Source of the DNA: Vicinamibacteria bacterium
GTDB taxonomy: Bacteria; Acidobacteriota; Vicinamibacteria; Marinacidobacterales; Marinacidobacteraceae
Length of the DNA: 64,000 bases
NCBI GenBank assembly: GCA_963668695.2
Contig: CAXXLQ010000004.1
Location: 2,176,001 to 2,240,000 of the forward strand
Reading direction: 5' to 3'
Part shown: positions 1 to 64,000 of the stretch, in pieces
Position numbering within the stretch: position 1 is the first letter of the stretch
Layout: each line of letters opens with the position of its first letter
Notes under the pieces: generated by a model
The model's input: the letters and a program-made list of their open reading frames with translations, nothing else
What the model was told of the DNA's origin: nothing
The model's database searches: none
Made by a program: the position numbers and the translations under genes

Positions 1-483
1 GCGCCCCACTGCCGGGAGGCGGCGCCCATCGAACACAACTGGATCCAGAAGGCGAACGCGCGCGAGTTCTCGCGCTTGGTGGACTACACCGAGGACTGGC
101 AGCCGGGCGCGCGCCGCCTCGACGCCGGGGAGCGTTCCAACTTCGCGCTGGTGCCGGCGGCGCTGGCGGCGGCCCGCCAGGTGCTCGACTGGGGCCCGGC
201 GAACATCCTCGGGACGATCGGCCCGATGACCCGGCGTCTCGCCGCAGCGGCGGCGGAACTCGGCTTCACGTCCGGGCACACCGAGCGCCGGTCTCCCCAC
301 TACCTGGCGCTCGGGCTCCCGCTGGGGAGCGGGCCCGAGGATCTCTCCCGGGTGCGCGCGGCGCTCTCCGAGCGGCGGGTGTTCGTGAGCATCCGCGGCG
401 ACACCGTGCGGGTGACCCCGCATCTCTACAACGACGAGCAGGATCTCGACGCGTTCATCGACGCGCTCGGGTCCGCGTTGTAG
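1..483 (+). CDS. Class V PLP-dependent aminotransferase / cysteine desulfurase-like protein, 5'-truncated by the window edge
   Basis: Frame is open from base 1. ARRLDAGERSNF and C-terminal VSIRGDTVRVTPHLYNDEQD are typical of class V aminotransferases. The TAG stop coincides with the left flank of MITE A1. Confidence 0.8.
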   Translation, partial: APHCREAAPIEHNWIQKANAREFSRLVDYTEDWQPGARRLDAGERSNFALVPAALAAARQVLDWGPANILGTIGPMTRRLAAAAAELGFTSGHTERRSPHYLALGLPLGSGPEDLSRVRAALSERRVFVSIRGDTVRVTPHLYNDEQDLDAFIDALGSAL

Positions 484-720
484 CAGCCTATGGACAAAGT
501 CACGCGGCCCAGTTCTCCCGGTGGGGGCTCGACCGGCGATCCATCCTGGCTGAAACGCTCGGCTTCGCCTAACTCATCGTTGCGCTTCGGTCGAAATACA
601 CTCGGGCCAGTTCTCCCGGTGGGGGCTCCTCCCTCGCGCGCCTTGTCAGCCAGGCGCCTCACCGCCAGTTCTCCCGGTGGGGGTCTCGGCGCTCACGCCA
701 CTTTGCCCAACGGCTGCTAG
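481..720 (+). mobile_element. Family A MITE, copy A1
   Basis: Ends TAGCAGCCTATGGACAAAGT and ACTTTGCCCAACGGCTGCTA are inverted repeats (17/20 match). Internal sequence is shared with the other A copies and contains three H 20-mers. Confidence 0.8.
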
Positions 721-732
721 GCCAGCCATCCG

Positions 733-1599
733 TTGAAGGTCTATCTGGACACCGTCCGCCGGGTGCTCGAGACCGGGACCCGGCGTCCGAACCGCACGGG
801 GGTGGACACCATCTCCACCTTCAACGTGAACTCGGTGATCAGGGTGGACGAGGGCTTCCCGCTGCTCACCACCAAGAAGATCAGTTGGAAGAACATCGTC
901 GTCGAAAACCTCTGGTTCCTCTCCGGCGAGCCGACCATCGCGCTGCTCAAGAAGCACAAGTGCCGGTTCTGGGATCCCTGGGCGGACGAGAACGGCGCGG
1001 TGCCGAGCCCCTACGGGAACCTCTGGCGGGAACATCCGGGGTCGCGCGGGCCGGCGGACCAGGTCCGCTGGGTGCTCGAGGAGATCAAGCGCAACCCCAC
1101 CTCGCGGCGGCTGGTGATCAGCGCCTGGTCACCGGAGAACGCCCACCACAGTTCGCTCCCGCCCTGCCACTTCGCTTTCGTGCTCAACGTGCAGTACGAC
1201 GCGGCGGGGGAGCCGCGGCTCAACCTGCACCTGACCCAGCGGAGCTGCGACGTCGCGCTCGGACTTCCGTACAACATCGCCGGCTACGCGCTGCTGCTGC
1301 ATCTCTTCTCGGCGTGGACCGGGCTCCGGCCGGGGGTGATGGGGCACACGCTGGTGGACGCCCACATCTACACGAAGAACGCGGACGGCTCGATGGCGGA
1401 ATACGACCACGTGCCGGGGCTCCGGGAGCAGCTTGAGCGTGAACCCCGCCCGCTGCCCCGGCTGACGCTCTCGGACACGGTGTCGTCGCTGGACGGAGTG
1501 ATGTCGCTCCTCGACAAGGACACCGCCGAGATCATGTCCCACTTCCAGCTCGACGGGTACGACCCCCACCCGGGCATCCGCTTCGCCGTCGCGGTATGA
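733..1599 (+). CDS. thyA: Thymidylate synthase
   Basis: NRTGVDT, FPLLTTKK, SRRLVISAW, catalytic LPPCH, QRSCD and GLPYNIAGY motifs. Confidence 0.97.
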   Translation: MKVYLDTVRRVLETGTRRPNRTGVDTISTFNVNSVIRVDEGFPLLTTKKISWKNIVVENLWFLSGEPTIALLKKHKCRFWDPWADENGAVPSPYGNLWREHPGSRGPADQVRWVLEEIKRNPTSRRLVISAWSPENAHHSSLPPCHFAFVLNVQYDAAGEPRLNLHLTQRSCDVALGLPYNIAGYALLLHLFSAWTGLRPGVMGHTLVDAHIYTKNADGSMAEYDHVPGLREQLEREPRPLPRLTLSDTVSSLDGVMSLLDKDTAEIMSHFQLDGYDPHPGIRFAVAV

Positions 1600-1617
1600 G
1601 CCCGGCATGAAGGCAGC

Positions 1618-2148
1618 ATGAACGACGTCTGGCTGAATCCCGAAGTGCGCCCACCTGGTCCCTTCCGGGCCAGCATGGCGGCGGTCTCGCCGGAGGGGAT
1701 CATCGGGGTGGACGGCGGGATCCCCTGGGACTACCCGGGCGATCGGAAGCGGCTCTGGCGGCTCACCCGGGACACCACCATCATCCTCGGCCGGCTCACC
1801 TGGGATTCGCTCCCCCGCCGGCCGATGCGCCGGCGGCGGAACATCGTGATCAGCTCGCGGCCGGTGGAGGGCGCGGAGTCCTTCCGTTCGCTCGGCGAGG
1901 CGCTCGCGGCCTGCGAAGGGACCGTCTGGTTCCTGGGCGGCGCCCGCATCTACGAGGAGGCCATGCATTACGCGGACTTCCTCGACATGACAACCGTTCC
2001 CGACCGCATCACGCTCCAGCCGGAGCAGAGCGCGGTCTACTTCCCGAACATTGACGAGGCCCGCTGGCTGGCGGGCCCCCCGCTACCCGACCCCGACGAC
2101 ACCGGGGTCGTGCGGCGCCGGTTCACGAGGCGCCGAATGGAGACATGA
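1618..2148 (+). CDS. folA: Dihydrofolate reductase
   Basis: GIIGVDGGIPW-x3-D, ILGRLTWDSLP, RRNIVISS and WFLGGARIYE motifs; lies directly after thyA. Confidence 0.9.
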   Translation: MNDVWLNPEVRPPGPFRASMAAVSPEGIIGVDGGIPWDYPGDRKRLWRLTRDTTIILGRLTWDSLPRRPMRRRRNIVISSRPVEGAESFRSLGEALAACEGTVWFLGGARIYEEAMHYADFLDMTTVPDRITLQPEQSAVYFPNIDEARWLAGPPLPDPDDTGVVRRRFTRRRMET

Positions 2149-2149
2149 G

Positions 2150-2539
2150 ATGAGCGACGAGATCACCCTGATCGCCGGCGAAGGCCTGCCGAAGCCGGCC
2201 GGCCCCTACAGCCCCGCCACCAAGGTGGGCAATCTGGTGTTCGTTTCCGGGCAGGTCGGTGTGGACCCGAAGACGGGATTCGCGCCGCATGGCGTTGCCG
2301 CCCAGACCGAGCAGGTGTTCAAGAACCTCGCCTCCATCCTGGAGGCGGCGGGGTCGAGTCTCGATCGGATCGTCCGCTGCGGCGTCTTTGTGGCCGACAT
2401 GGACGAGTTCGGGAAGATGAACGCGGTCTACGAGCGCATGCTGAACGGCCACCGCCCGGCGCGCTCCACGATCCAGCCCGAGCGCCTCCCCGGCACGGGT
2501 TTCCTGGTGGAGATCGACGCCATCGCCGTCTGCGACTGA
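2150..2539 (+). CDS. RidA/YjgF family reactive-intermediate deaminase
   Basis: GPYS, VFVSGQVG, MNAVY, RPARS and VEIDAIA motifs; ATG at 2150. Confidence 0.9.
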   Translation: MSDEITLIAGEGLPKPAGPYSPATKVGNLVFVSGQVGVDPKTGFAPHGVAAQTEQVFKNLASILEAAGSSLDRIVRCGVFVADMDEFGKMNAVYERMLNGHRPARSTIQPERLPGTGFLVEIDAIAVCD

Positions 2540-2698
2540 GCGAAGCGCCGACCCGGGAAGGTGAAGCCCCCGGGAAGGTGAAGCCGGCGGACGGGAACGC
2601 CGGCGACGGCAGCGGCGGGGCGCGGTTACCGCCGAGGGCGGGGCGGGCGGGGCGCGGTTACCGCCGACCTTGGGGGTCGCCGGTCAGGTTTCCCCCGG

Positions 2699-5047
2699 TC
2701 AGGTTTCCCCCGGTCGGGCCATGCGGTAGCCAACCCCACGCACGGTGTGGACGTAGGCGGGGCGGCTCGCGTCGTCGCCGAGCTTCTGGCGCAAACGCTT
2801 GATGACGGCGCGCACCAGCTTCGCGTCGCCGGAGTTCCGCTCGTTCCACACCTGGCGCAACAGCGAATCGTACGTCGAGACCCGTCCCGCGTTGAGCGAG
2901 AGCACGCGCAACACGCCGTACTCGGTCGCCGTGAGTTCGATCTGGCGCCCCGCCACGCTCACCCGGCGCCGGTCGTAGTCGATCGCGAGATCGCCCCGTA
3001 TGAACGGGTCGGGGTCGGTGCGGCGGCGAAGCGCCGCCTGGATCCGGGCCGCGAGTTCGGTCGGCGAAAAGGGCTCGACGATGTAGTCGTCGGCGCCGGC
3101 CTCCAGCGCCTTGGCGATGGTCTCGTCGCGCCCGTACCCCGAGATGAAGATGACCGGAAGGTCGGAGAGCCCGGGCACGGTTTCCATCAACTCGATGCCG
3201 TCGGTCCCGGGCAGGATCAGATCGAGCAGGACCAGCGCCGGCTCCTCCGTCTCGATGATGCGCGCCAGCTCGCGATGGTCGCCGGTGACCAGCGGCGCAT
3301 AGCCCGCATCGACGAGCGCGTCCCGCACGTAGCGCAGCAGCTGCGGGTCGTCTTCCACCACGAGTATCCGCGCCCGCTCCCCGGTCTCGCGGAGCACTCC
3401 CGCCCGGCGCCGCGTGAGGCCGGGCGCGGTGCTCTCCGCCTCCGCCACCGGGACCGTGAAGGTGAACCGCGCCCCTTGCTCGGGGCCGGCGCTCTCCGCC
3501 CGGATCCGTCCGCCATGCGCCTCGACCAGCCCCTTGCAGATGGCGAGCCCCAGGCCGCCCCCCACGCCGCGCTTCCCATCTTCGGCAGCGGCGTACTTGC
3601 GGAAGAGGTGCGGCAGCCTCTCCCGCGCCACCCCCCGGCCTTCGTCGGAAACCGAGACCGCGACGTACATGCCGTCGCGCTCCGCCGAGACCCGGATGGA
3701 CGAGGAGTCCGGAGAATGCCGGGCGGCGTTGGCCAGGAGGTTGCTCAGCACCTGCACAATGCGGTGCCGGTCGGTCAGCGCCCGGGGCAGGTCCGGCGGC
3801 AGTTCGATCAGCACCGGGTGCCTGGCGCCGCCGGCAAGGAACATGGTCCGCGCCTCGTCCACCAGCGCACCCACCTCCGTGGGCTCGGGCGAGACCGACA
3901 ACGTGCCCGTCTCGATGCGCCCCACGTCGAGCAGGTCGCCGATGAGTCCGCTCATGCGGTCCGCCTGCTCGTCAATGATGCGGAAGAACTGCTGGGTCTC
4001 GGCCGGACCGAAGCCTCGACCGGCGCCGAGCACCGTGGCCGTTGAACCCTTGATGGCGGCGAGCGGCGTGCGCAGCTCGTGGCTCACCATGCCGAGGAAC
4101 TCAGCCCGCATCCGCTCCAGCGCTTCGAGCGGCGCGAGATCCTGCAGGGTGACGACCACGGATTCGACCTCCCCATCATCCCCGGCGTGGATCGGGGTGG
4201 CGTTGACGAGCGTCGTGACGCTGCGTCCGTCGGGCGTCGAGAGCACGATCTCCTCGGCGCGCACGGTCTCCGCGGCGCCGAGCGCGGCCGAGAGCCGCAA
4301 TTGGTCGAGCGCAATCTCGCGTCCATCGCCACGCCGGCAGGTGAGGACCCGAAGCAGCGCTTCGGCGGGGTGGCCCGGCATGCGCAGGCTCTCCACGATG
4401 CGCCTCGCCTCGCGGTTGAGCGAGACGGCGTGGCCAGTCCGCGCATCGAACACCACGACGCCGACCGGCGAGGTCTCGACCAGCGCCTCGAGGTCGGCCC
4501 GCGCGCGCCGCTCGTCGCGGAAGGCGCGGGCGTTGGCGATGGCGCTCGCGGCCTGCGAGGCGAACAGCACCAGGACCTCCTCGTCCCCACTCGTGAACTC
4601 CGCTCCCCCTTCCTTCTCGGCCAGATAGAAGTTGCCGACATGCACGCCGCGATGGCGCATCGGCGTGCCCTGGAAGGTGCTCGACGAGAACCGGTCCGTA
4701 GAGAAGCCGAGCGAGCGCACGTAGGCGGGGACGTCGCTGAGCCTCAGCGGCCCCGCGAGGTCGCGCAAGTGCTCGAAGAGCCGCGGCCCGTCGGGCCACT
4801 GGGCCAGCCGGCGATGCTCTTCCTCCGTGAAACCGGAGGTCACGAAGTCCTGCGGCGCGCCCTTTTCGTCGATGGTGACGATGGTGCCGTAGCGGGCGCC
4901 GGTCAGCGCCCGGGCGCTCTCCACGATCTCGCGGAGAACCGTTTCGAGGTCGAGGCTCGCGCTGATGCGCAGGAGCGCCGCGCTCAAGGTGGAGACGCGC
5001 TCGTCCGGTCCCTTGTTCTTCCGTCCCGCTTCGTCGTGACCGTTCAA
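2699..5047 (-). CDS. Hybrid sensor-regulator: GAF-PAS-HisKA-HATPase-REC-OmpR winged helix
   Basis: SHELRTPL H-box, NLLANAARHS N-box, DEGRG and GLGLAICK G-boxes, receiver ILVVEDD...LLDL, and OmpR-type C-terminus LTATEY...TVRGVGYRM. TTG at 5047 has a GAGGAGG RBS. Confidence 0.9.
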   Translation of the reverse strand: MNGHDEAGRKNKGPDERVSTLSAALLRISASLDLETVLREIVESARALTGARYGTIVTIDEKGAPQDFVTSGFTEEEHRRLAQWPDGPRLFEHLRDLAGPLRLSDVPAYVRSLGFSTDRFSSSTFQGTPMRHRGVHVGNFYLAEKEGGAEFTSGDEEVLVLFASQAASAIANARAFRDERRARADLEALVETSPVGVVVFDARTGHAVSLNREARRIVESLRMPGHPAEALLRVLTCRRGDGREIALDQLRLSAALGAAETVRAEEIVLSTPDGRSVTTLVNATPIHAGDDGEVESVVVTLQDLAPLEALERMRAEFLGMVSHELRTPLAAIKGSTATVLGAGRGFGPAETQQFFRIIDEQADRMSGLIGDLLDVGRIETGTLSVSPEPTEVGALVDEARTMFLAGGARHPVLIELPPDLPRALTDRHRIVQVLSNLLANAARHSPDSSSIRVSAERDGMYVAVSVSDEGRGVARERLPHLFRKYAAAEDGKRGVGGGLGLAICKGLVEAHGGRIRAESAGPEQGARFTFTVPVAEAESTAPGLTRRRAGVLRETGERARILVVEDDPQLLRYVRDALVDAGYAPLVTGDHRELARIIETEEPALVLLDLILPGTDGIELMETVPGLSDLPVIFISGYGRDETIAKALEAGADDYIVEPFSPTELAARIQAALRRRTDPDPFIRGDLAIDYDRRRVSVAGRQIELTATEYGVLRVLSLNAGRVSTYDSLLRQVWNERNSGDAKLVRAVIKRLRQKLGDDASRPAYVHTVRGVGYRMARPGET

Positions 5048-5427
5048 CCGTCCGCCCTCCTCGCGCCGAGCCCGGACGTCGTTCCGGTCCGTCCGGACCG
5101 TCCGGACCCGGAACGAGCGGCGAGATGGGGTTTTCGGGCCGGTCCGGTGCGCCCGTCGCACAGTGAAGGCCAAAATCGCATAATCGTCACTCTATCTCCA
5201 GCAAAATGCACGTTCTTGTCGGGTACACTCTCCGCAGGTTCACGACCTGATGGTTTGGTGGGCCAAGACGAGGTGTCCGGATGCACCAAGGAAGATATCG
5301 AAGGCCTTTACGGGCGGAAGTCCACGCCCGTTCCCGCGGTCTTCCGAAACCGGCGCCGGTGGGCTTGAGCGAGTAGCCGGCGGGACGCATGGACGCTGGG
5401 AGTCTCGCGTGCGCCGTGGATCACGAG

Positions 5428-5743
5428 GTGATCTACCGGTTCATGGACGGGTACCGGGGACAGCACCGAATCGCCACCATGGCCCGCACGCTCGGAGTCT
5501 CGCGGAGCGGTTACTACGCTTGGAAGAGTCGTCCCCAAAGTTGCCGCGCCCGGGTGGACGAGCTTCTCAAGCAGGAGATCCGCAGCGTCCACGCCTGCCA
5601 TCACGGCGAGTACGGCGCGCCTCGAATCCACGGGGAACTGCGGGTGCAGGGATGGCGGGTGGGGCGCAAGCGGGTTGCCCGACTGATGCGGGAACTTGGA
5701 ATCGACGGTCTTTCCGGAAGCTCGCGCCGAACCCGAAGGGCCA
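5428..5743 (+). pseudogene. IS3-family transposase OrfB N-terminal fragment (HTH region only), truncated by MITE array A2
   Basis: IYRFM...LGVSRSGYYAW...YGAPRIHGEL...VGRKRVARLMRELGI is the IS3 OrfB N-terminus. There is no DDE domain, and the frame runs into the repeat at 5744. Confidence 0.8.
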
Positions 5744-6529
5744 AACAGCCGGTGGTGGAACCCACGCGGCCCAGTTCTCCCGGTGGGGGCTCGGCCGGCG
5801 ATCCATCCCGGCCAAACAGCCTGTAATGAAACCCGCGCGGCCCAGTTCTCCCGGTGGGGGCTCGGCCGGCGATCCATCCCGGCCAAACAGCCGGTGATGA
5901 AACCCACGCGGCCCAGTTCTCCCGGTGGGGGCTCGGCCGGCGATCCATCCCGGCTGAACCGCGTCGCTGCGCGCCGCTCATCGTTGCGTTTCGGTCGCAA
6001 TACACCCGGGCCAGTTCTCCCGGTGGGGGCTCCTCCCTCACGCGCCTTGTCAGCCGGGCCCCCACCGGGAGAACTGGCCCCACCGGGAGAACTGGGCCTC
6101 GCCGGCCTCGGCGCTCACGCGGGTTCCACCACCGGCTGTTCACCGCGTCGCTTCGCGCCGCTCATCGTTGCGTTTCGGTCGAAATACACCCGGGCCAGTT
6201 CTCCCGGTGGGGGCTCCTTCCTCACGCGCCTTGTCAGCCGGGCCCCCACCGGGAGGACTGGCCCCACCGGGAGAACTGGGCCTCGCCGGCCTCGGCGCTC
6301 ACCCGGGTTCCACCACCGGCTGTTGACCGCGTCGCTTCGCGCCGCTCATCGTTGCGTTTCGGTCGAAATACACCCGGGCCAGTTCTCCCGGTGGGGGCTC
6401 CTCCCTCACGCGCCTTGTCAGCCGGGCCCCCACCGGGAGGACTGGCCCCACCGGGAGAACTGGGCCTCGCCCCCACCGGGAGAACTGGCCGGTCTCGGCG
6501 CGCACCCGGGTTCCACCACAGGCTGCTAA
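5744..6529 (+). mobile_element. Family A nested MITE array A2 (3 left halves + 3 right halves)
   Basis: 71-bp left units start at 5744, 5815 and 5886; right units end at 6140, 6324 and 6529. AACAGCCGGTGGTGGAACCC and GGGTTCCACCACCGGCTGTT are perfect inverted repeats. Confidence 0.85.
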
Positions 6530-6687
6530 CCAGCCCGGTTTGCCAGCGCGGTTTCGCAAACCGCGCGGCGCCGACCGCGCAAAAACGCGGCCGGGCACCG
6601 CATTCCCCGGGGAGATCCCCCGGGGAGAACTGCCCCGGAGGCGGGTCGGCGTCCGGTGGCCGGCCGCGCTCCTGCTCCACCGGCGTT

Positions 6688-6738
6688 CCCTCCCCGGCGG
6701 GGCCATCGAGCGAAGCGAGATGGCCCCGCCGGGGAGGG
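6688..6738. terminator. Perfect 20-bp-stem hairpin just downstream of the M16 operon stop (terminator or REP-like)
   Basis: CCCTCCCCGGCGGGGCCATC-gagcgaagcga-GATGGCCCCGCCGGGGAGGG. There is no clear U-tract, so terminator function is uncertain. Confidence 0.5.
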
Positions 6739-6743
6739 ATTCC

Positions 6744-8273
6744 CTACTGGCCCTTCGGGACCACCTCCAGCGTGAGCGGATCGCGTTCCGGGAGATGCGT
6801 CACCTCGCCATTCAGCAGATCGGCCATCTTGGCGCGCCCCTCGGGATCGCCCGGGCCGATGTCGTCCCAGACCCCGACCACCAGCATCACCATCTGGTCC
6901 GGACGGAGGTACTTTTGCGCCACCGCCATCACGTCGGCGGCGGTGACCGCCTCGATCTGCTCGCGCCAGCGCACCCAGTACCCGTGGTCGCGCTCCAGGA
7001 ACGCGTCGTTCGCGAAGATGCCGGCGCGGGCCTGCGCGCTCTCGAACCGGCGCGGGAAGCTGTCCACCAGCGAACGCCTGGCAAGCTGGAGTTCCTCCGG
7101 CGACACTGCTTCGTCGCGCATCCGATGGACCTCTTCCAGAGCGATCGCGGCAGCCAAAGCCACCGTCGGGCTCTTCGATTGGTAGCCCATCGAGTAGGCG
7201 CTCGGCCCGAGGGGATTGAAGCCGAAACGGCCGCCGGCGCCGTACGCCAGCCCCTCGTCGGACCGTACCCGCTGCATGATCCGGGAGGTGAAGCCGCTCG
7301 CTCCCAGGATGTGGTCCATCACCTGGATGGCGGCCCGCTCGGGGTTGTCCCAGTCGTCCCAGCGCGGCGCCAGGTTGCCGATCCGGACCTTGCCCTGCGG
7401 GATGTCCTTCTCGACGTGGTAGATGCCCGGGGCAGGGTTTGGCACCTCGTGCGGGGGCGGCCAGTCCACCGCCGCCGCATCATCCGCCGCCGGCCACGCT
7501 CCGAGCCGCTCCTCCAGCATCGCCAGGATCTCCGCGGTGTCCACGTCGCCCGACACCGACCACACCATGTGCTCCGGCCGCCAGTAACGGCGGTGGAAGT
7601 CCCGCAAGTCGTCGGGAGTGATGGCGTCCAGGTGCCCGGAGGTCATCCGCCGCCCGAGGTAGTGGTCTTTTCCGTACAGCAGGAAATCCCACTCGCGGCC
7701 GAGCAGGCTGTCGGCGTCGTCGTTCCGCTGCTTCAGGTCCTCCCGCACGTTCTCCCGCCGCACCGAGAACCGCGCCTCATCGAACCGCGGGCGCATCAGC
7801 ACGTCGAAGAAGAGATCGAGGCTCTCCTCGAACACCGGGGTGATGGTGCGGAGCGATCCCCGCGCCTCGGTGTCCCGGGAAGAGGCCGAAATCCGGGCGG
7901 CGAGGAAGTCGATCCGCTCGTCCAGTTCCTCCGGACTCCGGTCGCCGGCCCCGCCCTCGCGCATCATCGTCGCGGTCAACGACGCGAGCCCCACCTGGTC
8001 CGCGGGCTCCAGGAAGCTGCCGATCCTGAGCGTCACGCCCAGCCGGATCAGCGGCAGGGTGCGGTCCTCAACCACGATCACCGGGATGCCGCTGCTCAGC
8101 TTGTGGTGGTAGTCCGAGCCGTCGGGCGTCTCGAACACGAAGTCCGGGAAGACCAGCTCTTCGGGCCGGTCCGGAATGTCCTGCCCGGCAACTTCCTGCC
8201 CGGCAACTTCCTGCGCGGGGGAAAGACCCGCCGCCACCAGGGCCAAACCCAGGAAAACCGTCCGTCCTTTCAT
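6744..8273 (-). CDS. M16 (pitrilysin-family) peptidase, non-catalytic partner subunit, secreted
   Basis: Signal peptide, GLASLTATMM in place of HxxEH, and SRIMQRVRSDEGLAY motif. ATGA overlap with the upstream M16 gene. Confidence 0.9.
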   Translation of the reverse strand: MKGRTVFLGLALVAAGLSPAQEVAGQEVAGQDIPDRPEELVFPDFVFETPDGSDYHHKLSSGIPVIVVEDRTLPLIRLGVTLRIGSFLEPADQVGLASLTATMMREGGAGDRSPEELDERIDFLAARISASSRDTEARGSLRTITPVFEESLDLFFDVLMRPRFDEARFSVRRENVREDLKQRNDDADSLLGREWDFLLYGKDHYLGRRMTSGHLDAITPDDLRDFHRRYWRPEHMVWSVSGDVDTAEILAMLEERLGAWPAADDAAAVDWPPPHEVPNPAPGIYHVEKDIPQGKVRIGNLAPRWDDWDNPERAAIQVMDHILGASGFTSRIMQRVRSDEGLAYGAGGRFGFNPLGPSAYSMGYQSKSPTVALAAAIALEEVHRMRDEAVSPEELQLARRSLVDSFPRRFESAQARAGIFANDAFLERDHGYWVRWREQIEAVTAADVMAVAQKYLRPDQMVMLVVGVWDDIGPGDPEGRAKMADLLNGEVTHLPERDPLTLEVVPKGQ

Positions 8274-10030
8274 CGTGCATCCTCCCCTTCGGGCGGGAGT
8301 TCGGCGAGCCGCTCCCGGATCACCTGCTCCACGTACTGGAGCGCCCCCTGCATCTGCGGCGGCGCCTGTCCCATCATCTGGCTGAACTGCGCGAGCGTCG
8401 CCTCCAGACTCGCCCGGTCCGTGGACTCCCGGATCTGCCGGATCTGGGCCAGCATCTGGGTCTGCACCGCCGCCGGCAGGCCGGCGAGCTCGGCCGGCAC
8501 CGGCTCCGAAGCCGTCCCGGCCGTGCGCGTGTAGTGCGCGACCGCCCGGTTCGTGGGGACCAGGTACTTCCCGGCAACCCGTTTGACGTCCTCTTCGGTG
8601 ACCGCGAGGGTCGCGTCGGTCCACTCGTTGATGTAGTTCCAGTCGCCCAGCGAGTCGTAGACGAGGAGCTGGATCAGCAGGAAGAACCCGCTGTCGAGCC
8701 GCTCCCACGCCGCGGCGGCAACCTGGTTCTTGACCTTCTGGATCTCCTCGGGGGGGATCGGCTCTTCAACGAGCCGCCGGAGCTCCCGCTCGATGGCGGC
8801 CTCGAGATCGGCCGGGGTCGCCTCGCCCTTGGCTTCCGCGCTGATCTCGATCAGTCCCGCCCACTTGCGGTTGTCCTGGAACGCCGCCGCGGAGCTCGCG
8901 ATCTCGTCCCCGAGCACCATGGTCTTGTAGAGCCGCCCGGTCCGCCCGTTCAGCAATCCGGACAGCACGTCGAGCGCGTACTGGTCGCGGTGCCGGAAGG
9001 GCACCGTGTGGTAGCGGAGGGCGACCTGCGGCTGGCAGTCGCAGGTCGCATCCAGCCGCTTCCCGGCGTTTTGCTCCATCTCCAGGGTGACCACGTCGGG
9101 GGCCTCGGGACCCGGCGAGAGGCGCCCGAAGTACTTCTCGGCCAGCGCCTTCGCCTCTCCGAGTTCGAAGTTCCCGACCAGCGCGCCGGTGAGGTTCCCG
9201 GGGGCGTAGTAGGTGTCGTAGTACTCCTGCGCCTGGGCGAGGGTGAACACCTGGAGGTCCGACGGCCAGCCGACCACCGGCCAGGAATAGGGGTGCGACT
9301 GCCAGAACATGGCGTCGAACGCCTCGTCGAACTCCCCGGTGGGGGTGGACTCGGTGCGGAGCCGGCGCTCCTCGTAGACCACGTCGCGCTCCGAATAGAA
9401 CTCGCGGAAAACCGGCCGCAGCAGGCGCTCCGACTCCATCCAGAACCACAGCTCCAGCCGGTTCTGCGGCACTGTGATGAAGTACACCGTCTGGTCGTTG
9501 GAGGTGAACGCATTCATCCCGCTGGCGCCCGCCTCGGTGTAGATGCGGTCGAACTCGTCCTTGACCATGAGCGTCCGCTGCTCTTCCACGAGCGCATCGA
9601 ACTCACCCCGCAAGGCGACCAGCTCTTCGGGCAGGTCCGTCTCGCCGAAGGGGTCGTCGATGAGGCCCAGCCGGCTCGCCTCCCGCCGGTCCCGGTAGAT
9701 GGCCCGGATCTTCTCCTGGACGGCCTCCTGCTCCTCGATGATGGCCTGATCCCGCTCGGCGTCGGTGGTCCCGACGGTCGGCGTTCCCTTGAACATCATG
9801 TGTTCGAAGAAGTGGCTCAGCCCGGTGATCCCCGGCCGTTCGTTGGCCGATCCCACGTGGGCCGCCCAGCCGGCGGATACGGTGGTCATTTCGGGACGGA
9901 CGACGGCGAGAAAGCGCATCCCGTTCGAGAGGGTGAACTCCTCCACGGGGACCTTCGCCTGCCCGAGCACGGGGGCGGGGACCGCGAGCGCGAGGACGAG
10001 CGCCGCGAGCCGGAGGGTCGGATGTTTCAT
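8270..10030 (-). CDS. M16 zinc peptidase, catalytic subunit, secreted
   Basis: Signal peptide, GLSHFFEHMMFKGT (HxxEH), NAFTSNDQTVY and ERDVVYEERR motifs. Confidence 0.93.
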   Translation of the reverse strand: MKHPTLRLAALVLALAVPAPVLGQAKVPVEEFTLSNGMRFLAVVRPEMTTVSAGWAAHVGSANERPGITGLSHFFEHMMFKGTPTVGTTDAERDQAIIEEQEAVQEKIRAIYRDRREASRLGLIDDPFGETDLPEELVALRGEFDALVEEQRTLMVKDEFDRIYTEAGASGMNAFTSNDQTVYFITVPQNRLELWFWMESERLLRPVFREFYSERDVVYEERRLRTESTPTGEFDEAFDAMFWQSHPYSWPVVGWPSDLQVFTLAQAQEYYDTYYAPGNLTGALVGNFELGEAKALAEKYFGRLSPGPEAPDVVTLEMEQNAGKRLDATCDCQPQVALRYHTVPFRHRDQYALDVLSGLLNGRTGRLYKTMVLGDEIASSAAAFQDNRKWAGLIEISAEAKGEATPADLEAAIERELRRLVEEPIPPEEIQKVKNQVAAAAWERLDSGFFLLIQLLVYDSLGDWNYINEWTDATLAVTEEDVKRVAGKYLVPTNRAVAHYTRTAGTASEPVPAELAGLPAAVQTQMLAQIRQIRESTDRASLEATLAQFSQMMGQAPPQMQGALQYVEQVIRERLAELPPEGEDAR

Positions 10031-10133
10031 GGCGAGGATGGTAGCGGCGGGCCCGGAGCCCACGGATTGATGGGGTTACCGACTGTTACGATATCCGGCT
10101 AACCCGGGTTCTCCGGGACGGGGGAAATCGGAC

Positions 10134-11867
10134 ATGAATCTGACGCTCAGGAACCCCGAGCGCCTCCGGATTCCGGCGGCGCTGCTGCCGGCGCTGCTGC
10201 TCCTCGCGCCGCTCTCCGCGAGCGCCGAGAGCGCCGCGATTCGCGCCCGTCAGGGCATGGTGGTGTCGCAGAGCGCGATCGCCTCCGAGGTCGGCGCCGC
10301 GGTGCTGCGCGACGGCGGAAATGCGGTGGACGCCGCCGTGGCGACCGCCTTCGCGCTCGCCGTCACCCATCCCACCGCCGGGAACATCGGCGGCGGCGGG
10401 TTCCTGGTCTGGCGCCCGGCCAGCGGGGAGCCGCTCGCCTACGACTTCCGCGAAAAGGCCCCGGCGGCCGCGACCCCGGACATGTGGCTCGACGAGAACG
10501 GGGAGTACAGCTTCCAGATCCACCACCTGAGCCACAAGGCGGTGGGAGTCCCCGGGACGGTGGCGGGCCTCCGCCTCGCCTGGGAACAGCAGGGCTCGCT
10601 GCCCTGGGAGCGGCTCGTGCGGCCGGCGGTGGACCTCGCGAGCGACGGTTTCCCGATCTCCCACGGCCTCGCCGGCTCGCTCGCGCGGGTGCTCGAACGG
10701 ATGACCCAGCATCCGGCCTCGGTGGCCCAGTTCTCGAAGGACGGCACGCCCTACGAGCCCGGCGAAATCCTCCGCCAGCCCGATCTGGCCGGCAGCCTGG
10801 AGCGGATCCTCGAGAACGGGACCGCCGGTTTCTACGAGGGAGAGACCGCCGGGCTGCTGGTCGAGGAGATGGATGCGGGAGGCGGCCTCATCACCCTCGA
10901 GGACCTGAAGAACTACCAGGCGATGGTCCGGGAGCCGATCCGGGGCGAGTACCGCGGCTACGAGATCATCTCGATGCCGCCCCCGAGTTCGGGCGGCACG
11001 GCGATGGTCCAGATGCTGAACATCCTGGAAGGATTCGACGTCGCCGCGAACGGGTTCGGATCGGCCGCCAACATCCACCTGATGGCCGAAGCCATGCGCC
11101 GGGCCTACGCGGACCGCGCGCTGCACCTGGGCGATCCTGACTTCAACCCCGCGATCCCCATCTCCCGGCTGACCTCGAAGGACTACGCGGAGGAGCTGCG
11201 GGGCACGATCGACGAGGAACGGGCTTCCGTTTCCTCACCGTCCAGTTTCGAGTGGACCACCGAGAGCAACGAGACGACCCATTTCTCGGTGGTGGACAAG
11301 GACCGCAACGCCGTGTCCCTCACCTACACCCTGGAGTTCGGCTTCGGCTCGGGGATCGTGGTGCCGGGGGCCGGCTTCTTGCTGAACAACGAGATGGGGG
11401 ACTTCAACGGGGCGCCGGGCCTGACGAACGAGCGCGGCCTGATCGGCACGGATCCGAACCTCGCGGAGCCGAACAAGCGGATGCTCTCCAGCATGAGCCC
11501 GACGATCGTCGCGAAGGACGGGGAGCTGTTCATGGTCACCGGCACCCCGGGCGGACGGACGATCATCAATACCGTGATGCAGACCATCCTGAACGTGGTG
11601 GACCACGGCATGAACGCCCAGGAAGCGGTGGACGCCGGCCGGGTGCACCACCAGTGGCTCCCCGACCGGATCAACTACGAAAAGCAGATGTTCTCGCCCG
11701 ACACCCTTTCCATCCTGGAGGCCTACGGCCACCAGGTGAACGAGATCGGGGCCCAGGGCGCCGCCGAGGTGATCGTCAACCTCGTCGAGGAGGGCGTCCT
11801 TGAGGGTGGCGTGGACCAGCGCCGGGCTGACGGCGGAATCGCCATCCACGACGAGAACCCCCAGTAG
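10134..11867 (+). CDS. ggt: Gamma-glutamyltransferase
   Basis: GGNAVDAAVATAFAL, NIGGGGF, PPPSSGG, catalytic ETTHFSVVD, LNNEMGDF, RMLSSMSPT and GTPGG motifs. Confidence 0.96.
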   Translation: MNLTLRNPERLRIPAALLPALLLLAPLSASAESAAIRARQGMVVSQSAIASEVGAAVLRDGGNAVDAAVATAFALAVTHPTAGNIGGGGFLVWRPASGEPLAYDFREKAPAAATPDMWLDENGEYSFQIHHLSHKAVGVPGTVAGLRLAWEQQGSLPWERLVRPAVDLASDGFPISHGLAGSLARVLERMTQHPASVAQFSKDGTPYEPGEILRQPDLAGSLERILENGTAGFYEGETAGLLVEEMDAGGGLITLEDLKNYQAMVREPIRGEYRGYEIISMPPPSSGGTAMVQMLNILEGFDVAANGFGSAANIHLMAEAMRRAYADRALHLGDPDFNPAIPISRLTSKDYAEELRGTIDEERASVSSPSSFEWTTESNETTHFSVVDKDRNAVSLTYTLEFGFGSGIVVPGAGFLLNNEMGDFNGAPGLTNERGLIGTDPNLAEPNKRMLSSMSPTIVAKDGELFMVTGTPGGRTIINTVMQTILNVVDHGMNAQEAVDAGRVHHQWLPDRINYEKQMFSPDTLSILEAYGHQVNEIGAQGAAEVIVNLVEEGVLEGGVDQRRADGGIAIHDENPQ

Positions 11868-11913
11868 AACCCCCAGTAGAACCCCCAGTAGAACCCCCAG
11901 TAGAACCCCCGTT
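11854..11913 (+). repeat. 12-bp tandem repeat (AGAACCCCCAGT x ~5) spanning the ggt stop codon
   Basis: Four exact copies plus AGAACCCCCGTT. Confidence 0.9.
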
Positions 11914-11955
11914 AGAACTGAACCTTCCGGCCGCAGCCGGAGAGGAGGTCGCAGC

Positions 11956-12531
11956 ATGTCTCGATCGCACCCGCAGCTCGCGCCTCTCGCGCTCATCGCC
12001 GCTCTCGGCGGTGCGGGCGTCGCCGCGTCCCAGGAAGCGGATTTCTCCGGGGTCTACAACTTCGTGAAGATCTCCGACCAGCTCTCCACCTCCGGCCAGA
12101 TCTCCCTGGACGACATCGAGGCGGTGGACTCCGCGGGCTTCGACGTGGTGGTGAACCTCGCCCCCGCCCGCTGGGAGCGCAACTTCGAGGAGGGCTTCCG
12201 GGTCACCCAGGCCGGGATGACCTATATCCAGATCCCGGTGGACTGGGCGAACCCGGCGCTCCGGGATCTCGAGCTCTTCTTCGACGTGATGGAGGCGAAC
12301 GAGGACCGGGACGTGTACGTCCACTGCTTCGCCAACATGCGCGTCTCGGTCTTCGTGTACCTCTACCGGACGCTCCGCAAGGGAGTTTCCGAGGCCGAGG
12401 CCTGGCAGGACGTGCTGAAGGTCTGGGATCCGCCAAACAACCCCGAGACCCCCCAGTGGCCCCGCTTCATCACGGCCGCGAAGGAGCGGTTCGGAAGGGG
12501 GGCATCTGATCCGGGTAGCGATACGAAGTGA
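11956..12531 (+). CDS. Secreted protein-tyrosine-phosphatase-fold protein (DUF442/Blh-like)
   Basis: GAGGAGG RBS, signal peptide, LSTSGQI, VVNLAP, YIQIPVDW and HCFANMR (Cx5R-like) motifs. The last ~15 codons are encoded by repeat B. Confidence 0.8.
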   Translation: MSRSHPQLAPLALIAALGGAGVAASQEADFSGVYNFVKISDQLSTSGQISLDDIEAVDSAGFDVVVNLAPARWERNFEEGFRVTQAGMTYIQIPVDWANPALRDLELFFDVMEANEDRDVYVHCFANMRVSVFVYLYRTLRKGVSEAEAWQDVLKVWDPPNNPETPQWPRFITAAKERFGRGASDPGSDTK

Positions 12532-13510
12532 GGTTGTGTGGGGGGTGAACCCCCCTTCCGAACCGCCCCGGCGCTTCGCGCCGGCTCGACCCACCAAGCG
12601 GTTTCCGGATGGGGCCAGACAGAAGATTTGGTCCGGGTCTTCTTGCCCGGGCGAGTCCGGCCCCCTCCAGCAACAGCCCGGCGCTTCGCGCCGGCAATCG
12701 AAACTCCCTTGCGCGCCTTCGGCGCGCTGCGGCGAGTTCCGATTGGTCCTTACCGTCTTGTGAAAGGGGGTCACCCCCTTTCACACTTTCCCCCGAAATC
12801 GCTCGCAGCGAACCAGAGGTTCGCTGCCATTCGTTTGTTGCGCGGTCGGCAGTACGCCGCCGGTTCTGATGTGAGGGCTGCGGACCCGCGTATCGCCGAG
12901 GGTGAAGAAGCGCGGGGACGGCTTGGAGCGCAGACCTCCGGTCGGCACCCCGGCCCGCAGGGCCGCGAACCGCGTATTGCCGATCCACGTGAAGCGCGCG
13001 CGACAGCGGGCCCCCACCGGGAGAACTGGCCACCGGTCTCCGACCGGCATCGCGCGGGAGCGCGAAACCTGCGCCGACGACGCTGCGCTACGCCAATGTG
13101 AGGGCCGCGAAGCCGCGTACCGCTGACCTGCATGGAGTGCGGCCGGGGTAGGGAACGCCGGTGTTCACACCGGCACAAGTCCGGAGCGGTCCGGGGACGG
13201 GGGCACTCCTCCCGACGAATCCAATCGAGACAGGTTAGGACGGGTGAGCCCCCGTCCCCGAACCGCCCGGCGCTTCGCGCCGGCAATCGAAACTCCCTTG
13301 CGCGCCTTCGGCGCGCGGCGGCGAGTTCCGATTGGTCCTTACTGATTGTGGAAGGGGGGCGGTGGCCCCCCTTTCACACTTTCCCCCCGGTCAGGCGGGC
13401 AGCGAACAGAGTTCGCTGCCATCAGTCTTTCCCCGGTGGGCTCTGCGCCACGAGATCGCGTACCGCCAACCCGCGCAGTGGTCCGGGAGGCCAGGGAACG
13501 CCCGCCACTG
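12484..13510 (+). repeat. Family B composite repeat cluster (three variable-loop units plus C/D/E/G/H modules)
   Basis: Stem-loop units at ~12484, 12597 and 13184. The AATCGAAACTCCC...GAGTTCCGATT, TGTGAAAGGGG...CCCCTTTCACA and GCAGCGAAC...GTTCGCTGC hairpins each occur twice. Confidence 0.85.
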
Positions 13511-13557
13511 GCACAATCCCCACGATCACACCGGAAACCCGGTGGAGGGAGCACACC

Positions 13558-15309
13558 ATGCGCGACCGCAGGGCAGACAGCAGGGCACTGGCCGCGGCTC
13601 GGCCGCTCGCCATCATCGCGGCGCTCGCCGCGTTCGGTTGTGGGGGGCCCGGAGGCGCCCAGTTCTCGGTGACGTTCGGCGCGGACCGGAGTCCCGAGCC
13701 CCTGGACGGCCGGCTGGTCCTCATGCTCTCCCAGGACGACGCGGCGGAGCCGCGCTTCCAGATCGTGGACGGCCCGGACAGCCAGTTGGCGTTCGGGGTG
13801 GACGTCGAGGGGTGGGCGCCGGGCGAGCCGGTCACAGTGGACGGCGGGGCTTTCGGCTACCCGATCCGCAGCCTGGAGGATGTCCCGGCCGGGGAGTACC
13901 GGGTTCAGGCGCTGCTGAACCGCTATCAGACCTACCAGCGCGCCGACGGCCACACCGTCAAGCTTCCGCCCGACCGGGGTGAGGGACAGCAGTGGAACCG
14001 CAAGCCCGGGAACCTGCTCTCCACCCCGCAGACGGTCTCGCTGGGGCCGGGAGGACCGGCCCGCATCGACATCGTGCTCGACCAGGAGATCCCCCCGCTG
14101 GCGGTGCCGCCCGAGTCGGAATACGTGAAGCACGTGAAGATCCAGAGCGAGCTCCTCACCGACTTCTGGGGGACTCCCACCGAACTCGGGGCCTGGGTGC
14201 TCCTTCCGCACGGCTTCGACGAGCATCCGGAGGCGCGCTATCCGATCGCCATCAACCACGGCCATTTCCCCTACACCTTCGGCAACTGGCGGGAGGAGCC
14301 CCCGGACCCCGACCTGGAGTGCGAGTACTCCGCCCGGTTCGACCTCCCCTGTTACAACCGGATCCAGCAGGAACACGCGTGGCAGCTCCATCAGGACTGG
14401 ACCGGCGACGACTTCCCCCGGATGCTGGTGGTGGAGATCCAGCACGCCAATCCGTTCTACGACGATTCCTACGCGGTGAACTCCGAAAACCTCGGCCCCT
14501 ACGGGGACGCCATCACCTACGAGCTCATTCCCGAGATCGAACGCCGGTTCCGCGGGATCGGGGAGGGGTGGGCGCGCTTCCTCTACGGCGGCTCCACCGG
14601 GGGCTGGGAGGCCATGGCCGCGCAGGTGCTCTATCCCGAGGACTACAACGGGGCGTGGATCGCCTGTCCGGACCCCATCGACTTCCGGGCGTTCACCGTG
14701 GTCAACCTCTACGAGGACGAAAACGCCTACACCCTCGACAGCGCGTTCAAGCGGACCCCCAGACCCGGGCGGCGGGACGGACGGGGACACGTCGCGGCGA
14801 CGCTCGCGGAGATGAACCACCGGGAGCTGGTGCTGGGAACCCGCACCCGGTCGGGGCAGCAGTGGGACGTGTGGGAAGCGGTCTACTCGCCGGTCGGCGA
14901 CGACGGGTATCCCCGCCGCATCTGGGACAAGGTCACCGGCGAGATCGACCCGGAGGTGGCCGCCTACTGGCGGGAGAACTACGACCTCAGCTACATCCTG
15001 CGCCGCGACTGGGAGACCCTGGGGCCCCGGGTCGCCGGCAAGCTGCACATCTACGTGGGGGACATGGACAACTACTACCTGAACAACGCGGTGAAGCTCA
15101 CCGAGGACTTCCTCGAGGCCACCTCGGATCCCCCTTACGGCGGGGAAGTGGACTACGGGGACGGCGACGAGCACTGCTGGAACGGCGACCACACCCGCGG
15201 CAACGGGTTGTCCCGCCTCCGCTACATCCAGATGTTCGCCCCGCGCATCGTGGAGCGCATCCGGCGAAGCGCCCCCCCGGGCGCCGATACCTCAAGCTGG
15301 CGGTACTGA
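13558..15309 (+). CDS. Alpha/beta-hydrolase (esterase-like) lipoprotein
   Basis: GGAGG RBS, lipobox AFGC, nucleophile elbow GGSTGGWE, VGDMDNYY and EHCW motifs. Confidence 0.85.
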   Translation: MRDRRADSRALAAARPLAIIAALAAFGCGGPGGAQFSVTFGADRSPEPLDGRLVLMLSQDDAAEPRFQIVDGPDSQLAFGVDVEGWAPGEPVTVDGGAFGYPIRSLEDVPAGEYRVQALLNRYQTYQRADGHTVKLPPDRGEGQQWNRKPGNLLSTPQTVSLGPGGPARIDIVLDQEIPPLAVPPESEYVKHVKIQSELLTDFWGTPTELGAWVLLPHGFDEHPEARYPIAINHGHFPYTFGNWREEPPDPDLECEYSARFDLPCYNRIQQEHAWQLHQDWTGDDFPRMLVVEIQHANPFYDDSYAVNSENLGPYGDAITYELIPEIERRFRGIGEGWARFLYGGSTGGWEAMAAQVLYPEDYNGAWIACPDPIDFRAFTVVNLYEDENAYTLDSAFKRTPRPGRRDGRGHVAATLAEMNHRELVLGTRTRSGQQWDVWEAVYSPVGDDGYPRRIWDKVTGEIDPEVAAYWRENYDLSYILRRDWETLGPRVAGKLHIYVGDMDNYYLNNAVKLTEDFLEATSDPPYGGEVDYGDGDEHCWNGDHTRGNGLSRLRYIQMFAPRIVERIRRSAPPGADTSSWRY

Positions 15310-15310
15310 C

Positions 15311-15790
15311 GTCGAGCGGTTCGGAGGGGGGCGCCGGACCGGAACGGAGGCGGGGACTCAGCCCTGCTCAGACGGGTGCGCCCCCCCCCGAACCGCTCGG
15401 CGCTTCGCGCCGCGAATCGAAACTCCCTCGCGCGCTGGTGCGCGCTTCGGCGAGTCCCGATTCGTCGTTACCTTCTGGTGAAAGGGGGGCGGTGGCCCCC
15501 CTTTCACACTTTCCCCCCGGTCACGCGGGCAGCGAACGGAGTTCGCTGCCGTTGGTTTTCTTGCTCGGTGCGCGCTGCACCGTGAATCCTGTCCACAGCC
15601 GGCCCCTACACCCTGCTTCTCAGCGAACCGCAACTCCCTTGCGCGCGGGAGCGCCGGTCTTCATTCAGACCGGCATCGCTGCCCGGAGGGCAGCGAGACG
15701 CTGAAACCGCCGCGCCTGGATGGCACGGCGTTGATCAGTTCCCGCGGCGGCGAGTTCCGATTCGTTGTTGCCTTCTGGTGAAAGAGGCCA
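15311..15790 (+). repeat. Family B composite repeat; a partial second C/D module is cut off at ~15786
   Basis: Begins 2 nt after the stop codon with GTCGAGCGGTTCGGAGGGGGG, then loop, C, D, E and G modules. Confidence 0.85.
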
Positions 15791-15820
15791 TGTAGATGAG
15801 GAATCAGGCCCTCTGGCCGC

Positions 15821-17500
15821 TCAGGATCCTGGTCGGGCTCTCACCATCATGAGCGCCTCAAACGCGTCCACTTTGCCATACCCCCAGAGTGGGTTCGGAG
15901 TCGGCCCCGTGAACTCGTCGCTCCGGGCCGACTCTTGCAAGATCCTCTTGACCGAGAGAGCGTCCAACGTCGGGTCGACCTCGAGCATCAGGGCGATGAT
16001 GCCGGTCACGACCGGCGCCGCGGCGCTCACGGCCCCCGCCATTCCATACAGCCCGCCGCCGTCCTCGATCAGCAAATGCGGGTAGGTGGCCCAATCCGAC
16101 CGTGGGGCGTATGCCGTAACGATCCTGTCCCCGGGGGCGGAGATGTCCACGCCGATCCGCCCGTCAACCGTAGGTCCAACGCTGCTGCCGGCCCAAAGCT
16201 CGCCAACGTTCCCTTCACCCCTCAGCTCCTGGCCTACACCATCAATGTTCGTCCACTTTGTGCGAATGACGTAGCTGTTGGGCGCCACATTGTGAAACGC
16301 GGTCGCTCCGTCCCAGATGCTGCCCGGCGTCACGAAATTCAGGAATCGGCCTGACCCGTTGAGCGAGGCGTCGAAGTGGATGCTGGAACCGGTGGAGCTA
16401 GCTGCGTGATCCAATCTCAGAATGTAATCGCCGGCTCCAGCGGCGCTGTCGAAATCGATAAGAAGCAGCCGCTTGTCGTTCGCCGCCCCGTAGAAGTCAT
16501 CTCCCCCGCGATCGTGGTACACACGAACACCGGTGCCTTCCGCGTAGGACTGCGAGGCCGGGAAAGGACCGAGCATCCCCATCGGAGTATCGATCGACAC
16601 GGTAAACGCCTCGTTCCGGTCGTACCACATCTCGAGACGACCGTCGCCGGTGTCGAGCGCGAATCGCAGGTCAAGAGTCCCGCCGTTGGGCACGTCTCCC
16701 GCTGCGCGGATTTGCGTTTGCCACCCATCGTCTCCGGTTCCGGTGACGAACACGACGCCGGGGTGATCGGGACCGACGGTCTCGTCGATCTTTCGACTGA
16801 ATGCGCTCGTGCCGTCGGTCGGTCCGCCGATCGATCCGAGATTGAGGAGCATCACCACCGGCATCGACAGTTCCCGCGCCTTGTCGACCACGAAATCGAT
16901 CGCGACGAATAGATCCGAGTCGAAGTCGGGCTCGGCCGGCTCATCTCCATGCGCCGGGGCGCCGCCCGTGACCTTCACCGAGATGATGGTGGCGTTCGTC
17001 GCCACGCCTCGATACTTCCGGTCGGGAAGGTTCCGCCCGTTCCCGGCGGCAATGCCAGTGGTTGAGGTCCCATGGCCGACGGCATCCCGTGTCGGCAGTC
17101 TGGTGCCGGAAAAGAGCGCCTGATTGATCTGCTCCTCGGTGTAAATGGTGCCCAGCCCGTAGGGGTTGCCCGGGGCGAAGGCGCCGGAATCGTCGGAGAA
17201 ATCGAAGATGTAGGCGATCCGCGTGCTGCCATCGCTGTTCCGGAAGTCGTTGCTCTCCCAGTCGATGCCGCGGTCCAAGATCGCAACGATGACGCCCTCC
17301 CCAGACACGCCCAACGCTTCGACGGCCTTGTCGACTCCCGTTTCAATGCGGAATGACACGGCAGGTGGTTCTGGCTCTGGCGGCGGAGATGGAGGCGGCG
17401 CCGGCACCGGAGTGACGGGCGGCGAAGCGGCCGGAATGGGACCCCCATCGCCGCCGCAGGAGGCGAAGATGAGCAGGGAGAAAAGGACCAGGCGACGCAT
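15821..17500 (-). CDS. S8 (subtilase, Csp-like) serine peptidase lipoprotein
   Basis: Lipobox FASC and Pro-rich linker. Triad motifs ILDRGID, GHGTSTTGIAAG and GAVSAAAPVVTG; C-terminal NPLWGYGKVD. Confidence 0.9.
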   Translation of the reverse strand: MRRLVLFSLLIFASCGGDGGPIPAASPPVTPVPAPPPSPPPEPEPPAVSFRIETGVDKAVEALGVSGEGVIVAILDRGIDWESNDFRNSDGSTRIAYIFDFSDDSGAFAPGNPYGLGTIYTEEQINQALFSGTRLPTRDAVGHGTSTTGIAAGNGRNLPDRKYRGVATNATIISVKVTGGAPAHGDEPAEPDFDSDLFVAIDFVVDKARELSMPVVMLLNLGSIGGPTDGTSAFSRKIDETVGPDHPGVVFVTGTGDDGWQTQIRAAGDVPNGGTLDLRFALDTGDGRLEMWYDRNEAFTVSIDTPMGMLGPFPASQSYAEGTGVRVYHDRGGDDFYGAANDKRLLLIDFDSAAGAGDYILRLDHAASSTGSSIHFDASLNGSGRFLNFVTPGSIWDGATAFHNVAPNSYVIRTKWTNIDGVGQELRGEGNVGELWAGSSVGPTVDGRIGVDISAPGDRIVTAYAPRSDWATYPHLLIEDGGGLYGMAGAVSAAAPVVTGIIALMLEVDPTLDALSVKRILQESARSDEFTGPTPNPLWGYGKVDAFEALMMVRARPGS

Positions 17501-17584
17501 CTCAACAACCCTACACGCGGCGGTTGACAGCATGGTTTGCCTTGATTTCCCATGACCGCTGTTTCTTCAGGTATGGAATCCCCT

Positions 17585-17740
17585 TTGTGAAAGGGCGCGG
17601 TGGCCCCCCTTTCACACTTTCCCCCCGGTCACGCGGGCAGCGAACGGAGTTCGCTGCCGTCAGTCTTTCCTCGGTCGGCAATGCGCCACCTACAAGACGT
17701 GACGCGCACGCCCGGGAACGCCGGTGTTCACACCGGCACC
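17585..17740 (+). repeat. Family B D/E/G modules (continuation of the element interrupted at ~15786)
   Basis: TGTGAAAGGG...CCCCTTTCACACTTTCCCC, GGCAGCGAACGGAGTTCGCTGCC and GGAACGCCGGTGTTCACACCGGCA. Confidence 0.8.
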
Positions 17741-17921
17741 CCTGGGCGGAGCCCGGCGAAAGCCGCGTATCGCCGACCCGCGTCACGTTCCCTGGGCTCC
17801 TCCTGCGGGAGGGGGTGCCGAGATGTAACCCTTCCAATGATCAGCGCTACGCGGTCTTCGCCCGCCTGCGGCGGGCGGTGCCGACCCTGGAGGTCGGTGG
17901 TCCCTTTTGCCGGTCTCCCCC

Positions 17922-18869
17922 CTACACCCCGCTTCTCAGCGTCCGCTCCGCCTCCGACAGCTCCGAAAGGTCCGGCACCACCAGCGTGCCGCAGCCCTCC
18001 GGCGTAAAGACCTCCAGCAGCAGGCTGTCCGGCGTCCCCGCCGGCAACAGGTGGGCGCGCGCGACACCCCCCTGCAGTGCTTTCTGGATGCACAGGGCCT
18101 TGGGCAGCATCCCGGTGCGGATGGCCCCGGACTCCCGCATCCGCTCGAGGCCCGCGAGGTCGAGGAACGAGATCACGCTCCGCGGATCGCCGGGATCCGC
18201 GAGCAGCCCGGGCGCCTCCCCGAGCACGATCAGCTTCTCCGCGCCGAGCGCCACCGAGAGCGCCGAAGCGACGGTGTCCGCGTTGATGTTCAGCAGCGTC
18301 CCGGCCTCATCCGCCGAGATCGGGCTCACCACCGGCAGCGCGCCGATGCCGAGCAGCCGTTCCAGCAGCCCGCTGTCCACGCGGTCGATGTCCCCGACGT
18401 AGCCGTAGTCCACCGTCTCCTCGGCGGCCCCCTCGCCCACCTTCACCGGGGGCCGGCGATGGGCGCGGATGAGTCCGGCGTCCACCCCGGAGAGACCGAT
18501 CGCCGGGAGCTCGAAGTCGCGGCAGGCAGCCAGGATGCGAGTGTTGATCTCCCCGTTCAGCACCATCGTGGTGACCCGGAGCGCCTCGGAGTCGGTGACC
18601 CGGCGCCCGTCCACGAAGCGAGAGCGCACCCCCAGCTTCCGCGCCAGCTCGGTGGACTGCGGGCCGCCGCCGTGGACCAGCACCACCCGGATGCCGAGTT
18701 TGAAGAGCAGCGCCACCTGCTCTACCAGCCCCTTCACCGCCTCCTCCGCCGCGACCGCGGCGCCCCCGGTCTTGATGACGAACGTCTTCTCACCGAAGCG
18801 CTTCAGGTAGGGCACGGCGTGCTTGAGCGCCCGGACCCGGATCTGCCGCTCGGCGGCTGTCTCGCTCAT
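17922..18869 (-). CDS. argB: Acylglutamate kinase
   Basis: VIKTGG, VHGGGPQ, GRRVTD, NINAD and GMLPK motifs; ATGA overlap with argF'. Confidence 0.93.
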   Translation of the reverse strand: MSETAAERQIRVRALKHAVPYLKRFGEKTFVIKTGGAAVAAEEAVKGLVEQVALLFKLGIRVVLVHGGGPQSTELARKLGVRSRFVDGRRVTDSEALRVTTMVLNGEINTRILAACRDFELPAIGLSGVDAGLIRAHRRPPVKVGEGAAEETVDYGYVGDIDRVDSGLLERLLGIGALPVVSPISADEAGTLLNINADTVASALSVALGAEKLIVLGEAPGLLADPGDPRSVISFLDLAGLERMRESGAIRTGMLPKALCIQKALQGGVARAHLLPAGTPDSLLLEVFTPEGCGTLVVPDLSELSEAERTLRSGV

Positions 18870-19864
18870 GCCAGCATCCGATGGAGCGCCGCCATCTGGG
18901 CCCACATGCGGTTCTCCGCCTGGCGGACCACCGCGCTCCGCGGTCCGTCGAGGACCTCGCCCCGGACCACGACTCCCCGCCGGACCGGCAGGCAGTGCAT
19001 GAACCGGCAGTCGTTCTGCGCGCCGCCGAACCAGCTCTCGTCCACCGTCCAGCCGCCGAGTCCGGCCCGCAGCGCCAGGTCAGCCGCGGGATCCCCGTAG
19101 TGCCGCGTCGAGGCCCACGACTTCGCGTACAGCACGTGGGCGCCCGACATCGCCTCGGCGGGATCGTCGCTCTCCCGCACCGATCCCCCCGACCCCGCAG
19201 CGAGCCGCCCCGCCTGCGCCATCACGCTCTCCGGCAACTCGTACCCCTCCGGCCGGAGCACGGTGACCTCCATCCCCCGCATCGCCGCCATCCGCAGCGT
19301 GTCCAAAGCCACCGCGAGGGGCAGGGGGTGCGTGTGTTTGGCCCACGACAACACGAACCGGCCGCCCTCGGCCGGAACCCCCAGATCGTCCAGAGTCCGC
19401 CAGTCGGAGATCGCCTGGCAGGGATGGCGGGCCGCCGACTCCATGTTGAGGAACGGCTTCCCGCACAGTCTGCGGATCGTCTCGAACCGCTCGTCGGCGA
19501 GATCCTCGGCGAGGTCGCGCTGCGGGGCGAACATCCGCACCCCGAGCGCGTCGCCGTACGACGCGAGTACCGGCAACGCCTCGGCGATGTTCTCGGCCGT
19601 TTCCCCGTCCATCACCGCGTCCGGGTCGAACTCCAGCTTGTGGATGAACCCGTCCGGAGCGATCACGAACGACCCGCCCCCGAGCCGGGTCATCGCCGCC
19701 TGGAAGGACGCCTGGGTGCGCAAGGAAGGATTCAGGAACAAGAGCGCGAGGACCTTCCCCTCGAGCGCCCGCGGTTCCGGCCGCTCCCGGAGCCGGGCGG
19801 CGAGCGCCACGATCTCGCGGATGCCGGCCGGCCCCAGCTCCTCCAGCTTGTGGACTTCGCGCAT
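18866..19864 (-). CDS. argF: N-acyl-ornithine carbamoyltransferase (ArgF'; N-succinyl specificity predicted)
   Basis: FLNPSLRT, HPCQ, SWAKHTHPLPLAV, YAKSW, HCLPVRR and QAENR are AOTCase/SOTCase signatures. True start is ATG 19864. Confidence 0.9.
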   Translation of the reverse strand: MREVHKLEELGPAGIREIVALAARLRERPEPRALEGKVLALLFLNPSLRTQASFQAAMTRLGGGSFVIAPDGFIHKLEFDPDAVMDGETAENIAEALPVLASYGDALGVRMFAPQRDLAEDLADERFETIRRLCGKPFLNMESAARHPCQAISDWRTLDDLGVPAEGGRFVLSWAKHTHPLPLAVALDTLRMAAMRGMEVTVLRPEGYELPESVMAQAGRLAAGSGGSVRESDDPAEAMSGAHVLYAKSWASTRHYGDPAADLALRAGLGGWTVDESWFGGAQNDCRFMHCLPVRRGVVVRGEVLDGPRSAVVRQAENRMWAQMAALHRMLA

Positions 19865-19875
19865 CGCCGCTTCCC

Positions 19876-21021
19876 TCAACCCGGGATGTCTCGAAGCGCC
19901 GCGACCAGCGCGTCCACGTGCTCGTCCTCCAGCACCAGCGGCGGCATGAGGCGGAGCGCCGCCGGGTCCGTCGAGACCCCGGCGAAGATCCCGCGCTCGA
20001 GGAGCGCGTTCCGCACTTCCTTCGCCGGCCGGGAGCAGACCAGCCCGAGCAGGAATCCGCGGCCCTGCACCCGGCGGACCGGCCCCACGACCGCCTCGCT
20101 CCGGATCCGGTCCGAGAGGCGACATACCCGGGAGAGCAGATCCTGCTCCCGGATCACCCGGATCACCGTGGCGATCAGTGCGCTCGCCACCGGGGCGCCG
20201 CCGAAGGTGGTGCCGAAGGACCCCATCGGAAGGCCGCCGGCGAGCGCCTCGCTCGCGAGCACCGCCCCCGCGGGAAAACCGCCCGCGAGCGCCTTGGCAG
20301 TGGTCAGCAGATCGGGACGGACGCCGGACCACTCGCAGGCGAAGGGCTTGCCGCTGCGGCCCATGCCGCACTGGACCTCGTCGAAGATGAGCAGGGCGCC
20401 GGCCGCGTCGCAGGCCTCCCGCGCCGCGCGCAGGAAAGCGTCTGAAAGGTCCACGGCGCCGGCCATCCCGAGCACCGGCTCCATGATGACCGCCGCCACC
20501 CGGGAGTCCACCGCCGCGGCGAGCGCCGCCGCATCCTCCCGCGGGACCGTGCGCACCCGGAACGGGGTCTGGGGGAAGGCGTACCACTTCGACGACCCGT
20601 CGGTCACCGCCGACGCGGCGGCAGTCCGCCCGTGGAATCCGCCGGACACCGCGACCACCGTGTCCCGTCCCGGGAGGGTGCGGAAGGCGAGTCGCAGCGC
20701 GTTCTCGTTCGCCTCGGCGCCGCTGTTCACGAAGAAGGCGCGGTCGAGGCCGTCGGGGGCGAAATCCACCAGCGCCTCGGCGGCGGCGGCGCGCTCGGGA
20801 CTCGGAATCGCGGTCGTCTGGAAGAAGAGCCGCGAAGCAGTGGCTTCGAGGCACTCCAGCATCTCGGGATGGCGGTAGCCGAGCCCGGCGACCGCGTGTC
20901 CTCCGTAGAAGTCGATGAGCGTCCGCCCGTCCTTGGTCTGCAGGCAGACGCCCTCCCCCGAAACCACCTCCAGCGGAAGCTGGGGGTACACCGGAAAGAG
21001 CGCGGGGGATTCACAAGACAT
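19876..21021 (-). CDS. argD: Acetyl/succinylornithine aminotransferase (class III)
   Basis: NSGAEANE, FHGRT, LIFDEVQCGMGRSG, AKALAGGFP and GTTFGG motifs. Confidence 0.92.
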   Translation of the reverse strand: MSCESPALFPVYPQLPLEVVSGEGVCLQTKDGRTLIDFYGGHAVAGLGYRHPEMLECLEATASRLFFQTTAIPSPERAAAAEALVDFAPDGLDRAFFVNSGAEANENALRLAFRTLPGRDTVVAVSGGFHGRTAAASAVTDGSSKWYAFPQTPFRVRTVPREDAAALAAAVDSRVAAVIMEPVLGMAGAVDLSDAFLRAAREACDAAGALLIFDEVQCGMGRSGKPFACEWSGVRPDLLTTAKALAGGFPAGAVLASEALAGGLPMGSFGTTFGGAPVASALIATVIRVIREQDLLSRVCRLSDRIRSEAVVGPVRRVQGRGFLLGLVCSRPAKEVRNALLERGIFAGVSTDPAALRLMPPLVLEDEHVDALVAALRDIPG

Positions 21022-21075
21022 GGGGAGGGCCCCTTAGAGCCGGGATTTCAGAACCAGACCTCTGGAGCCACCCAT

Positions 21076-22167
21076 CTAGAGCCAAGCTGGCGCGGGCACG
21101 GTGAGCCCCATTGCCTCGTCGAACCCCAGGATCGAGTTCATCCACTGGACGCCGCCGCTGGCGGCGCCCTTGCCGAGGTTGTCGAGAGCGGCGAAGGCGA
21201 CGACGGTCTCGCCGTCGGTCCGGGCGCCCACCACCGTGATCGCCGATCCGACCGCGTCCTTCAGCCGGGGGGCCGAAGAGATGCGGACCAGTGGACAGCT
21301 CCGGTAGGAGTCCTGGTAGGCGGCCTCGAGCTGAGCATCAGTCACCGGAGCCAGGCTCCGCAGAAAGACGGTGGCGTGGATTCCGCGCGCGAAGGGGCCC
21401 GAATGCGGGACGAAACGAACGCGGGGCTGCCGGTCTCCGGGGAGCCAAAGCAGGTCTTCCATCTCCGGGGCGTGACGATGGACGAGCGGTTTGTAGGCGA
21501 AGAGGTTGGCGTGGCGAAGCGGATGGTGGGTGGTCTCCTTCGGCACCCCGCCCGATCCCGTGCTCCCGGTGACGGCGGACACGTGGAGTTCGGGTTCGAC
21601 GAGTCCGAGGCTCAGCAGCGGGAAAGCAGCGAGGGCGACCGCAGTGGCGAAGCAGCCCGGATGGGCGACGCGGCCGGGTGTCTTGCCGAAATCTCCGGGA
21701 TTCAGCTCGGGTAGTCCGCAGGAGAACTCCGCGAGGAGGTCCGGCGCCGGATGCGGGATCCCGTAGATCTCGCGGTAGCGGTCCGGGTCGGAGTGGCGAA
21801 AGTCGGCGGAGAGATCCACCACCGGAAGCTCGCAGGGGGTCGCCGCGGCGGCTTCGAGGAGCGCCGCCACCTGGGGCGCCGAAGCCTTGTGCGGGGCTGC
21901 CGAAAATGCGGCGAGGCCGGAATATTCACCGGCGGCGCGGCGGAGCAGCTCCCCGAGTTCGCCCGGGGCGGTGAATGTTTCGTCCGGGAAGACCGCGGCC
22001 AGGTTGGGGAACGACTCCCGGATCGGAAGGTCGGCGTGGCTCGCCGAGACTGCTCCCGCGAGCCGCATCCGGGGGTGTCCGGCGATCCAGCGGAGGAGTT
22101 CCCCAGCCACGTAGCCCGAGGCGCCGAGCACGACAATCCCGATGGGGCCCCTGAGGTCCCGGGTCAC
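21076..22167 (-). CDS. argC: N-acyl-gamma-glutamyl-phosphate reductase
   Basis: GASGY, VDLSADFR, GLPEL, PGCFAT, TGSTGSG and DNLGKGAA motifs; GTGA overlap with the argR stop. Confidence 0.93.
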   Translation of the reverse strand: MTRDLRGPIGIVVLGASGYVAGELLRWIAGHPRMRLAGAVSASHADLPIRESFPNLAAVFPDETFTAPGELGELLRRAAGEYSGLAAFSAAPHKASAPQVAALLEAAAATPCELPVVDLSADFRHSDPDRYREIYGIPHPAPDLLAEFSCGLPELNPGDFGKTPGRVAHPGCFATAVALAAFPLLSLGLVEPELHVSAVTGSTGSGGVPKETTHHPLRHANLFAYKPLVHRHAPEMEDLLWLPGDRQPRVRFVPHSGPFARGIHATVFLRSLAPVTDAQLEAAYQDSYRSCPLVRISSAPRLKDAVGSAITVVGARTDGETVVAFAALDNLGKGAASGGVQWMNSILGFDEAMGLTVPAPAWL

Positions 22168-22640
22168 GACGGGGTCTCTCCCACGCCGTTCGTGCCGATT
22201 GCGGCCCGCAGCCGGTCCATGATCCCGTCCTGCCCCGACTTCGTGTGACTCGCGATGAAGATGGTGTCGTCGCCGGCCACCGAACCAGCCACCTCCGACC
22301 ACGCCTCGGTGTCGATGGCGTGCGCGACCCGCTGGGCGCCCCCGGGCAGGGTGCGAATCACCACCAGGTGCGGTCCGGCGGCGGCGATGCTCTCCACGAG
22401 TCCGGCAAGTCCGGGCAGTCCCGGCCGGCGGTCGGGAGCGATCCGGTAGTGGCCGCCGATCTTCCGGGCGCCGATGTCGCGGAGATCCCGGCTCACGCAG
22501 GACTGGGTTACGGAGTGGCCGAGCGCCTCCAGATGCGCGACGAGTTCGGCCTGGTTACGCACCTGCGCCTCGAGCAGCGCAGCGCGCACCAGGGCGCGTC
22601 GCTCGGCGGCCTCGTCCGGCCGGGCGGTTTGTATCGACAT
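22164..22640 (-). CDS. argR: Arginine repressor
   Basis: NQAELV, VTQSCVSRDL, RTLPGGAQ and GSVAGDDTIF motifs. Confidence 0.93.
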   Translation of the reverse strand: MSIQTARPDEAAERRALVRAALLEAQVRNQAELVAHLEALGHSVTQSCVSRDLRDIGARKIGGHYRIAPDRRPGLPGLAGLVESIAAAGPHLVVIRTLPGGAQRVAHAIDTEAWSEVAGSVAGDDTIFIASHTKSGQDGIMDRLRAAIGTNGVGETPS

Positions 22641-22665
22641 AATATGAACACATTATACAAAAGAG
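22641..22665 (-). promoter_or_regulatory. Putative sigma70 -10 element of the arg operon, overlapped by a possible ARG box
   Basis: TATAAT on the minus strand at 22657-22652, 11 nt before the argR ATG, inside an AT-rich imperfect palindrome (TGAAcacattaTACA). Confidence 0.5.
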
Positions 22666-22736
22666 ACAGGAAAGGGAACCCCGGGGAGTTGCTGTGAGAA
22701 TGCAGACCTGCGGGGACCCAGACCACCCGGATGTCG

Positions 22737-23260
22737 CGCGACAGCGGGCCCCCACCGGGAGAACTGGCCGCCGGATCTCCGGCCAGGAGCGCCGGTCTTC
22801 AGACCGGCATCAAGTCCGGAGCGGTCCGGGGATGGGGGCACTTCTCCCGACAAGTCCGAATCACACAGACGGGATCGGTAGACCCCCATCCCCGAACCGC
22901 CCGGCGCTTCGCGCCCAGGGGTCGAGCGTTCCGGGAAGGGGGCACATCGCTGGACTAGTTCGGGTGGTCAAGTGGGAGAGAATTGAGCCCCCCTCCCGAA
23001 CCGCCCGGCGCTGCGCGCCGGAATCGAAACTCCCTCGCGCGCTGGCGCGCCCTTCGGCGAGTTCCGATTCGAGGTTGCCTTTTTGTGAAAGGGGGGCGCG
23101 CCCCCCTTTCACACTTTCCCCCCGGTCACGCAGGCAGCGAACGGAGTTCGCTGCCACTAGTTTTTCCCCGGTGGGCTCTGCGCCACAAGACCGAGTACTG
23201 CCGACCCGCGTCAAACGCGGCCGGGTCAGGGAACGCCGGTCAGTCCTCCCGGTGGGGGCG
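22737..23260 (+). repeat. Family B composite repeat (H, G, two variable-loop units, C, D, E)
   Basis: Loop units at ~22819 and ~22921; same modules as the other B loci. Confidence 0.85.
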
Positions 23261-23409
23261 TTCACACCCGCACCGCTGCGCGACAGCGCAGCGAAAGGGG
23301 CGGACGCCGAACAGCGGCATGTTTCCCATCTCGGCGAGTACCCCAGCCACCGACGGTGGCGCTGCCGGTCAGGGAGCACGGGCCCCTCGCTATCCTCCCC
23401 TCCATCCCC

Positions 23410-23940
23410 GTGACCGACGCCGACCGCGCCGCCGCCCGCCGCATCGTCCGCACCGCCTTCTTCATCGGCGGGGCGATCTTCGCCTTCATCATCTGGCAGC
23501 TCTACCTGCGGCCGCCCGCGACCTCGGTCCCGGAATGGACCGCGTCGCTTCCCGCGATGAATGCCGCCTTCAATGCGACGACCACCACCCTCATCTGCCT
23601 GGGCGTGCTCGCGATCAAGAACGGCCGCCGGCGCCTCCACATCGGGTTCCAGATCGCCGCGCTGGTATCCGCCGCCCTTTTCCTCGTTGGCTATCTCACC
23701 TACCACCACTTCCAGGGCGACACCCCGTATCCCGGGACCGGCTTTTGGCGCCCCATCTACTTCTTCTGCCTGATCACCCACGTCCTGGCTTCCGCCGTCT
23801 CGGTGCCGCTCATCCTCGCGACGGTGTCGTTCGCCGCGAAACGCCGGTTTTTCTGGCACCGCCGCTGGGCGCGGGTTACCGTTCCCGTCTGGCTGTACGC
23901 ATCGCTGACCGGCCTGATCGTGTACGGAATGCTGCACTAA
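23410..23940 (+). CDS. DUF420-family membrane protein
   Basis: Several hydrophobic segments; LPAMNAAFN, FLVGYLTYH, LITH, HRRWAR and WLYASLTG motifs. Start could be 23356. Confidence 0.85.
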   Translation: MTDADRAAARRIVRTAFFIGGAIFAFIIWQLYLRPPATSVPEWTASLPAMNAAFNATTTTLICLGVLAIKNGRRRLHIGFQIAALVSAALFLVGYLTYHHFQGDTPYPGTGFWRPIYFFCLITHVLASAVSVPLILATVSFAAKRRFFWHRRWARVTVPVWLYASLTGLIVYGMLH

Positions 23941-23941
23941 A

Positions 23942-24000
23942 GGTCGAGCGGTCCGGAACCGGGGCCAACATCCGGCAATCTGAGACACCGCCCTCGACCG
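23942..24000 (+). repeat. Degenerate minimal family B unit
   Basis: GGTCGAGCGGTCCGG...CCGCCCTCGACC immediately after the TAA. Confidence 0.55.
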
Positions 24001-24009
24001 GGCTTGTCC

Positions 24010-24196
24010 CTAGCAGCCTGTGGCAAAACCCACGCGGCGTTCGACCGGCGATCCATCCCGGCTGAACCACTCCGCTTCGCTGCGTTCTGCGTTGCGTTTC
24101 GGTCGAAATACACCCGGTATTCCTCCCTCACGCGCCTTGTCAGCCGGGTGCCTCACCGGCCTCGGCGCTCACGTGGGTTTCACCACAGACTGCTAA
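24010..24196 (+). mobile_element. Family A MITE, copy A3 (minimal form with no H 20-mers)
   Basis: TIRs TAGCAGCCTGTGGCAAAACCCACG and CGTGGGTTTCACCACAGACTGCTA (21/24 match). Confidence 0.85.
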
Positions 24197-24265
24197 GTTT
24201 CCGGTCTGCTCGCGCCGGAGAGTTGTTTCGACGCTCCCGGCGGAGTCGCAACAAGGAGTTGTCCC

Positions 24266-24838
24266 ATGTCCCGAATCACATTCCTCGCCGCGCTGCTCGC
24301 CGCGGCCTTCGCGCTGCCGGCAGCCGCCCAGAACCCGAACCCGCGGGGTACGGTGAAAGCCGATGCCGGCGGCGCCATGGTCTCGATCGACTACGGCCGC
24401 CCGGCCCTCGGCGACCGGATGCTCGGCGACCTGCTCAGCATGCTGCCCGGGGACCGGGTCTGGCGAGCCGGTGAGAACCAGGTCACCATCCTCGAGACCT
24501 CGGCGCCGCTGAAGATCGGCACCGAGACCGTGCCGGCGGGCCGCTACAGCCTCTATCTCCACGTTCCGGAGAACGGCGATTGGCATCTGCTCGTCAACCG
24601 GCACCAGGGCATCGCGCTTGGCGAGCTCTGGTCCGAGGCGCCCGCTGCGATGCGCGCCGAGCCCTGGCCCATGCTCAGCGGATACGGCCAGATCGAGGAC
24701 CAGGAGCAGGCCCGGATCGCGCTCGAGGGGGCGGAGACCTCCGGCGACGGGAACGTCTTCGAGATCAGCGCCGGAAGCGGAATGATCCGTTTCTCCTGGG
24801 GCGGAACCGCCTACCAGACGACCCTCGGGTCTCCCTGA
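24266..24838 (+). CDS. DUF2911-domain secreted protein
   Basis: AGGAG RBS, signal peptide, IDYGRP, VWRAGENQVT and VPAGRYSLY motifs. Confidence 0.85.
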   Translation: MSRITFLAALLAAAFALPAAAQNPNPRGTVKADAGGAMVSIDYGRPALGDRMLGDLLSMLPGDRVWRAGENQVTILETSAPLKIGTETVPAGRYSLYLHVPENGDWHLLVNRHQGIALGELWSEAPAAMRAEPWPMLSGYGQIEDQEQARIALEGAETSGDGNVFEISAGSGMIRFSWGGTAYQTTLGSP

Positions 24839-24886
24839 CGGGGGCTCGGGTCTCCCTGCCGGCGGCTCGGGTCTCCCTGCCGGCGG
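24824..24886 (+). repeat. 21-bp tandem repeat x3 across the DUF2911 stop codon
   Basis: CTCGGGTCTCCCTG(A/C)CGG(G/C)GG at 24824, 24845 and 24866. Confidence 0.85.
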
Positions 24887-24962
24887 CGGCGCGCCGGGCG
24901 GCCCGGCGCTCCCCGCTTCGGGAACGGATCGTGCGAGAGCGCGTTTTGTCTTCCCGAAGCAC

Positions 24963-25613
24963 ATGGCCCCCGCAACCCTGAACCCGGCGATCCCCTTCGC
25001 CGCCTCCGGCCCGGGTGCGGTTGCGCTCGACTCGGACGCCGCCCTCATGGCGCGGGTCCAGGAGGGTGACCTCGACGCCTTCGAACCCCTCGTCCACCGC
25101 TACGAGAAACGTCTGTTCGGGTATTTCCTGAACCTCGTCGACGATCCCTCGACGGCCGCCGATCTGGCGCAGGAGACCTTCGTCCGCGTCTATCGGGCGG
25201 CCCCGCGCTACCAGGAGTCCGGCAGGTTCGAGTACTGGCTCTTCCGGATCGCCGCGAACCTGGTCAAAAGCCGGCGGCGCCGCCCGGACCAGCGGGCCCC
25301 GCACGTGTCTCTCGAAGAGGCGCCGGCCGCCGAGCGGGAACTCGCGGGCCGCAGTACCCAGGGCCGTCCGGATGAAGCCGCCTGGCGGGCGGAACTCCGG
25401 GACGCCCTTCAGGAGGCGTTGCCCCGGGTGCCGCTGGTGTTTCGGGAGGCCGTCCTGCTCCGCGACGTGGAGGGATGGACCTACCGCGAAATCGCGGAGA
25501 TGCTGGGCGTCCAGGAAGGGACCGTGAAGTCCCGCGCCCACCGGGGCAGACAGCGCCTCAAGGAGATGCTGGCCCCGATGTTTGGAGAAGGCTGTTTCGA
25601 GGGAGTTTCCTGA
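24963..25613 (+). CDS. ECF RNA polymerase sigma-70 factor
   Basis: Region 2 DLAQETFVRVY and WLFRIAAN; region 4 EGWTYREIAEMLGVQEGTVKSRAHRGR. Confidence 0.93.
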   Translation: MAPATLNPAIPFAASGPGAVALDSDAALMARVQEGDLDAFEPLVHRYEKRLFGYFLNLVDDPSTAADLAQETFVRVYRAAPRYQESGRFEYWLFRIAANLVKSRRRRPDQRAPHVSLEEAPAAERELAGRSTQGRPDEAAWRAELRDALQEALPRVPLVFREAVLLRDVEGWTYREIAEMLGVQEGTVKSRAHRGRQRLKEMLAPMFGEGCFEGVS

Positions 25614-26116
25614 TGGCTGGCAGACCCACCGACGACGAGCTGCGCGAGATGCTGCGAGCACTGCCGCGTCACGAACCGCTTCCCGGCTTCGCCGAGGAGG
25701 TCATGGCCCGCGTGCGCGCGGAAGACCGGCGTCGCCGCTTCCGGCCCTGGCTGCTCGCCGCCGCGGCGGCGGCGCTGGTCGCGTCGGGACTTCTGGTCCG
25801 CTCCGTCTGGGACGGGTCGTCTTCCGGGAACGAGGAAACGCTCGTCGCGACCGCCCCCGCGCCGGATGGGGCGATGGATTCCGCCGATGCCGACCGCCGC
25901 GAGTTCGAGGCGATCCTCGAGGAGTACCGGCTCCTCGCCGAGGAGTTCGAGTCGCTCCGGCAACTCGGTGGCGACTCGCCGAACGGCCCGCTGATCCGGG
26001 TCGGCGGCAACGACGATCTGGACCTGTTCCTGGATCTCGAGTCGTATCTCGACCGCCCGTCCCGTCCGCCGGGCGCGTCCCTCGTGGTCCCCGCCGCGAA
26101 CCGTCCGCGCCGGTGA
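25613..26116 (+). CDS. Putative membrane anti-sigma factor
   Basis: TGATG coupling to the sigma gene; PLPGFAEEVMAR followed by one TM helix. Confidence 0.7.
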   Translation: MAGRPTDDELREMLRALPRHEPLPGFAEEVMARVRAEDRRRRFRPWLLAAAAAALVASGLLVRSVWDGSSSGNEETLVATAPAPDGAMDSADADRREFEAILEEYRLLAEEFESLRQLGGDSPNGPLIRVGGNDDLDLFLDLESYLDRPSRPPGASLVVPAANRPRR

Positions 26117-26144
26117 CCTGCTCACTTCCAAGGAGAAATTGACG

Positions 26145-26867
26145 ATGACGATGAACCGCAATCGCTTCCGCGCCGCCGCGCTGGCGGCCGCTACCGCCCT
26201 CGCCTTGCCGGCGCTCGCCGGCGCCGCCAACGGGCCGTCGCGCGAAAACCCCCACCAGATCCTCGTGCGTGGGCCGATCAAGACCCGGGTGGTCATGGGC
26301 TCGGTGGGACGTGGGTACCTGGGCGTCCAGTTGCTGGACATCACCGAGGAACTGCGCGAGTTCTACGGTGCCCCGAAGGATGCCGGGATCCTGATCTCGC
26401 GGGTGGCCGCCGACAGTCCGGCGGCAGCCGCCGGGTTTGAGGTCGGCGACGTGATCACCGGGGTAGGCGGCGAACGGGCGCACACCTCGCGGGATGTCAT
26501 GCGTGAGGTGGCGCGGTTCGAGCCGGAAGACCAGGTCGCGGTGGAGGTCATCCGCGCGGGTGCTCCCCTCACCGTGAACGCCACGCTCGGCGAACGGGAG
26601 CGAGGCGTGTGGTTCAGCCGCGATTTCGGCGAACCCGAACTCCAGGAATTTCACTTCGAGATGCCTGAGATGCAGGGTCTCGAGGTGCTGCGGGACCTCC
26701 CGAGCACCATCAATGAGGCAACCCGGGAGGCGGTGCGGGAGGCGATGGAGGCAGCCCGCGAGCGCATGAGCGAGATCGATTTCGAGGGACTTAAGGAGCG
26801 CCTCGCGGAAACCGAAGCGCGCCTCCGCGAACTGGAGAAAAAGCTCGCGGAACGTCGGGAGGAGTAG
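26145..26867 (+). CDS. Secreted PDZ-domain protein
   Basis: AGGAG RBS, signal peptide, GYLGVQL and SPAAAAGFEVGDVI motifs, C-terminal coiled coil. Confidence 0.85.
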   Translation: MTMNRNRFRAAALAAATALALPALAGAANGPSRENPHQILVRGPIKTRVVMGSVGRGYLGVQLLDITEELREFYGAPKDAGILISRVAADSPAAAAGFEVGDVITGVGGERAHTSRDVMREVARFEPEDQVAVEVIRAGAPLTVNATLGERERGVWFSRDFGEPELQEFHFEMPEMQGLEVLRDLPSTINEATREAVREAMEAARERMSEIDFEGLKERLAETEARLRELEKKLAERREE

Positions 26868-27235
26868 GAGCGCCGGTGTTCACACCGGCATCAAGTCCGG
26901 AGCGGTCCGGGGATGGGGGCACTTCTCCCGACAAGTCCAAATCACACAGATTGGGACCGGTAGGCCCCCATCCCCGGTCCGCCCGGCGCTTCGCGCCGGG
27001 AATCGGACCTCCCTTGCGCGCCTTCGGCGCGCGGCGGCGAGTTCCGATTGGTCGTTACCTTTTGTGAAAGGGGGGATGCTCCCCTTTCACACTTTCCCCC
27101 CGGTCATGCGGGCAGCGAACAGAGTTCGCTGCCGTTAGTTTTTGCGTGTGGCTGCGCCGTGTGCTCGTGCGGGACGCAGGCCCGGGAACGCCGGTCTTCA
27201 GACCGGCACCCGCGGCCCGTAGGGCCGCGAACGGC
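26867..27235 (+). repeat. Family B composite repeat
   Basis: G module fused to the TAG, loop unit at ~26899, then C, D, E and G modules. Confidence 0.85.
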
Positions 27236-27314
27236 GAAGACCCCGACGGGTCGGATGGCACGCCACAAAGGGAAGGCTTACCCTCCGCCGTACACCCCAC
27301 TTCGGGAGGTCTCC

Positions 27315-28562
27315 ATGCCCCGCACCCCGTTCTCCCCCCTCCTCCGTCCCCTCGGCTTCGAGTGCTACCCGTCCGGCCTCGGCCCGAGCCGCCGCGCCTT
27401 CTTGCAAGCCGTCGCTGCCACCGCGGCGGGCGCGGCGACTGCTGGCGCCCTCCCCGGATGTGACACCGCGCCCGGCGCGCAGGATGCCGCCCCGGCCCCG
27501 GCGGCGAGTGCCGCGGATGTCCTGAATTCCGTCCCGACCTTCCCCGAGGGAGGCTTCGCCGAGGGCGCCGTCCGGATCGGCTTCAACGAGAACCCGCTCG
27601 GACCGTCCCCCAAGGCGCTCGCCGCCATCGCGGCCGACGGCCTCGCCGCCGGGAACCGCTACAACTACCCCGACACCGTCCGCGGCGAGATCGGAGCCCA
27701 CCACGGCACCACCCGCGAACACGTCCTCGTCGGCTGCGGCTCGACCGAGTTCCTGCAGTTCCTGCCCTGGGGCTTCCTGAAGCCGGGCACGACCAGCCTC
27801 GTCCTGCCGGAGATCACCTACGGTTGGTGCGGCGGGGTGGCGGCGGCGATCGGCGCCGAAGTGATCCGCACCCCGATGGGGGCGGAGGGAACGCTCGATG
27901 TCGCGGCGATGCGCGGCGCCATCCGTCCCGACACCCGGATCGTCTACGTCGCGAACCCCAACAACCCGACCGGAGCGGCGGTGTCCCACGACGAGATCGT
28001 CTCGCTGGCGGAAGCCGTGCCCGAGGGCGGGATCCTCATCGTGGACGAGGCCTACGCCGAGTTCCTCCCCGAGGGTGGAGACGCGGTGTCGCTGGCGCTC
28101 GCCGGCGGACCCGTCATCGTGGCCCGGACCTTCTCCAAGGCGTACGGAATGGCCGGCCTCCGCATCGGCTACGTCGTGGGCTCCGGCCCGATGTTCGAAA
28201 AGGCGACCGGCGTCTGGTGGGGCGACTTCGGGCTGAACACCGCGGCGGCGGTCGCCTGCGGACCGGCCCTCGCCGACCGGGACCACGTCGCGAAGTACGT
28301 GCAGACGGTGGACGACGGCCTTGCCGAGCTGCGCGCCGGGCTCAGCGAACTCGGCTGCGTCTCCTGGCCGCACCGGGCGCCCTTCCTGATGACGGATCTC
28401 GGGAGCGAAGCCCTTCCGGTGGTCTGGGAGCTCTTCCGGCGCGGGATCTACGTGCAGGACGGTGCCGGCTGGGGTCTTCCGACCTTCCTCCGGATCTCGG
28501 TGGGCCTCTCGGAGCACCACCAGGCGCTCCTCGGCGCACTCCGGGAAATCCGAACCGCCTGA
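27315..28562 (+). CDS. HisC-like class I/II PLP aminotransferase with Tat-lipoprotein signal
   Basis: GGAGG RBS, SRRAFLQ and LPGC signal; NENPLGPSP, NPNNPTG, DEAY and RTFSKAYGMAGLRIG motifs. Confidence 0.88.
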   Translation: MPRTPFSPLLRPLGFECYPSGLGPSRRAFLQAVAATAAGAATAGALPGCDTAPGAQDAAPAPAASAADVLNSVPTFPEGGFAEGAVRIGFNENPLGPSPKALAAIAADGLAAGNRYNYPDTVRGEIGAHHGTTREHVLVGCGSTEFLQFLPWGFLKPGTTSLVLPEITYGWCGGVAAAIGAEVIRTPMGAEGTLDVAAMRGAIRPDTRIVYVANPNNPTGAAVSHDEIVSLAEAVPEGGILIVDEAYAEFLPEGGDAVSLALAGGPVIVARTFSKAYGMAGLRIGYVVGSGPMFEKATGVWWGDFGLNTAAAVACGPALADRDHVAKYVQTVDDGLAELRAGLSELGCVSWPHRAPFLMTDLGSEALPVVWELFRRGIYVQDGAGWGLPTFLRISVGLSEHHQALLGALREIRTA

Positions 28563-28683
28563 CACCAGGAGCCCGGCCTGATCGCCTTCTGTGGAAAATC
28601 CGCTACGCGAGCCATGGCGTGCATCGACATCCCTTCGCACAGCATGGCGAAGACCTGAGTTGGGTAGCTTGTTCATGGCGATT

Positions 28684-28760
28684 AGGTTGACAACCTCCCG
28701 GAAATGGTTGACAATAATGCTATAATAAGTTTCCAGCGTCAACAGTAAGGTTGTCAAAAG
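28684..28760 (+). promoter_or_regulatory. Promoter/operator region with three GGTTG(A/T)CAA boxes
   Basis: Palindrome AGGTTG-A-CAACCT (28684-96), TGGTTGACAAT (28705) and AGGTTGTCAAA (28748); TTGACA and TATAAT hexamers present. Confidence 0.6.
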
Positions 28761-28769
28761 GAGAGAGCG

Positions 28770-29804
28770 ATGACTGGAGTCCGCGCCCGAGGCGAGAAGA
28801 TCAGGCGCTTCATTCTTGAGCGTGTGGAGAAATCTCCGGGCGATGTGGTGAAAGCAACATCCGCGAAGTTTGGGATCACCCGACAAGCGGTCAATAAACA
28901 CCTTCGGCGACTTCGTGCCGAAGGTGTCCTTCGTCGAACAGGTAACACCCGCGCCAGCGCTTATCAGCTGGCTCCATTATCGCAATGGGAGTACACCTGC
29001 CGGATTGAGCCAGATCTGGCGGAAGATGTTGTATGGATGCGTGAGGTTAGGGGCGCTCTGGGCGACTTGCCAGACAACGTTCGAGAAATCTGGCAGTATG
29101 GTTTCACCGAGATGTTTAACAATGCAATTGATCACGCGGATGGCACGCACATTGGGGTTCAGATGATAAAGACCGCCGCTACCACAGAAATGATGATTTA
29201 TGACGATGGATACGGCATCTTCAAGAAGATTCAAACTGCAATGGGCTTGTTGGATGCACGACACGCGATCCTGGAGCTCTCAAAGGGGAAGCTAACAACC
29301 GACCCGACGCATCATACTGGTGAAGGCATTTTCTTCTCCTCCAGGATGTTTGATCTCTTCGACATCGTTTCCGAAGGGGTTTACTTTTCTCACGAATTCG
29401 AAGGTGCAGAAGACTGGATCATCGAAGGAGACAAGAAGTCCAAGGGAACAGCTGTGTGGATGAGGCTGAATAACCACACGGCAAGAACAACCAAAAGTAT
29501 TTTTGACCAATACAATTCCGGTGATGACTACGGATTCACAAAAACAGTTGTTCCGGTGAGAATGGCCCAATACGGGGAAGACAAGCTTATTTCCCGCTCG
29601 CAAGCAAGACGAGTACTGGCCCGCGTAGAGTTATTCAAGACCGTTCTATTCGACTTCACAGAAGTTGAAACCATCGGCCAAGCTTTTGCAGATGAGATAT
29701 TCCGCGTATTCGCCATGCAGCATCCAGAGATCCAGTTGGTTCCGATTCACGCGAACTCGGAGACGAAGAGGATGATTGCAAGGGCAACACGAGGGAGCGA
29801 GTGA
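28770..29804 (+). CDS. wHTH - HATPase - STAS-like (DUF4325) protein
   Basis: FGITRQAVNKHL HTH, TEMFNNAIDH, DDGYGIF, HTGEGIFFSSR, LISRSQAR and IGQAFADEIFRVF motifs. Visibly AT-richer than its neighbours. Confidence 0.9.
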   Translation: MTGVRARGEKIRRFILERVEKSPGDVVKATSAKFGITRQAVNKHLRRLRAEGVLRRTGNTRASAYQLAPLSQWEYTCRIEPDLAEDVVWMREVRGALGDLPDNVREIWQYGFTEMFNNAIDHADGTHIGVQMIKTAATTEMMIYDDGYGIFKKIQTAMGLLDARHAILELSKGKLTTDPTHHTGEGIFFSSRMFDLFDIVSEGVYFSHEFEGAEDWIIEGDKKSKGTAVWMRLNNHTARTTKSIFDQYNSGDDYGFTKTVVPVRMAQYGEDKLISRSQARRVLARVELFKTVLFDFTEVETIGQAFADEIFRVFAMQHPEIQLVPIHANSETKRMIARATRGSE

Positions 29805-29913
29805 CGATAGGGAAACGCGATCCCAATCGTGTGCGCGCGGCTGTTGGCGGCGGGAGAAAAGCGCGGTCGGCAGCTCAGGTGCGGGCTCATCGCGGCGGGT
29901 TCGACTACTGTCC

Positions 29914-30155
29914 TTAACAGCCTGTGGCAAAACCCACGCGGCCCAGTTCTCCCGGTGGGGGCTCGACCGGCGATCCATCCCGGCTGAACCACTCCGCTTC
30001 GCTGCGTTCTGCGTTGCGTTTCGGTCGAAATACACCCGGGCCAGTTCTCCCGGTGGGGGCTCCTCCCTCACGCGCCTTGTCAGCCGGGCGCCTCGCCCCC
30101 ACCGGGAGAACTGGCCAACCTCGGCGCTCACGCGGGTTTCACCACAGGCTGTTAA
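29914..30155 (+). mobile_element. Family A MITE, copy A4, flanked by TTAA on both sides
   Basis: TTAA-CAGCCTGTGGCAAAACCC...GGGTTTCACCACAGGCTG-TTAA. Confidence 0.88.
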
Positions 30156-30901
30156 CGGTTGCAGCATCCCTCCCTTGGATCGCGTCTCGGAGCGGCACTA
30201 TCTGTCCCGTCGTCTGCCGGACGATCTGGAAGGCGCGCTGATTCCAGTCGCGCGGTCGGGATGGGGTTCGTGACATACCGGCACCGTGGCAGGGTCCGTA
30301 GGTCACGTCAACCCCCGCAGAATTCAAACTGAGCCACTACCTTCTAATCCACCTTCTTTCCCTCAGAGCCGTCGAAGGTAGATGAAGGACAGAAGGAGAG
30401 CTAGCGAAAGCGGAACCAGGTTTCCGCCGATCATCCACCGCTCCATCCTCTCCAGCGGCTATTCCGGAAAGGCCCACCACAACGCCAGGTTGAAGCAGAG
30501 TGATCTGGCCGCGGCGGCAACCATGAACCACCCTGACGCGCGATTGGCCGGATACCAGACCTCCGGAGACGAAAGGGTTTTTGGCGTCCTGAAGCCAAAT
30601 ATGCGGTTGGGGGACCTTGCCCAGGATCATCGGTATGGACGACGCCAAGACCACTAGCGGAACGACGTAGCCGAGCAGGTGTTGGCCATATTCCCTCCAA
30701 GTGAACCAGGGTGGCCGGGGGCGTGCTCCGCTTCAGCCCTCGTCTCCGACTGCCACCGGACACGAGCCATGGTATTCGACGACCCCGACAGTTGACAGGG
30801 GAGGCCGCCACGCGACATCCCGCAGCCGATTCAGCGCCGACATGCTCCGCTGCCAAGACCTGGAGCGCCTGAAGCCGGCTACCAAACGAACGTCAGTTCG
30901 T

Positions 30902-31186
30902 TCAGATCTCGCTGGCAGGCGCCGCCACCATCCGCGGATCAGCCAAGGGCAGGACGTCCTGCCCGGTGTGGAACAGCACCCCCCCGGCGAAGTCCGCTCC
31001 GCAGCGTTCGGCGAGCCGGGCAAGTCCCCGCCCGTCGCGAGCGGCAAAGGACGAGGAAGCCTTGATCTCGAACCCCCAGGTCCGAGCGCCGCGGGTCATC
31101 ACCAGATCCACTTCCACCTGGTCCTTGTCCCGGTAGTGCCAGAACTCGAGGTCCGGATCCGTCCAGGCCGCCTGGGCGATCAACTG
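30902..31186 (-). pseudogene. C-terminal fragment of an AAA/DUF4143 ATP-binding protein
   Basis: FWHYRDKDQVEVDLV...GFEIKAS...GLARLA...FAGGVLFHTG is a DUF4143-type C-terminus. The 5' part is replaced by repeat sequence. Confidence 0.8.
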
Positions 31187-31450
31187 GGTGCCGGCCTGAA
31201 GGCCGGCGTTCCCAGCCTGCGCACCATCCTCCCTTCCGGGATTCACCCCGAGACGGGAACCAGCCCGGATGTCGGGGTTCTTCGCCGCCGTCCGCCTTCG
31301 GCGGGCTGTGCCGGCCGGAGGCCGGCGTTCCAAGCCGTCCCCGCGCTTTTTCTCCGGCCGCGATGCGCGATGCCGGTGTCAACGCCCCCGCCGGGAGGAC
31401 TGGGCCTCCCCGCTCTCGGTGCTTACCCGGGTTCCACCACAGGCCGTTAA
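31187..31450. repeat. G-type palindromes plus the right end of a family A MITE (A5)
   Basis: TGCCGGCCTGAAGGCCGGCGTTCCC; 31309-31353 is the reverse complement of a motif at ~12905; region ends GGGTTCCACCACAGGCCGTTAA, supplying the beta-lactamase-like gene's stop. Confidence 0.7.
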
Positions 31451-32469
31451 CGCACGAACAGGAAGTAGTCGTGCGCGGCGCGCGCCGCCTCGGCGATCGC
31501 CCGCTCCCGGTCGGGGACCGGGTCGTCCGACTCCTTGACGAAGGCGACCACCACCACGTGCCCGGCGTCTGACGGCAGGTAGACGATCCCCACGTCGTTC
31601 GTGGTGCGCCCGATGGTGCCGGTCTTGTGGGCCACCACGGTGCCCTCCGGCAAGCGGCCCTTCAGCCGACCGGCGCCGGTCTCGCACCGCTCCATGATGT
31701 CGATCAGGAGGTCCCGGCTCGCCTGCGAGAGTCCTTCCCCGTTCCAGATCTTGACGAGCAGGTCTGCCATCCCCCGCGGGGTCGCGGTGTCCCTGGGGTC
31801 CGCCTCGAATCCGTCGCGGGCCATGGCGCGATCCTCTTCGGAGACCTGCTCGTAGTACTCGGTGTAGGTCGCGCGGGTCCGCTCGCTGCGCGGCGGCAGC
31901 CCTTCCGCCCCCACGTAGTCGGTGATCAGGTCCGCCGTCGAGCGGGCCACCCGGACCCCCTCCACGCCGAGTTCCGCCATCCGGGCGGTGACCCGCTCGC
32001 CGCCGCCCGCGGTCTTGAGGCAGAGGTCCGTTGCCGAGTTGTCGCTGATGAGCAGCATCAGCTCCATCAGGTTCCGGATGGAGAGCGAGACGCCGGGATC
32101 GTCGAAGAGCCGGCCCAGGATCCCGCTGCCCGGCGAGAGGTCGGAGAGGTCCAGCTCGATCATGTGGTCGAGGCCGAATTCGCCCTCGTCCACCCGGTGA
32201 AGCAACTCCATGGCGATGGGGACCTTGTAGGTGCTCGCCATCGGGAAGGCCTCGTCCGGATGGAGGTAGGCGGTCCGTCCGGACTCGAGGTGGACGGCGG
32301 CCAGCCCGAGCTTGCCCCCAAAAAGCTGGTCGAGGCGCCCCCATTCCTCCTCGAGGGCGGTCTCGGTGCCGGTCTGGGCGAGCGCGAGCGGCGCGGCCAG
32401 CAGTGTGGCCAACGCGGCGGCGGTGATCCGGCCGGCGGTGCGGCCAAGGAGCGGAGTGCGGTTTCGCAT
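31447..32469 (-). CDS. Class A beta-lactamase-like serine hydrolase (no Glu166 equivalent), secreted
   Basis: FPMASTYK (SxxK), ISDNSATD (SDN), DPRDTATP and HKTG motifs; signal peptide. Confidence 0.88.
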   Translation of the reverse strand: MRNRTPLLGRTAGRITAAALATLLAAPLALAQTGTETALEEEWGRLDQLFGGKLGLAAVHLESGRTAYLHPDEAFPMASTYKVPIAMELLHRVDEGEFGLDHMIELDLSDLSPGSGILGRLFDDPGVSLSIRNLMELMLLISDNSATDLCLKTAGGGERVTARMAELGVEGVRVARSTADLITDYVGAEGLPPRSERTRATYTEYYEQVSEEDRAMARDGFEADPRDTATPRGMADLLVKIWNGEGLSQASRDLLIDIMERCETGAGRLKGRLPEGTVVAHKTGTIGRTTNDVGIVYLPSDAGHVVVVAFVKESDDPVPDRERAIAEAARAAHDYFLFVR

Positions 32470-32563
32470 GGTGACGGTGCCTCCCGTACGCGCTTGAGGG
32501 AAAGGCAAGAGTACCAAGGGGGTGGGGCGGCGCTTCCTTATCCCCGCCGTCCCGTTTCGGTCG

Positions 32564-34747
32564 TCACTGGCCGGTGCACAGAGGCGGCTCGTCGTACTGG
32601 ATGAGGCTGTTCACCCATGCGGCGAACTCGGGAGTGTCCGGTATGCAAACGCTCGCGTTGTTGGCGGCTCTGAAGGAAAAGAGTCTCAACTGCAGGAGGC
32701 TTTCCGGGACGGGGCCCGTCAGCAGGTTGTGGTTCAGCATCAAGTTGAGGAGCCTCCCGAGATTGCCGAGTTCTTCCGGAATCGGTCCGGTCAGCCTGTT
32801 GTTCCACAGTACGAGCGTCAGGAGGGTGGTGATGTCCCCGAGTTCGGGCGGGACGGAGCCGGTCAAGTTGTTGAAGCCGAGGTCCAGTGAGGTCAGGCTG
32901 AGGTCGCCAAGCTCCCGAGGGATGCTGCCGCTCAAGCCGTTCCCGCCAAGATTCAGGTCAGTCAGCGTCGTCATGGCGCCAATCTCACGAGGGATGGGCC
33001 CGGTCAGGTTGTTGTGACCGAGGTCCAGTTTGCCGAGGTTGGGGAGTTCGGTCAGCTCGATGGGGATACGGCCCGTCAGGTCGTTGTAACCGACGTCCAG
33101 GCGTACCAAATTGGTCAGCTCACCGAGTTCGGTTGGGATGGTGCCGATCAGTTCGTTGGAACTGAGGTTCAGATCGCTCAGGCTGGAGAGTTTGCCGATT
33201 TCGGGAGGGATTCGACCCGTCAACCCGATACTGCTGGGGCCTGGCCGCCAGTTCCGGTGGAGGTCCAGACTCTCCAGCCTTGAGAGGTCGCCGATCTCTG
33301 GTGGAAGCCGGCCCTTCAGATTGTTGATTGGTAGCGATAGCGAGACGACTCGCCCGATCCTGTTCGCAACGACCCCGTACCAATCGTCGAGTGGTGCGTC
33401 GGTCAGCCAGTTCTCGTTCCGATCCCAGTTGTCTCCGCCAGCCGCCTCGTACAGCGCTACGAGAGCGGCTCGGTCAGGGTTGGAAACCACTGTAGCCACA
33501 AAGCTCTGTTGCGCCTCCAGTCCCTGAAGGTCGCGAGCGGTCACCGTGATGGTGGACCGTCCCTCGCCGACCGCGGTCACCGTGAGCGTGCTTCCCGCCA
33601 AGGAGACGGTGGCCACTTCACGGTCTGATGTTGCTGCCGTGTACGTCAGTGAGTCGCCGGGATCCCTGAAGTAGGTGGACACGTCGATGACGAAGGCCGG
33701 CTGGCCGAGGCCCATCGCCTGGTCGGGGATGTTGCTGACGGTCTCGGGGGCCTGATTCCCTTCGACCATCACCCGGACACTCTGCATCGCCGCGAGGCCA
33801 CCGGCGTCGCTGGCCGTAACCGTTATGGTCGCCGTTCCATCGCCAACCGCGGTGATTGTCACCGTCTCGGCCGAAACACTGGCCGCGGCCACGCCGGCGT
33901 CCGAGGTGGCGACCGTATAGTTCATCGTTTCTCCATCGGGCTCGACGAAGTATCGGGACGCGATCACCGTGGCGGTCCGGCCGATGATGAGGGATGCCTC
34001 CGGGATCGCCCGGAACGTTGCTATCGGCTGATGATTGTTGCCGCTGTGTTCGGCCTCCGTCGCCATGATGGGCCCGGCAACGACCGTCCCATCCACCATG
34101 CTGCAGAAGTCATTCCTGAAGCAGGTGTAGCGAATCCCCTCTTCTTCGATGTATCCCCGGGGACCTAGGTGTATCGACACGATGTCCGAATAGCTGTACG
34201 TGGCGTCACGATTGAAGTCCGGAATCCAAAAGCCGGCGGGCCAGGTAGGGATCCGGTCGCCGGAGTTGTAGGTCTGGGCCTCGGTCGATTGCACCGTGAC
34301 GCTGACGAGCTGCGTTGCCGTCAGGCCTCCGGGGTCGCTCGCCGTCACGGTCACCGTCGCGGTTCCGGCAGCGGCCGCGGTGAGGGTCAGCACGCTGCCG
34401 GAGACGCTTGCCTGGACGACAGCGGTGTTGTCCGATACGGCGCGGTAGGAGAGGGCGTCGCCGTCGGGGTCCGCGAAGTTGTCGGCAACGTTCAGACTCG
34501 TTGGGGCGCCGCCCAGGGTCAACACCTGTTCGGGAATGGTCCCCACCGCTGTAGGCGCGCGGTTTGCGGCAGGTGCGGGCGCCGACGGAACGCTCGGTGC
34601 GGGCGCCGGGGAACTGCCGCTGTCGCCGCCGCAGGCGCCGCCGAGCAGCAGGACGCCGATCGGCAGCGCGAACGATCGGCGCCACCAGAAGTCGTGACTG
34701 CCGTTCCTTATCGGAATGGTCGCGGGGCTTCTTGTCTCGGGGGTCAT
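32564..34747 (-). CDS. Lipoprotein with three cadherin/Ig-like repeats and C-terminal plant-type leucine-rich repeats
   Basis: Lipobox GGAC; repeats of FxDPDGDxLxY...GTATxTVTAxDxGGL; DRAALVALYEAAGG...WYGV cap; ~8 LxxLxLxxNxLTGxIPxELG repeats. Confidence 0.9.
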   Translation of the reverse strand: MTPETRSPATIPIRNGSHDFWWRRSFALPIGVLLLGGACGGDSGSSPAPAPSVPSAPAPAANRAPTAVGTIPEQVLTLGGAPTSLNVADNFADPDGDALSYRAVSDNTAVVQASVSGSVLTLTAAAAGTATVTVTASDPGGLTATQLVSVTVQSTEAQTYNSGDRIPTWPAGFWIPDFNRDATYSYSDIVSIHLGPRGYIEEEGIRYTCFRNDFCSMVDGTVVAGPIMATEAEHSGNNHQPIATFRAIPEASLIIGRTATVIASRYFVEPDGETMNYTVATSDAGVAAASVSAETVTITAVGDGTATITVTASDAGGLAAMQSVRVMVEGNQAPETVSNIPDQAMGLGQPAFVIDVSTYFRDPGDSLTYTAATSDREVATVSLAGSTLTVTAVGEGRSTITVTARDLQGLEAQQSFVATVVSNPDRAALVALYEAAGGDNWDRNENWLTDAPLDDWYGVVANRIGRVVSLSLPINNLKGRLPPEIGDLSRLESLDLHRNWRPGPSSIGLTGRIPPEIGKLSSLSDLNLSSNELIGTIPTELGELTNLVRLDVGYNDLTGRIPIELTELPNLGKLDLGHNNLTGPIPREIGAMTTLTDLNLGGNGLSGSIPRELGDLSLTSLDLGFNNLTGSVPPELGDITTLLTLVLWNNRLTGPIPEELGNLGRLLNLMLNHNLLTGPVPESLLQLRLFSFRAANNASVCIPDTPEFAAWVNSLIQYDEPPLCTGQ

Positions 34748-35033
34748 GTGGACACCGACAGTACAGCCATCGCGTTGCCAACGCACGCCGCCGGGAAATT
34801 TCACCATTGTGAATGGGTCTACCAAGACCGGGCAAGATCTGGCCGGGCTGACCGCATGTGAGCGGTCAATCCGGCTCGCCGCCGCGCCAAACGGGGGAGC
34901 CCCCCGGTGGGGTTCACCGAGGGGCGTGAATGGATCACCGTGCGTCGGGTCGCTCATCGCCGCCGGAACAGGCACGGGGAACGGGCGTAGCCGGAGGGAG
35001 TCGCGGTACGAAGATTGCTTGCTCAACAGCGAG

Positions 35034-35693
35034 ATGCGGGGTTCGGTTCTTCTGGCTGCGGGCCTGCTTGCGGTTTCCGCCGCCGCGGAAGCGCAGGAAA
35101 CCCCTCGCGTCCTCGAAGTCACCCTCGCCGACCTCGACGAAGACTCGCTGGACTTCCTGATCGGCTGGGAACGCTGGAAGAGCGACATCCTGGACCTCGC
35201 GTCCGATGGTTATGCGCGGTTCACGTTCGTGCCGCTCCTGGCGGTCGAGCCGGGCCTGCCCGCGGGCGGCCGGTTCAGCGGGCGGATCCTCAGCGGGGGA
35301 ATCCTCAGCGGAGGAATCCTTGCGGCTTCCGAACGGCGGGCCACGCTGCGGCGATCCCGGCCGAACCGCCCGATCAGAACCGCCCGCGCCCCTCGCGACG
35401 GAGCGTCCGACCGGGGACGCCCCCGTCCTCCGCGCGGGCTGGCTCCTCTCGGTAAGCCGCCCCGCTTCGCCCCGCCCGGACCCCGGAACACGGGACGCGC
35501 TCCGGCGCGGGGACCTCGCGAACTCGGAGCGCCGACGCCGCGAGGCGGCAGCCGGGGAGGCGCCAGCGGCGCCTCCACCGGGAGAGCCCCCACCGGAAGC
35601 GCAAAACCGCGCGGCTCCTCCCCGCGGCCCCGGGGACCGGCCGCCGTTTCCCGAAGCGGAGCCGACCGCAGAAATCCCCGCCCGCACCGGTAA
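35034..35693 (+). CDS. Hypothetical secreted protein; C-terminal half is low-complexity and possibly frameshifted
   Basis: Signal peptide ending AEA-Q and a protein-like first ~80 aa, then Arg/Pro-rich sequence after a 15-bp tandem triplication (~35283-35320). Confidence 0.4.
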   Translation: MRGSVLLAAGLLAVSAAAEAQETPRVLEVTLADLDEDSLDFLIGWERWKSDILDLASDGYARFTFVPLLAVEPGLPAGGRFSGRILSGGILSGGILAASERRATLRRSRPNRPIRTARAPRDGASDRGRPRPPRGLAPLGKPPRFAPPGPRNTGRAPARGPRELGAPTPRGGSRGGASGASTGRAPTGSAKPRGSSPRPRGPAAVSRSGADRRNPRPHR

Positions 35694-35769
35694 AATCACG
35701 CGTTCCCCGCTACGAGCGGGGCGATTGCGGCCGGATGTGATTCCGGTCCTGAACTTCCGGAGATGTGCG

Positions 35770-38700
35770 ATGCGCAGGCGATTCCCTTCTTTCCTCCTCC
35801 TGGCCCTCGCGGCGCTGATCGCGGCGCCCGCCGCGGCCCAGCCCGACACGGACCTGCTGGCCACCATGCAATACCGCATGGTCGGCCCCTCGCGGGGCGG
35901 CCGGGTCACCGCGGTGGCGGGCCACCGGTCCCATCCCGGGACCTTCTACATGGGCGCCACCGGGGGCGGCGTCTGGAAGACCACGGACTACGGTCACAAC
36001 TGGGTCCCGATCTCCGACGGCGCCTTCAAGAGCCCCTCCATCGGCGCCATCGCGGTGGCGGACAGCGATCCGAACATCGTCTACGTGACCACCGGCTCGG
36101 ACGGCCTGCGCAGCAACGTCATCATGGGGAAGGGGGTCTACCGGTCCGACGACGCCGGCAAGACCTGGCGCAGCCTGGGTCTCGAGGACACCGGCAACTC
36201 CGGCGCCGTCCTCATCCATCCGGAAGATCCCGATACCGCCTGGGTGGCGCAAATCGGGAATCCCTTCGCGGCGAACCCCGAACGCGGGGTCTACCGCACG
36301 AAGGACGGCGGGGAGAACTGGGAGCTCGTGCTCTTCGTGTCCGAGCAGACCGGGGCCGTGGACCTCGAGTTCAAGCCCGGCGACCCGGACACGATCTACG
36401 CCTCCATGTGGGAGGCCGAGAGGAAGCCCTGGACCATCCGTTCGGGCGGCATGGAGGGCGGGGTCCATCGCTCGCGGGACGGCGGGGACACCTGGGAGCA
36501 GCTCGAGAACGGGCTCCCGACGGGACTCCGCGGCAAGTCGGACCTCGCGGTCTCGCCGGCCGACTCCTCCCGAGTCTACGTGCTCATCGAGGCGCCGGGC
36601 AGCGAAGGCGGCGTGTTCCGCTCGGATGACGAAGGGGACACCTGGCGGCAGGTGAGCGACTTCCAGCCGATCCGCAACCGGCCCTTCTACTACAACAACC
36701 TCCACGCCGATCCGACCGATGCGGACACCCTCTGGGGCATGGCCGAGGGGTACTTCAAGTCCACCGACGGCGGCGTCACCTGGGAGCGGAAGTTCACCCC
36801 GCACGGTGACAACCACGACCTCTGGATCAACCCCGACAACCCGGACATCCAGATCCAGTCGAACGACGGCGGCGCGAACATCACCCTCGACGGGGGCGAG
36901 ACCTGGTCCACCCAGGAAAACCAGCCCACCGCCGAGCTCTACCAGGTCGACGTGAGCGACAGCTTCCCCTACCGGCTCTACGCCGGCCAGCAGGACAACT
37001 CCACGATCTCGGTGCCGAGCTACCCGCCCCACTCCCGCCCCGGCGGGCATACCGCGCACTGGGAGGCGATCGGCGGCTGCGAGACCGGCCCGGCGGTCCC
37101 GAAGCCGGGAGATCCGGACGTCGTCTACGCGAACTGCAAGGGCCGTTTCGGCCTCTACAACATGCGGACCGGACAGGAGGAGCAGTACTACGTCGGGTTC
37201 TCGAACATATACGGACACAACCCCAAGGACCTCCAGTACCGCTTCCAGCGGACGGTCCCGATCCATGTCTCGCCGCACGACCCGAACCGGGTCTTCCACG
37301 CCTCGCAGTACGTCCACGTCACCGAGAACGGGGGACGCACCTGGCGGACCATCTCTCCCGACCTCACCGCCTTTACCCCGGAAACGCAGGTGGTCTCCGG
37401 CGACCCGATCACCCTCGACGTGACCGGAGAGGAGCACTTTGCGGTGCTCTACGACGTCCAGGAATCCCCCCACGAGGAGGGGGTCATCTGGGCGGGGGCC
37501 AACGACGGGCCCATTCACGTGACCCGCGACGGCGGCCGGACCTGGAAAGAGGTCACTCCGCCGGAACTCGGCCCCTACGGCAGGGTGCAGAACATCGAGG
37601 TCTCGCCCCACGACCCGGCGAAGGCGTATGCCGCGGTCCTGCGTTACCAACTCGGCGACTCCACGCCGCACGCCTACCGGACGAACGATTACGGCGAGAC
37701 CTGGACCCGTATCACGGATGGGACCAACGGGGTGCCGAACGACCACCCGGTGCGCGTGGTGCGCGAGGACCCGGACCGCGAGGGACTGCTCTACCTCGGA
37801 ACGGAATGGGGGATGTTCATCTCCTTCGATGACGGGGCGAGCTGGACCTCCTTCCAGCAGAACCTGCCGTTGACGCCGATCACCGACATCAAGGTCGTCG
37901 AGAAGGATCTCGCCATCTCCACCATGGGGCGCAGCTTCTGGATCCTCGACGACATCGCCCCGCTGCACGAAGCGCCGCCCGCCGGCGAGACGCACTTGTT
38001 CCAACCGCGCGACGAGATTCGCTTCCGCGCTGGGAGAGGGGGCTTCGCTGCTGCGGCGCCGGCGGACCCCGAGTATCCGACGCCCGGTCCCCGGATTACC
38101 TACCGGCTGGCCGCGGACGTCGACAGTGTGCGGATCGACGTCCGCGACGAGAACGGGGATCTGGTCCGGAGCCTCGAGAGCGCCGGTTCCGGTGAGGAAA
38201 CCGCGATGACCCAGGGCATGCGCGCTCCGGGAATGATGCGGCGAGGCGCGCCGGCGGTGCCGACCGGCGCCGGCGTCCACCGCCTCACCTGGGACATGCG
38301 GCACGAGGGGGCCAAAGACGGCGAAGGCAATGTCTCCGGACGGGGCGCGCTGGCGGCGCCCGGCCGGTACACCGTGGAGCTGACCGCCGGGGGGCAGACC
38401 ATGGCTCGCAGTTTCCGCCTGCGGATGGATCCCCGCATTGTGAAGGAAGGCTGGGTCACCGCGGAACACGTCCGCGACCAGGTGGCGCTCGCCCTGAAGG
38501 CCCGCGACGCGCTGTCCCAGGCCCGGATGGCGGCCGCCCGGCTGGAAGCGGCGATGGAGAGCGGGGGCAGCGACGAACTCCAGGCGATCCACGAGGAGCT
38601 GGTCGCCCGCCCGCGGCGCTATTCGCAGCCGATGCTGATGGACCAGCTCAGCTATCTCGCTTCGAACCTGGATGCCGCCGACCAGCCGCCCGGGCGGGAC

Positions 38701-38784
38701 GCGGTGGAGCGTTACGATGAGTTGCGCGGGCAGCTCGACGACCTCCTGAAGCGCTTGTCCGACGCCGGCGTGGCCGGGGAATGA
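35770..38784 (+). CDS. VPS10/BNR (Asp-box) beta-propeller glycosyl-hydrolase-like protein
   Basis: Signal peptide, GPSRGGRVTAV, many Asp boxes (SDDAGKTW, TKDGGENW, SRDGGDTW), HGDNHDLWINP and SNDGG motifs. Confidence 0.92.
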   Translation: MRRRFPSFLLLALAALIAAPAAAQPDTDLLATMQYRMVGPSRGGRVTAVAGHRSHPGTFYMGATGGGVWKTTDYGHNWVPISDGAFKSPSIGAIAVADSDPNIVYVTTGSDGLRSNVIMGKGVYRSDDAGKTWRSLGLEDTGNSGAVLIHPEDPDTAWVAQIGNPFAANPERGVYRTKDGGENWELVLFVSEQTGAVDLEFKPGDPDTIYASMWEAERKPWTIRSGGMEGGVHRSRDGGDTWEQLENGLPTGLRGKSDLAVSPADSSRVYVLIEAPGSEGGVFRSDDEGDTWRQVSDFQPIRNRPFYYNNLHADPTDADTLWGMAEGYFKSTDGGVTWERKFTPHGDNHDLWINPDNPDIQIQSNDGGANITLDGGETWSTQENQPTAELYQVDVSDSFPYRLYAGQQDNSTISVPSYPPHSRPGGHTAHWEAIGGCETGPAVPKPGDPDVVYANCKGRFGLYNMRTGQEEQYYVGFSNIYGHNPKDLQYRFQRTVPIHVSPHDPNRVFHASQYVHVTENGGRTWRTISPDLTAFTPETQVVSGDPITLDVTGEEHFAVLYDVQESPHEEGVIWAGANDGPIHVTRDGGRTWKEVTPPELGPYGRVQNIEVSPHDPAKAYAAVLRYQLGDSTPHAYRTNDYGETWTRITDGTNGVPNDHPVRVVREDPDREGLLYLGTEWGMFISFDDGASWTSFQQNLPLTPITDIKVVEKDLAISTMGRSFWILDDIAPLHEAPPAGETHLFQPRDEIRFRAGRGGFAAAAPADPEYPTPGPRITYRLAADVDSVRIDVRDENGDLVRSLESAGSGEETAMTQGMRAPGMMRRGAPAVPTGAGVHRLTWDMRHEGAKDGEGNVSGRGALAAPGRYTVELTAGGQTMARSFRLRMDPRIVKEGWVTAEHVRDQVALALKARDALSQARMAAARLEAAMESGGSDELQAIHEELVARPRRYSQPMLMDQLSYLASNLDAADQPPGRDAVERYDELRGQLDDLLKRLSDAGVAGE

Positions 38785-39008
38785 GCAGCCCGTGGAAAAG
38801 CACCCCGCTCTGGTTCCGGATGACAGTCGCGCCGGCGACACCGGTTCTTTCTCGTGCGCGGTGCTTTCCCCACGGGGTGATGTCGCGGATCGCGTTGCGA
38901 TCCGCGACATCGGTTTTCGTGCCGAGGGGAAACCCCTCCCCACACCCCTCCTCCGCGGCGCTCCGCACCGCGAGCGGGGGCCGGCAGACTTTCGCTACAA
39001 CCAGTTAG
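38783..39008. repeat. Palindrome-rich element with a family-A-like left end
   Basis: Starts GAGCAGCCCGTGGAAAAG at the stop codon and contains a perfect GATGTCGCGGATCGC-gtt-GCGATCCGCGACATC hairpin. Confidence 0.5.
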
Positions 39009-39021
39009 GCGGGGCGGGGTA

Positions 39022-40266
39022 GTGGAAAACGGCGCGTCGGAGCTGCGGATCAACGGTCCCCGCCTCCTCGACTCGCTCGCCCGGCTCGCCGAGATCGGCG
39101 CCACCCCCGAGGGGGGCGCCGAGCGGCTGGCCTTTACCGCCGAGGACGGTGCGGGCCGTGACCTCGTTCGTTCGTGGATGGAAGACGCCGGTCTCGAGGT
39201 CCGGGTGGACGGGATCGGGAACATCGTCGGCCGACGGGCCGGGGACGATCAGGACGCGGCGCCGGTGATGCTCGGATCCCACATCGACACGGTCGGCAAT
39301 GGCGGCCGGTACGACGGGAATCTGGGAGTGCTGGCGGCGCTCGAAGTCGCGCGCACGCTGAACGACGGGGGTGTCCGCACCCGCCGCCCCCTGGAGGTCG
39401 CGATCTTTTCCAACGAAGAGGGCTCGCGCTACCACCCCGACATGCTGGGGAGCCTCGTCTATTCCGGTGGGCTCGACCTCGAGATCGCCTGGGCGCTCCG
39501 GAGCCCCGACGGGACGCGGACGCTCCGGGAAGAACTCGAAGCGATCGGTTACCTGGGGGACGCGCCGCTACCCGGGCCGGTGCCGGCGGCCTACGCCGAA
39601 CTCCACATCGAGCAGGGGCCGGTGCTCGAGGCCGAGAACATCGAGTTCGGCGCCGTGACCGGCGTTCAGGGGATCCTGTGGGAGGAGATCACCCTCACCG
39701 GGGCGTCGAACCATGCCGGCACCACCCCGATGCGGTTTCGCCACGACACGGGTGTGGTGGCCGCGGAGGCCGTGCTGTTGGCCAGGAAGCTGACCCGGGA
39801 GATTCCTGGCCAGGTGGCGACCGTCGGCCGGATGGCCTTCTCTCCCGGCCTGACCAATGTGGTGCCCGGCCGGGCGGTGTTCACGCTGGACATCCGAAAT
39901 CCCGATCCCGAGCGGCTGGGCCGTGCCGAAGACGACTTCTTTGACGGGCTCCGGGCCGCCGCCGAGCGCGAGGGGGTACGGATCGAACGGCGGGAACTTG
40001 CACGCTTCGGTCCTGCGGTCTTTGACGAACGGGTCATCTCGCTGGTCGAAGAAGCGGCGGCCGCGCTCGGAGGATCCTGCCGCAGGATTCCCTCGGGGGC
40101 GGGGCATGACGCCCAGATGCTCTCCCGGGTATGCCCCACCGGAATGATTTTCGTGCCTTCGGTGGATGGCATCAGTCACAACCCGAAGGAGTTCACCCGC
40201 GACGAGCACGTCACTGCCGGCGGGAACGCACTCCTGCTGGTCGCCTCCGGTCTCCTGAAGTCGTAG
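39022..40266 (+). CDS. M20-family Zn amidohydrolase (N-carbamoyl-L-amino-acid / allantoate amidohydrolase-like)
   Basis: GSHIDTV, GGRYDG, NEEGSRY, ELHIEQGPVLE, HAGTTPM, SGAGHDAQ and SHNPKE motifs. Confidence 0.93.
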   Translation: MENGASELRINGPRLLDSLARLAEIGATPEGGAERLAFTAEDGAGRDLVRSWMEDAGLEVRVDGIGNIVGRRAGDDQDAAPVMLGSHIDTVGNGGRYDGNLGVLAALEVARTLNDGGVRTRRPLEVAIFSNEEGSRYHPDMLGSLVYSGGLDLEIAWALRSPDGTRTLREELEAIGYLGDAPLPGPVPAAYAELHIEQGPVLEAENIEFGAVTGVQGILWEEITLTGASNHAGTTPMRFRHDTGVVAAEAVLLARKLTREIPGQVATVGRMAFSPGLTNVVPGRAVFTLDIRNPDPERLGRAEDDFFDGLRAAAEREGVRIERRELARFGPAVFDERVISLVEEAAAALGGSCRRIPSGAGHDAQMLSRVCPTGMIFVPSVDGISHNPKEFTRDEHVTAGGNALLLVASGLLKS

Positions 40267-40377
40267 TTTTCAGGTAGTGTTAGGTTCAGATTACGCCGCA
40301 ATCCGGCGTTCACGGAACAGCAGCCGTGTGATAGCGTTTCTCTCTCAACTGAGGTGCCGGGAGGCTTAGGGGGGACC

Positions 40378-40671
40378 ATGGCAGGCAAAGCAGATGTTGC
40401 CAAAGCGCTCGCCGAGAAACACGGCGTCAAGTACAACCGCGGCAGGGGTCCCGACATCCGGACGGACAAGATCACGATCAACGTCGAGACGGCGCGCACC
40501 TTGGGTACCGCGTGCGGCAGGCTCCGTGGTTTCCGGGGTCCCGTGTACGTGGCTTGCGCAAACGACGCCGATATCGAATACGCCAAGGACATCATCGTGG
40601 GAAAGACCGTCGGTCTCATGAACAACAAGGGCCGCATCCTCAAGAAATCCACCCGCGGCCGTTGGCCCTGA
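40378..40671 (+). CDS. Small basic hypothetical protein (97 aa), possible PD-(D/E)xK-like fold
   Basis: GGGGG RBS, GC3-biased codon usage, and GPDI...ITINVET...PVYVA pattern. Confidence 0.7.
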   Translation: MAGKADVAKALAEKHGVKYNRGRGPDIRTDKITINVETARTLGTACGRLRGFRGPVYVACANDADIEYAKDIIVGKTVGLMNNKGRILKKSTRGRWP

Positions 40672-41335
40672 CGTCGAGCGGTCCGGGAGCGGGGGCTTAG
40701 TTCTCCATCGGTTCGGAACGCGGCGACCGTCTACGTCAAGCCCCCGCTCCCGAACCGCCCGGCGCTTCGCGCCGGCAATCGAAACTTCCTTGCCCGCCTC
40801 CGGCGGGCGGCGGCAAGTTCCGATTGGTCGTTACTTTTTGTGTGAAAGGGGAGAATCCCCCCTTTCACACATTCCCCCGAAAACGCGGGCAGCGAACGGA
40901 GTTCGCTGCCATCAGTTTTTTGCGCGCTCGGCTAAGCGCCGCCAACAGCAGATGGCGCGCTGGCCCGGGAACGCCGGACCTCTGGTCGGCACCAGGTCGA
41001 GCGGTCGCCGGACGGGGCCTTGATCTGGTGTAGCGTTCGGTCGTGGTTCTGGTTGGAGTTGGGGCCCCGTCCGGGGACCGCCCGGCGCTTCGCGCCGGCC
41101 TTCCGAAGTGCGGCGAGAGCCGCACGGAGATCCCGGAGCGGGAGGGGTTGGGGTCGGGGCACCCGACTCCCAGCCGCTCCTGGCTCGGGAATCGAAACTT
41201 CCTTGCCCGCCTCCGGCGGGCAGAGGCAAGTTCCGATTGGTCGTTGTTGATTTGTGAAAGCGGGGGTGCCCCCCTTTCACACTTTCCCCCCGGTCACGCG
41301 GGCAGCGAACGGAGTCCGCTGCCATTGTTTCTTAC
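40672..41335 (+). repeat. Two tandem family B composite repeats
   Basis: Loop units at ~40673 and ~40995; C/D/E modules twice; F module at 41100-41190. Confidence 0.85.
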
Positions 41336-41368
41336 GCGCTCGGCTGAGGCGCATCAGCCACGTATCCC

Positions 41369-41831
41369 ATCTCGAACCCAACCATCCGTAGCGACGCGTC
41401 CCTAGTAGTGCGCTTTCCGACCCCGGTGATGGCGTGCACCAGCCTCACACCGCCACTCATCACCAATTGGAGCGCCGGTCAGGAGCGCCGGTCTTCAGGC
41501 CCCCACCGGGAGAACTGGCCAGCATCGCGGCCGCAGGCACGCGAAACTCACGTCCTGTTCACTCCTATTGCACCGACCTAGTCGGGGACGGCGAATCGCA
41601 CGGCTAGCCACCCCCCACGGCGCAGCGACGATCCGCCGTCAACCTCCAGGGCTAGCGACAGCGGAACCGCGTAGGTCCGTCCGTTGTCCCGGTGCCGGGA
41701 AGGCCACCGCCACCACCCGATCTCCAACCCCCAACTATCCGTAGCGACACCGCTCCTACAGTGCGCCGTGCAATCCCGCGTCACGGCGTGCACCAGCCTC
41801 ACACCGCCACTCATCACCCATTGGAGCGCCG
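41369..41831 (+). repeat. Pair of ~110-bp direct repeats (41369-41477, 41720-41831)
   Basis: 47-nt core GGCGTGCACCAGCCTCACACCGCCACTCATCACC(A/C)ATTGGAGCGCCG is identical except for one base. Confidence 0.8.
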
Positions 41832-41946
41832 ACCTCCGGCCCGCATCGCCCGCCGAGAGGCGGGCGATACGGCGTAGCGCCGACTCCCTCGGGCCCCTCA
41901 ACGGAGGCCCGTACTTGGTAGATTCCCACTCCGACAGGACAACACC

Positions 41947-42105
41947 TTGGCGAGCGATACCGCGGCGGAAGCACACAGCAGGCTCTGGGTCTTCGGCCCG
42001 GCACGGGACCTCCTGCTGCTGGTCGCCACCCCGATCCTGATCCTGCCCCTCGCCCTGGCCCTCGGGGGCAGGTTCGGCCGGTACTTCAGGCCCCACTGGC
42101 TGTAG
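41947..42105 (+). pseudogene. N-terminal remnant of a membrane protein gene
   Basis: AGGA RBS and TTG start; MASDTAAEAHSRLWVFGPARDLLLLVATPILILPLALALG then runs into antisense TonB sequence. Confidence 0.55.
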
Positions 42106-43139
42106 CCGATCAGCTCGTCCTTCTCGGAGAGTGCCATGTTCACCTTGGTGTAGTAGTTGCGGAGGATCGCCTCTTCCTGGATCTCATTCGGATCGACACC
42201 CGAGATGGCCCGGTGGGTCAGGTTGTTGTTGTAGGCGAGGAAGAACCAGGCCTTGTCCGTCCAGAGCGGGCCGCCCACGTCGGCGTGCGCCTCCCAGTAG
42301 GTGAGCATGTGGTTCGTGCCCGCGCCCCGGCTCTCGAGCTCGGAGGTGAGGTTGTCGCCCACGAAACCCTCGCCGAGGTAGTCCGCATAGAGCAACGACG
42401 AAACCTCGTTACCGCCGGTCTTGATGTCCATCACGATCGTGTTCCCGGCCCAGGCGTTTTCCACGTCCGCGCCGGCGTTCGAGATGTTGAACTGGTTGAC
42501 GGTCAGGCTGTCCATGTAGAAGCCGAAACCGCCGGTGCTGAAGTTGGAGTCCACGCCGTCAATGACGATGCGGTTCTGGTTCCGGAGCCCGAAAGCGTCG
42601 AACCCGGACTGCTGCGCCTTGTGAGAGCCCGCCACGTCGAAGCCGCGCATCCGGATACCCGGGGTGAGCGCCAGCATGGCGTGGGGATCGGTGGAGTTCG
42701 GAACCTCCAGGATCGCCGTGTCATCGAAGGTGCCCCCGAAGCGGCTGGACTTGACGTCCACCACCGGGGACTCCCCGGTCACGGTCACCGTCTCTGCGAC
42801 GGCTGCCACCCCGAGGGTCTGGTTCACCGTGAAGGTCTGCCCCGTGTTGACGGTTACGCCTTCGCGGACGACGGTACCGAAGCCGCCCAGCTCGAAGGTC
42901 ATCGTGTAGCTGCCGGCAGGGAGACCCTGGAACCGGAACGAGCCGTCCACGTCGGTGACGGCGACGCGGCTGCCGAGAAGCCCGGGGGATTCGAGGGTCA
43001 CCGTGACCCCCGGAAGGACGAGCCCCTGCTCGTCCCGCGCGACCCCGTCGAGTCTTCCGGCGGTGATCTGGGCGGCGAGCGACGCCGGGATCAGGAGCAG
43101 CGCGGCGACCGCCACGGATCGCAGCAGAGTTCGTTTCAT
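42070..43139 (-). pseudogene. Truncated TonB-dependent receptor (carboxypeptidase-regulatory-like domain, plug, start of barrel)
   Basis: Signal peptide, DEQGLVLPGVTVTL, AETVTVTGESPVVD and GGPLWTDKAWFF motifs. Homology ends at ~aa 355, far short of a full barrel. Confidence 0.85.
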
Positions 43140-43390
43140 GGGCAAGGCCCTCCTTGACGAGAGGCGATTTGGCTCAAAACTCTATGGGACAACACGAACC
43201 GAGGTCGAAATTCGCAAGTCGCGCACCAGGGACCGCTTTTCGAAGACTCATCATAAGTCATTGAAAAAACGAAAGTTGTGTGCCGTCTGAGCGATGGCCT
43301 GTTTCCATTCTCCAAAAAGTTGAATTTCGCTTCGGATTCCCGTTCCCGAAATGGGACGCGTGGAAGCAGGCAAGCTCCATAATTCCCCGC

Positions 43391-44230
43391 GTGAAGCACC
43401 GCACGGCTTCTCCCGAACTCCGGACCCGCCTCGGCGTCGCTCCGCGCATCAACCCGGAGGTTGAGGTTCGAACCAGGGTGGGGTTTCTGCGGGCCTACCT
43501 CGTTGCGAGCCGGCAGCGGAGCCTGTGGCTCGCCGTCTCCGGCGGCGTGGATTCGGCGCTCACCGGGCGGCTTTGTTCCCTCGCGGTCGCCGCCGCCAAC
43601 CGGGACGGGGCGGCGTTGTGTTTCGTGGCGGTGCGGCTTCCCTACGGGAGGCAGCGCGATGCAGCCGATGCCGACCGGGTTCTGAAGTGGATCGAACCCT
43701 CGGAAGTGGTCAGCGTGAATATCAGGAGGGCGGTCACGGCCCTGGAAGCGTCACTCCCGAGAGTCCAGCTGGATGCCAGCTCCCAAGCGTCCTGCGACTA
43801 CGCCCGCGGAAACACCAAGGCCCGGATGCGAATGGCGGTGCAGTACCACCTCGCGAACCTGGACGGCGGCCTGGTCGTGGGGACGGATCATTCCGCGGAG
43901 GCGCTCGTCGGGTTTTTCACCAAGTTCGGTGACGGAGGAGCGGACCTGTGTCCGCTCTTCGGGCTGAGCAAACGGCAGGTACGCCAGTTGGCGACCTATC
44001 TGGGAGCGCCGCCCGAGATCGTGGACAAGGAACCCACCGCCGACCTCGAGGATCTGCGTCCGGGCCTACCCGACGAGGAGGCCCTCGGGATCAGCTACCA
44101 GGAGATCGACGACTATCTGGAGGGACTCCCGGTACCCGTTGCCGTTGCCGACCGGATCGAGGCGATCCACCGCGCCACCGAGCACAAACGGCGCGGACCG
44201 GTGGTCCCGCAGGATACGTGGTGGCGGTAG
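43391..44230 (+). CDS. nadE: NH3-dependent NAD+ synthetase
   Basis: SGGVDS, VRLPYG, GNTKARMRM, GTDHSAE, GFFTKFGDG, PTADLE and TEHKR motifs. Start position is approximate. Confidence 0.93.
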   Translation: MKHRTASPELRTRLGVAPRINPEVEVRTRVGFLRAYLVASRQRSLWLAVSGGVDSALTGRLCSLAVAAANRDGAALCFVAVRLPYGRQRDAADADRVLKWIEPSEVVSVNIRRAVTALEASLPRVQLDASSQASCDYARGNTKARMRMAVQYHLANLDGGLVVGTDHSAEALVGFFTKFGDGGADLCPLFGLSKRQVRQLATYLGAPPEIVDKEPTADLEDLRPGLPDEEALGISYQEIDDYLEGLPVPVAVADRIEAIHRATEHKRRGPVVPQDTWWR

Positions 44231-44237
44231 GGGCCAA

Positions 44238-44640
44238 GGTCGGGCGGTCCGGAAGGGGGGCGCCTGACCGGAACGACAGCCGAACGTTAGTTCTCTTGGT
44301 GGGTGCGCCCCCCTTCCGAACCGCCCGGCGCTTCGCGCCGGCTTCCGAAGTGCGGCGAGAGCCGCACGGAGACCCCGGAGCGGGAGGGGTTGGGGTCGGG
44401 GGACCCGACTCCCAGCCCCTCCTGGCTCGGGAATCGAAACTCCCTTGCGCGCCTTCGGCGCGCGGCGGCGAGTTCCGATTGGTCGTTGTTGATTTGTGAA
44501 AGGGGAGAATTCCCCCTTTCACGCATTCCCCCGAAATCGTCGGCAGCGAACGGAGTTCGCTGCCATTTGTTTCTTCGCGCGGTTGGCCGTACGCCACATT
44601 TCCTGAAGCGCGGGGACGGCTTGCACCGCCCCGCGTAGCG
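44238..44640 (+). repeat. Family B composite repeat
   Basis: Loop unit ~8 nt after the nadE stop, then F, C, D and E modules. Confidence 0.85.
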
Positions 44641-44796
44641 GGGCGGAAGCGCGTAGTGTTGATCCCTCTTCGGGTGCTGGAGGGGCGCTGGCCTGCCCGG
44701 TGGCGTGAGGCTGGAGGGAGACTACGCGCTTCCGCCGTCGCTGGCCGTGAGGATGGACGGCGCGGCCTTCGCTCGCCTGCGGCGGGCGAAGCGCCC

Positions 44797-45399
44797 CTAC
44801 GCCTGCTGGAGGAGGTAGGTCGCCAGACCGGCGGCGACCACGCGGTCGTTGTCTTCCACGACTTCGATGCGGCAGGAAACGAGCGTGCGGCCCTTCCGCA
44901 CCACCTCGCCGATGGCCAGGAGGTCGCCCTGAACCACCCCCAGGATGTTCACCTTGTATTCCACCAGGCGGATTCCCACCGCGGGGGCCACGGAAGCGGC
45001 GGCGAGGTGCCCGGCGGCCACGCAGAGCGTGCCGATGATTCCTCCCTCAAGCGGACCGGGTTCGGTATTTCTGGTCTCGCCGGGAAGATGGATCCGGGAA
45101 ACACCGTTGTCGGCGTAGTCGAGCCGGAGCCCCGTCTGCCCTGCGATCGGGGCGTTATCGAGTTCTTTTTGCAAACGGCGGCGCAGCGTCAGCCGTTCGC
45201 GCCCGTAGCCGCTCTCGGTCGGTTCGGATTCGCTCAGCACGACCGGTTCGAACTCACGGACCGGATCGGGTCCCGTGTTCGTGGACTTGGCTTCCACCGC
45301 GCCACGGCGGCGTGCGTGGAAGGACTCGGCGGCCGACCGCGTACGCCGGGGAGGGCTTTCGGCCTGCGCTGTGCGCGTGCCGGAGTCGGAGTTGCTCAA
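44797..45399 (-). CDS. PaaI-like hotdog-fold protein (start uncertain)
   Basis: GGIIGTL...AAG, VEYKVNIL and GDLLAIGEVVRKGRTLV motifs. Confidence 0.75.
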   Translation of the reverse strand: MSNSDSGTRTAQAESPPRRTRSAAESFHARRRGAVEAKSTNTGPDPVREFEPVVLSESEPTESGYGRERLTLRRRLQKELDNAPIAGQTGLRLDYADNGVSRIHLPGETRNTEPGPLEGGIIGTLCVAAGHLAAASVAPAVGIRLVEYKVNILGVVQGDLLAIGEVVRKGRTLVSCRIEVVEDNDRVVAAGLATYLLQQA

Positions 45400-45599
45400 C
45401 GGATTCGCTCCCCTCGATCGGAGGTCCAGATCCCCCCAGCCGCCGAATCAGCCACAGCAACGCCTAGCGCAAGAGGGGAGCGAAATACAACCGGAAGCCG
45501 AAACCACCGGCCAGTGACGAAGATCACCTAACCGGCCATGTTACCACCGGAAAACGATCCCGGCGCGTAACATTCCGGTTTCTCGACCGGAAGAAAGCA

Positions 45600-47039
45600 A
45601 TGAATCATAATACCAACGAAGCCTTCGACCTCGTGGTCATCGGGAGCGGCCCCGGAGGCTACGTGGCCGCCCTGAAGGCCCGGGCCGCCGGACTACGGAC
45701 GGCGATCGTGGAGAAGGAAGAGCGCTTCGGCGGCACCTGTCTTCACGTCGGCTGCATTCCGAGCAAGGTGTTCCTTCATACCGCGTCGCTGCTCGACGAG
45801 ATCCGGGCGGCGAACAAGGTCGGCATCACGGTGGCGGATCCGGCCCTCGATTGGAACGGACTGAAGCGCCGCAGTCGCCGGGTGATCGCCAAACTCGCCG
45901 GCGGCGTTTCGCTGCTTTTGAAGCGCGCGGGTGTCGAAACAGTTCGGGGATTCGGGAGACTGGCCGGTCCCGGTCGGGTCGAGGTCATCCCCGCGGAATC
46001 CGCCGAGGCGGGCGCCGCGCCCGGGGAGGCAGTGCGGTTCCTCAGTACTCGCAATGTGATCCTCGCGACCGGTTCCGAGGCCAGGACGCTGCCCTTCCTG
46101 CCGGTGGACGGCGATCGGATACTGACCAACGCGGAGATGTTCTCGCTTGATGAGCTTCCCGCCCGGTTAGGCATCATCGGGGCCGGGGCGGTGGGCGCGG
46201 AGTTTGCCTCCATGTTCCGTAGCTACGGCTCCCGCGTGGAACTCTTCGAGGTGCTGCCCCGCGTGCTGCCGCTCGAAGATGCTGAAGTCTCCGAAGTGGT
46301 GGGCAGGGCGTTTCGCAAACGGAAGATCCAGGTGCGAACCGAAGCCCGAGTGGAGGCCGCCGACGTCGTGGAAACGGGCGTTCAGGTCCGCTACCGCGTG
46401 GGTGAGGAGACCACGACAGCCGAATACGACCGGCTGCTGGTAGCGGTGGGCCGGGCTCCGCGGACGACGGATATCGGGCTCGAGACCGTCGGAGTCGAGC
46501 TGGAAAGGGGCGGCTTCATCCCGGTGGACTTAGCGTGCCGGACCAGGGCGCAAGGCGTCTTCGCCATCGGGGACGTCTTGGGGAGCGCCCAGCTGGCCCA
46601 CGTGGCCTCCGCCGAGGCGGAGGTGGCGGTAGCGACCATCGCCGGCCAGGACGTTCGGCCCCTTCGGCGGGACCGGATGCCGGCGGCCACCTACTGCGTA
46701 CCGGAGGTCGGCTCGGTCGGGCTTACCGAGGAAGCGGCCGCCGCTGCCGGTCACGAGATCCGGGTGGGCCGCTTCCCATTCGCCGCGAACAGCAAGGCGA
46801 ACATCCTGGGAGATCCGACCGGTTTCGTGAAGGTGGTCGCCGAGGCGCGCTATGGAGAGGTGCTCGGAGTCCACATCGTCGGCCCGCACGCCACCGACCT
46901 GATCGCCGAAGCGGTGGTCGCGCTCGAGCACGAAGCGACCCTGGAGTCGCTCGCGCGCAGCGTCCATCCTCACCCCACGCTTTCCGAAGCGGTGTCCGAA
47001 GCGGCGCTCGCTGCTTCCGGCACGCCCCTTCACGTTTAA
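45600..47039 (+). CDS. lpdA: Dihydrolipoamide dehydrogenase (E3)
   Basis: GSGPGGY, GGTCLHVGCIPSK, GAGAVG, AIGD and HPHPTLSE motifs. Confidence 0.96.
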   Translation: MNHNTNEAFDLVVIGSGPGGYVAALKARAAGLRTAIVEKEERFGGTCLHVGCIPSKVFLHTASLLDEIRAANKVGITVADPALDWNGLKRRSRRVIAKLAGGVSLLLKRAGVETVRGFGRLAGPGRVEVIPAESAEAGAAPGEAVRFLSTRNVILATGSEARTLPFLPVDGDRILTNAEMFSLDELPARLGIIGAGAVGAEFASMFRSYGSRVELFEVLPRVLPLEDAEVSEVVGRAFRKRKIQVRTEARVEAADVVETGVQVRYRVGEETTTAEYDRLLVAVGRAPRTTDIGLETVGVELERGGFIPVDLACRTRAQGVFAIGDVLGSAQLAHVASAEAEVAVATIAGQDVRPLRRDRMPAATYCVPEVGSVGLTEEAAAAAGHEIRVGRFPFAANSKANILGDPTGFVKVVAEARYGEVLGVHIVGPHATDLIAEAVVALEHEATLESLARSVHPHPTLSEAVSEAALAASGTPLHV

Positions 47040-47277
47040 CAGCCTGTGGCGAAACCAACGCGGCCCAGTTCTCCCGGTGGGGGCTCGACCGGCGATCCAT
47101 CCCGGCTGAACCACTGCGCTTCGCTGCGTTCTGCGTTGCGTTTCGGTCGAAATACACCCGGGCCAGTTCTCCCGGTGGGGGCTCCTCCCTCACGCGCCTT
47201 GTCAGTCGGGCGTCTCGCCCCCGCCGGGAGAACTGGCCAACCTCGGCGCTCACGTGGGTTTCACCACCGGCTGTTAG
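47036..47277 (+). mobile_element. Family A MITE, copy A6a; its TTAA flank contains the lpdA stop
   Basis: TTAA-CAGCCTGTGGCGAAACC...GGTTTCACCACCGGCTG-TTAG. Confidence 0.85.
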
Positions 47278-47713
47278 CAGCCCGTGGACAAAGTGAACCG
47301 GCATTTGAGCCGCGATCCATCCCGGCCAAACAGCCTGTGATGAAACCCACGCGGCCCAGTTCTCCCGGTGGGGGCTCGGCCGGCGAACCATCCCGGCTGA
47401 CCGCGTCGCTTCGCGCCGCTCATCGTTGCGTTTCGGTCGAAATACACCCGGGCCAGTTCTCCCGGTGGGGGTTCCTCCCTCACGCGCCTTGTCAGTCGGG
47501 CGTCTCACCGGCCTCGGCTCTCACGCGGGTTCCACCACCGGCTGTTCACCGCCCCGCTTCGCGGTGCTCATCGTTGCGCATCGGTCGGAATACGCTTGGT
47601 ATTCCTCCCTTGCGCGCCTTGTCAGCCGGGCCCCCACCGGGAGGACTGGCCCCACCGGGAGAACTGAGCCTCGCCGCTCTCGGTGCTCCCCCCACTTTAT
47701 CCACGGGCTGCTG
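47275..47713 (+). mobile_element. Family A nested pair A6b (inner element 47329-47546 inside an outer element)
   Basis: Outer TIRs GCAGCCCGTGGACAAAGTG / CACTTTATCCACGGGCTGC match each other. Inner TIRs AACAGCCTGTGATGAAACCC / GGGTTCCACCACCGGCTGTT match each other. Confidence 0.85.
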
Positions 47714-48460
47714 ATGCGCCATTCGGGCGAGGCCGGCGCCAGTACCCCCGCAGCACCGCCGCTCTGGCGACTCGACGTGCGGCCGCTCGGCTACCGTCGC
47801 GCCTGGGAGTTGCAGCGGGAACTGGTCGGACGTCGGCAGCGGGAAGAAATCCCGGATGTACTTCTTCTCACCGAGCATCCGCCGGTTTTCACGCTGGGGA
47901 AGAGCGCCCACCGCGAACACCTCCTGGCGCCGCCGGCAGAACTCGCCGGTCGGGGCGCCGAGGTGATCGAGACGGATCGTGGCGGAGACGTGACCTTTCA
48001 CGGCCCCGGCCAGCTCGTCGCTTACCCGATCGTGCATCTGGCCGGCTGGAAGAAAGACGTCCACGCCTACCTGCGGGCGCTGGAGGCGGCCGCCATCGAA
48101 ACGGCGGCGTGGTTCGGGACGGCGGCGACGCGCCGTGAGGGGCTGACCGGGGTGTGGTGCTGCGCCGGAGGCGCTCCCCGCAAACTGGCTTCGATCGGGG
48201 TCCGGGTGTCGCGCTGGGTGGCCTCGCACGGCCTGGCTCTCAACGTGACCACCGATCTCGGCTGGTTCTCGCACATCGTGCCGTGCGGCATCCGGGATTC
48301 GGCGACCACCTCGCTCGAGCTCGAAACCGCGCGCTCGCTCACGGTGGACGCGGTGGCGGATCGGCTGGCGGTCTCGCTCGCCGGCGTCATGGGGCGCCGG
48401 ATTGCGGCCGCGCCGGATTCCTTCGCCGCCGAGTTCGGCTGCTCGCGCGCGCCTTCGTAG
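47714..48460 (+). CDS. lipB: Octanoyl-ACP:protein octanoyltransferase
   Basis: EHPPVFTLG, DRGGDVTFHGPGQLVAYPI, KLASIG, HGLALNV and IVPCGI motifs. Confidence 0.95.
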   Translation: MRHSGEAGASTPAAPPLWRLDVRPLGYRRAWELQRELVGRRQREEIPDVLLLTEHPPVFTLGKSAHREHLLAPPAELAGRGAEVIETDRGGDVTFHGPGQLVAYPIVHLAGWKKDVHAYLRALEAAAIETAAWFGTAATRREGLTGVWCCAGGAPRKLASIGVRVSRWVASHGLALNVTTDLGWFSHIVPCGIRDSATTSLELETARSLTVDAVADRLAVSLAGVMGRRIAAAPDSFAAEFGCSRAPS

Positions 48461-48483
48461 GGGAACCCACCGCCAGGAACGCC

Positions 48484-49464
48484 GTGCCCGTCACCTACTT
48501 CGAGGCCATCCGCCGGGCGCTGCGCTCGGAGATGGAACGCGATCCCCGGGTGATCCTGCTCGGCGAAGACATCGGACTCTACGGCGGTGCCTTCCGTTTG
48601 ACGGACGGCTTCCTCGATGACTTCGGACCGGAGCGGGTACTCGACACTCCAATCAGCGAGGAGGGATTCACCGGGGTTGCCGTGGGCGCGGCGCTTGCCG
48701 GATTCCGTCCGGTCGTGGAGTTCCAGTTCATGGATTTCATCGCGAGTGCGTTCAACATGGTCACGAACTTCGCCGCGAAGAGCCGCTACCGCGCCGGCGC
48801 GGCAGTTCCCATCGTGCTTCGCGGCCCTTCCGGCGCCGGAGTCCGCGCCGGACCGTTCCATTCACAAAGTCCCGAGGCCCACTTTGCCCACACTCCGGGG
48901 ATCAAGGTGGTGGCGCCCGCGACCGCGCCGGACGCCGCGGGCCTCCTCCGGGCCGCGATCCGCGACGACGATCCGGTTCTGTTCCTCGAGCACAAACGGC
49001 TCTATCGGAGCCTCCGGGTTCCAGATGACGAGTTCGAGCGAGCGCCGGAAGTGATTCCCTTGGGAAGAGCGGCGATTCGGCGGGCAGGGGACGCACTCAC
49101 GATCGCCTCCTACGGGGCGGCGGTATGGATGGCGCTCGAGGCCGCGGAACGACTGGCTGCCGAGGGGGTCGAGGCGGAGGTGCTGGACCTGCGCTGTCTG
49201 GTCCCGCTCGATCGGGAGGCGGTCTTCGATTCCGTCCGGCGCACCAGCCGGTTGCTGGTGCTCCACGAGGCCAACCTGACCGGGGGTTTCGGCGGCGAGA
49301 TCGCAGCGCTGGCCGCCGAACACCTCTTCGGTGATCTGGACGCGCCAGTGACCCGGATCGCGGCGGCCGATACCCCGGTGCCCTATGCCGCGGAACTCGA
49401 GGATGCGGTGCTGCCGAACGCCACCCAGGTCGTCGAAGCGGCGCGCCGGTTGGTGCGGTACTGA
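48484..49464 (+). CDS. 2-oxoacid dehydrogenase E1 beta subunit
   Basis: LGEDIGLYGGAF, DTPISE, EFQFMDF, GPFHSQS, FLEHK and DLRCLVPLD motifs. Confidence 0.93.
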   Translation: MPVTYFEAIRRALRSEMERDPRVILLGEDIGLYGGAFRLTDGFLDDFGPERVLDTPISEEGFTGVAVGAALAGFRPVVEFQFMDFIASAFNMVTNFAAKSRYRAGAAVPIVLRGPSGAGVRAGPFHSQSPEAHFAHTPGIKVVAPATAPDAAGLLRAAIRDDDPVLFLEHKRLYRSLRVPDDEFERAPEVIPLGRAAIRRAGDALTIASYGAAVWMALEAAERLAAEGVEAEVLDLRCLVPLDREAVFDSVRRTSRLLVLHEANLTGGFGGEIAALAAEHLFGDLDAPVTRIAAADTPVPYAAELEDAVLPNATQVVEAARRLVRY

Positions 49465-49544
49465 TTCCCAGGCCTGCTCTTGGCGAGGCAGTCCTGACCA
49501 GCGCCCCGTTCCGGTGGCGTACAGCGGTCCGAGCCGAGAAGCGG

Positions 49545-49786
49545 CTGCCGGCAGCGAACTTTGTTCGCTGCCCGCGTTATCGGGGGAAAGTGTGAAAGGG
49601 GGGATTCTCCTCTTTCACAAGAAGGTAACGACAAATCGGAACTCGCCGCCGCGCGCGGGGAGCGCGCAAGGGAGTTTTGATTTGCGGCGCGCAGCGCCGG
49701 GCGGTCCGGGCACGGGGCGAACCAAGCAGACCCATGCCACGAAACACCACCGGCAATGCTGGTGCGCCCCGTTCCCGGACCGCTAG
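49545..49786 (-). repeat. Family B composite repeat in reverse orientation, starting at the lipA stop
   Basis: Minus strand reads TAGCGGTCCGGGAACGGGG-49 nt-CCCCGTGCCCGGACCGCCC, then C, D and E. Confidence 0.82.
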
Positions 49787-50706
49787 GGGATCTGGTTCGC
49801 GGCGTGGTACGAACTTCTCACCAGCGGGCCCGCCTCCACGTGACGGAGCCCGATCGCCTTGCCCCGCTCGGCAACCGCGCGGAACTCGTCCGGCGGGACA
49901 AAGCGCTCGACGGGCAGATGCGCGGGAGTGGGCTGGAGGTATTGGCCCGCGGTGAGAATGTCCACGGAATTCCGCACGAGGTCTGCCATTAGCGAATCCA
50001 GTTCGTCGGCGGTCTCCCCGAGTCCGAGCATCACTCCGGTCTTGGTGAGCGCTTCCGGCCGGAGTTCCTTGGCGCGGCGGAGCAGGTCCAGCGAGCGCTG
50101 GTAGCGGGCGCCGGGACGGACGGCCTTGTAGAGGCGCGGCACCGTTTCCACGTTGTGGTTGAGGACCTCCGGGGCCTCCGCCATCACGATGGCGAGCGCC
50201 GCCGCATCCCCCTGGAAATCCGGAATCAACACCTCGACGGTGGTTTCCGGACAGCGCCGCCGGACCGCGCGGATGGTTTCTGCGAAGATTCCGGCGCCCC
50301 CGTCGGCGAGGTCGTCGCGGTTCACCGAAGTGATCACCGCATGGCGGAGATCCATGAGTTCGACGGCGTCCGCGACCCGCTCGGGTTCCTCGAGATCGAG
50401 GCCCACCGGGCGCCCGGTGGTCACTGCGCAGAACCGGCAGGCACGCGTGCAGATGTCACCCAGGATCATGAACGTCGCGGTTCCCTGGCCCCAGCATTCC
50501 GCGACGTTCGGGCAGCGCGCCTCTTCGCACACCGTGTGGAGGTTCTTCTCGCGAAGCAGCCTTCTGAGGCGCGCCCAGGCGGGGCCGGAGGGCATCCGCA
50601 CCTTGAGCCAATCCGGCCGGGGATGGCGCGCGGGTTTCGGTCCCGCTCCGGCGGTGGGGCTCAGCCCCGATCCGATGACCGGCAGGGGAACGACGGCGCC
50701 TGTCAA
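49783..50706 (-). CDS. lipA: Lipoyl synthase
   Basis: CEEARCPNVAEC, CTRACRFC, NHNVETV, GQYLQP and LVRSSY motifs. Confidence 0.97.
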   Translation of the reverse strand: MTGAVVPLPVIGSGLSPTAGAGPKPARHPRPDWLKVRMPSGPAWARLRRLLREKNLHTVCEEARCPNVAECWGQGTATFMILGDICTRACRFCAVTTGRPVGLDLEEPERVADAVELMDLRHAVITSVNRDDLADGGAGIFAETIRAVRRRCPETTVEVLIPDFQGDAAALAIVMAEAPEVLNHNVETVPRLYKAVRPGARYQRSLDLLRRAKELRPEALTKTGVMLGLGETADELDSLMADLVRNSVDILTAGQYLQPTPAHLPVERFVPPDEFRAVAERGKAIGLRHVEAGPLVRSSYHAANQIP

Positions 50707-52088
50707 GGACGGAGGTCGCCCTCGGGCCAGTTTTCGAGGCGGGACTTCACGGCCGCCATGAACTGGTCCGCGACCGCGCCGTCGATCAGGCGATGGTCGA
50801 ACGACAGCGCCAGGAACACCATGGAACGCACCGCGATGGCGTCCCCGTCCACGACCACCGGCCGCTTGTGAACGCCCCCGACTCCCAGAATCGCGACCTG
50901 CGGTTGGGCGATGATGGGAGTGCCGAAGAGCGCCCCGAAGGGACCCGGGTTCGTGATCGTAAAGGTGCCGCCCTGAACCTCGTCAGGGGTAAGCCCCCCG
51001 GTGCGGGCCCGCTTGGCCAGATCGGTGATTCCCCGGGCCAGCCCCATGAAGTTCCTTTCGTCGGCGCGCGCGAGTACCGGCACGATGAGCCCGTCCGGAA
51101 GGGCAACGGCGATGCCCAGATTCACGTTCCGGTGGTACACGACGTGGTCATCGCCGAGCGAAGCGTTCAGGACCGGGAACTCGCCGAGCGCGTCAATCGT
51201 CGCCTGGGCGAAGAACGGCATCAGGGTGAGCCGCACGCCGGCGCGCTCCTCGAAGGCCGTCCCGTTCGAGGCCCGGACGGCGACCACCCGCGACACGTCG
51301 ACCTCGAACACCGTGGTGACGTGAGCCGAGGTCCGGCGGGAGCGGATCATGTGATCGGCAATGGACCGCCGCATGTGGGAGAGTGGTTCGGTCCGGTCGC
51401 TTTCCGAGGCTTCCGGAACCTCGGGAAACGGCTCGGCTGGAACCAGGGCAGGCGTCGGAACGTCGTCGCTCGTCTCCGCCGGGGGCGCGGCGGGAGCCGG
51501 GAGCGGTTCGACCGCCGCGGGTTCCGGAGGAGCGGAGGGAGCGGCGGTTTCGGCCTGGGCTGCATCGCGGCCTTCCAGGAAGGCGAGCATGTCCTGTTTG
51601 CTGACCCGTCCGCCTTCGCCGGTCCCGGGAATGCTGGCGAGGTCCACGCCCTGTTCCCGCGCCATGCGCCGCACGAGCGGCGAACTGCGCGGCTGACGGC
51701 CGACGCTCTTGGCGCGCGCCCCCTCCCCATCGAGCGAGGGCGCCGGCGCTTCGGAGGCGGCCTCGCCGCCGCCGTCATCGGTCTCCGGAGCACCGGCCGG
51801 TGTCGGTTCGCCCGCCGGCTCCTGCGGTTCGCCGGGGGACCAGACTTCGCCTTCCGCCGCAATCCGGCCGACGACGGTGTTCACCGTGACGGTTTCGCCC
51901 TCCGGAACCAGGATCTCTACGAGACGCCCGGTGAGCGCCGCGGGAACCTCGGTATCCACCTTGTCGGTCGCGATGTCGAAGAGGGGATCATCCCGTTCGA
52001 CGGTGTCGCCGACCGCGACCCGCCACTTGGTGATCGTCCCCTCGGTGATGCTCTCGCCCATCTGGGGCATGATGATGTCGCTGGGCAC
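50703..52088 (-). CDS. Dihydrolipoamide acyltransferase (E2) of a 2-oxoacid dehydrogenase
   Basis: Lipoyl domain with TDKV, E3-binding SSPLVRRMA...GTGEGGRV, and catalytic FDHRLIDG. Confidence 0.95.
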   Translation of the reverse strand: MPSDIIMPQMGESITEGTITKWRVAVGDTVERDDPLFDIATDKVDTEVPAALTGRLVEILVPEGETVTVNTVVGRIAAEGEVWSPGEPQEPAGEPTPAGAPETDDGGGEAASEAPAPSLDGEGARAKSVGRQPRSSPLVRRMAREQGVDLASIPGTGEGGRVSKQDMLAFLEGRDAAQAETAAPSAPPEPAAVEPLPAPAAPPAETSDDVPTPALVPAEPFPEVPEASESDRTEPLSHMRRSIADHMIRSRRTSAHVTTVFEVDVSRVVAVRASNGTAFEERAGVRLTLMPFFAQATIDALGEFPVLNASLGDDHVVYHRNVNLGIAVALPDGLIVPVLARADERNFMGLARGITDLAKRARTGGLTPDEVQGGTFTITNPGPFGALFGTPIIAQPQVAILGVGGVHKRPVVVDGDAIAVRSMVFLALSFDHRLIDGAVADQFMAAVKSRLENWPEGDLRP

Positions 52089-52126
52089 GGGTCGGGAATT
52101 CTATTGCGAGCGGAGTGGCGGCTTCC

Positions 52127-54139
52127 TCACCCCACCGGGAGGTGTAGCGACAGGAACTCGAGAATCTTCTCCAGGAAGGCGTAGGCGGCGCCCCGATCGG
52201 TCTCCCAACGGAGGACCGCACGGCCGGCGTCACCGCGGAAATACAGCTCAACGAACGGGTAATCGCTGCGCGACCGCAACTCCTCCAGGAAATCGCTCTT
52301 GGCTGCGAGCGGGACCTCCGGTGTTTCCTCGCCGTGAAAGGACAGGAGTGGCGCCTGAACCGCGGCTCCCGCGCCGTTCAGCGACAGTCGACGGTAGTTC
52401 TCGAGGTTTCCGCGGATCGGTCCGAGTTCCCGCTCCAGGAAGGCGCGGCGCTCCGGGTCGAGTGCGCCGTATAGCGTGCGCGGGTCGGCGAACCCCAGGG
52501 CCTCTACGCCGCAGACGAAGGCATCCGGGTGACGCGCAAGCGCCGCCAGCGCCAGGAAGCCGCCGTACTCCATGCCGAAGATGCAGGCCGCATCCGGGGA
52601 AATATCCGGAAACGCCTGCGCGGCGCGGGTGGCTGCAACCAGATCTTCAAGGTCCGAGGCCCCCCAATCGCCGTCATTGAGCGCGGCGAATGCGGCGCCG
52701 CGTCCCCCCGTGCCCCGCACGTTGGGTGCGAGGACCGCATAGCCCCTCGCGGTGAGCAACTGCACGATGGGATCGAACCCGTTCCGCCACGCATCTCCCG
52801 CCTTGCCCCGAACGTGGACGAGCAGGGGCGCCGGCGCGGGCTCCGACGCCGCGGCGGGCCGGTAAAGGAACGCCCCCACGGTGACTCCCTCGTCCCGCTC
52901 GATCTCGATCCGCTCCGGCCGGGAAAAGCTCCGCACGTCGACTTCGGGAAACAGGGTGTCCGTGATCCGCTCGCGCCCCCCGGTGATGGGGAAGGACCAC
53001 ACGTCGCGGGGAAAGGCCGGCGCCTCATGAAGCGCGAAAAGTCTGCTGCCGTCGCGGCTCCAGCGGAGGCCGCGCGCGACGCCGGCGCCGCGGGTCACGA
53101 TCCGGACCCGCCCGGCCGCGCTCCAGCGTCCGTTTTCGTCGCGCTCAAGGCGCGACCGGTGGATGCGCCGGCTGCCGCGATCGGCCTCGATCCAGGCAAC
53201 TTCGAGTTCTCCGGCCGCACTTCCGGCGGGGCGGAAACGGGGTTCCGCAAGGTCGCGGTCCCCGGCAAGGAGAGGGTAGGGTGGGGCCGTGCCGTCGGCT
53301 GGCGCGAAGTACACGGCGTCGAACCCGCCGTCCGGGCATTCGGGGGTGCAGGTGGTTCCGCTTGCCCACGCGAGGCCGACGCCGTCCGGCGTCCAGTCGG
53401 GCAACCCGCGCACCAGACGGCCGCTTCCGGAAGTCACCACCACCGGCCCGGCCCCCGCTTCCACCGCCAGCACCGCCAGTTCCCGCCCGTCGCCGGAAGC
53501 GAAGCTGTAGGCGATCCGGCGTCCGTCCGACGACCAGACCGGCGGGCCCTCCTCCCCGGGATGGTTCGTGAGCCGCCGCGCGGGGCCACCGTCCACCGGC
53601 ACGAGCCAGATGTCCTGCCCCGTGTCGGGCCTGCTCTCCGGGCCGCTGCCGGGCGCCCGCCGGCCGACGAATGCGATCCGCTTCCCGGCTGGATCCACCG
53701 CCGGGGAGCGCGCCGCGAGCTCCGGCCCGGTCAGGGGCTCCGGTTCCCCCCCGAGAGCCAGCAGGAAGAGGCGGCCGGCTTCCAGTTCGTCACCGCGCGG
53801 CCGGCGTCCTGACACGAAGACGACGGACATTCCGTCACCGAGAAACCGTGGCCCCGAGTCCCAGCGCCGGCCCTCGGTGAGCGGGCCCGGGCGGGCGCCG
53901 GCGGCGGCGAGGAAGAGGGTCGAACGGTTCCGGGTGGATGCCGCGAGGACCACCCGGCGGCCGTCCGCGGACGCATCGAAGTCGAGCGCCTGCGGAAGGC
54001 CGAGGGCCGTATTGAGCGCAAGCTGCTGGTCCGGCTCGATGAGTTGCGCCTGCGGCGCCTGCCGCGCTTCCGCCGCGGCCGATCCGGCGGTGCAAAGCAG
54101 AAGGGCCGCGGCGCCGGCCCAACCCGCGGGACGCTTCAT
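52127..54139 (-). CDS. S9-family (TolB-like propeller + alpha/beta hydrolase) protein lacking the catalytic triad
   Basis: Signal peptide, PD40-like repeats (WSSDGRRIAY), GYAVLAPNVRGTGG; GMEYGG in place of GxSYGG. Confidence 0.85.
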   Translation of the reverse strand: MKRPAGWAGAAALLLCTAGSAAAEARQAPQAQLIEPDQQLALNTALGLPQALDFDASADGRRVVLAASTRNRSTLFLAAAGARPGPLTEGRRWDSGPRFLGDGMSVVFVSGRRPRGDELEAGRLFLLALGGEPEPLTGPELAARSPAVDPAGKRIAFVGRRAPGSGPESRPDTGQDIWLVPVDGGPARRLTNHPGEEGPPVWSSDGRRIAYSFASGDGRELAVLAVEAGAGPVVVTSGSGRLVRGLPDWTPDGVGLAWASGTTCTPECPDGGFDAVYFAPADGTAPPYPLLAGDRDLAEPRFRPAGSAAGELEVAWIEADRGSRRIHRSRLERDENGRWSAAGRVRIVTRGAGVARGLRWSRDGSRLFALHEAPAFPRDVWSFPITGGRERITDTLFPEVDVRSFSRPERIEIERDEGVTVGAFLYRPAAASEPAPAPLLVHVRGKAGDAWRNGFDPIVQLLTARGYAVLAPNVRGTGGRGAAFAALNDGDWGASDLEDLVAATRAAQAFPDISPDAACIFGMEYGGFLALAALARHPDAFVCGVEALGFADPRTLYGALDPERRAFLERELGPIRGNLENYRRLSLNGAGAAVQAPLLSFHGEETPEVPLAAKSDFLEELRSRSDYPFVELYFRGDAGRAVLRWETDRGAAYAFLEKILEFLSLHLPVG

Positions 54140-54178
54140 TCCGGAAGCGTAGTCTCCCGTCCGCATGGCCCCCGGCCC

Positions 54179-55196
54179 GGCAGCCTGTGGTGGAACGCCA
54201 CGCGGCCCAGTTCTCCCGGTGGGGGCTCGGCCGGCGATCCATCCCGGCCAACAGTCGGTGATGAAACCCACGCGGCCCAGTCTCCCGGTGGGGGCTCGGC
54301 CGGCGATTCATCCCGGCCAAACAACCGGTGGTTCTCCCGGTGGGGGCTCGGCCGGCGATTCATCCCGGCCAAACAACCGGTGGTGGAACCCACGCGGCCC
54401 AGTTCTCCCGGTGGGGGCTCGGCCGGCGATCCATCCCGGCCAAACAACCGGTGGTGGAACCCACGCGGCCCAGTTCTCCCGGTGGGGGCTCGGCCGGCGA
54501 TCCATCCCGGCCAAACAACCGGTGGTGGAACCCACGCGGCCCAGTTCTCCCGGTGGGGGCTCGGCCGGCGATCCATCCCGGCTGAACCGCGTCGCTGCGC
54601 GCCGCTCATCGTTGCGTTTCGGTCGAAATACACGCGGTATTCCTCCCTCACGCGCCTTGTCAGCCGGGCGCCTCCCCGGCCTCGGCGCTCACGCGGGTTC
54701 CACCACCGGCTGTTCACCGCGTCGCTGCGCGCCGCTCGTCGTTGCGTTTCGGTCGAAATACACCCGGGCCAGTTCTCCCGGTGGGGGCTCCTCCCTCACG
54801 CGCCTTGTCAGCCGGACCCCCACCGGGAGAACTGCGCCTCCCCGGCCTCGGCGCTCACGCGGGTTCCACCACCGGCTGTTCACCGCGTCGCTGCGCGCCG
54901 CTCGTCGTTGCGTTTCGGTCGAAATACACCCGGGCCAGTTCTCCCGGTGGGGGCTCCTCCCTCACGCGCCTTGTCAGCCGGACCCCCACCGGGAGAACTG
55001 GGCCTCCCCGGCCTCGGCGCTCACGCGGGTTCCACCACCGGCTGTTCACCGCGTCGCCGCGCGCCGCTCGTCGTTGCGTTTCGGTCGAAATACACCCGGG
55101 CCAGTTCTCCCGGTGGGGGCTCCTCCCTCACGCGCCTTGTCAGCCGGGCGCCTCCCCGGCCTCGGCGCTCACGCGGGTTCCACCACAGGTTGCTAG
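54179..55196 (+). mobile_element. Family A nested MITE array A7 (6 left halves + 4 right halves)
   Basis: Left units of ~71 bp (one internally deleted) run to ~54582; right units end at 54714, 54880, 55046 and 55196 (ACAGGTTGCTAG). Confidence 0.85.
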
Positions 55197-55247
55197 ACGG
55201 AATCGGGCGCGATAATGCGGGAAGTCCGCCGCACGAACCACCGTTTC

Positions 55248-56888
55248 ATGAGTCCTTCCCATCCGCCCATCCGCTTCGAGTCCCATCCGTCGCGCTACCG
55301 GCACTGGAGTCTCGAGACCGAGGGCAACATCGGCTGGCTGACGCTTCAGGTGGACGAGGCCGGCGGCATCCGGCCCGGGTACTCGCTCAAGCTCAACAGC
55401 TACGACCTGGGGGTGGACATCGAACTCGCGGACGCCGTGGAACGGCTGCGGTTCGAGCACCCGGAAGTCGGGGCGGTGGTGATCCGGAGCGGGCTCGACC
55501 GGGTGTTCTCCTCGGGGGCCAACATCTTCATGCTGGCCGGCTCTTCCCACGGATTCAAGGTGAACTTCTGCAAGTTCACGAACGAAACCCGACTCGCCAT
55601 CGAGGACGCGAGCCGGGGGAGCGGCCAGAAATACCTGGCCGCGCTTTCCGGCACCACCGCCGGGGGCGGCTACGAACTCGCGCTGGCCTGCGACGAGATC
55701 CTCCTCGCGGACGATGGCAGTTCGGCCGTCTCGCTGCCGGAGGTGCCACTGCTCGGAGTGCTCCCGGGAACCGGCGGGCTGACCCGGATCCTCGACAAAC
55801 GCGGGGTGCGGCGGGACCGCGCCGACGTGTTCGCCACCCTCGCCGAGGGGATCCGGGGCCGCCGCGCGTTGGAATGGGGTCTGGTGGACGGCCTCGCGCC
55901 GCGGAGCCGCTTCGACGAGCGGATTCGCGAGCGGGCGGCGGCGCTGGTCCCGTCGTGGGGCCGGGCGAAGCGAGGAGTGGTTCTGGAACCCCTCGAGCCC
56001 GAGGAGGGACCCGACTCCATCCGCTATCGCCATTTGGAACTCCGCCTCGACCGCGGCGCCCGGACCGCCACCCTGACCGTGCACGCCCCGGAGGACCCGT
56101 TCCCCGAGGACCGGGCGGCACTCGAGGCGGCCGGATCCTCGCTCTGGCACCTGCGGATGGCGCGGGAACTCGACGACGCGCTTTGCCGACTGCGTTTCAA
56201 CGAGCCGGAACTCGGCGTGATCCTTCTCCGGGTCGCGGGCGACCCCGACGCCGTTCGAGAGGCGGACAAACGGCTCGAAGGGTTCGGCGCGGGGGGGCTC
56301 GCCGGGGAGACCCGCTTGCGGGTGGGGCGGGCGCTCCGCCGGCTCGACCAGACCGCCCGGAGCTTCTTCGCGGTGGGGGAGCCCGGCGAAAGGTTCGTCG
56401 GAACCCTCGCGGAACTCGCGTTCGCCGCCGACCGCTCCTACCTCTGCGACGATCCGGACCGTCCCGCGGGGATCGAGGTCACCGCGCTGAACCTCGGCGC
56501 CTATCCAATGGGAAACGGCCTCTCGCGGCTTGAGACCCGGTTCTACGGAAAGTCCGATTGGGTCGAAAGTCTCCGGTGGCACGGTCCGGTCAGCGCTGCC
56601 GAGGCCGAGAAACTCGGCCTCGCCACCTTCGCCCCCGACGATCTCGACTGGGAGGACGAACTGCGGGTGGCCATCGAAGAGCGCGCCCGCTTCTCTCCGG
56701 ACGCGCTCACCGGGATGGAGGCGTCGCTCCGCTTTGCCGGCCCGGAAACCATGGAGACCCGGATCTTCGGACGCCTTTCGGCCTGGCAGAACTGGATCTT
56801 CCAGCGGCCGAACGCCATGGGCGAGCGCGGTGCGCTGACCATGTACGGGCGGCCCGAACGGGCCTCCTTCGACTGGGAACGAACGTGA
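55248..56888 (+). CDS. boxC: 2,3-epoxybenzoyl-CoA dihydrolase
   Basis: YRHW, LKLNSYDLGVDIEL, FSSGANI, KVNFCKFTNETR, LPEVPLLGVLPGTGG and LSAWQNWIFQRPNA motifs. Alternative start at 55215. Confidence 0.95.
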   Translation: MSPSHPPIRFESHPSRYRHWSLETEGNIGWLTLQVDEAGGIRPGYSLKLNSYDLGVDIELADAVERLRFEHPEVGAVVIRSGLDRVFSSGANIFMLAGSSHGFKVNFCKFTNETRLAIEDASRGSGQKYLAALSGTTAGGGYELALACDEILLADDGSSAVSLPEVPLLGVLPGTGGLTRILDKRGVRRDRADVFATLAEGIRGRRALEWGLVDGLAPRSRFDERIRERAAALVPSWGRAKRGVVLEPLEPEEGPDSIRYRHLELRLDRGARTATLTVHAPEDPFPEDRAALEAAGSSLWHLRMARELDDALCRLRFNEPELGVILLRVAGDPDAVREADKRLEGFGAGGLAGETRLRVGRALRRLDQTARSFFAVGEPGERFVGTLAELAFAADRSYLCDDPDRPAGIEVTALNLGAYPMGNGLSRLETRFYGKSDWVESLRWHGPVSAAEAEKLGLATFAPDDLDWEDELRVAIEERARFSPDALTGMEASLRFAGPETMETRIFGRLSAWQNWIFQRPNAMGERGALTMYGRPERASFDWERT

Positions 56889-56891
56889 TCC

Positions 56892-58298
56892 ATGTCCGAA
56901 CTTGACTCCCGCATTCCGAACAACGTGGCTCTGTCCCACGACCCGCGCCTGCAGCGGGCGCTATTGCGGTGGCAACCCGCCTTCCTTAACTGGTGGAAGG
57001 AGATGGGGCCGGAGGGCTTTCAGGGAGACGACGTGTTGCTGCGGACCGCGGTTTCGGTGGAACCGTCGGGCTGGTCGCACTTCGACTACGTGCGGATGCC
57101 GGACTACCGCTGGGGCATCTTCCTCGCCCCGCCGGAGGAGGATCGCCGGATCGGGTTCGGCGACCTCGCCGGCCGGCCCGTGTGGCAGGAGGTTCCCGGC
57201 GAGTTCCGGACCGACCTCCGCCGCTTGATCGTCACTCAGGGAGACACCGAGCCGGCGAGCGTCGAGCAGCAGCGCCAACTGGGGAAGACCGCCCCGAGCC
57301 TCTACGACCTCCGGAACCTTTTCCAGGTGAACGTGGAGGAAGGGCGACACCTGTGGGCGATGGTGTACCTGCTGCACTCGTACTTCGGCCGCGACGGCCG
57401 GGAGGAGGCGGACGCCCTGCTGGAACGGTCGAGCGGCGACGCCGACCGGCCGCGGATCCTGCAGGCGTTCAACGAACCGTGCGACGACTGGCTGAACTTC
57501 TATCTGTTCACCATGTTCACCGACCGGGACGGCAAGTACCAGCTCCTCGCGCTCGCCGAGAGCGCCTTCGATCCCCTGTCGCGCACCACCCGCTTCATGC
57601 TCACCGAAGAGGCGTTCCACATGTCGGTGGGGGAGACCGGAGTGGGACGCATCGTGGAGCGCACCGCCGAGGTGATGGCGGCCGGCCACGACGATCCCCA
57701 AGAAGCCGGGGTCTTCGATCTGCCCCTCATCCAGCGCCACATCAACTTCTGGTTCAGCGCTTCGCTCGATCTCTTCGGCGGGGAGGTTTCCTCGAACGCC
57801 GCCCACTACTTCGCGAACGGCCTGAAGGGACGGGCGCGGGAGTCCAGCCGAAAGGACCACACCGCGCTCGACGGGGTGTATCGGATGTCCCTGCTCGAGG
57901 ACGGGGAGCTTCGCGAGCGCGAGGTCCCGCTCCGAAACGCCATGAACGAGGTGCTCCGCGACGACTACGTTCGGGACTGCGAACGCGGTTTGGCGCGCTG
58001 GAACAAGATCCTGGAGAAGGCGGGGCTCGGGGAGCGGCTGAGCCTGCCGAGCCGCCGGTTCCACCGGCAGATCGGCGCCTACTCCGGCCACCGATTCGAC
58101 CCCGCCGGCGACCTGATCGACGAGGAGGTCTGGCAGCGGGAATGCGACCGCTGGCTGCCGACCGCGGACGACCGGGAGTACGTGAAGCGGCTCATGGTTC
58201 CGGTGTACGAGCCGGGGAAGATGGCGTACTGGATCGCTCCGCCGAGGAGCGGGGTGGACGGCAAGCCGATCGGCTACGAATACGTCCGGCGTTCCTGA
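56892..58298 (+). CDS. boxB: Benzoyl-CoA 2,3-epoxidase, di-iron subunit
   Basis: RIPNNV, WWKEMGP, QGDTEPASVEQQR, VEEGRH, DRDGKYQL and TEEAFHM motifs. Confidence 0.96.
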   Translation: MSELDSRIPNNVALSHDPRLQRALLRWQPAFLNWWKEMGPEGFQGDDVLLRTAVSVEPSGWSHFDYVRMPDYRWGIFLAPPEEDRRIGFGDLAGRPVWQEVPGEFRTDLRRLIVTQGDTEPASVEQQRQLGKTAPSLYDLRNLFQVNVEEGRHLWAMVYLLHSYFGRDGREEADALLERSSGDADRPRILQAFNEPCDDWLNFYLFTMFTDRDGKYQLLALAESAFDPLSRTTRFMLTEEAFHMSVGETGVGRIVERTAEVMAAGHDDPQEAGVFDLPLIQRHINFWFSASLDLFGGEVSSNAAHYFANGLKGRARESSRKDHTALDGVYRMSLLEDGELREREVPLRNAMNEVLRDDYVRDCERGLARWNKILEKAGLGERLSLPSRRFHRQIGAYSGHRFDPAGDLIDEEVWQRECDRWLPTADDREYVKRLMVPVYEPGKMAYWIAPPRSGVDGKPIGYEYVRRS

Positions 58299-58305
58299 AC
58301 GCCGT

Positions 58306-59484
58306 ATGCCAATGGAGATCGTCCTCGCCGGAGCCCGGCGCACCCCGATCGGCCGGTTCGGAGGCTCCCTCGCTTCGCTGAGCGCGCCGGAGCTGGGAGC
58401 GGCCGCGGCCCGCAGCGCTCTCGAAGCCGCCGGCGTCCCCGCCGAGGCGGTGGACGAGGTCATCTTCGGCAACGCCCGGCAGGCCGGGGTCGGTCCGAAT
58501 CCCGCCCGTCAGGTCGGGCGGCGGGCCGGTCTCGCGGACCGGGTGCCGGCCCGGACCGTGAACCAGGCGTGCGCCTCGGGACTCCGGGCGATTCTGGACG
58601 CCGCCGCTTCCGTTCGGCTGGGAGACGCCGGGGTGGTCCTCGCCGGGGGCACCGAGAGCATGAGCAACACCCCTTTCCTGCTTCCGTCGGTCCGCTGGGG
58701 GCAACGGTTCGGCGACGGCTCGCTCGACGACGGGATGTACCGCGACGGTTTTCATTGCCCGCTCGCGGATCAGCTCATGGGCGAGACCGCGGAAACGCTG
58801 GCCGACCAGTACGGCCTCTCCCGCGACGAATGCGACCGCTATGCGGCGGCCAGCCAGAACCGCGCCGAGGCGGCGCGCTCGACGGGGCGCTTCGACGCCG
58901 AGATCGCTCCGGTTCGGATCGAGACCCGCCGGGGTGAGGGAGAGGTCGGCAGCGACGAGCACCCCCGCGACGGCGTGACGCCGGAGTCACTGGCGAAACT
59001 CCGGCCCGTGTTCCGGAAGGACGGGGTGGTCCACGCCGGGAACTCCTCGGGCATTACCGACGGCGCCGCGGCGGTGGTCGTGCTTTCCGCGGACCGGGCG
59101 GCCGAGCTTGGGGTTCGGCCGATGGCGCGCCTGGTGGGGTACGCGACCGCGGGCGTGGACCCCCGGGTGATGGGCATCGGACCGGTTCCGGCGGTACGCG
59201 ACCTCCTGGCCCGCACCGGGGAGAGTCTGGACAACGTGGCGCTCGTGGAGTTGAACGAGGCGTTCGCTCCCCAGGTCCTCGCTTGCGCCCGGGATCTGGA
59301 CCTCGATCCCGAGCGGCTGAACGTGAACGGCGGCGCCATCGCCCTCGGCCATCCCATCGGCGCCACCGGGGCGCGGATCGTCGTCACGCTGCTGCACGAG
59401 ATGGAGCGGCGCGATGTGCGGTACGGCATTGCCACGCTATGCGTCAGCGGCGGCATGGGTGTGGCGGCGCTGCTGGAGCGTTGA
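58306..59484 (+). CDS. Thiolase (acetyl-CoA C-acyltransferase), probably the 3-oxoadipyl-CoA step
   Basis: RTPIG, NQACASG, NEAFA, NGGAIALGHPIGATG and LCVSGGMG motifs. Confidence 0.93.
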   Translation: MPMEIVLAGARRTPIGRFGGSLASLSAPELGAAAARSALEAAGVPAEAVDEVIFGNARQAGVGPNPARQVGRRAGLADRVPARTVNQACASGLRAILDAAASVRLGDAGVVLAGGTESMSNTPFLLPSVRWGQRFGDGSLDDGMYRDGFHCPLADQLMGETAETLADQYGLSRDECDRYAAASQNRAEAARSTGRFDAEIAPVRIETRRGEGEVGSDEHPRDGVTPESLAKLRPVFRKDGVVHAGNSSGITDGAAAVVVLSADRAAELGVRPMARLVGYATAGVDPRVMGIGPVPAVRDLLARTGESLDNVALVELNEAFAPQVLACARDLDLDPERLNVNGGAIALGHPIGATGARIVVTLLHEMERRDVRYGIATLCVSGGMGVAALLER

Positions 59485-60205
59485 GCGGTTCGGAAGGGGG
59501 GCTCTCCAGCATGGTGACAATGGAAGGTGAGCCGGGGAACCGGTGAGCCCCCCTTCCGAACCGCCCGGCGCTTCGCGCCGCGCCGACCCATCGAGCGGTC
59601 CGGAAGCGGGAGCACATCTCTGACCCCGTTCGGGTTGTCGAGCGAGAGCGAGTTGAGCCCCCGCTCCCGAACCGCCCGGCGCTTCGCACCGCGTTTCCGA
59701 AGTGCGGCGAGAGCCGCACGGAGACCCCGGAGCTGGAGGGCTGGGGTCGGGGGACCCGACTCCCAGCCCCTCCTGGCTCGGGAATCGAAACTCCCTTGCG
59801 CGCCTGCGGCGCGCGACGGCGAGTTCCGATTCGTCGTTACCGATTATGAAAGGGGGGAATCCCCCCTTTCACACTTTCCCCCGAATACGCGGGCAGCGAA
59901 CAGAGTTCGCTGCCATGAGTTTTTGCTCGCTTGGTGGTGCGTCTACACGGGAACGCCGGTGTTCACACCGGCACCGGGAGAACTGGCCAGCATCGCGGCC
60001 GAAGGCCGCGAGACTCCCGCCGCCACGCTCGCCGATTAACCCGGCCGATGCGGGGACGGCGAAACGCCGTGCGGACGCGTGGGTGGCGTTGGGCCATCCT
60101 CGTTGCCTGCTGCGCCATGCGGGGATTGGCGACGGGAGTTTCGCTCCCCTGCGGGGAGTGATGCTGGCCAGTTCTCCCGGTGGGGGCCTGAAGACCGGCG
60201 CTCCT
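59483..60205 (+). repeat. Family B composite repeat (two loop units plus F, C, D, E, G, H)
   Basis: The thiolase TGA overlaps GAGCGGTTCGGAAGGGGGG; second unit at ~59592. Confidence 0.85.
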
Positions 60206-60210
60206 GGGCC

Positions 60211-61269
60211 TTATCTCCTGAAGTAGTCCACCTGCCACTGGCGGACCGCGCGGTTGTGCTCCCGGAGGGAGCGGCTGAACACGTGGGTTCCGTCGTTTCT
60301 GGAGACGAAATAGAGAAAGTCGGTTTCGGCGGGTTCCAGCACCGCGTCGAGCGCCGCTATCCCGAACGAAGCGATGGGTCCGGGGGGGATTCCGCTGACC
60401 CGGTAGGTGTTGTACGGCGAATCGATGTCCAGATCGCGCCTCCTGATGTTGTTCCCGGTATCACCCGCCCGCCGCATCGCGAAGAGCACGGTGGGGTCGG
60501 ACTGAAGAGGCATCCCGCGCTCGAGCCGGTTCCAGAAGACCGAGGCGATCGTGACGTGCTCGCCGGCGCTTCCGGTCTCCTTTTCGACGATGGAGGCCAG
60601 GGTGGCGATTTCGCGCAGGGAGCGGCCGCGCTCCTCTGCCCGGCGGCGCCGCCGGGCCGTCCAGAGCGCCCGGAACTGGCCGACCAGTACCGCGGCGACC
60701 TGTTCCGGATCGGCCTCCGGGGGTAGCCGGTAGGTGCTGGGAAAGAGGTATCCCTCGAGGTCTTCCGCTTCGGGGTCGAGGTCACCGATGAGATGTCGGG
60801 CGGCCTCCGGGTCCGAAAAGACGGCCAGGAGCGCGTCCGGATCCCCGGCTCCCCGCTCGGCGAGCAGGGTCGCGGTGGTTTGCTTGTCGAGACCCTCGGG
60901 GACCGTGACCGGCAGGGTCGCGACCTCTCCCTCCACGATCCGGCCGATCACTTCGGCGGGTGAAAGAGGACCCTCGAAGCGATAAAGACCCGCCTGCAGG
61001 CGACTGCCCAGTTCCGCCCTCGTGACTCCCCAGAGGAAGAGCTCTCGGTCGGCGACGATCCCCGAGGCCTCCAGGCGGTTTGCGATGGACTCCGCGGTTG
61101 AGCCCCGCCCCACCCGGAAGAGCACCGCGCCCCGGTGCGCGGCATAGGGGCGGTGAAGCGCCTCTTCCAGCGGTCCCAGGTGGAAACTCTGGTACGCCAA
61201 CAGTCCGGCGGCCGCGACTCCGCCGCTTGCCGTCAAGACGAGCGCGAACCGCCAAACGCGGCGGGACAT
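60211..61269 (-). CDS. mltG: Endolytic transglycosylase MltG
   Basis: N-terminal TM helix, VTVPEG, LEGYLFPSTY, LASIVEKE, LQSDPT, SPYNTY, PPGPI and LYFV motifs. Confidence 0.95.
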   Translation of the reverse strand: MSRRVWRFALVLTASGGVAAAGLLAYQSFHLGPLEEALHRPYAAHRGAVLFRVGRGSTAESIANRLEASGIVADRELFLWGVTRAELGSRLQAGLYRFEGPLSPAEVIGRIVEGEVATLPVTVPEGLDKQTTATLLAERGAGDPDALLAVFSDPEAARHLIGDLDPEAEDLEGYLFPSTYRLPPEADPEQVAAVLVGQFRALWTARRRRRAEERGRSLREIATLASIVEKETGSAGEHVTIASVFWNRLERGMPLQSDPTVLFAMRRAGDTGNNIRRRDLDIDSPYNTYRVSGIPPGPIASFGIAALDAVLEPAETDFLYFVSRNDGTHVFSRSLREHNRAVRQWQVDYFRR

Positions 61270-61310
61270 TGATCTTCCCCCGGGGTCTTCCCCCGGGCCG
61301 CTCCGGCGTC

Positions 61311-62621
61311 TCAGCGAGAGCCTTGCTCCCCCGCCCGGCGCCGCTCGAGAGCCCGGATCGCCAAGTCCAGCTCCGGGTCGTCCTTGTCAAGATCCCCGGG
61401 TTCGACATCGAGATCCGCGGGACCCAGGCTGGGTGTCACCCCGACCCCCAGGATGTCCTCTCCATCCGTCCCCCTGATGTGGGCGGTGGAAAGGAGGATC
61501 GCGTCACCCTCCGGGAGTTCGATGAGTTCGGGGCGCCCCGTCCGGCCCGCGGTGCGTCCACCGACCACATCCGCCTCGTCCCGGGACTTGAGGGCTGCGG
61601 CGAGCACTTCGCCAGGGCACACCGTGCTCCGGTTCACGAGCACGGCGAGCGGCCCTTCGAACCCGGGCTCGCCAGCCGGTGTTTCAAGAGCAACCGACGA
61701 CTCTTCACCCTCGGCCGAACGCTCGACGAGTCGGGCCACGGTGCCCTGCATGAATACGCCGGCGGCTTCGACCCCGGCTTCGCAAACGCCGACACTTCCG
61801 CGGCTTCCGCGAAGGTCGAGCGCCAGGCTTTCCGCCCCGCTGTCCTTGAGCGACTGAACGGCGGCTGCCAGTTGAGCCGGCGTCTCTTCGTGAAAACGTC
61901 GGATCTGGAGCAGCCCGACGCCTGCATCCAGCATTCGGTGTTCCACCGGAGGGTCGGGGAGCACGGCCCGCGCGAGGGTGACGACCCGCGACTCCGAGTC
62001 CGTGGCGTCCCGAAGCGTCAGTTCCACGGGGGTGTCCGGCTCTCCGGAGAGAAGCAACAGCGCGACCGGAATCCGGAGTTCTCGAGTGTTCTGGCCGTCA
62101 ATCGCCGTGATCGCGACGCCGCGCTCGATCCCCGCTCCCGCCGCCGGCGACCCGGGCAGCACATCGTCCACGTGCAGGTAATACCGCTTCTGAAGGCCGA
62201 CCCCCACGCTGGCGCTGGCCGACGCGCGATTGCGGTAGCGGGCGAGGTCGGCGATGCTGAGGTAGGCGCTGTCCGGATCAAGGGCTTCGAAAATCCCCCG
62301 GACCGCCCCGTCCATCAGGAACGCCGGATCCACCGGCTCCAGGTATTGGTCGCGGATGAGCATCAAAGCGCCGCTGAACACCTCGATCGCTTCGTACACC
62401 GACTCCTGGACGAGAGCCCCCGCTTCCGCACCTCCTCCGCCCGCCGGCCCGGCCGCGGCCACCAGGGGTGCGGCGCGACCCGCACTCTCAGGGGCAAGGC
62501 GACCCAGGACGACCACCGCCGCAGCCGCGATCAGGATGGCGGCGAAGGCTTTCCGGCGCGATCCGGGCCGCCCGCCCGAAGCCGGCGGGCGGGCGGAGGA
62601 CCCCGGGCTAATGGAGATCAG
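61311..62621 (-). CDS. S41/CtpA-like PDZ protein with altered catalytic residues; CTG start proposed (first canonical start is 62516)
   Basis: LDPDSAYL, PDZ PGSPAAGAGI, LDLRG, LVNRST and GVTP motifs. The in-frame signal-anchor RRKAFAAILIAAA lies upstream of 62516. Confidence 0.8.
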   Translation of the reverse strand: MISISPGSSARPPASGGRPGSRRKAFAAILIAAAAVVVLGRLAPESAGRAAPLVAAAGPAGGGGAEAGALVQESVYEAIEVFSGALMLIRDQYLEPVDPAFLMDGAVRGIFEALDPDSAYLSIADLARYRNRASASASVGVGLQKRYYLHVDDVLPGSPAAGAGIERGVAITAIDGQNTRELRIPVALLLLSGEPDTPVELTLRDATDSESRVVTLARAVLPDPPVEHRMLDAGVGLLQIRRFHEETPAQLAAAVQSLKDSGAESLALDLRGSRGSVGVCEAGVEAAGVFMQGTVARLVERSAEGEESSVALETPAGEPGFEGPLAVLVNRSTVCPGEVLAAALKSRDEADVVGGRTAGRTGRPELIELPEGDAILLSTAHIRGTDGEDILGVGVTPSLGPADLDVEPGDLDKDDPELDLAIRALERRRAGEQGSR

Positions 62622-64000
62622 GATCCGGACACCTCGAACTCAACCATTTCCGTGATCGACCCTCCGCCCACCGTGTCCCTCACGGTGATCTCGGCGGTGT
62701 ATGCGCCCGCTTCGAAATCCTCACGGCGGCCGTCAGCGAAAAGCCGGGAAAGGGGAACATCCACGATGGCGATCGCCAGTTCCGCGGAGGCCAGGTTGAA
62801 CGCCGTCGGGTTGTAGCGCAGGTACTGCTTGCCGTCCTTCTTGAAGGTGATCTGCCAGGTCAGGTTGGGCTGGCCGCTCGCGTCGTATCCGTAGGCGTTG
62901 AAGACCAGGCGCAGGTTGCCGCCCGGCGAGTACACGGGAGAAATCTGCGGAGTGAAGTGGAATCCTCCGACCAGGAGCGCTCTGCCGGGCTCCGGCGTGA
63001 AGTCTTCCACGCGCGAGCCGTCCGAAAACCGCGCCACCGACGACAGCATGAAATCACCGCTGCCGAAGTCGGGGCTTTCGATTTCCCGGGTGATTGTCCC
63101 GTGGATCTGGGTGGCCGGGTCGAGGAACCCGACATAGACCGAATAGGCGCCGGGCGCCATCTGCATCGGCATCTCCGCAATCGTCGGACCGCCCGCCGGT
63201 CCCTTCGTAACCTCGACGCTGCGCTCGTCGTAACCGATCACCGTCCCGAGGGCGTCCACGACGTTGTAGAACACCTGGAGCGAGGCCTTGTCGCCGTTCC
63301 AGGAGATGGAGTCCGCATCCAGTTCGAAGATCGCGGCCACGTAGGTGTCTCCGGCGTTCGAGCGGAAGAACGAGAAGTTGGCGTCGATTCCGATGTCGGT
63401 GCTCGGCTCGCCGCCAGCCCGGAGCGCATTCAGGATCGTCTTGCCCGGGCTGTTCGGGTCCAGGAGCGCCCTCGTTTCGGCGCCGAAGAGATCCTCGACG
63501 TCGGGGAGCTTGCCCTCCGCGTTCAGGGTGAAGTTGATCTGGCTCGGCCAAATGATCTGCCGCGCCCGCGCCCGCTCGATCGCGGCCTCGATCTCGTCGT
63601 TGCGGATCAAACGCATCCCGAGGTTCGTGGTTCGAAATTCGAGTTCCATGCCGGCGGGAAGACCGCGCTCGGGGTTCGGGACGTAGCTGAACTTCATTCC
63701 GGTGCCTGGACCACCGCCCATGCCGCCACCGGGGCCGCCGCCACCGCCGGCGCCCACGCCTCCGCCACTCTCCCCGAGCGGGTTCTCGCCGGTCGCGCCC
63801 GCGGGCGGCCGTGCGCCACCCGGTCCGGCGCTCCGTCCTCCGGTCCGCTCCCGGTTGTCCGGTGGGCCGAAGAGCAGCATCACGAGCGCCATGTCGGTCC
63901 GGGAGCCCTTCTGGCCGCGCTGTCCGAACTGGTCGTCGGCCTGCTCGCGCCAGTTCTTGAACTGGTCTTCGGCCCGGTCCGGGTCATGCGGGTTCTGGCT
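62618..64000 (-). CDS. GWxTD-domain protein, 5'-truncated by the window edge
   Basis: Frame is open to the window end. ADDQF...GSRTDMALVMLLFGPPD is a GWxTD-type motif, followed by Ig-like beta domains (PGAYSVYV, LSSV, AGAYTAEITVRD). Confidence 0.8.
   Translation of the reverse strand, partial: SQNPHDPDRAEDQFKNWREQADDQFGQRGQKGSRTDMALVMLLFGPPDNRERTGGRSAGPGGARPPAGATGENPLGESGGGVGAGGGGGPGGGMGGGPGTGMKFSYVPNPERGLPAGMELEFRTTNLGMRLIRNDEIEAAIERARARQIIWPSQINFTLNAEGKLPDVEDLFGAETRALLDPNSPGKTILNALRAGGEPSTDIGIDANFSFFRSNAGDTYVAAIFELDADSISWNGDKASLQVFYNVVDALGTVIGYDERSVEVTKGPAGGPTIAEMPMQMAPGAYSVYVGFLDPATQIHGTITREIESPDFGSGDFMLSSVARFSDGSRVEDFTPEPGRALLVGGFHFTPQISPVYSPGGNLRLVFNAYGYDASGQPNLTWQITFKKDGKQYLRYNPTAFNLASAELAIAIVDVPLSRLFADGRREDFEAGAYTAEITVRDTVGGGSITEMVEFEVSGS

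Follow-up and report, generated by a model that had tools for sequence, protein, structure and literature searches.

Why do some copies of a short repeated element in the genome of a sponge-associated acidobacterium consist of several left halves followed by several right halves? The question is raised by a stretch of 64,000 nucleotides (the window), in which single copies of this element, here called family A, stand beside three such arrays. The genome is a MAG of four contigs, with a completeness of 91.7% and a contamination of 9.3%, and haplotig contigs are among the four. The first-pass annotation of the window had placed monomers and three arrays (L3R3, L2R2 beside a monomer, and L6R4), and all were recovered within 4 bp of those places. 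In the list below, L and R are the left and right units of the element and S is an 18-bp unit present in variable number within both.

484-716, + strand: monomer L1R1 with 3 S units (census)
5746-6525, + strand: array L3R3 with 13 S units (census, Tandem Repeats Finder)
5746-5814, 5817-5885, 5888-5956, + strand: L units of the L3R3 array
5942-5956, + strand: pseudo right end GATCCATCCCGGCTG inside the element, with which the innermost L of L3R3 terminates; inner units lie directly after such ends
5958-6138, 6142-6322, 6326-6525, + strand: R units of the L3R3 array
24014-24192, + strand: monomer L1R1 of 179 bp with no S unit (census)
29918-30151, + strand: monomer L1R1 with 3 S units (census)
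31378-31444, + strand: partial R unit (census)
47040-47273, + strand: monomer L1R1, whose flanking TA (within TTAG) is common to the next element
47278-47710, + strand: nested L2R2, a B-type outer element around one inner element (census)
47278-47328 and 47548-47710, + strand: outer L and outer R of L2R2, of the divergent B-type subfamily with ACAAAGT-type ends
47331-47399 and 47400-47544, + strand: inner L and inner R of L2R2
54181-55192, + strand: array L6R4, one L truncated (census, Tandem Repeats Finder)
54181-54250, 54252-54319, ~54322-54371 (truncated), 54374-54442, 54445-54513, 54516-54584, + strand: L units of L6R4
54586-54712, 54716-54878, 54882-55044, 55048-55192, + strand: R units of L6R4

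Tandem Repeats Finder, run independently, reports periods of 71 bp and 166-184 bp at the arrays, with 94-99% matches. The L3R3 array is directly preceded by GGCCAAA (5739-5745); because this is the motif that joins one L unit to another, the outer L of the array seems to have been lost, cut off beside an IS3-like transposase fragment. The L6R4 array, of about 1 kb, is located between two divergent gene starts, i.e., in a promoter region.

The census of the whole genome, an HMM search with S units stripped, yielded 567 loci. The 398 pure full-unit loci among them comprise 288 monomers and 110 LnRm arrays, with 581 L and 506 R units in total. In every one of the 398 a run of L units is followed by a run of R units, a grammar far beyond chance across the genome. 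The arrays of the family, summed, make up 3.6% of the genome. Without S units, the consensus L is 51 bp and the consensus R 127 bp long. The S 18-mer is exact in 1288 copies and is also kept across species, while a 90-bp unit, M, is a further sub-module with a fixed site of its own, as for S. Tandem runs are formed by the M and S modules too. Since the reads-level data are short Logan contigs that end at array edges, exact unit counts per array rest on the assembly.

The outer ends define what kind of element this is. The terminal 24 nt of the 288 monomers pair with 5.5 mismatches, against 8.1 after shuffling, which bears out the earlier description of MITEs bounded by terminal inverted repeats. 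The flanks carry identical 4-mers in 110 of 410 pairs; in pairs such as TTAG/CTAG (24) and TTAA/TTAG (24) the two sides have no more than the central TA in common, so that the duplication covers TA alone, and the outer positions vary freely. The flanks fit a TA duplication around an element of the form [R]CAGCC..GGCTG[Y], and an empty site in G008 has one TG where filled sites read TA...TA. Family A is short, high in copy number and present or absent at orthologous sites, and together with its ends this indicates a two-part MITE that duplicates TA.

In the IS5 group the duplication is a 4-bp YTAR. An assignment of the ends to IS5/IS1182, suggested in the first-pass annotation, is not supported: a 4-bp duplication is missing in most of the flank pairs, which share the central TA alone. 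The outer ends instead resemble IS630/Tc1-mariner elements, whose enzymes, as PMC2170065 describes for ISY100, insert almost only at TA, in either orientation, and duplicate it; family A outer ends likewise have the TA target, its 2-bp duplication and terminal inverted repeats of about 24 nt. Unlike these elements, family A has nested junctions without TA, and no IS with its ends was found. Several IS630-family transposases occur in the genus, but none of the DDE_3 loci of the genome, nor of the 16 genus loci examined out of 30, ends in CAGCC(T/G)GTGG, and the IS630-like copies terminate differently (TAGTGTGGTGTCC..., TAGTGTCGTGTCA...). End searches recognised no transposase of the postulated kind, bounded by family A ends: the first gave 0 candidates, the second gave 56 candidate pairs, all overlapping annotated MITEs, and no IS-size end pair was recognised in the genome. 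Nor was a nuclease or transposase acting on these ends identified in the genome or the genus loci examined.

The 3' end of L, GATCCATCCCGGCTG, is a degenerate copy of the right end of the element, GTTCCACCACCGGCTG, matching it at 13 of 16 positions of the consensus alignment; the resemblance had been noticed in the window, and this pseudo-end is the single internal site at which arrays are filled, again as first described. An L unit is joined to an R unit by CCCGGCTG(A)ACCGCG, to another L by CCCGGCCAAACA(G/A)CC, and an R to another R by GGCTGTTCACCGCG, whose additional TT is that of a genuine element end. GGCTG ends the L before an R in 314 of 398 cases, and GGCC(A) ends the L before an L in 137 of 183. 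The filled junction thus lacks the sequence of the empty site (GGCTG vs GGCC(A)), as at homing sites, a likeness in working only.

These junctions are invariant across arrays and have neither TA nor duplication; the junction types show no duplication-like co-variation, in agreement with the earlier remark that a clean target duplication is absent. Identical junction motifs are found in loci of other MAG species. At the nested site the host TG is replaced by CA, and junctions read CAA.../...TC; this change of TGA to CAA...TC is accounted for by no model discussed here. Independent nested insertions would each be expected to carry their own target duplication and to lie in either orientation. 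The nested junctions depart from this plant-type expectation, and the genome census contains no inverted nested form, with inner units only in the orientation of the host.

About a quarter of loci hold extra L and R units of a dedicated inner subfamily, exactly at the pseudo-end and in direct orientation. Because inner-subfamily units sit exactly there and are always host-oriented, the LnRm arrays are genuinely nested, with inner elements enclosed by a host element. A left-end type, GGTGATGAAACCC, is present in 78 of 183 inner L units but in 4 of 298 single-L loci, and the main inner type is nearly without free copies in the genome. Outer ends pair with outer and inner with inner, as had been proposed: of the 47 balanced arrays, 31 show better agreement of the 24-nt ends under concentric pairing, 3 show worse and 13 are tied, although the test gives no information on inner units alone (10 are tied, with 2 better and 2 worse). 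Rare-subfamily outer ends match each other, unbalanced arrays included. Where a B-type host surrounds a balanced array, host-type bases resume 6 nt past the junction in 7 of 8 cases. Adjacent inner L units differ by 4.0 positions on average (13 of 83 pairs are identical); as they usually differ, the runs are not merely fresh duplications. The left terminus reads CAACC, a decayed form, in 72 of 183 inner units (39%); among monomers it occurs in 15 of 288 and among outer units in 2 of 110. Once the difference in end form is allowed for, no centre-to-edge age gradient is seen in the arrays.

Among the 110 multi-unit arrays, 47 are balanced, 52 have more L than R units and 11 more R than L, and n(L) and n(R) are weakly correlated (Spearman 0.17, p = 0.08). 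In B-type hosts with excess L units, the outer R is inner-type in its 5' part and host-type in its 3' part in 7 of 8 arrays. Over all hosts, an inner-like 5' half of the outer R is seen in 81% of the 52 arrays with excess L, 45% of the 47 balanced arrays and 13% of the 288 monomers. Contig C1 and the 304-421 kb interval of contig C4 are haplotypes that are 99.5% identical; 11 of 16 loci are unchanged between them, and differences affect one arm only (L4R3/L1R3, L5R2/L3R2, L2R1/L2R2, short form/L3R1), one of them through a 214-bp indel that cleanly spans three L units. Array collapse through recombination between S units is also seen. Chimeric outer R units and arm-only haplotype changes together indicate that array imbalance comes from unequal recombination, and the slippage-like contribution suspected at first is borne out to this extent.

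If slippage or unequal crossing-over of two independent modules, as in BOX or BIME repeats, had done everything with no nesting event, the arm-only changes, the identical adjacent L pairs, the weak correlation of n(L) with n(R), the 99% identity of neighbouring units in L6R4 and the tandem runs of M and S would all follow readily. This reading is nevertheless very improbable and already largely refuted, since it leaves unexplained the placing of outer L and outer R in one subfamily and of all inner units in another, the concentric pairing, the extra TT at R-to-R junctions, and the rarity of arrays with more R than L.

An origin of the arrays, or their inflation, in errors of long-read assembly or polishing is extremely improbable. 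The contamination and haplotig contigs of the MAG would permit it, as would the Logan contigs of four runs, which stop at array edges. Against this, more than 100 loci obey one grammar, MAGs of other species, assembled independently, show these junctions too, and arrays contain private variants and a truncated unit; short contigs of other runs also span L-to-L, L-to-R and R-to-R junctions, although their array of origin could be any.

Comparison of empty with filled sites, proposed at the outset, shows whole arrays present in one close relative and missing from another at orthologous sites. The L2R2 locus (47278-47710) is empty in genomes G001 and G004, and the whole L6R4 array (54181-55192) is absent from both and from a related-strain contig of run X1. 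Changes also occur in place. The monomer at 29918-30151 has 3 S units here, while its ortholog has 1 in G001 and 0 in G004; S units are thus gained at canonical sites across the three species, which shows that modules pass from one copy to another. One site holds a B-type monomer in G001 and an L4R3 array with B-type outer ends and inner-type interior in G004.

The logic proposed here is that of the homing of group I introns and inteins. There, an empty allele is cleavable, a filled allele serves as the source from which repair copies the insert, and once filled, the junction is without the site, so orientation and junctions are fixed. For family A, we consider it an even proposition that one or a few old self-insertions took place and that the inner block now spreads by homology-directed copying. 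This is favoured by junctions that are invariant, lack TA or duplication and recur in other species, and by the decay of inner left ends. The first step would have been self-insertion at the L/R boundary; every junction variant is 1-2 substitutions from a TTAA junction. Inner copies then became locked in, as their sequences show by the lack of a flanking TA and the many decayed left termini. Thirdly, breaks at an intact pseudo-end may be repaired from filled copies, in a homing-like manner, bringing the inner block into other copies, and unequal crossing-over may change the number of inner units; chimeric units, arm-only haplotype changes and in-situ S gain support a homology-dependent step. 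Finally, whole arrays, whose presence and absence is observed, may move as units bounded by their outer ends.

The main rival, possible but doubtful, is continuing self-targeted transposition, in which a transposase bound to the pseudo-end captures an incoming inner-type element and integrates it there in one orientation; each round would add one L and one R, and imbalance would arise later by recombination. The site is a near copy of the right end, ends pair concentrically and adjacent units mostly differ. The innermost pseudo-end retains GGCTG, whereas those farther out have GGCC(A), and the centre alone would therefore stay a target. Boundaries are precise in 7 of the 8 balanced arrays with B-type hosts and in the array at 47278, where the host resumes 6 nt past the junction; targeted insertion explains this more simply, and it counts against copying, for which very short conversion tracts would be needed. 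Nor does the homology-copying model predict what is seen at one orthologous L2R2 locus, where the same inner unit is enclosed by B-type outer arms here but by A-type arms in G001. Also weighing against the copying model are the unexplained TGA to CAA...TC change, the missing age gradient, the uninformative pairing of inner units alone, the weak correlation of n(L) with n(R), the lack of an enzyme identified as acting on these ends, and unit counts that depend on the assembly. Self-targeted transposition, however, has to contend with a site that has no TA or duplication and in which host TG becomes CA; with IS630-type enzymes, which use TA in either orientation (PMC2170065), whereas the census has no inverted nested form; with decay of 39% of inner left termini; with a main inner type essentially without free source copies; with searches that found no transposase with these ends in the genome or in the 16 of 30 genus loci examined; and with haplotype differences in one arm only. 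The continued transposition into an own safe harbour envisaged in the first-pass annotation is thus doubtful, and the lack of TA, fixed orientation, invariant junctions, decayed ends and missing free copies fit homology-driven copying at least as well.

Homology-directed copying can be taken further, tentatively and with well under even confidence, to a "homing MITE", in which parasites live upon a parasite. A non-transposing inner element would survive only inside copies of the host MITE: the pseudo-end would be cut and then mended with filled copies as template, stacks would grow because the site reappears in the innermost copy, and S and M would copy in alike at their own fixed sites. The likeness to intron and intein homing lies in the proposed logic only. 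Unlike in homing, the "alleles" would be hundreds of dispersed MITE copies, the regenerated site would allow stacking, and no endonuclease was identified.

That selection maintains the arrays for a function, for instance as structured RNAs, platforms for protein binding or terminators, so that they would be more than selfish DNA, is very improbable. The predicted fold of a monomer is a long hairpin (-68.5 kcal/mol, z = -6.1), the S 18-mer is conserved across species, and loci read as intergenic or promoter-located. Any element with inverted ends would be expected to fold strongly, however; the window has no match to an Rfam family, and the arrays vary between haplotypes and differ in presence between close relatives.

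Several known systems share parts of this picture. E. coli BIME-2/REP arrays are modular intergenic repeats, and like them and the pneumococcal BOX elements (boxA-boxB(n)-boxC), family A has variable internal modules and strain-variable copy number. Unlike BOX and BIME, it has a host and guest hierarchy of complete elements and a grammar of L-run then R-run, and we know of no BOX or BIME arrays with TA-flanked outer ends comparable to those of family A. In plants, MITE multimers and self-insertions (Castaway and Gaijin in rice) have been attributed to independent insertions (Jiang & Wessler 2001, as cited in PMC5172404). The rice cases are similar in that MITEs lie concentrically inside copies of their own family, and some plant families self-insert at a high rate (PMC5172404); unlike them, the arrays described here use one internal site and one orientation, with no duplication, invariant junctions, a dedicated inner subfamily and a bacterial host. 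Coral CMITE arrays likewise raise copy number locally, for which the authors invoke replication slippage, but CMITE is eukaryotic and its whole elements are joined head to tail (LRLR), whereas here halves are stacked (LL..RR) at a fixed site (PMC2872659). In a search of the open-access full-text literature, no paper described repeats in this lineage or, for any prokaryote, nested MITE arrays.

MITEs are usually seen as simple independent insertions. Here, a bacterial MITE family follows an internal grammar in which a host element is combined with an inner subfamily of its own and with sub-modules of 18 bp and 90 bp, each at a fixed site; MITE halves stacked upon themselves at a fixed internal spot and rapidly reshaped by recombination are unusual for bacteria. 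Arrays insert into promoter regions, for example at 54181-55192. As copy-number states differ between haplotypes that are 99.5% identical, the arrays are hypervariable strain markers, and they are also a hazard for the assembly and binning of sponge-symbiont genomes. If the inner block does spread by break-induced copying, non-coding DNA would here propagate in a homing-like way, and family A would offer a natural system in which pseudo-ends, ectopic gene conversion and unequal crossing-over shape a repeat family.

Three loci in the window had been annotated as runs of left halves (L) followed by runs of right halves (R) of a two-part MITE, family A, and the window sequence reads as claimed at all three: L3R3, L2R2 and L6R4, L1R1 being the monomer. 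With borders set by pattern, the L units measure 68-70 bp in the window and the R units 127, 145, 163/164, 181 or 200 bp (127 + 18k); the length variation is due to an 18-bp module, S (CCAGTTCTCCCGGTGGGG). Tandem Repeats Finder returned periods of 71 bp and 166-184 bp with 94-99% matches, and 18-bp periods as well. Logan contigs break at 54224-54227 and 55166, and the unit counts there are assembly-based.

Family A in the window (window coordinates, from the genome census), with examples of S
484-716, family A locus
5746-6525, array L3R3
24014-24192, family A locus
29918-30151, family A locus, monomer
31378-31444, partial copy
47040-47710, monomer + L2R2
54181-55192, array L6R4
5913-5930, S copy (example)
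6060-6095, S copies (example)
47632-47666, S copies (example)

An apparent reading-frame fragment of an IS3-family-like transposase (about 5389-5735) stops at the start of the L3R3 array, and the motif typical of an L-to-L junction, GGCCAAA, lies directly before its first L; the array looks as if its outer L had been lost. At 47027-47039, the TTAA flank of the MITE forms the stop codon of the upstream gene (CAC GTT TAA), and the empty counterpart reads CAC GCC TGA in two related genomes, G001 and G004. Tandem repeats unrelated to the MITE lie at 24824-24887 (21 bp x 3.0; more copies in G001, missing in G004) and 11854-11918 (12 bp x 5.4). An Rfam search of the window returned no family.

The assembly, G000, comprises 4.10 Mb in 4 contigs (67% GC), with 91.7% completeness and 9.3% contamination; the window corresponds to 2176001-2240000 of contig C4. 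The contamination figure fits the presence of two small contigs in which parts of the main contig, C4, recur as second haplotypes or strain variants: C4:304184-421223 in C1 (about 99.5% identity) and C4:3505137-3538141 in C3 (97.6-99.7%). The runs containing the window region are mostly sponge metagenomes. For the census, S was deleted in silico and the stripped genome was searched with HMMs built from L (51 bp) and R (127 bp) without S, which gave 567 family A loci with a total length of 148.7 kb (3.6% of the genome). Earlier S-containing HMMs had missed S-less L units, so that 181 'R only' loci were an artefact; 'solo L' loci were mostly elements with an overlooked R, S sitting near the R start.

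Full units in a single orientation make up 398 pure loci, in which an L-run precedes an R-run without exception. Monomers account for 288, balanced arrays for 47 (33 L2R2, 12 L3R3, 2 L4R4), arrays with L in excess for 52 (e.g., 20 L2R1, 7 L3R2, 6 L3R1, 5 L4R2, 2 L7R2), and arrays with R in excess for 11. The census contained no inverted nested form, and the arrays have no strand bias along the chromosome. L and R numbers correlate over all loci (Spearman 0.72), but only weakly within the 110 arrays (0.17, p = 0.08).

The outer ends had been likened to those of IS5/IS1182. IS5 duplicates 4 bp; the flanking 4-mers of family A are identical in only 110 of 410 pairs and the duplication is TA, so this assignment is not upheld. 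The commonest flank pairs are CTAG/CTAG (53), TTAA/TTAA (40), TTAG/CTAG (24), TTAA/TTAG (24) and CTAG/CTAA (11); the common pairs share the central TA, the end-adjacent base is complementary, and the outermost one varies freely. The shared TA and free outer bases thus define an element [A/G]CAGCC...GGCTG[T/C] with TA duplication. At one orthologous locus, the empty site has a single TG in the related genome G008, while G000 and G001 read TA-element-TA. TA duplication is described as a habit of IS630/Tc1-mariner elements (PMC2170065).

A search of the genome for the transposase that family A ends would bound recognised no IS-sized end pair: partial left-end matches were all L units holding a 90-bp module, M, and 56 pairs of left and right ends were neighbouring MITEs. 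The genome has three IS630-like loci, and the ends of these three and of the 16 read among 30 loci of the genus all differ from those of family A. Several IS630-like elements are located in the TA adjoining a MITE end. One is inserted exactly in a MITE-flanking TA at C4:667048-668207, as is another in G004, with junctions GGCTGC-TA-GTGTGG... and GGCTGT-TA-TACATAG...; MITE-adjacent TAs appear to be favoured targets of such elements. A shorter MITE-like family shares terminal CAGCC(C/T)GTGG with family A and has a different body (..GTGGAAAAAGCACCCCG..). It occurs in C4 near 184763, 562222 and 1470325, and in G008, where it occupies an orthologous intergenic region.

Comparison of empty and filled sites, as the first-pass annotation had proposed, bears out insertion. 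Both G001 (flanks about 95% identical) and G004 have empty sites in place of 47036-47713 and 54179-55196, and a 3989-nt contig of a related strain, from run X1, passes from 54175 to 55196 through 5 intervening letters. Another L2R2 is common to G000 and G001 and absent in G008 and a further relative, G010. Whole arrays therefore behave as insertions bounded by their outer ends. The comparison at 24014 is confounded, a tandem paralogue having been lost in G000. Arms and interior disagree at an L2R2 at about C4:1005290-1005775 (1790-2275 of stretch L164) and its orthologue on G001 C17 at about 806600-807100: flanks, inner unit and junctions agree, while both outer arms belong to the divergent B-type host subfamily (ACAAAGT-type ends) in G000 and to the A-type in G001. 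This could reflect a second use of the same TA or joint conversion of the two arms; the copying account favoured below does not predict it.

The interior of the arrays supports the proposal that one copy lies within another. Judged by mismatches, concentric pairing of end variants (L_i with R_(n+1-i)) is better than parallel pairing in 31 of 47 balanced arrays, worse in 3 and tied in 13. Outer ends of rare subfamilies agree with each other on the two sides of an array, unbalanced arrays included. The same pairing test on inner units only gave 10 ties, 2 better and 2 worse, and an apparent gradient of divergence with depth vanished after allowing for a 2-column end-form difference. GGTGATGAAACCC-type left ends occur in 78 of 183 inner L units vs 4 of 298 single-L loci, and one end type accounts for 83 of 108 inner R ends; the inner units are thus a separate subfamily. 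Free monomers with inner-like variants number only six, and none is of the main inner type. In B-type hosts, host-type bases resume at the first R markers, from 6 nt past the junction, in 7 of 8 balanced arrays, and likewise in the window array at 47278. Concentric pairing, the distinct inner subfamily and host resumption together show that complete inner units are enclosed by complete host units. The rival reading of their entry, insertion guided by a transposase, has its main support in how sharply the inner block is bounded in balanced B-type hosts.

The site of nesting is constant. The 3' end of L, GATCCATCCCGGCTG, matches the right end, GTTCCACCACCGGCTG, at 13 of 16 positions of the consensus alignment, and inner units start immediately 3' of this pseudo-end. 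The host site CCCGGC-TGA-ACCGCG becomes CCCGGC-CAA-[ACAGCC...GGCTGT]-TC-ACCGCG when filled; an L followed by L ends in GGCC(A) in 137 of 183 cases, and one followed by R in GGCTG in 314 of 398. The same junction types occur in other species (L to L, CAAA 7 and CAGA 1; R to R, TTC 3, TTT 1 and TTA 1), and left and right types do not co-vary. From every variant, 1-2 substitutions lead to a TTAA junction; GGCTGTTAACC itself occurred once, and no variant retains TA. Schemes with cuts or duplications of TA, AA, CA, TGA or 4 bp were tried, and none yields both sides. In vitro, 2 of 39 ISY100 insertions are reported to have fallen on AA/TT (PMC2170065), but such insertion fails to reproduce the nested junctions. 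No model considered accounts for the change of TGA to CAA...TC.

Two smaller modules also occur in varying numbers within family A. A direct count of S gave 1631 copies in the genome (1288 exact, or 79%, 278 with one mismatch and 65 with two); its seeming invariance as a 19-mer was an artefact of a fuzzy-regex scan that missed mismatched copies. Family A loci hold 1391 of them (85%), at few fixed sites, either as single units or in tandem with an 18-bp period. Many of the 240 others lie in a small repeat around a hairpin such as GCCGGTCTGAAGACCGGC (flanks GGAGCGCCGG / GCCTTCAGAC). The exact S 19-mer is present in many MAG records (at least 111 stretches) of Candidatus Marinacidobacterium, Vicinamibacteria or Acidobacteria. 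A REP/RAYT reading of S found no support, no Y1/RAYT transposase gene having been found in the genome. The 124 copies of M (start CCCGAGTCAAGAGGG...) are grouped into 63 runs of 1-9 units, mostly within L after GGC(A/G)TTC and in some cases after GCGATTC in another repeat; M is a second guest, in tandem runs at a fixed site.

Examples of M runs (G000, outside the window)
C4:59400-60075
C4:96000-96730
C4:256340-256770
C4:300960-301320

Unbalanced arrays carry traces of recombination. In B-type hosts with L in excess, the outer R is inner-type at its 5' markers and host-type at its 3' markers in 7 of 8 arrays, and an inner-like 5' half of the outer R is found in 81% of the 52 L-excess arrays, 45% of the 47 balanced arrays and 13% of the 288 monomers. 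Such chimeric units are the mark of unequal recombination between R units. Fewer recombinations are expected in the shorter L units, which fits 52 L-excess vs 11 R-excess arrays. Between C1 and C4, 11 of 16 C1 loci are unchanged, all plain monomers among them, and one lies at a contig end and hence is not comparable. Among the four others, L4R3 stands against L1R3, L5R2 against L3R2, a short form against L3R1 and, paired by position, L2R1 against L2R2. The first pair differs by one clean indel, 214 bp long and made up of three L units, the remaining sequence being identical. Arrays also collapse through recombination between two S units into a short form, left end-S-...-right end, as in G001 opposite an L2R2 of G000. 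Adjacent inner L units are identical in 13 of 83 pairs vs 1.7% of random pairs; local duplication thus occurs, yet is not the main source of units.

Self-insertions and nested multimers have been described for plant MITEs (PMC5172404), and whole-element tandem arrays for coral CMITEs (PMC2872659). The open-access full texts searched yielded no description of prokaryotic nested-MITE arrays and no report on repeats of this bacterial lineage, and a term search of a 2024 review of prokaryotic MITEs returned neither 'nested' nor 'tandem' (PMC10969869). The Geobacter MITE Chunjie, considered as a similar case, is presented as an ordinary MITE with 9-bp direct repeats (PMC3184786, PMC10969869).

As to how the inner units enter, repeated TA transposition is opposed by a nested site without TA, a fixed orientation of inner units, invariant nested junctions, the absence of free source copies, and a CAACC left terminus in 72 of 183 inner units vs 15 of 288 monomers and 2 of 110 outer units. 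At the orthologues of the monomer at 29918-30151, the S count is 0 in G004, 1 in G001 and 3 in G000; the units occupy three canonical positions, and each gain is accompanied by 1-3 neighbouring substitutions. Elsewhere, an intact B-type monomer in G001 stands opposite an L4R3 in G004 with B-type ends and an inner-type interior. An inner block may be copied by break-induced, homology-templated repair at the innermost pseudo-end that is still intact, with unequal crossing-over acting alongside. Given the in-place gain of S, the B-type monomer and its L4R3 counterpart, and the points against TA transposition, homology-templated copying with unequal crossing-over is the favoured account of how inner units enter the arrays.

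Follow-up and report, generated by a model that had tools for sequence, protein, structure and literature searches.

A stem-conserved, loop-variable hairpin at gene ends of uncultured marine Acidobacteria: probable leading module of a REP/REPIN/BIME-type mosaic

As set out by Bertels & Rainey (2011, PMC3116915), REPINs consist of conserved inverted ends enclosing a poorly conserved spacer of near-fixed length and show compensatory changes. The REPINs of Pseudomonas fluorescens SBW25, described there with their RAYT transposases, resemble the hairpin considered here (H1) in their inverted ends, in the importance of spacer length and hairpin capacity and in their compensatory changes, and both are extragenic and present in tens to hundreds of copies (PMC3116915); since these traits had already been reported, the H1 pattern does not amount to an undescribed principle. 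Further likenesses are found, following Di Nocera et al. (2013, PMC3733652), with enterobacterial BIMEs and REP mosaics and with GTAG- and CGTC-tagged REP dimers, which like H1 combine a palindromic unit with short motifs and lie mainly behind genes, between convergent or same-direction genes, some of the tagged dimers also having spacers similar in length and different in sequence. The CGTC REPs are characterized there by an unpaired CGTC-like tag, a stem of 8–9 bp, a loop of 4–5 nt and a CCA tail (PMC3733652). The initial (S)GTC of the H1 unit recalls this tag; despite it, H1 does not belong among the CGTC-tagged REPs, as its stem measures ~20 bp and its interior ~45 nt, and it has no sequence relation to them and a host from another phylum (Acidobacteriota).

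The SPRITE, BOX and RUP-type repeats of Streptococcus pneumoniae are small, non-coding elements with a real or mimicked Rho-independent terminator that accumulate behind genes, as does the mosaic described below, which differs from them in sequence and host; we know of no hypervariable long-hairpin module in these families. A structured scaffold with variable internal segments, the feature that likens it to H1, is found in IS110-family bridge RNA (IS621), which is encoded beside the recombinase inside the element and whose loops match target and donor. H1, in contrast, has no adjacent recombinase and no loop matches, and it likewise lacks the adjacent TnpB gene that would mark an omega-RNA. 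Integron attC sites, for their part, are defined by R''/R' core sites (RYYYAAC...GTTRRRY), an integron integrase and a cassette array. An assignment of H1 to this class was rejected: no integrase in its genome scored above cut-off (the best TIGR02249 match reached 79 bits against a cut-off of 265), its ends carry no core motifs, and the genes adjoining it are syntenic housekeeping genes.

The window analysed is a stretch of 64,000 nucleotides from a Vicinamibacteria bacterium (GCA_963668695.2, contig CAXXLQ010000004.1, positions 2,176,001 to 2,240,000), and all 13 sites listed in the original prediction indeed carry the ~85-nt hairpin H1, followed in every copy by the side hairpin H2 (CGGCGCTTCGCGCCG). 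The H1+H2 unit measures 100–104 nt and starts with (S)GTC, upstream of which no conserved sequence was found. A covariance model built from these sites matched 13 of 13 with 65–92 bits, and the left-arm motif, searched on both strands with up to 3 mismatches, gave 38 matches as compared to 9.6 ± 3.0 in 100 shuffles (maximum 17). Several units, all on the plus strand unless indicated, form tandem pairs: the one at 12481..12583 (83.2 bits), into which the upstream ORF 11800–12531 runs for 48 nt, is followed by a second unit with a degenerate right arm at 12593..12693 (78.2 bits); the first unit at 22816..22916, which is missing in the relative G001, precedes 22921..23020, a member of the CACATCGCTGGAC loop family whose G001 orthologue differs at 4 loop positions; and 59480..59580, its first two bases overlapped by the TGA of a thiolase gene (58306–59484) and its orthologue present in G001 and missing in the relative G004, precedes the second unit at 59590..59691, of the CACATC loop family. 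The unit at 13181..13282 belongs to the GGGGAYGGGGG arm subfamily and has the hairpin of another repeat family (GCCGGTGTTCACACCGGC) as its 5' neighbour, and that at 40995..41097 represents the CCCCGGACGGGG arm subfamily. Others are positioned closely behind genes, namely 15311..15412 (beginning 4 nt past the TGA of gene 13504–15309), 26897..26998 (32 nt past the stop of the PDZ gene 26139–26867), 40673..40774 (4 nt past the TGA of the small ORF 40354–40671) and 44239..44340 (11 nt past the stop of the NAD synthase gene 43280–44230, with an optional C module next). On the minus strand, the first bases of 49685..49788 are overlapped by the TAG stop of the lipoyl synthase gene 49783–50706.

H1 does not stand alone: in no fewer than 58 of the 65 copies retained from its own genome, it is the first hairpin of a mosaic of ~270–370 nt with the order H1-H2-(C)-H3-H4-H5, in which H2 is followed by H3/H4 and mostly also by H5, the C module intervening in ~13, and which is closed by a T-run terminator. 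H1 is hardly ever seen without H2-H5, and conversely 76 of 85 H3-H4 units have H2 on their upstream side. In the complete example at 15311..15582 (plus strand), H1 and H2 are followed by H3 (AATCGAAACTCCC...GGCGAGTYCCGATT), H4 (GTGAAAGGGGGG...CCCCCCTTTCAC) and H5 (GGCAGCGAAC-GGAG-TTCGCTGCC with a T-run), and H5 scores as a plus-strand terminator (terminator-like site at 15528–15550). At this site, G001 has no H1+H2, and G004 has one of another subfamily, 55 nt farther upstream. The 13 hairpins initially noticed are thus only the leading part of a larger, terminator-ending mosaic at gene ends. Mosaics of the BIME/REP type, which are a kind and not a sequence family, are defined by a palindromic unit that lies behind genes together with further conserved motifs in a small number of fixed orders, and the H1 mosaic fits this definition.

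The link to gene ends is numerical as well. Thirty of the 65 copies begin between −54 and +13 nt from the stop codon of a co-oriented, coding-like ORF, a range that in a random-position control was hit by 126 of 3000 positions (~4 %) and by 34 of 1058 outside called ORFs; this count is a minimum, because the GC3-based gene caller, which called 2033 ORFs on the main contig, was conservative and overlooked at least one small gene, and a 31st such copy was identified by hand. Inspection of the flanks furthermore revealed tRNA-like 3' ends directly preceding three copies, and the mosaic repeats sometimes provide a protein's stop codon or last codons. The orientation of H1 tracks the neighbouring gene, not the replichore. 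Replication-coupled orientation as in IS200/IS605 was rejected, both orientations being represented on the segment from the skew minimum at ~1.08 Mb to the maximum at ~3.06 Mb.

A narrow loop length had been claimed from the window, and the genome-wide census agrees. The number of H1 copies in the own genome is 65–87; the census itself gave 66 arm pairs with the side hairpin behind them, one of which was a chance match with a 7-nt loop, leaving 65. With loop length taken as the distance between the 17-nt arms, these measured 44 nt (1 copy), 45 (12), 46 (12), 47 (23), 48 (4), 49 (7), 50 (3), 52 (1) and 58 nt (2). Across all 151 collected copies, 135 had loops of 45–49 nt, and the standard deviation of 2.4 nt is, by rough reasoning, tighter than saturated neutral divergence would give. 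Arm pairs lacking the side hairpin (141 groups) were scattered in spacing from 0 to 101 nt.

Likewise, the statement that the arms differ between copies and keep pairing is borne out, the covariation exceeding every control. In an alignment of 90 distinct sequences from several genomes, which was fitted to the model and whose rows are kin, 96.7 % of stem cells were paired and both-side changes occurred at 12 of 21 stem pairs; 101 cells were changed on both sides, as compared to 21.9 ± 3.8 after shuffling (none of 500 shuffles reached 101) and to at most 34 with a slid partner. In alignment A1, MAFFT had placed some gaps within the arms, and the resulting model still found all copies. The stem mismatches that do occur are one-sided, with 32 A.C against 3 G.T at the 15 modelled pairs and 102 against 14 when positions 2 and 8 are added; owing to this excess, the H1 stem would form better pairs on the gene's antisense strand, the strand difference in folding energy coming from positions 2 and 8 only. 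Such antisense pairing sits badly with a role in a sense-strand 3' untranslated region.

The loops were originally described as mostly unrelated, which held, 51 of 129 unique copies being singletons at ≥72 % identity and the loops sorting into ~72 unrelated types; the list of kin named at the time proved too short, as the copies at 22924 and 59593 fall together in a loop family of 18 members. By the same count of singletons, H1 spacers are far more diverse than those of the SBW25 REPINs (PMC3116915). Orthologous sites, a small sample of 10 comparisons of which 2 were mis-paired or dubious, show how this diversity accrues. Where sites are conserved, loops diverge at about the synonymous rate and arms stay fixed: three G001 orthologues differ at 1/54, 4/43 and 6/42 loop positions (arm changes 0, 0 and 1 of 42) and one G004 orthologue at 5/45, the third-codon divergence of 10 window genes being 8.3 % (G001) and 16 % (G004). 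About half of the roughly 8 usable comparisons, in turn, have a different interior. At C4:2008460, a single H1 is found in G004; G001 shares this H1, with a new H1-H2 unit on its 5' side, and the own genome retains only the old left arm beside a different H1; tandem near-identical H1-H2 units exist as well. Interiors at other sites are thus replaced by gain of an H1-H2 unit beside an existing one and later deletion. The ~45-nt interior has no sequence information of its own, and the ~20-bp stem is kept.

Neutral drift fails to account for the copy at locus 40676 (40673..40774). Its loop differs from that of G001 at 18 of 43 positions (42 %) at the same length, with a local third-codon divergence of 3.7–4.7 %; the changes comprise 10 transitions and 8 transversions, and a search of five relatives revealed no closer donor. 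In three species, this locus retains a collinear gene end, the outer arms and H2-H5, and the interiors differ, that of G004 being of another subfamily. Inversion of the interior between the arms was considered on account of 12 loop pairs with ≥70 % identity in reverse complement and rejected, as 10 of these involve two copies that the pattern had oriented wrongly (the model places them on the minus strand) and the other 2 sit at the threshold (0.70–0.71).

H1 was found in all 15 genomes of the genus, in 1 of 1 and 1 of 3 genomes of two other genera, in 0 of 8 genomes of the family's other four genera and in none of the 27 genomes from two other families; copy numbers range from 3 to at least 67 per genome. 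A literature search on the clade and its repeats found nothing relevant.

We consider it probable, at roughly 60 %, that H1 opens, as its most variable hairpin, a lineage-specific gene-end mosaic that is of the REP/REPIN/BIME type in kind. The mosaic (~85 copies in the own genome) would then mark the 3' ends of genes and tRNAs with an intrinsic terminator at its end and may serve as the upstream gene's 3' untranslated end, supplying a stability or processing hairpin and a terminator. Its stem is presumably held by selection for a single-strand hairpin, and both arms may travel in one short recombination or duplication tract, which together would make the arms co-vary; the narrow loop length would likewise reflect common ancestry together with a weak limit on hairpin size, and not a guide ruler. 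The mosaic might spread as selfish DNA via an enzyme, transposition being only a proposed step because neither a mobilising enzyme in the own genome nor a target-site duplication nor a conserved upstream flank was found; the empty-site comparison yielded a single candidate gap, which in the relative is occupied by another repeat. As the stem is kept while the loop drifts or gets swapped, H1 looks like a repeat of REP/REPIN kind and not like a guide-RNA system, and the whole looks like a hitherto undescribed, lineage-specific representative of the REP/REPIN/BIME kind in uncultured marine Acidobacteria.

A REPIN proper also has a cognate RAYT gene in its genome, flanked by the repeat. The REPIN-like reading originally offered holds for the anatomy, that is, two conserved inverted ends, a length-conserved spacer forming a hairpin, and compensatory changes, and fails for the machinery. 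That the window encodes no candidate enzyme was confirmed, a Pfam scan of its 38 ORFs yielding housekeeping or metabolic genes and no transposase or recombinase; the own genome (91.7 % complete) gave no Y1_Tnp match, and tblastn with the G001 RAYT reached no better than E 0.06. H1 might nonetheless be a true REPIN that is copied as single-stranded DNA by the RAYT (a Y1 HUH transposase) of its relatives and that, after loss of the own RAYT, was left orphaned and decaying, hence its diverse loops. Y1_Tnp matches in 13 of 15 genus genomes fit this scenario, as do a G001 protein scoring 94.7 bits against NCBIfam NF047646 'REP-associated tyrosine transposase' (cut-off 80), the runs of identical H1 copies in this RAYT-bearing genome, and the one-sided A.C mismatches, which would equal G.T wobbles in a folded bottom DNA strand. 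The H2 bottom strand moreover reads GCGAAGC, an unusually stable DNA mini-hairpin. We nevertheless regard the scenario as unlikely: no H1 lies within ~1.5 kb of the RAYT at any of four loci from four relatives, and at three of them a different repeat adjoins it (a GGGAACGCCGGT..ACCGGC hairpin); H1 occurs without a Y1 match in G000, G004, G015, G038 and G018, and Y1 without H1 in G016 and G040; the identical G001 copies are local tandem or island duplications; orientation follows the gene; and H1, unlike REPINs, is joined to four more hairpins ending in a terminator. On inspection, the arm consensus GAGCGGTYCGGRRNGGGGS holds no small REP palindrome, its self-complementarity being limited to CGGTCCG/CCGG, too short to fold. 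Still less likely is a miniature inverted-repeat transposon whose ~20-bp arms serve as terminal repeats for a DDE transposase acting in trans, for example one of the IS630 or IS4 type, both of which these genomes contain. This would agree with the inverted ends, the large number of dispersed copies, the patchy distribution and the sites filled in one species and empty or otherwise filled in another, as well as with a G001 insertion that has the same 5 nt (CCAAG) at both junctions and an IS4-like DDE gene among the amplified G001 copies. Against it stand the lack of a conserved flank and of a consistent target duplication or target motif, the near-constant company of H2-H5, and an inner arm half that varies among subfamilies yet pairs, which a protein-read terminal repeat would not easily tolerate; no autonomous relative was found in the own genome, no long arm-bounded element was noticed (spacing peaks within 300 nt lie only at 41, 59–63 and 160 nt), and the MITEs with TA flanks in this genome form a separate family.

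The two remaining alternatives assign the loop a function. That H1 is a structured RNA with a programmable segment, akin to bridge RNA or omega-RNA, or holds a captured spacer, had been suggested by the near-fixed length and great diversity of the loop within a conserved scaffold; we now find this scarcely credible. Outside the family, the 65 own-genome loops match their genome only over 16–17 nt, as expected by chance (E 0.006–0.03), longer matches being other H1 copies. The best TnpB candidate in the own genome is a sub-threshold match (21.7 bits) to the zinc-ribbon domain, its sole IS110 lies ~1.7 Mb away at C4:482399 with no H1 in its locus, an Rfam scan of the whole window gave no match, and a conserved 25-mer of H1 was missing in viral contigs. 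Conserved loops drift at a near-neutral rate, the largest loop family shows only weak, inconsistent pairs in place of a conserved inner fold, and the tandem arrays are duplicates, not different 'spacers'. Active diversification in place, whether through hypermutation in the exposed loop or through a site-specific exchange of cassettes at the outer arms, could explain the strongly diverged loop at 40676 with its unchanged length and lack of a donor, the differing interiors among orthologues and a pair of copies whose central ~24 nt differ wholly while the loop shoulders are conserved. It appears very unlikely given that the 40676 changes are mixed, with no deaminase-like or adenine-specific pattern, that other orthologous loops are near neutral, that the C4:2008460 swap arose by ordinary unit gain and deletion, and that no loop is the reverse complement of another, two mis-oriented copies aside. 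Equally improbable is a further proposal, in which H1 folds on the gene-antisense strand, as single-stranded DNA or antisense RNA, and dedicated machinery turns over the interior at fixed sites behind genes, either exchanging it without change of length or hypermutating it locally. If true, it would make H1 a diversifying gene-end cassette instead of passive filler and would explain the one-sided A.C mismatches (G.T on the bottom strand), a 42 % diverged loop in 95 % identical flanks and the tight length.

Read as a gene-end mosaic of REP/REPIN/BIME kind, the repeat offers a well-resolved example of modular build in REP/REPIN-like repeats from a little-studied phylum of sponge and marine symbionts, in which repeats sit exactly on gene ends with the stem kept and the interior free. 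The ~85 mosaic copies and other repeat families occupy most of the intergenic space in these genomes, with consequences for assembly, gene-end annotation and strain typing. Two oddities stand out, namely the strand-biased stem mismatches and the single fast-diverged loop at 40676. The latter diverged about ten times faster than its flanks.

At all 13 window sites for which the original prediction had described a stem with a hypervariable loop, the element was recovered, with both the long hairpin (H1) and the side hairpin (H2, CGGCGC-TTC-GCGCCG) present at each. The left arm of H1 reads (S)GTC-GAGCGGTYCGG followed by 8–10 variable bases, and an interior of ~45 nt separates it from the complementary right arm, which ends in CCGRACCGCCC and is directly followed by H2, the H1+H2 units measuring 100–104 nt. 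The arm motif is enriched in the window (38 matches as compared to 9.6 ± 3.0 in shuffles), and a search of the window against Rfam gave no matches. In the bacterium's own genome (4.1 Mb, 67.5 % G+C), a pairing scan that required H2 yielded 65 copies. A covariance model built from the 13 window copies furthermore returned at least 124 matches with E ≤ 0.01 among the 150 scored of 8574 first-look candidates; by our own count, these correspond to ~87 distinct places, the remainder being weaker echoes on the opposite strand. When own copies were pooled with those from loci of relatives (151 copies, of which 129 are unique), loop length measured between 17-nt arms was 43–50 nt in 143 of the 151 (mode 47; SD 2.4).

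The copies are clustered, with 33 of the 65 lying within 1.93–2.25 Mb of contig C4, that is, half of the copies in 8 % of the genome. On C4, the cumulative GC skew declines towards a minimum near 1.08 Mb and then climbs to its maximum near 3.06 Mb, with a flat stretch at ~1.76–2.4 Mb that spans the H1-rich region. H1 copies are identical or nearly so between the 144-kb contig C1 and C4 327–392 kb: C1:97168 equals C4:350464, C1:121611 closely resembles C4:327172, and C1:42603 and C4:391710 score alike. C1 may thus be a strain-variant duplicate of this part of C4. The estimated contamination of the assembly is 9.3 %.

H1 and H2 are the beginning of a longer unit: when repeat depth was mapped along the window against the genome, the entire stretch 3′ of each H1 proved to be repeated. 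The common order is H1-H2-H3-H4-H5, exemplified in full at 15311–15582, H5 being a stem with a T-run behind it on the same strand. An optional module C is inserted between H2 and H3 in ~13 of 65 copies, H3/H4 lies downstream of H1 in at least 58 of 65, and, conversely, H2 precedes 76 of 85 H3-H4 units. At 15636–15787, the apex of an apparent H3 hairpin seems to be interrupted by an inserted copy of a GGAGCGCCGG-ended repeat, which would be one repeat family nested in another. At 40790–40830, comparison with two relatives (G001 and G004) revealed a G-C to C-G flip that involves the two sides of the H3 stem (GCCCGCC...GGCGGGC vs GCGCGCC...GGCGCGC) between genomes only ~5 % apart, which points to conversion from another copy or to a templated change.

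According to Bertels and Rainey (PMC3116915), REPINs combine inverted ends that are conserved with a spacer that keeps its length but little of its sequence, and they show compensatory changes. H1 has the same traits, and we therefore read it as the variable first part of a mosaic of the REP/REPIN/BIME type that is undescribed and specific to this lineage. Of the two possibilities originally proposed, a REPIN-like element or a guide-carrying RNA, the former fits in inverted ends, spacer length and compensatory changes, and the latter found no support. Matches of the 65 own loops to the genome outside the element family were never better than 16–17 nt. Grouping at ≥72 % identity (the highest value among 2500 shuffled controls) sorts the 129 unique interiors into 72 groups, 51 of them singletons, and, with one representative per group, positional information is almost nil in the central ~35 nt. 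Even in the largest loop family (n=18), which includes the window copies 22924 and 59593, a conserved inner fold was not found. We read the H1 interior as unconstrained filler.

The stem behaves differently from the loop. In an alignment of 90 distinct sequences, pairing is kept in 96.7 % of cells, and 12 of 21 stem pairs show changes on both sides. Doubly changed cells number 101, as compared to 21.9 ± 3.8 after shuffling (none of 500 shuffles reached 101) and at most 34 in slid controls; since the sequences are related to each other and were fitted to the model, these numbers overstate independence and are not counts of independent events. We read the covariation of the arms as resulting from retained hairpin formation and from the duplication, insertion or loss of units, in which both arms move as one. 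The mismatches are one-sided, with 32 A.C as compared to 3 G.T at the 15 modelled H1 pairs, and 102 as compared to 14 in the own-genome set including positions 2 and 8. In this latter set, these two positions are habitually mismatched: position 2 is A.C in 46 of 62, and position 8 is C.A 29 times, C-G 18 times, T-A 13 times and T.G twice. Read on the opposite strand, A.C mismatches become G.T/G.U wobbles, and folding of the arms alone favours the bottom strand in 115 of 129 copies (mean advantage 3.9 kcal/mol), an advantage that is absent for arm positions 9–21. This asymmetry argues that either the folding strand is the one antisense to the gene, or a mutation bias acts in addition to two mismatches that were inherited.

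Both relatives are syntenic with the window, their third-codon divergence across 10 genes being 8.3 % (G001) and 16 % (G004). At conserved orthologous H1 sites, loops differ at 1/54, 4/43 and 6/42 positions in G001 and at 5/45 in G004, and the loop is therefore roughly neutral. In the same orthologues, 0, 0 and 1 of 42 arm positions changed in G001, where the loop changes far faster than the arms, as compared to 6 in the sole G004 orthologue. Ten orthologue comparisons, a small sample, comprised four conserved and four replaced sites and two that were mis-paired or weakly flanked. At 15314, H1 is absent from G001, and in G004 a member of another subfamily sits 55 nt deeper in the gene. At 40676, two stretches are collinear in all three genomes, one running from a small ORF through the outer arm and one from the right outer arm through H5; between them, the G001 interior has diverged by 42 % and the G004 interior is of a different subfamily, and a closer donor was not found in five relatives. 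At C4:2008460, G004 has a single H1, G001 has the same H1 preceded by a new H1-H2 unit, and the own genome has a left-arm remnant plus a different H1, a series that illustrates the route by which swaps arise. Near-identical H1-H2 units also occur in tandem runs with periods of 105 and 116 nt. In G001 (C17:2400001–2420000), a 16-kb insertion relative to the window encodes an IS4-like DDE transposase, PPK2, a large serine recombinase, a TPR protein and an outer-membrane barrel; its first two genes, those for the transposase and PPK2, have identical H1 mosaics both before and after them.

With crude gene calls, 30 of 65 copies start at −54 to +13 nt from the stop of an ORF that has the same orientation and a coding-like codon bias, a placement shared by 4.2 % of 3000 random positions; the filter missed a further gene-end case, H1 40676, which lies behind a 105-codon ORF. 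At distance −2, the stop codon of seven copies covers the first two unit bases (five T|GAGCGG, two TAGGCGG), two copies at −3 read TAGCGG, and in six the ORF extends 14–54 nt inside H1. The C-terminal codons are read from H1, with the stop inside it, in window gene 11800–12531 (16 codons), at C4 ~2008545 on the minus strand (9 codons) and in the G004 orthologue of window gene 13504–15309 (~14 codons); the H1 left arm at C4:2008460 supplies nine gene codons in all three species. The adjoining genes are ordinary (among others, NAD synthase, lipoyl synthase, thiolase, M20 peptidase and a PDZ protein), and no conserved sequence precedes (S)GTC. By flank inspection, three own-genome copies lie behind tRNA-like 3′ ends; the window itself contains no tRNA. 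From orientation and T-run only, we infer that the mosaic may act as a transcript end, combining hairpins and terminator.

At E ≤ 1e-5, the model matched 18 of 55 genomes of the order. These include all 15 of the genus, which have between 3 and at least 67 copies apiece (up to 73 candidates per genome were scored), and 1/1 and 1/3 genomes of two other genera of the family; the other four genera (0/8) and two other families (0/8, including the unpublished genome G027, and 0/19) gave no matches at this threshold. Viral contigs held no element matches. An exact element 25-mer was found in metagenome-assembled Acidobacteria only (Vicinamibacteria/Candidatus Marinacidobacterium records, several sponge-derived), apart from a lone match in a record titled Gemmatimonadetes bacterium, which may reflect mis-binning or transfer.

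In agreement with the original statement that the window encodes no candidate enzyme, none of 38 scanned ORFs is a transposase or recombinase. The own genome gave no Y1_Tnp match (best tblastn E 0.06), neither TnpB nor an integron integrase was found in it, and its one IS110 is far off, H1 not lying beside it. A Y1 protein is present in 13 of 15 genus genomes, and that of G001 passes the NCBIfam model "REP-associated tyrosine transposase" (RAYT; NF047646, 94.7 bits). H1 was within ~1.5 kb of the Y1 gene at none of four loci, and H1 and Y1 presence is discordant in seven genomes. In three of these four loci, the Y1 gene is adjoined by a different abundant repeat, a GGGAACGCCGGTCTTCAGACCGGC hairpin immediately upstream of the RAYT (own-genome depth 60–95), which is therefore a candidate cognate REP. 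In G001, the RAYT-type gene (1246–1812 of locus L115, on C17) occupies a variable gap ~5 kb ahead of the part of C17 that is syntenic to window 7705; the equivalent gap at window 2537–6739 is occupied by a hybrid sensor kinase together with repeat arrays.

A second, far more abundant repeat (~700–930 BLAST hits in the genome) is ~190 bp long with inverted ends (CAGCCTGTGGCAAAACCCACGCGG...) and occurs at 24010–24200 as well as at 468–728, 29896–30176, 31187–31464 and 47016–47729. It is flanked by TA, as CTAG/CTAAG, and is probably a TA-inserting MITE. The TA-flanked MITEs of the own genome are a family distinct from the H1 mosaic, found in the same intergenic gaps. Tandem arrays at 5739–6471 and 54210–55147 (periods of 71 and 166–184 nt, 2–3.5 copies, 93–99 % matches) contain pieces common to high-copy repeats (CCAGTTCTCCCGGTGGGGGC...).
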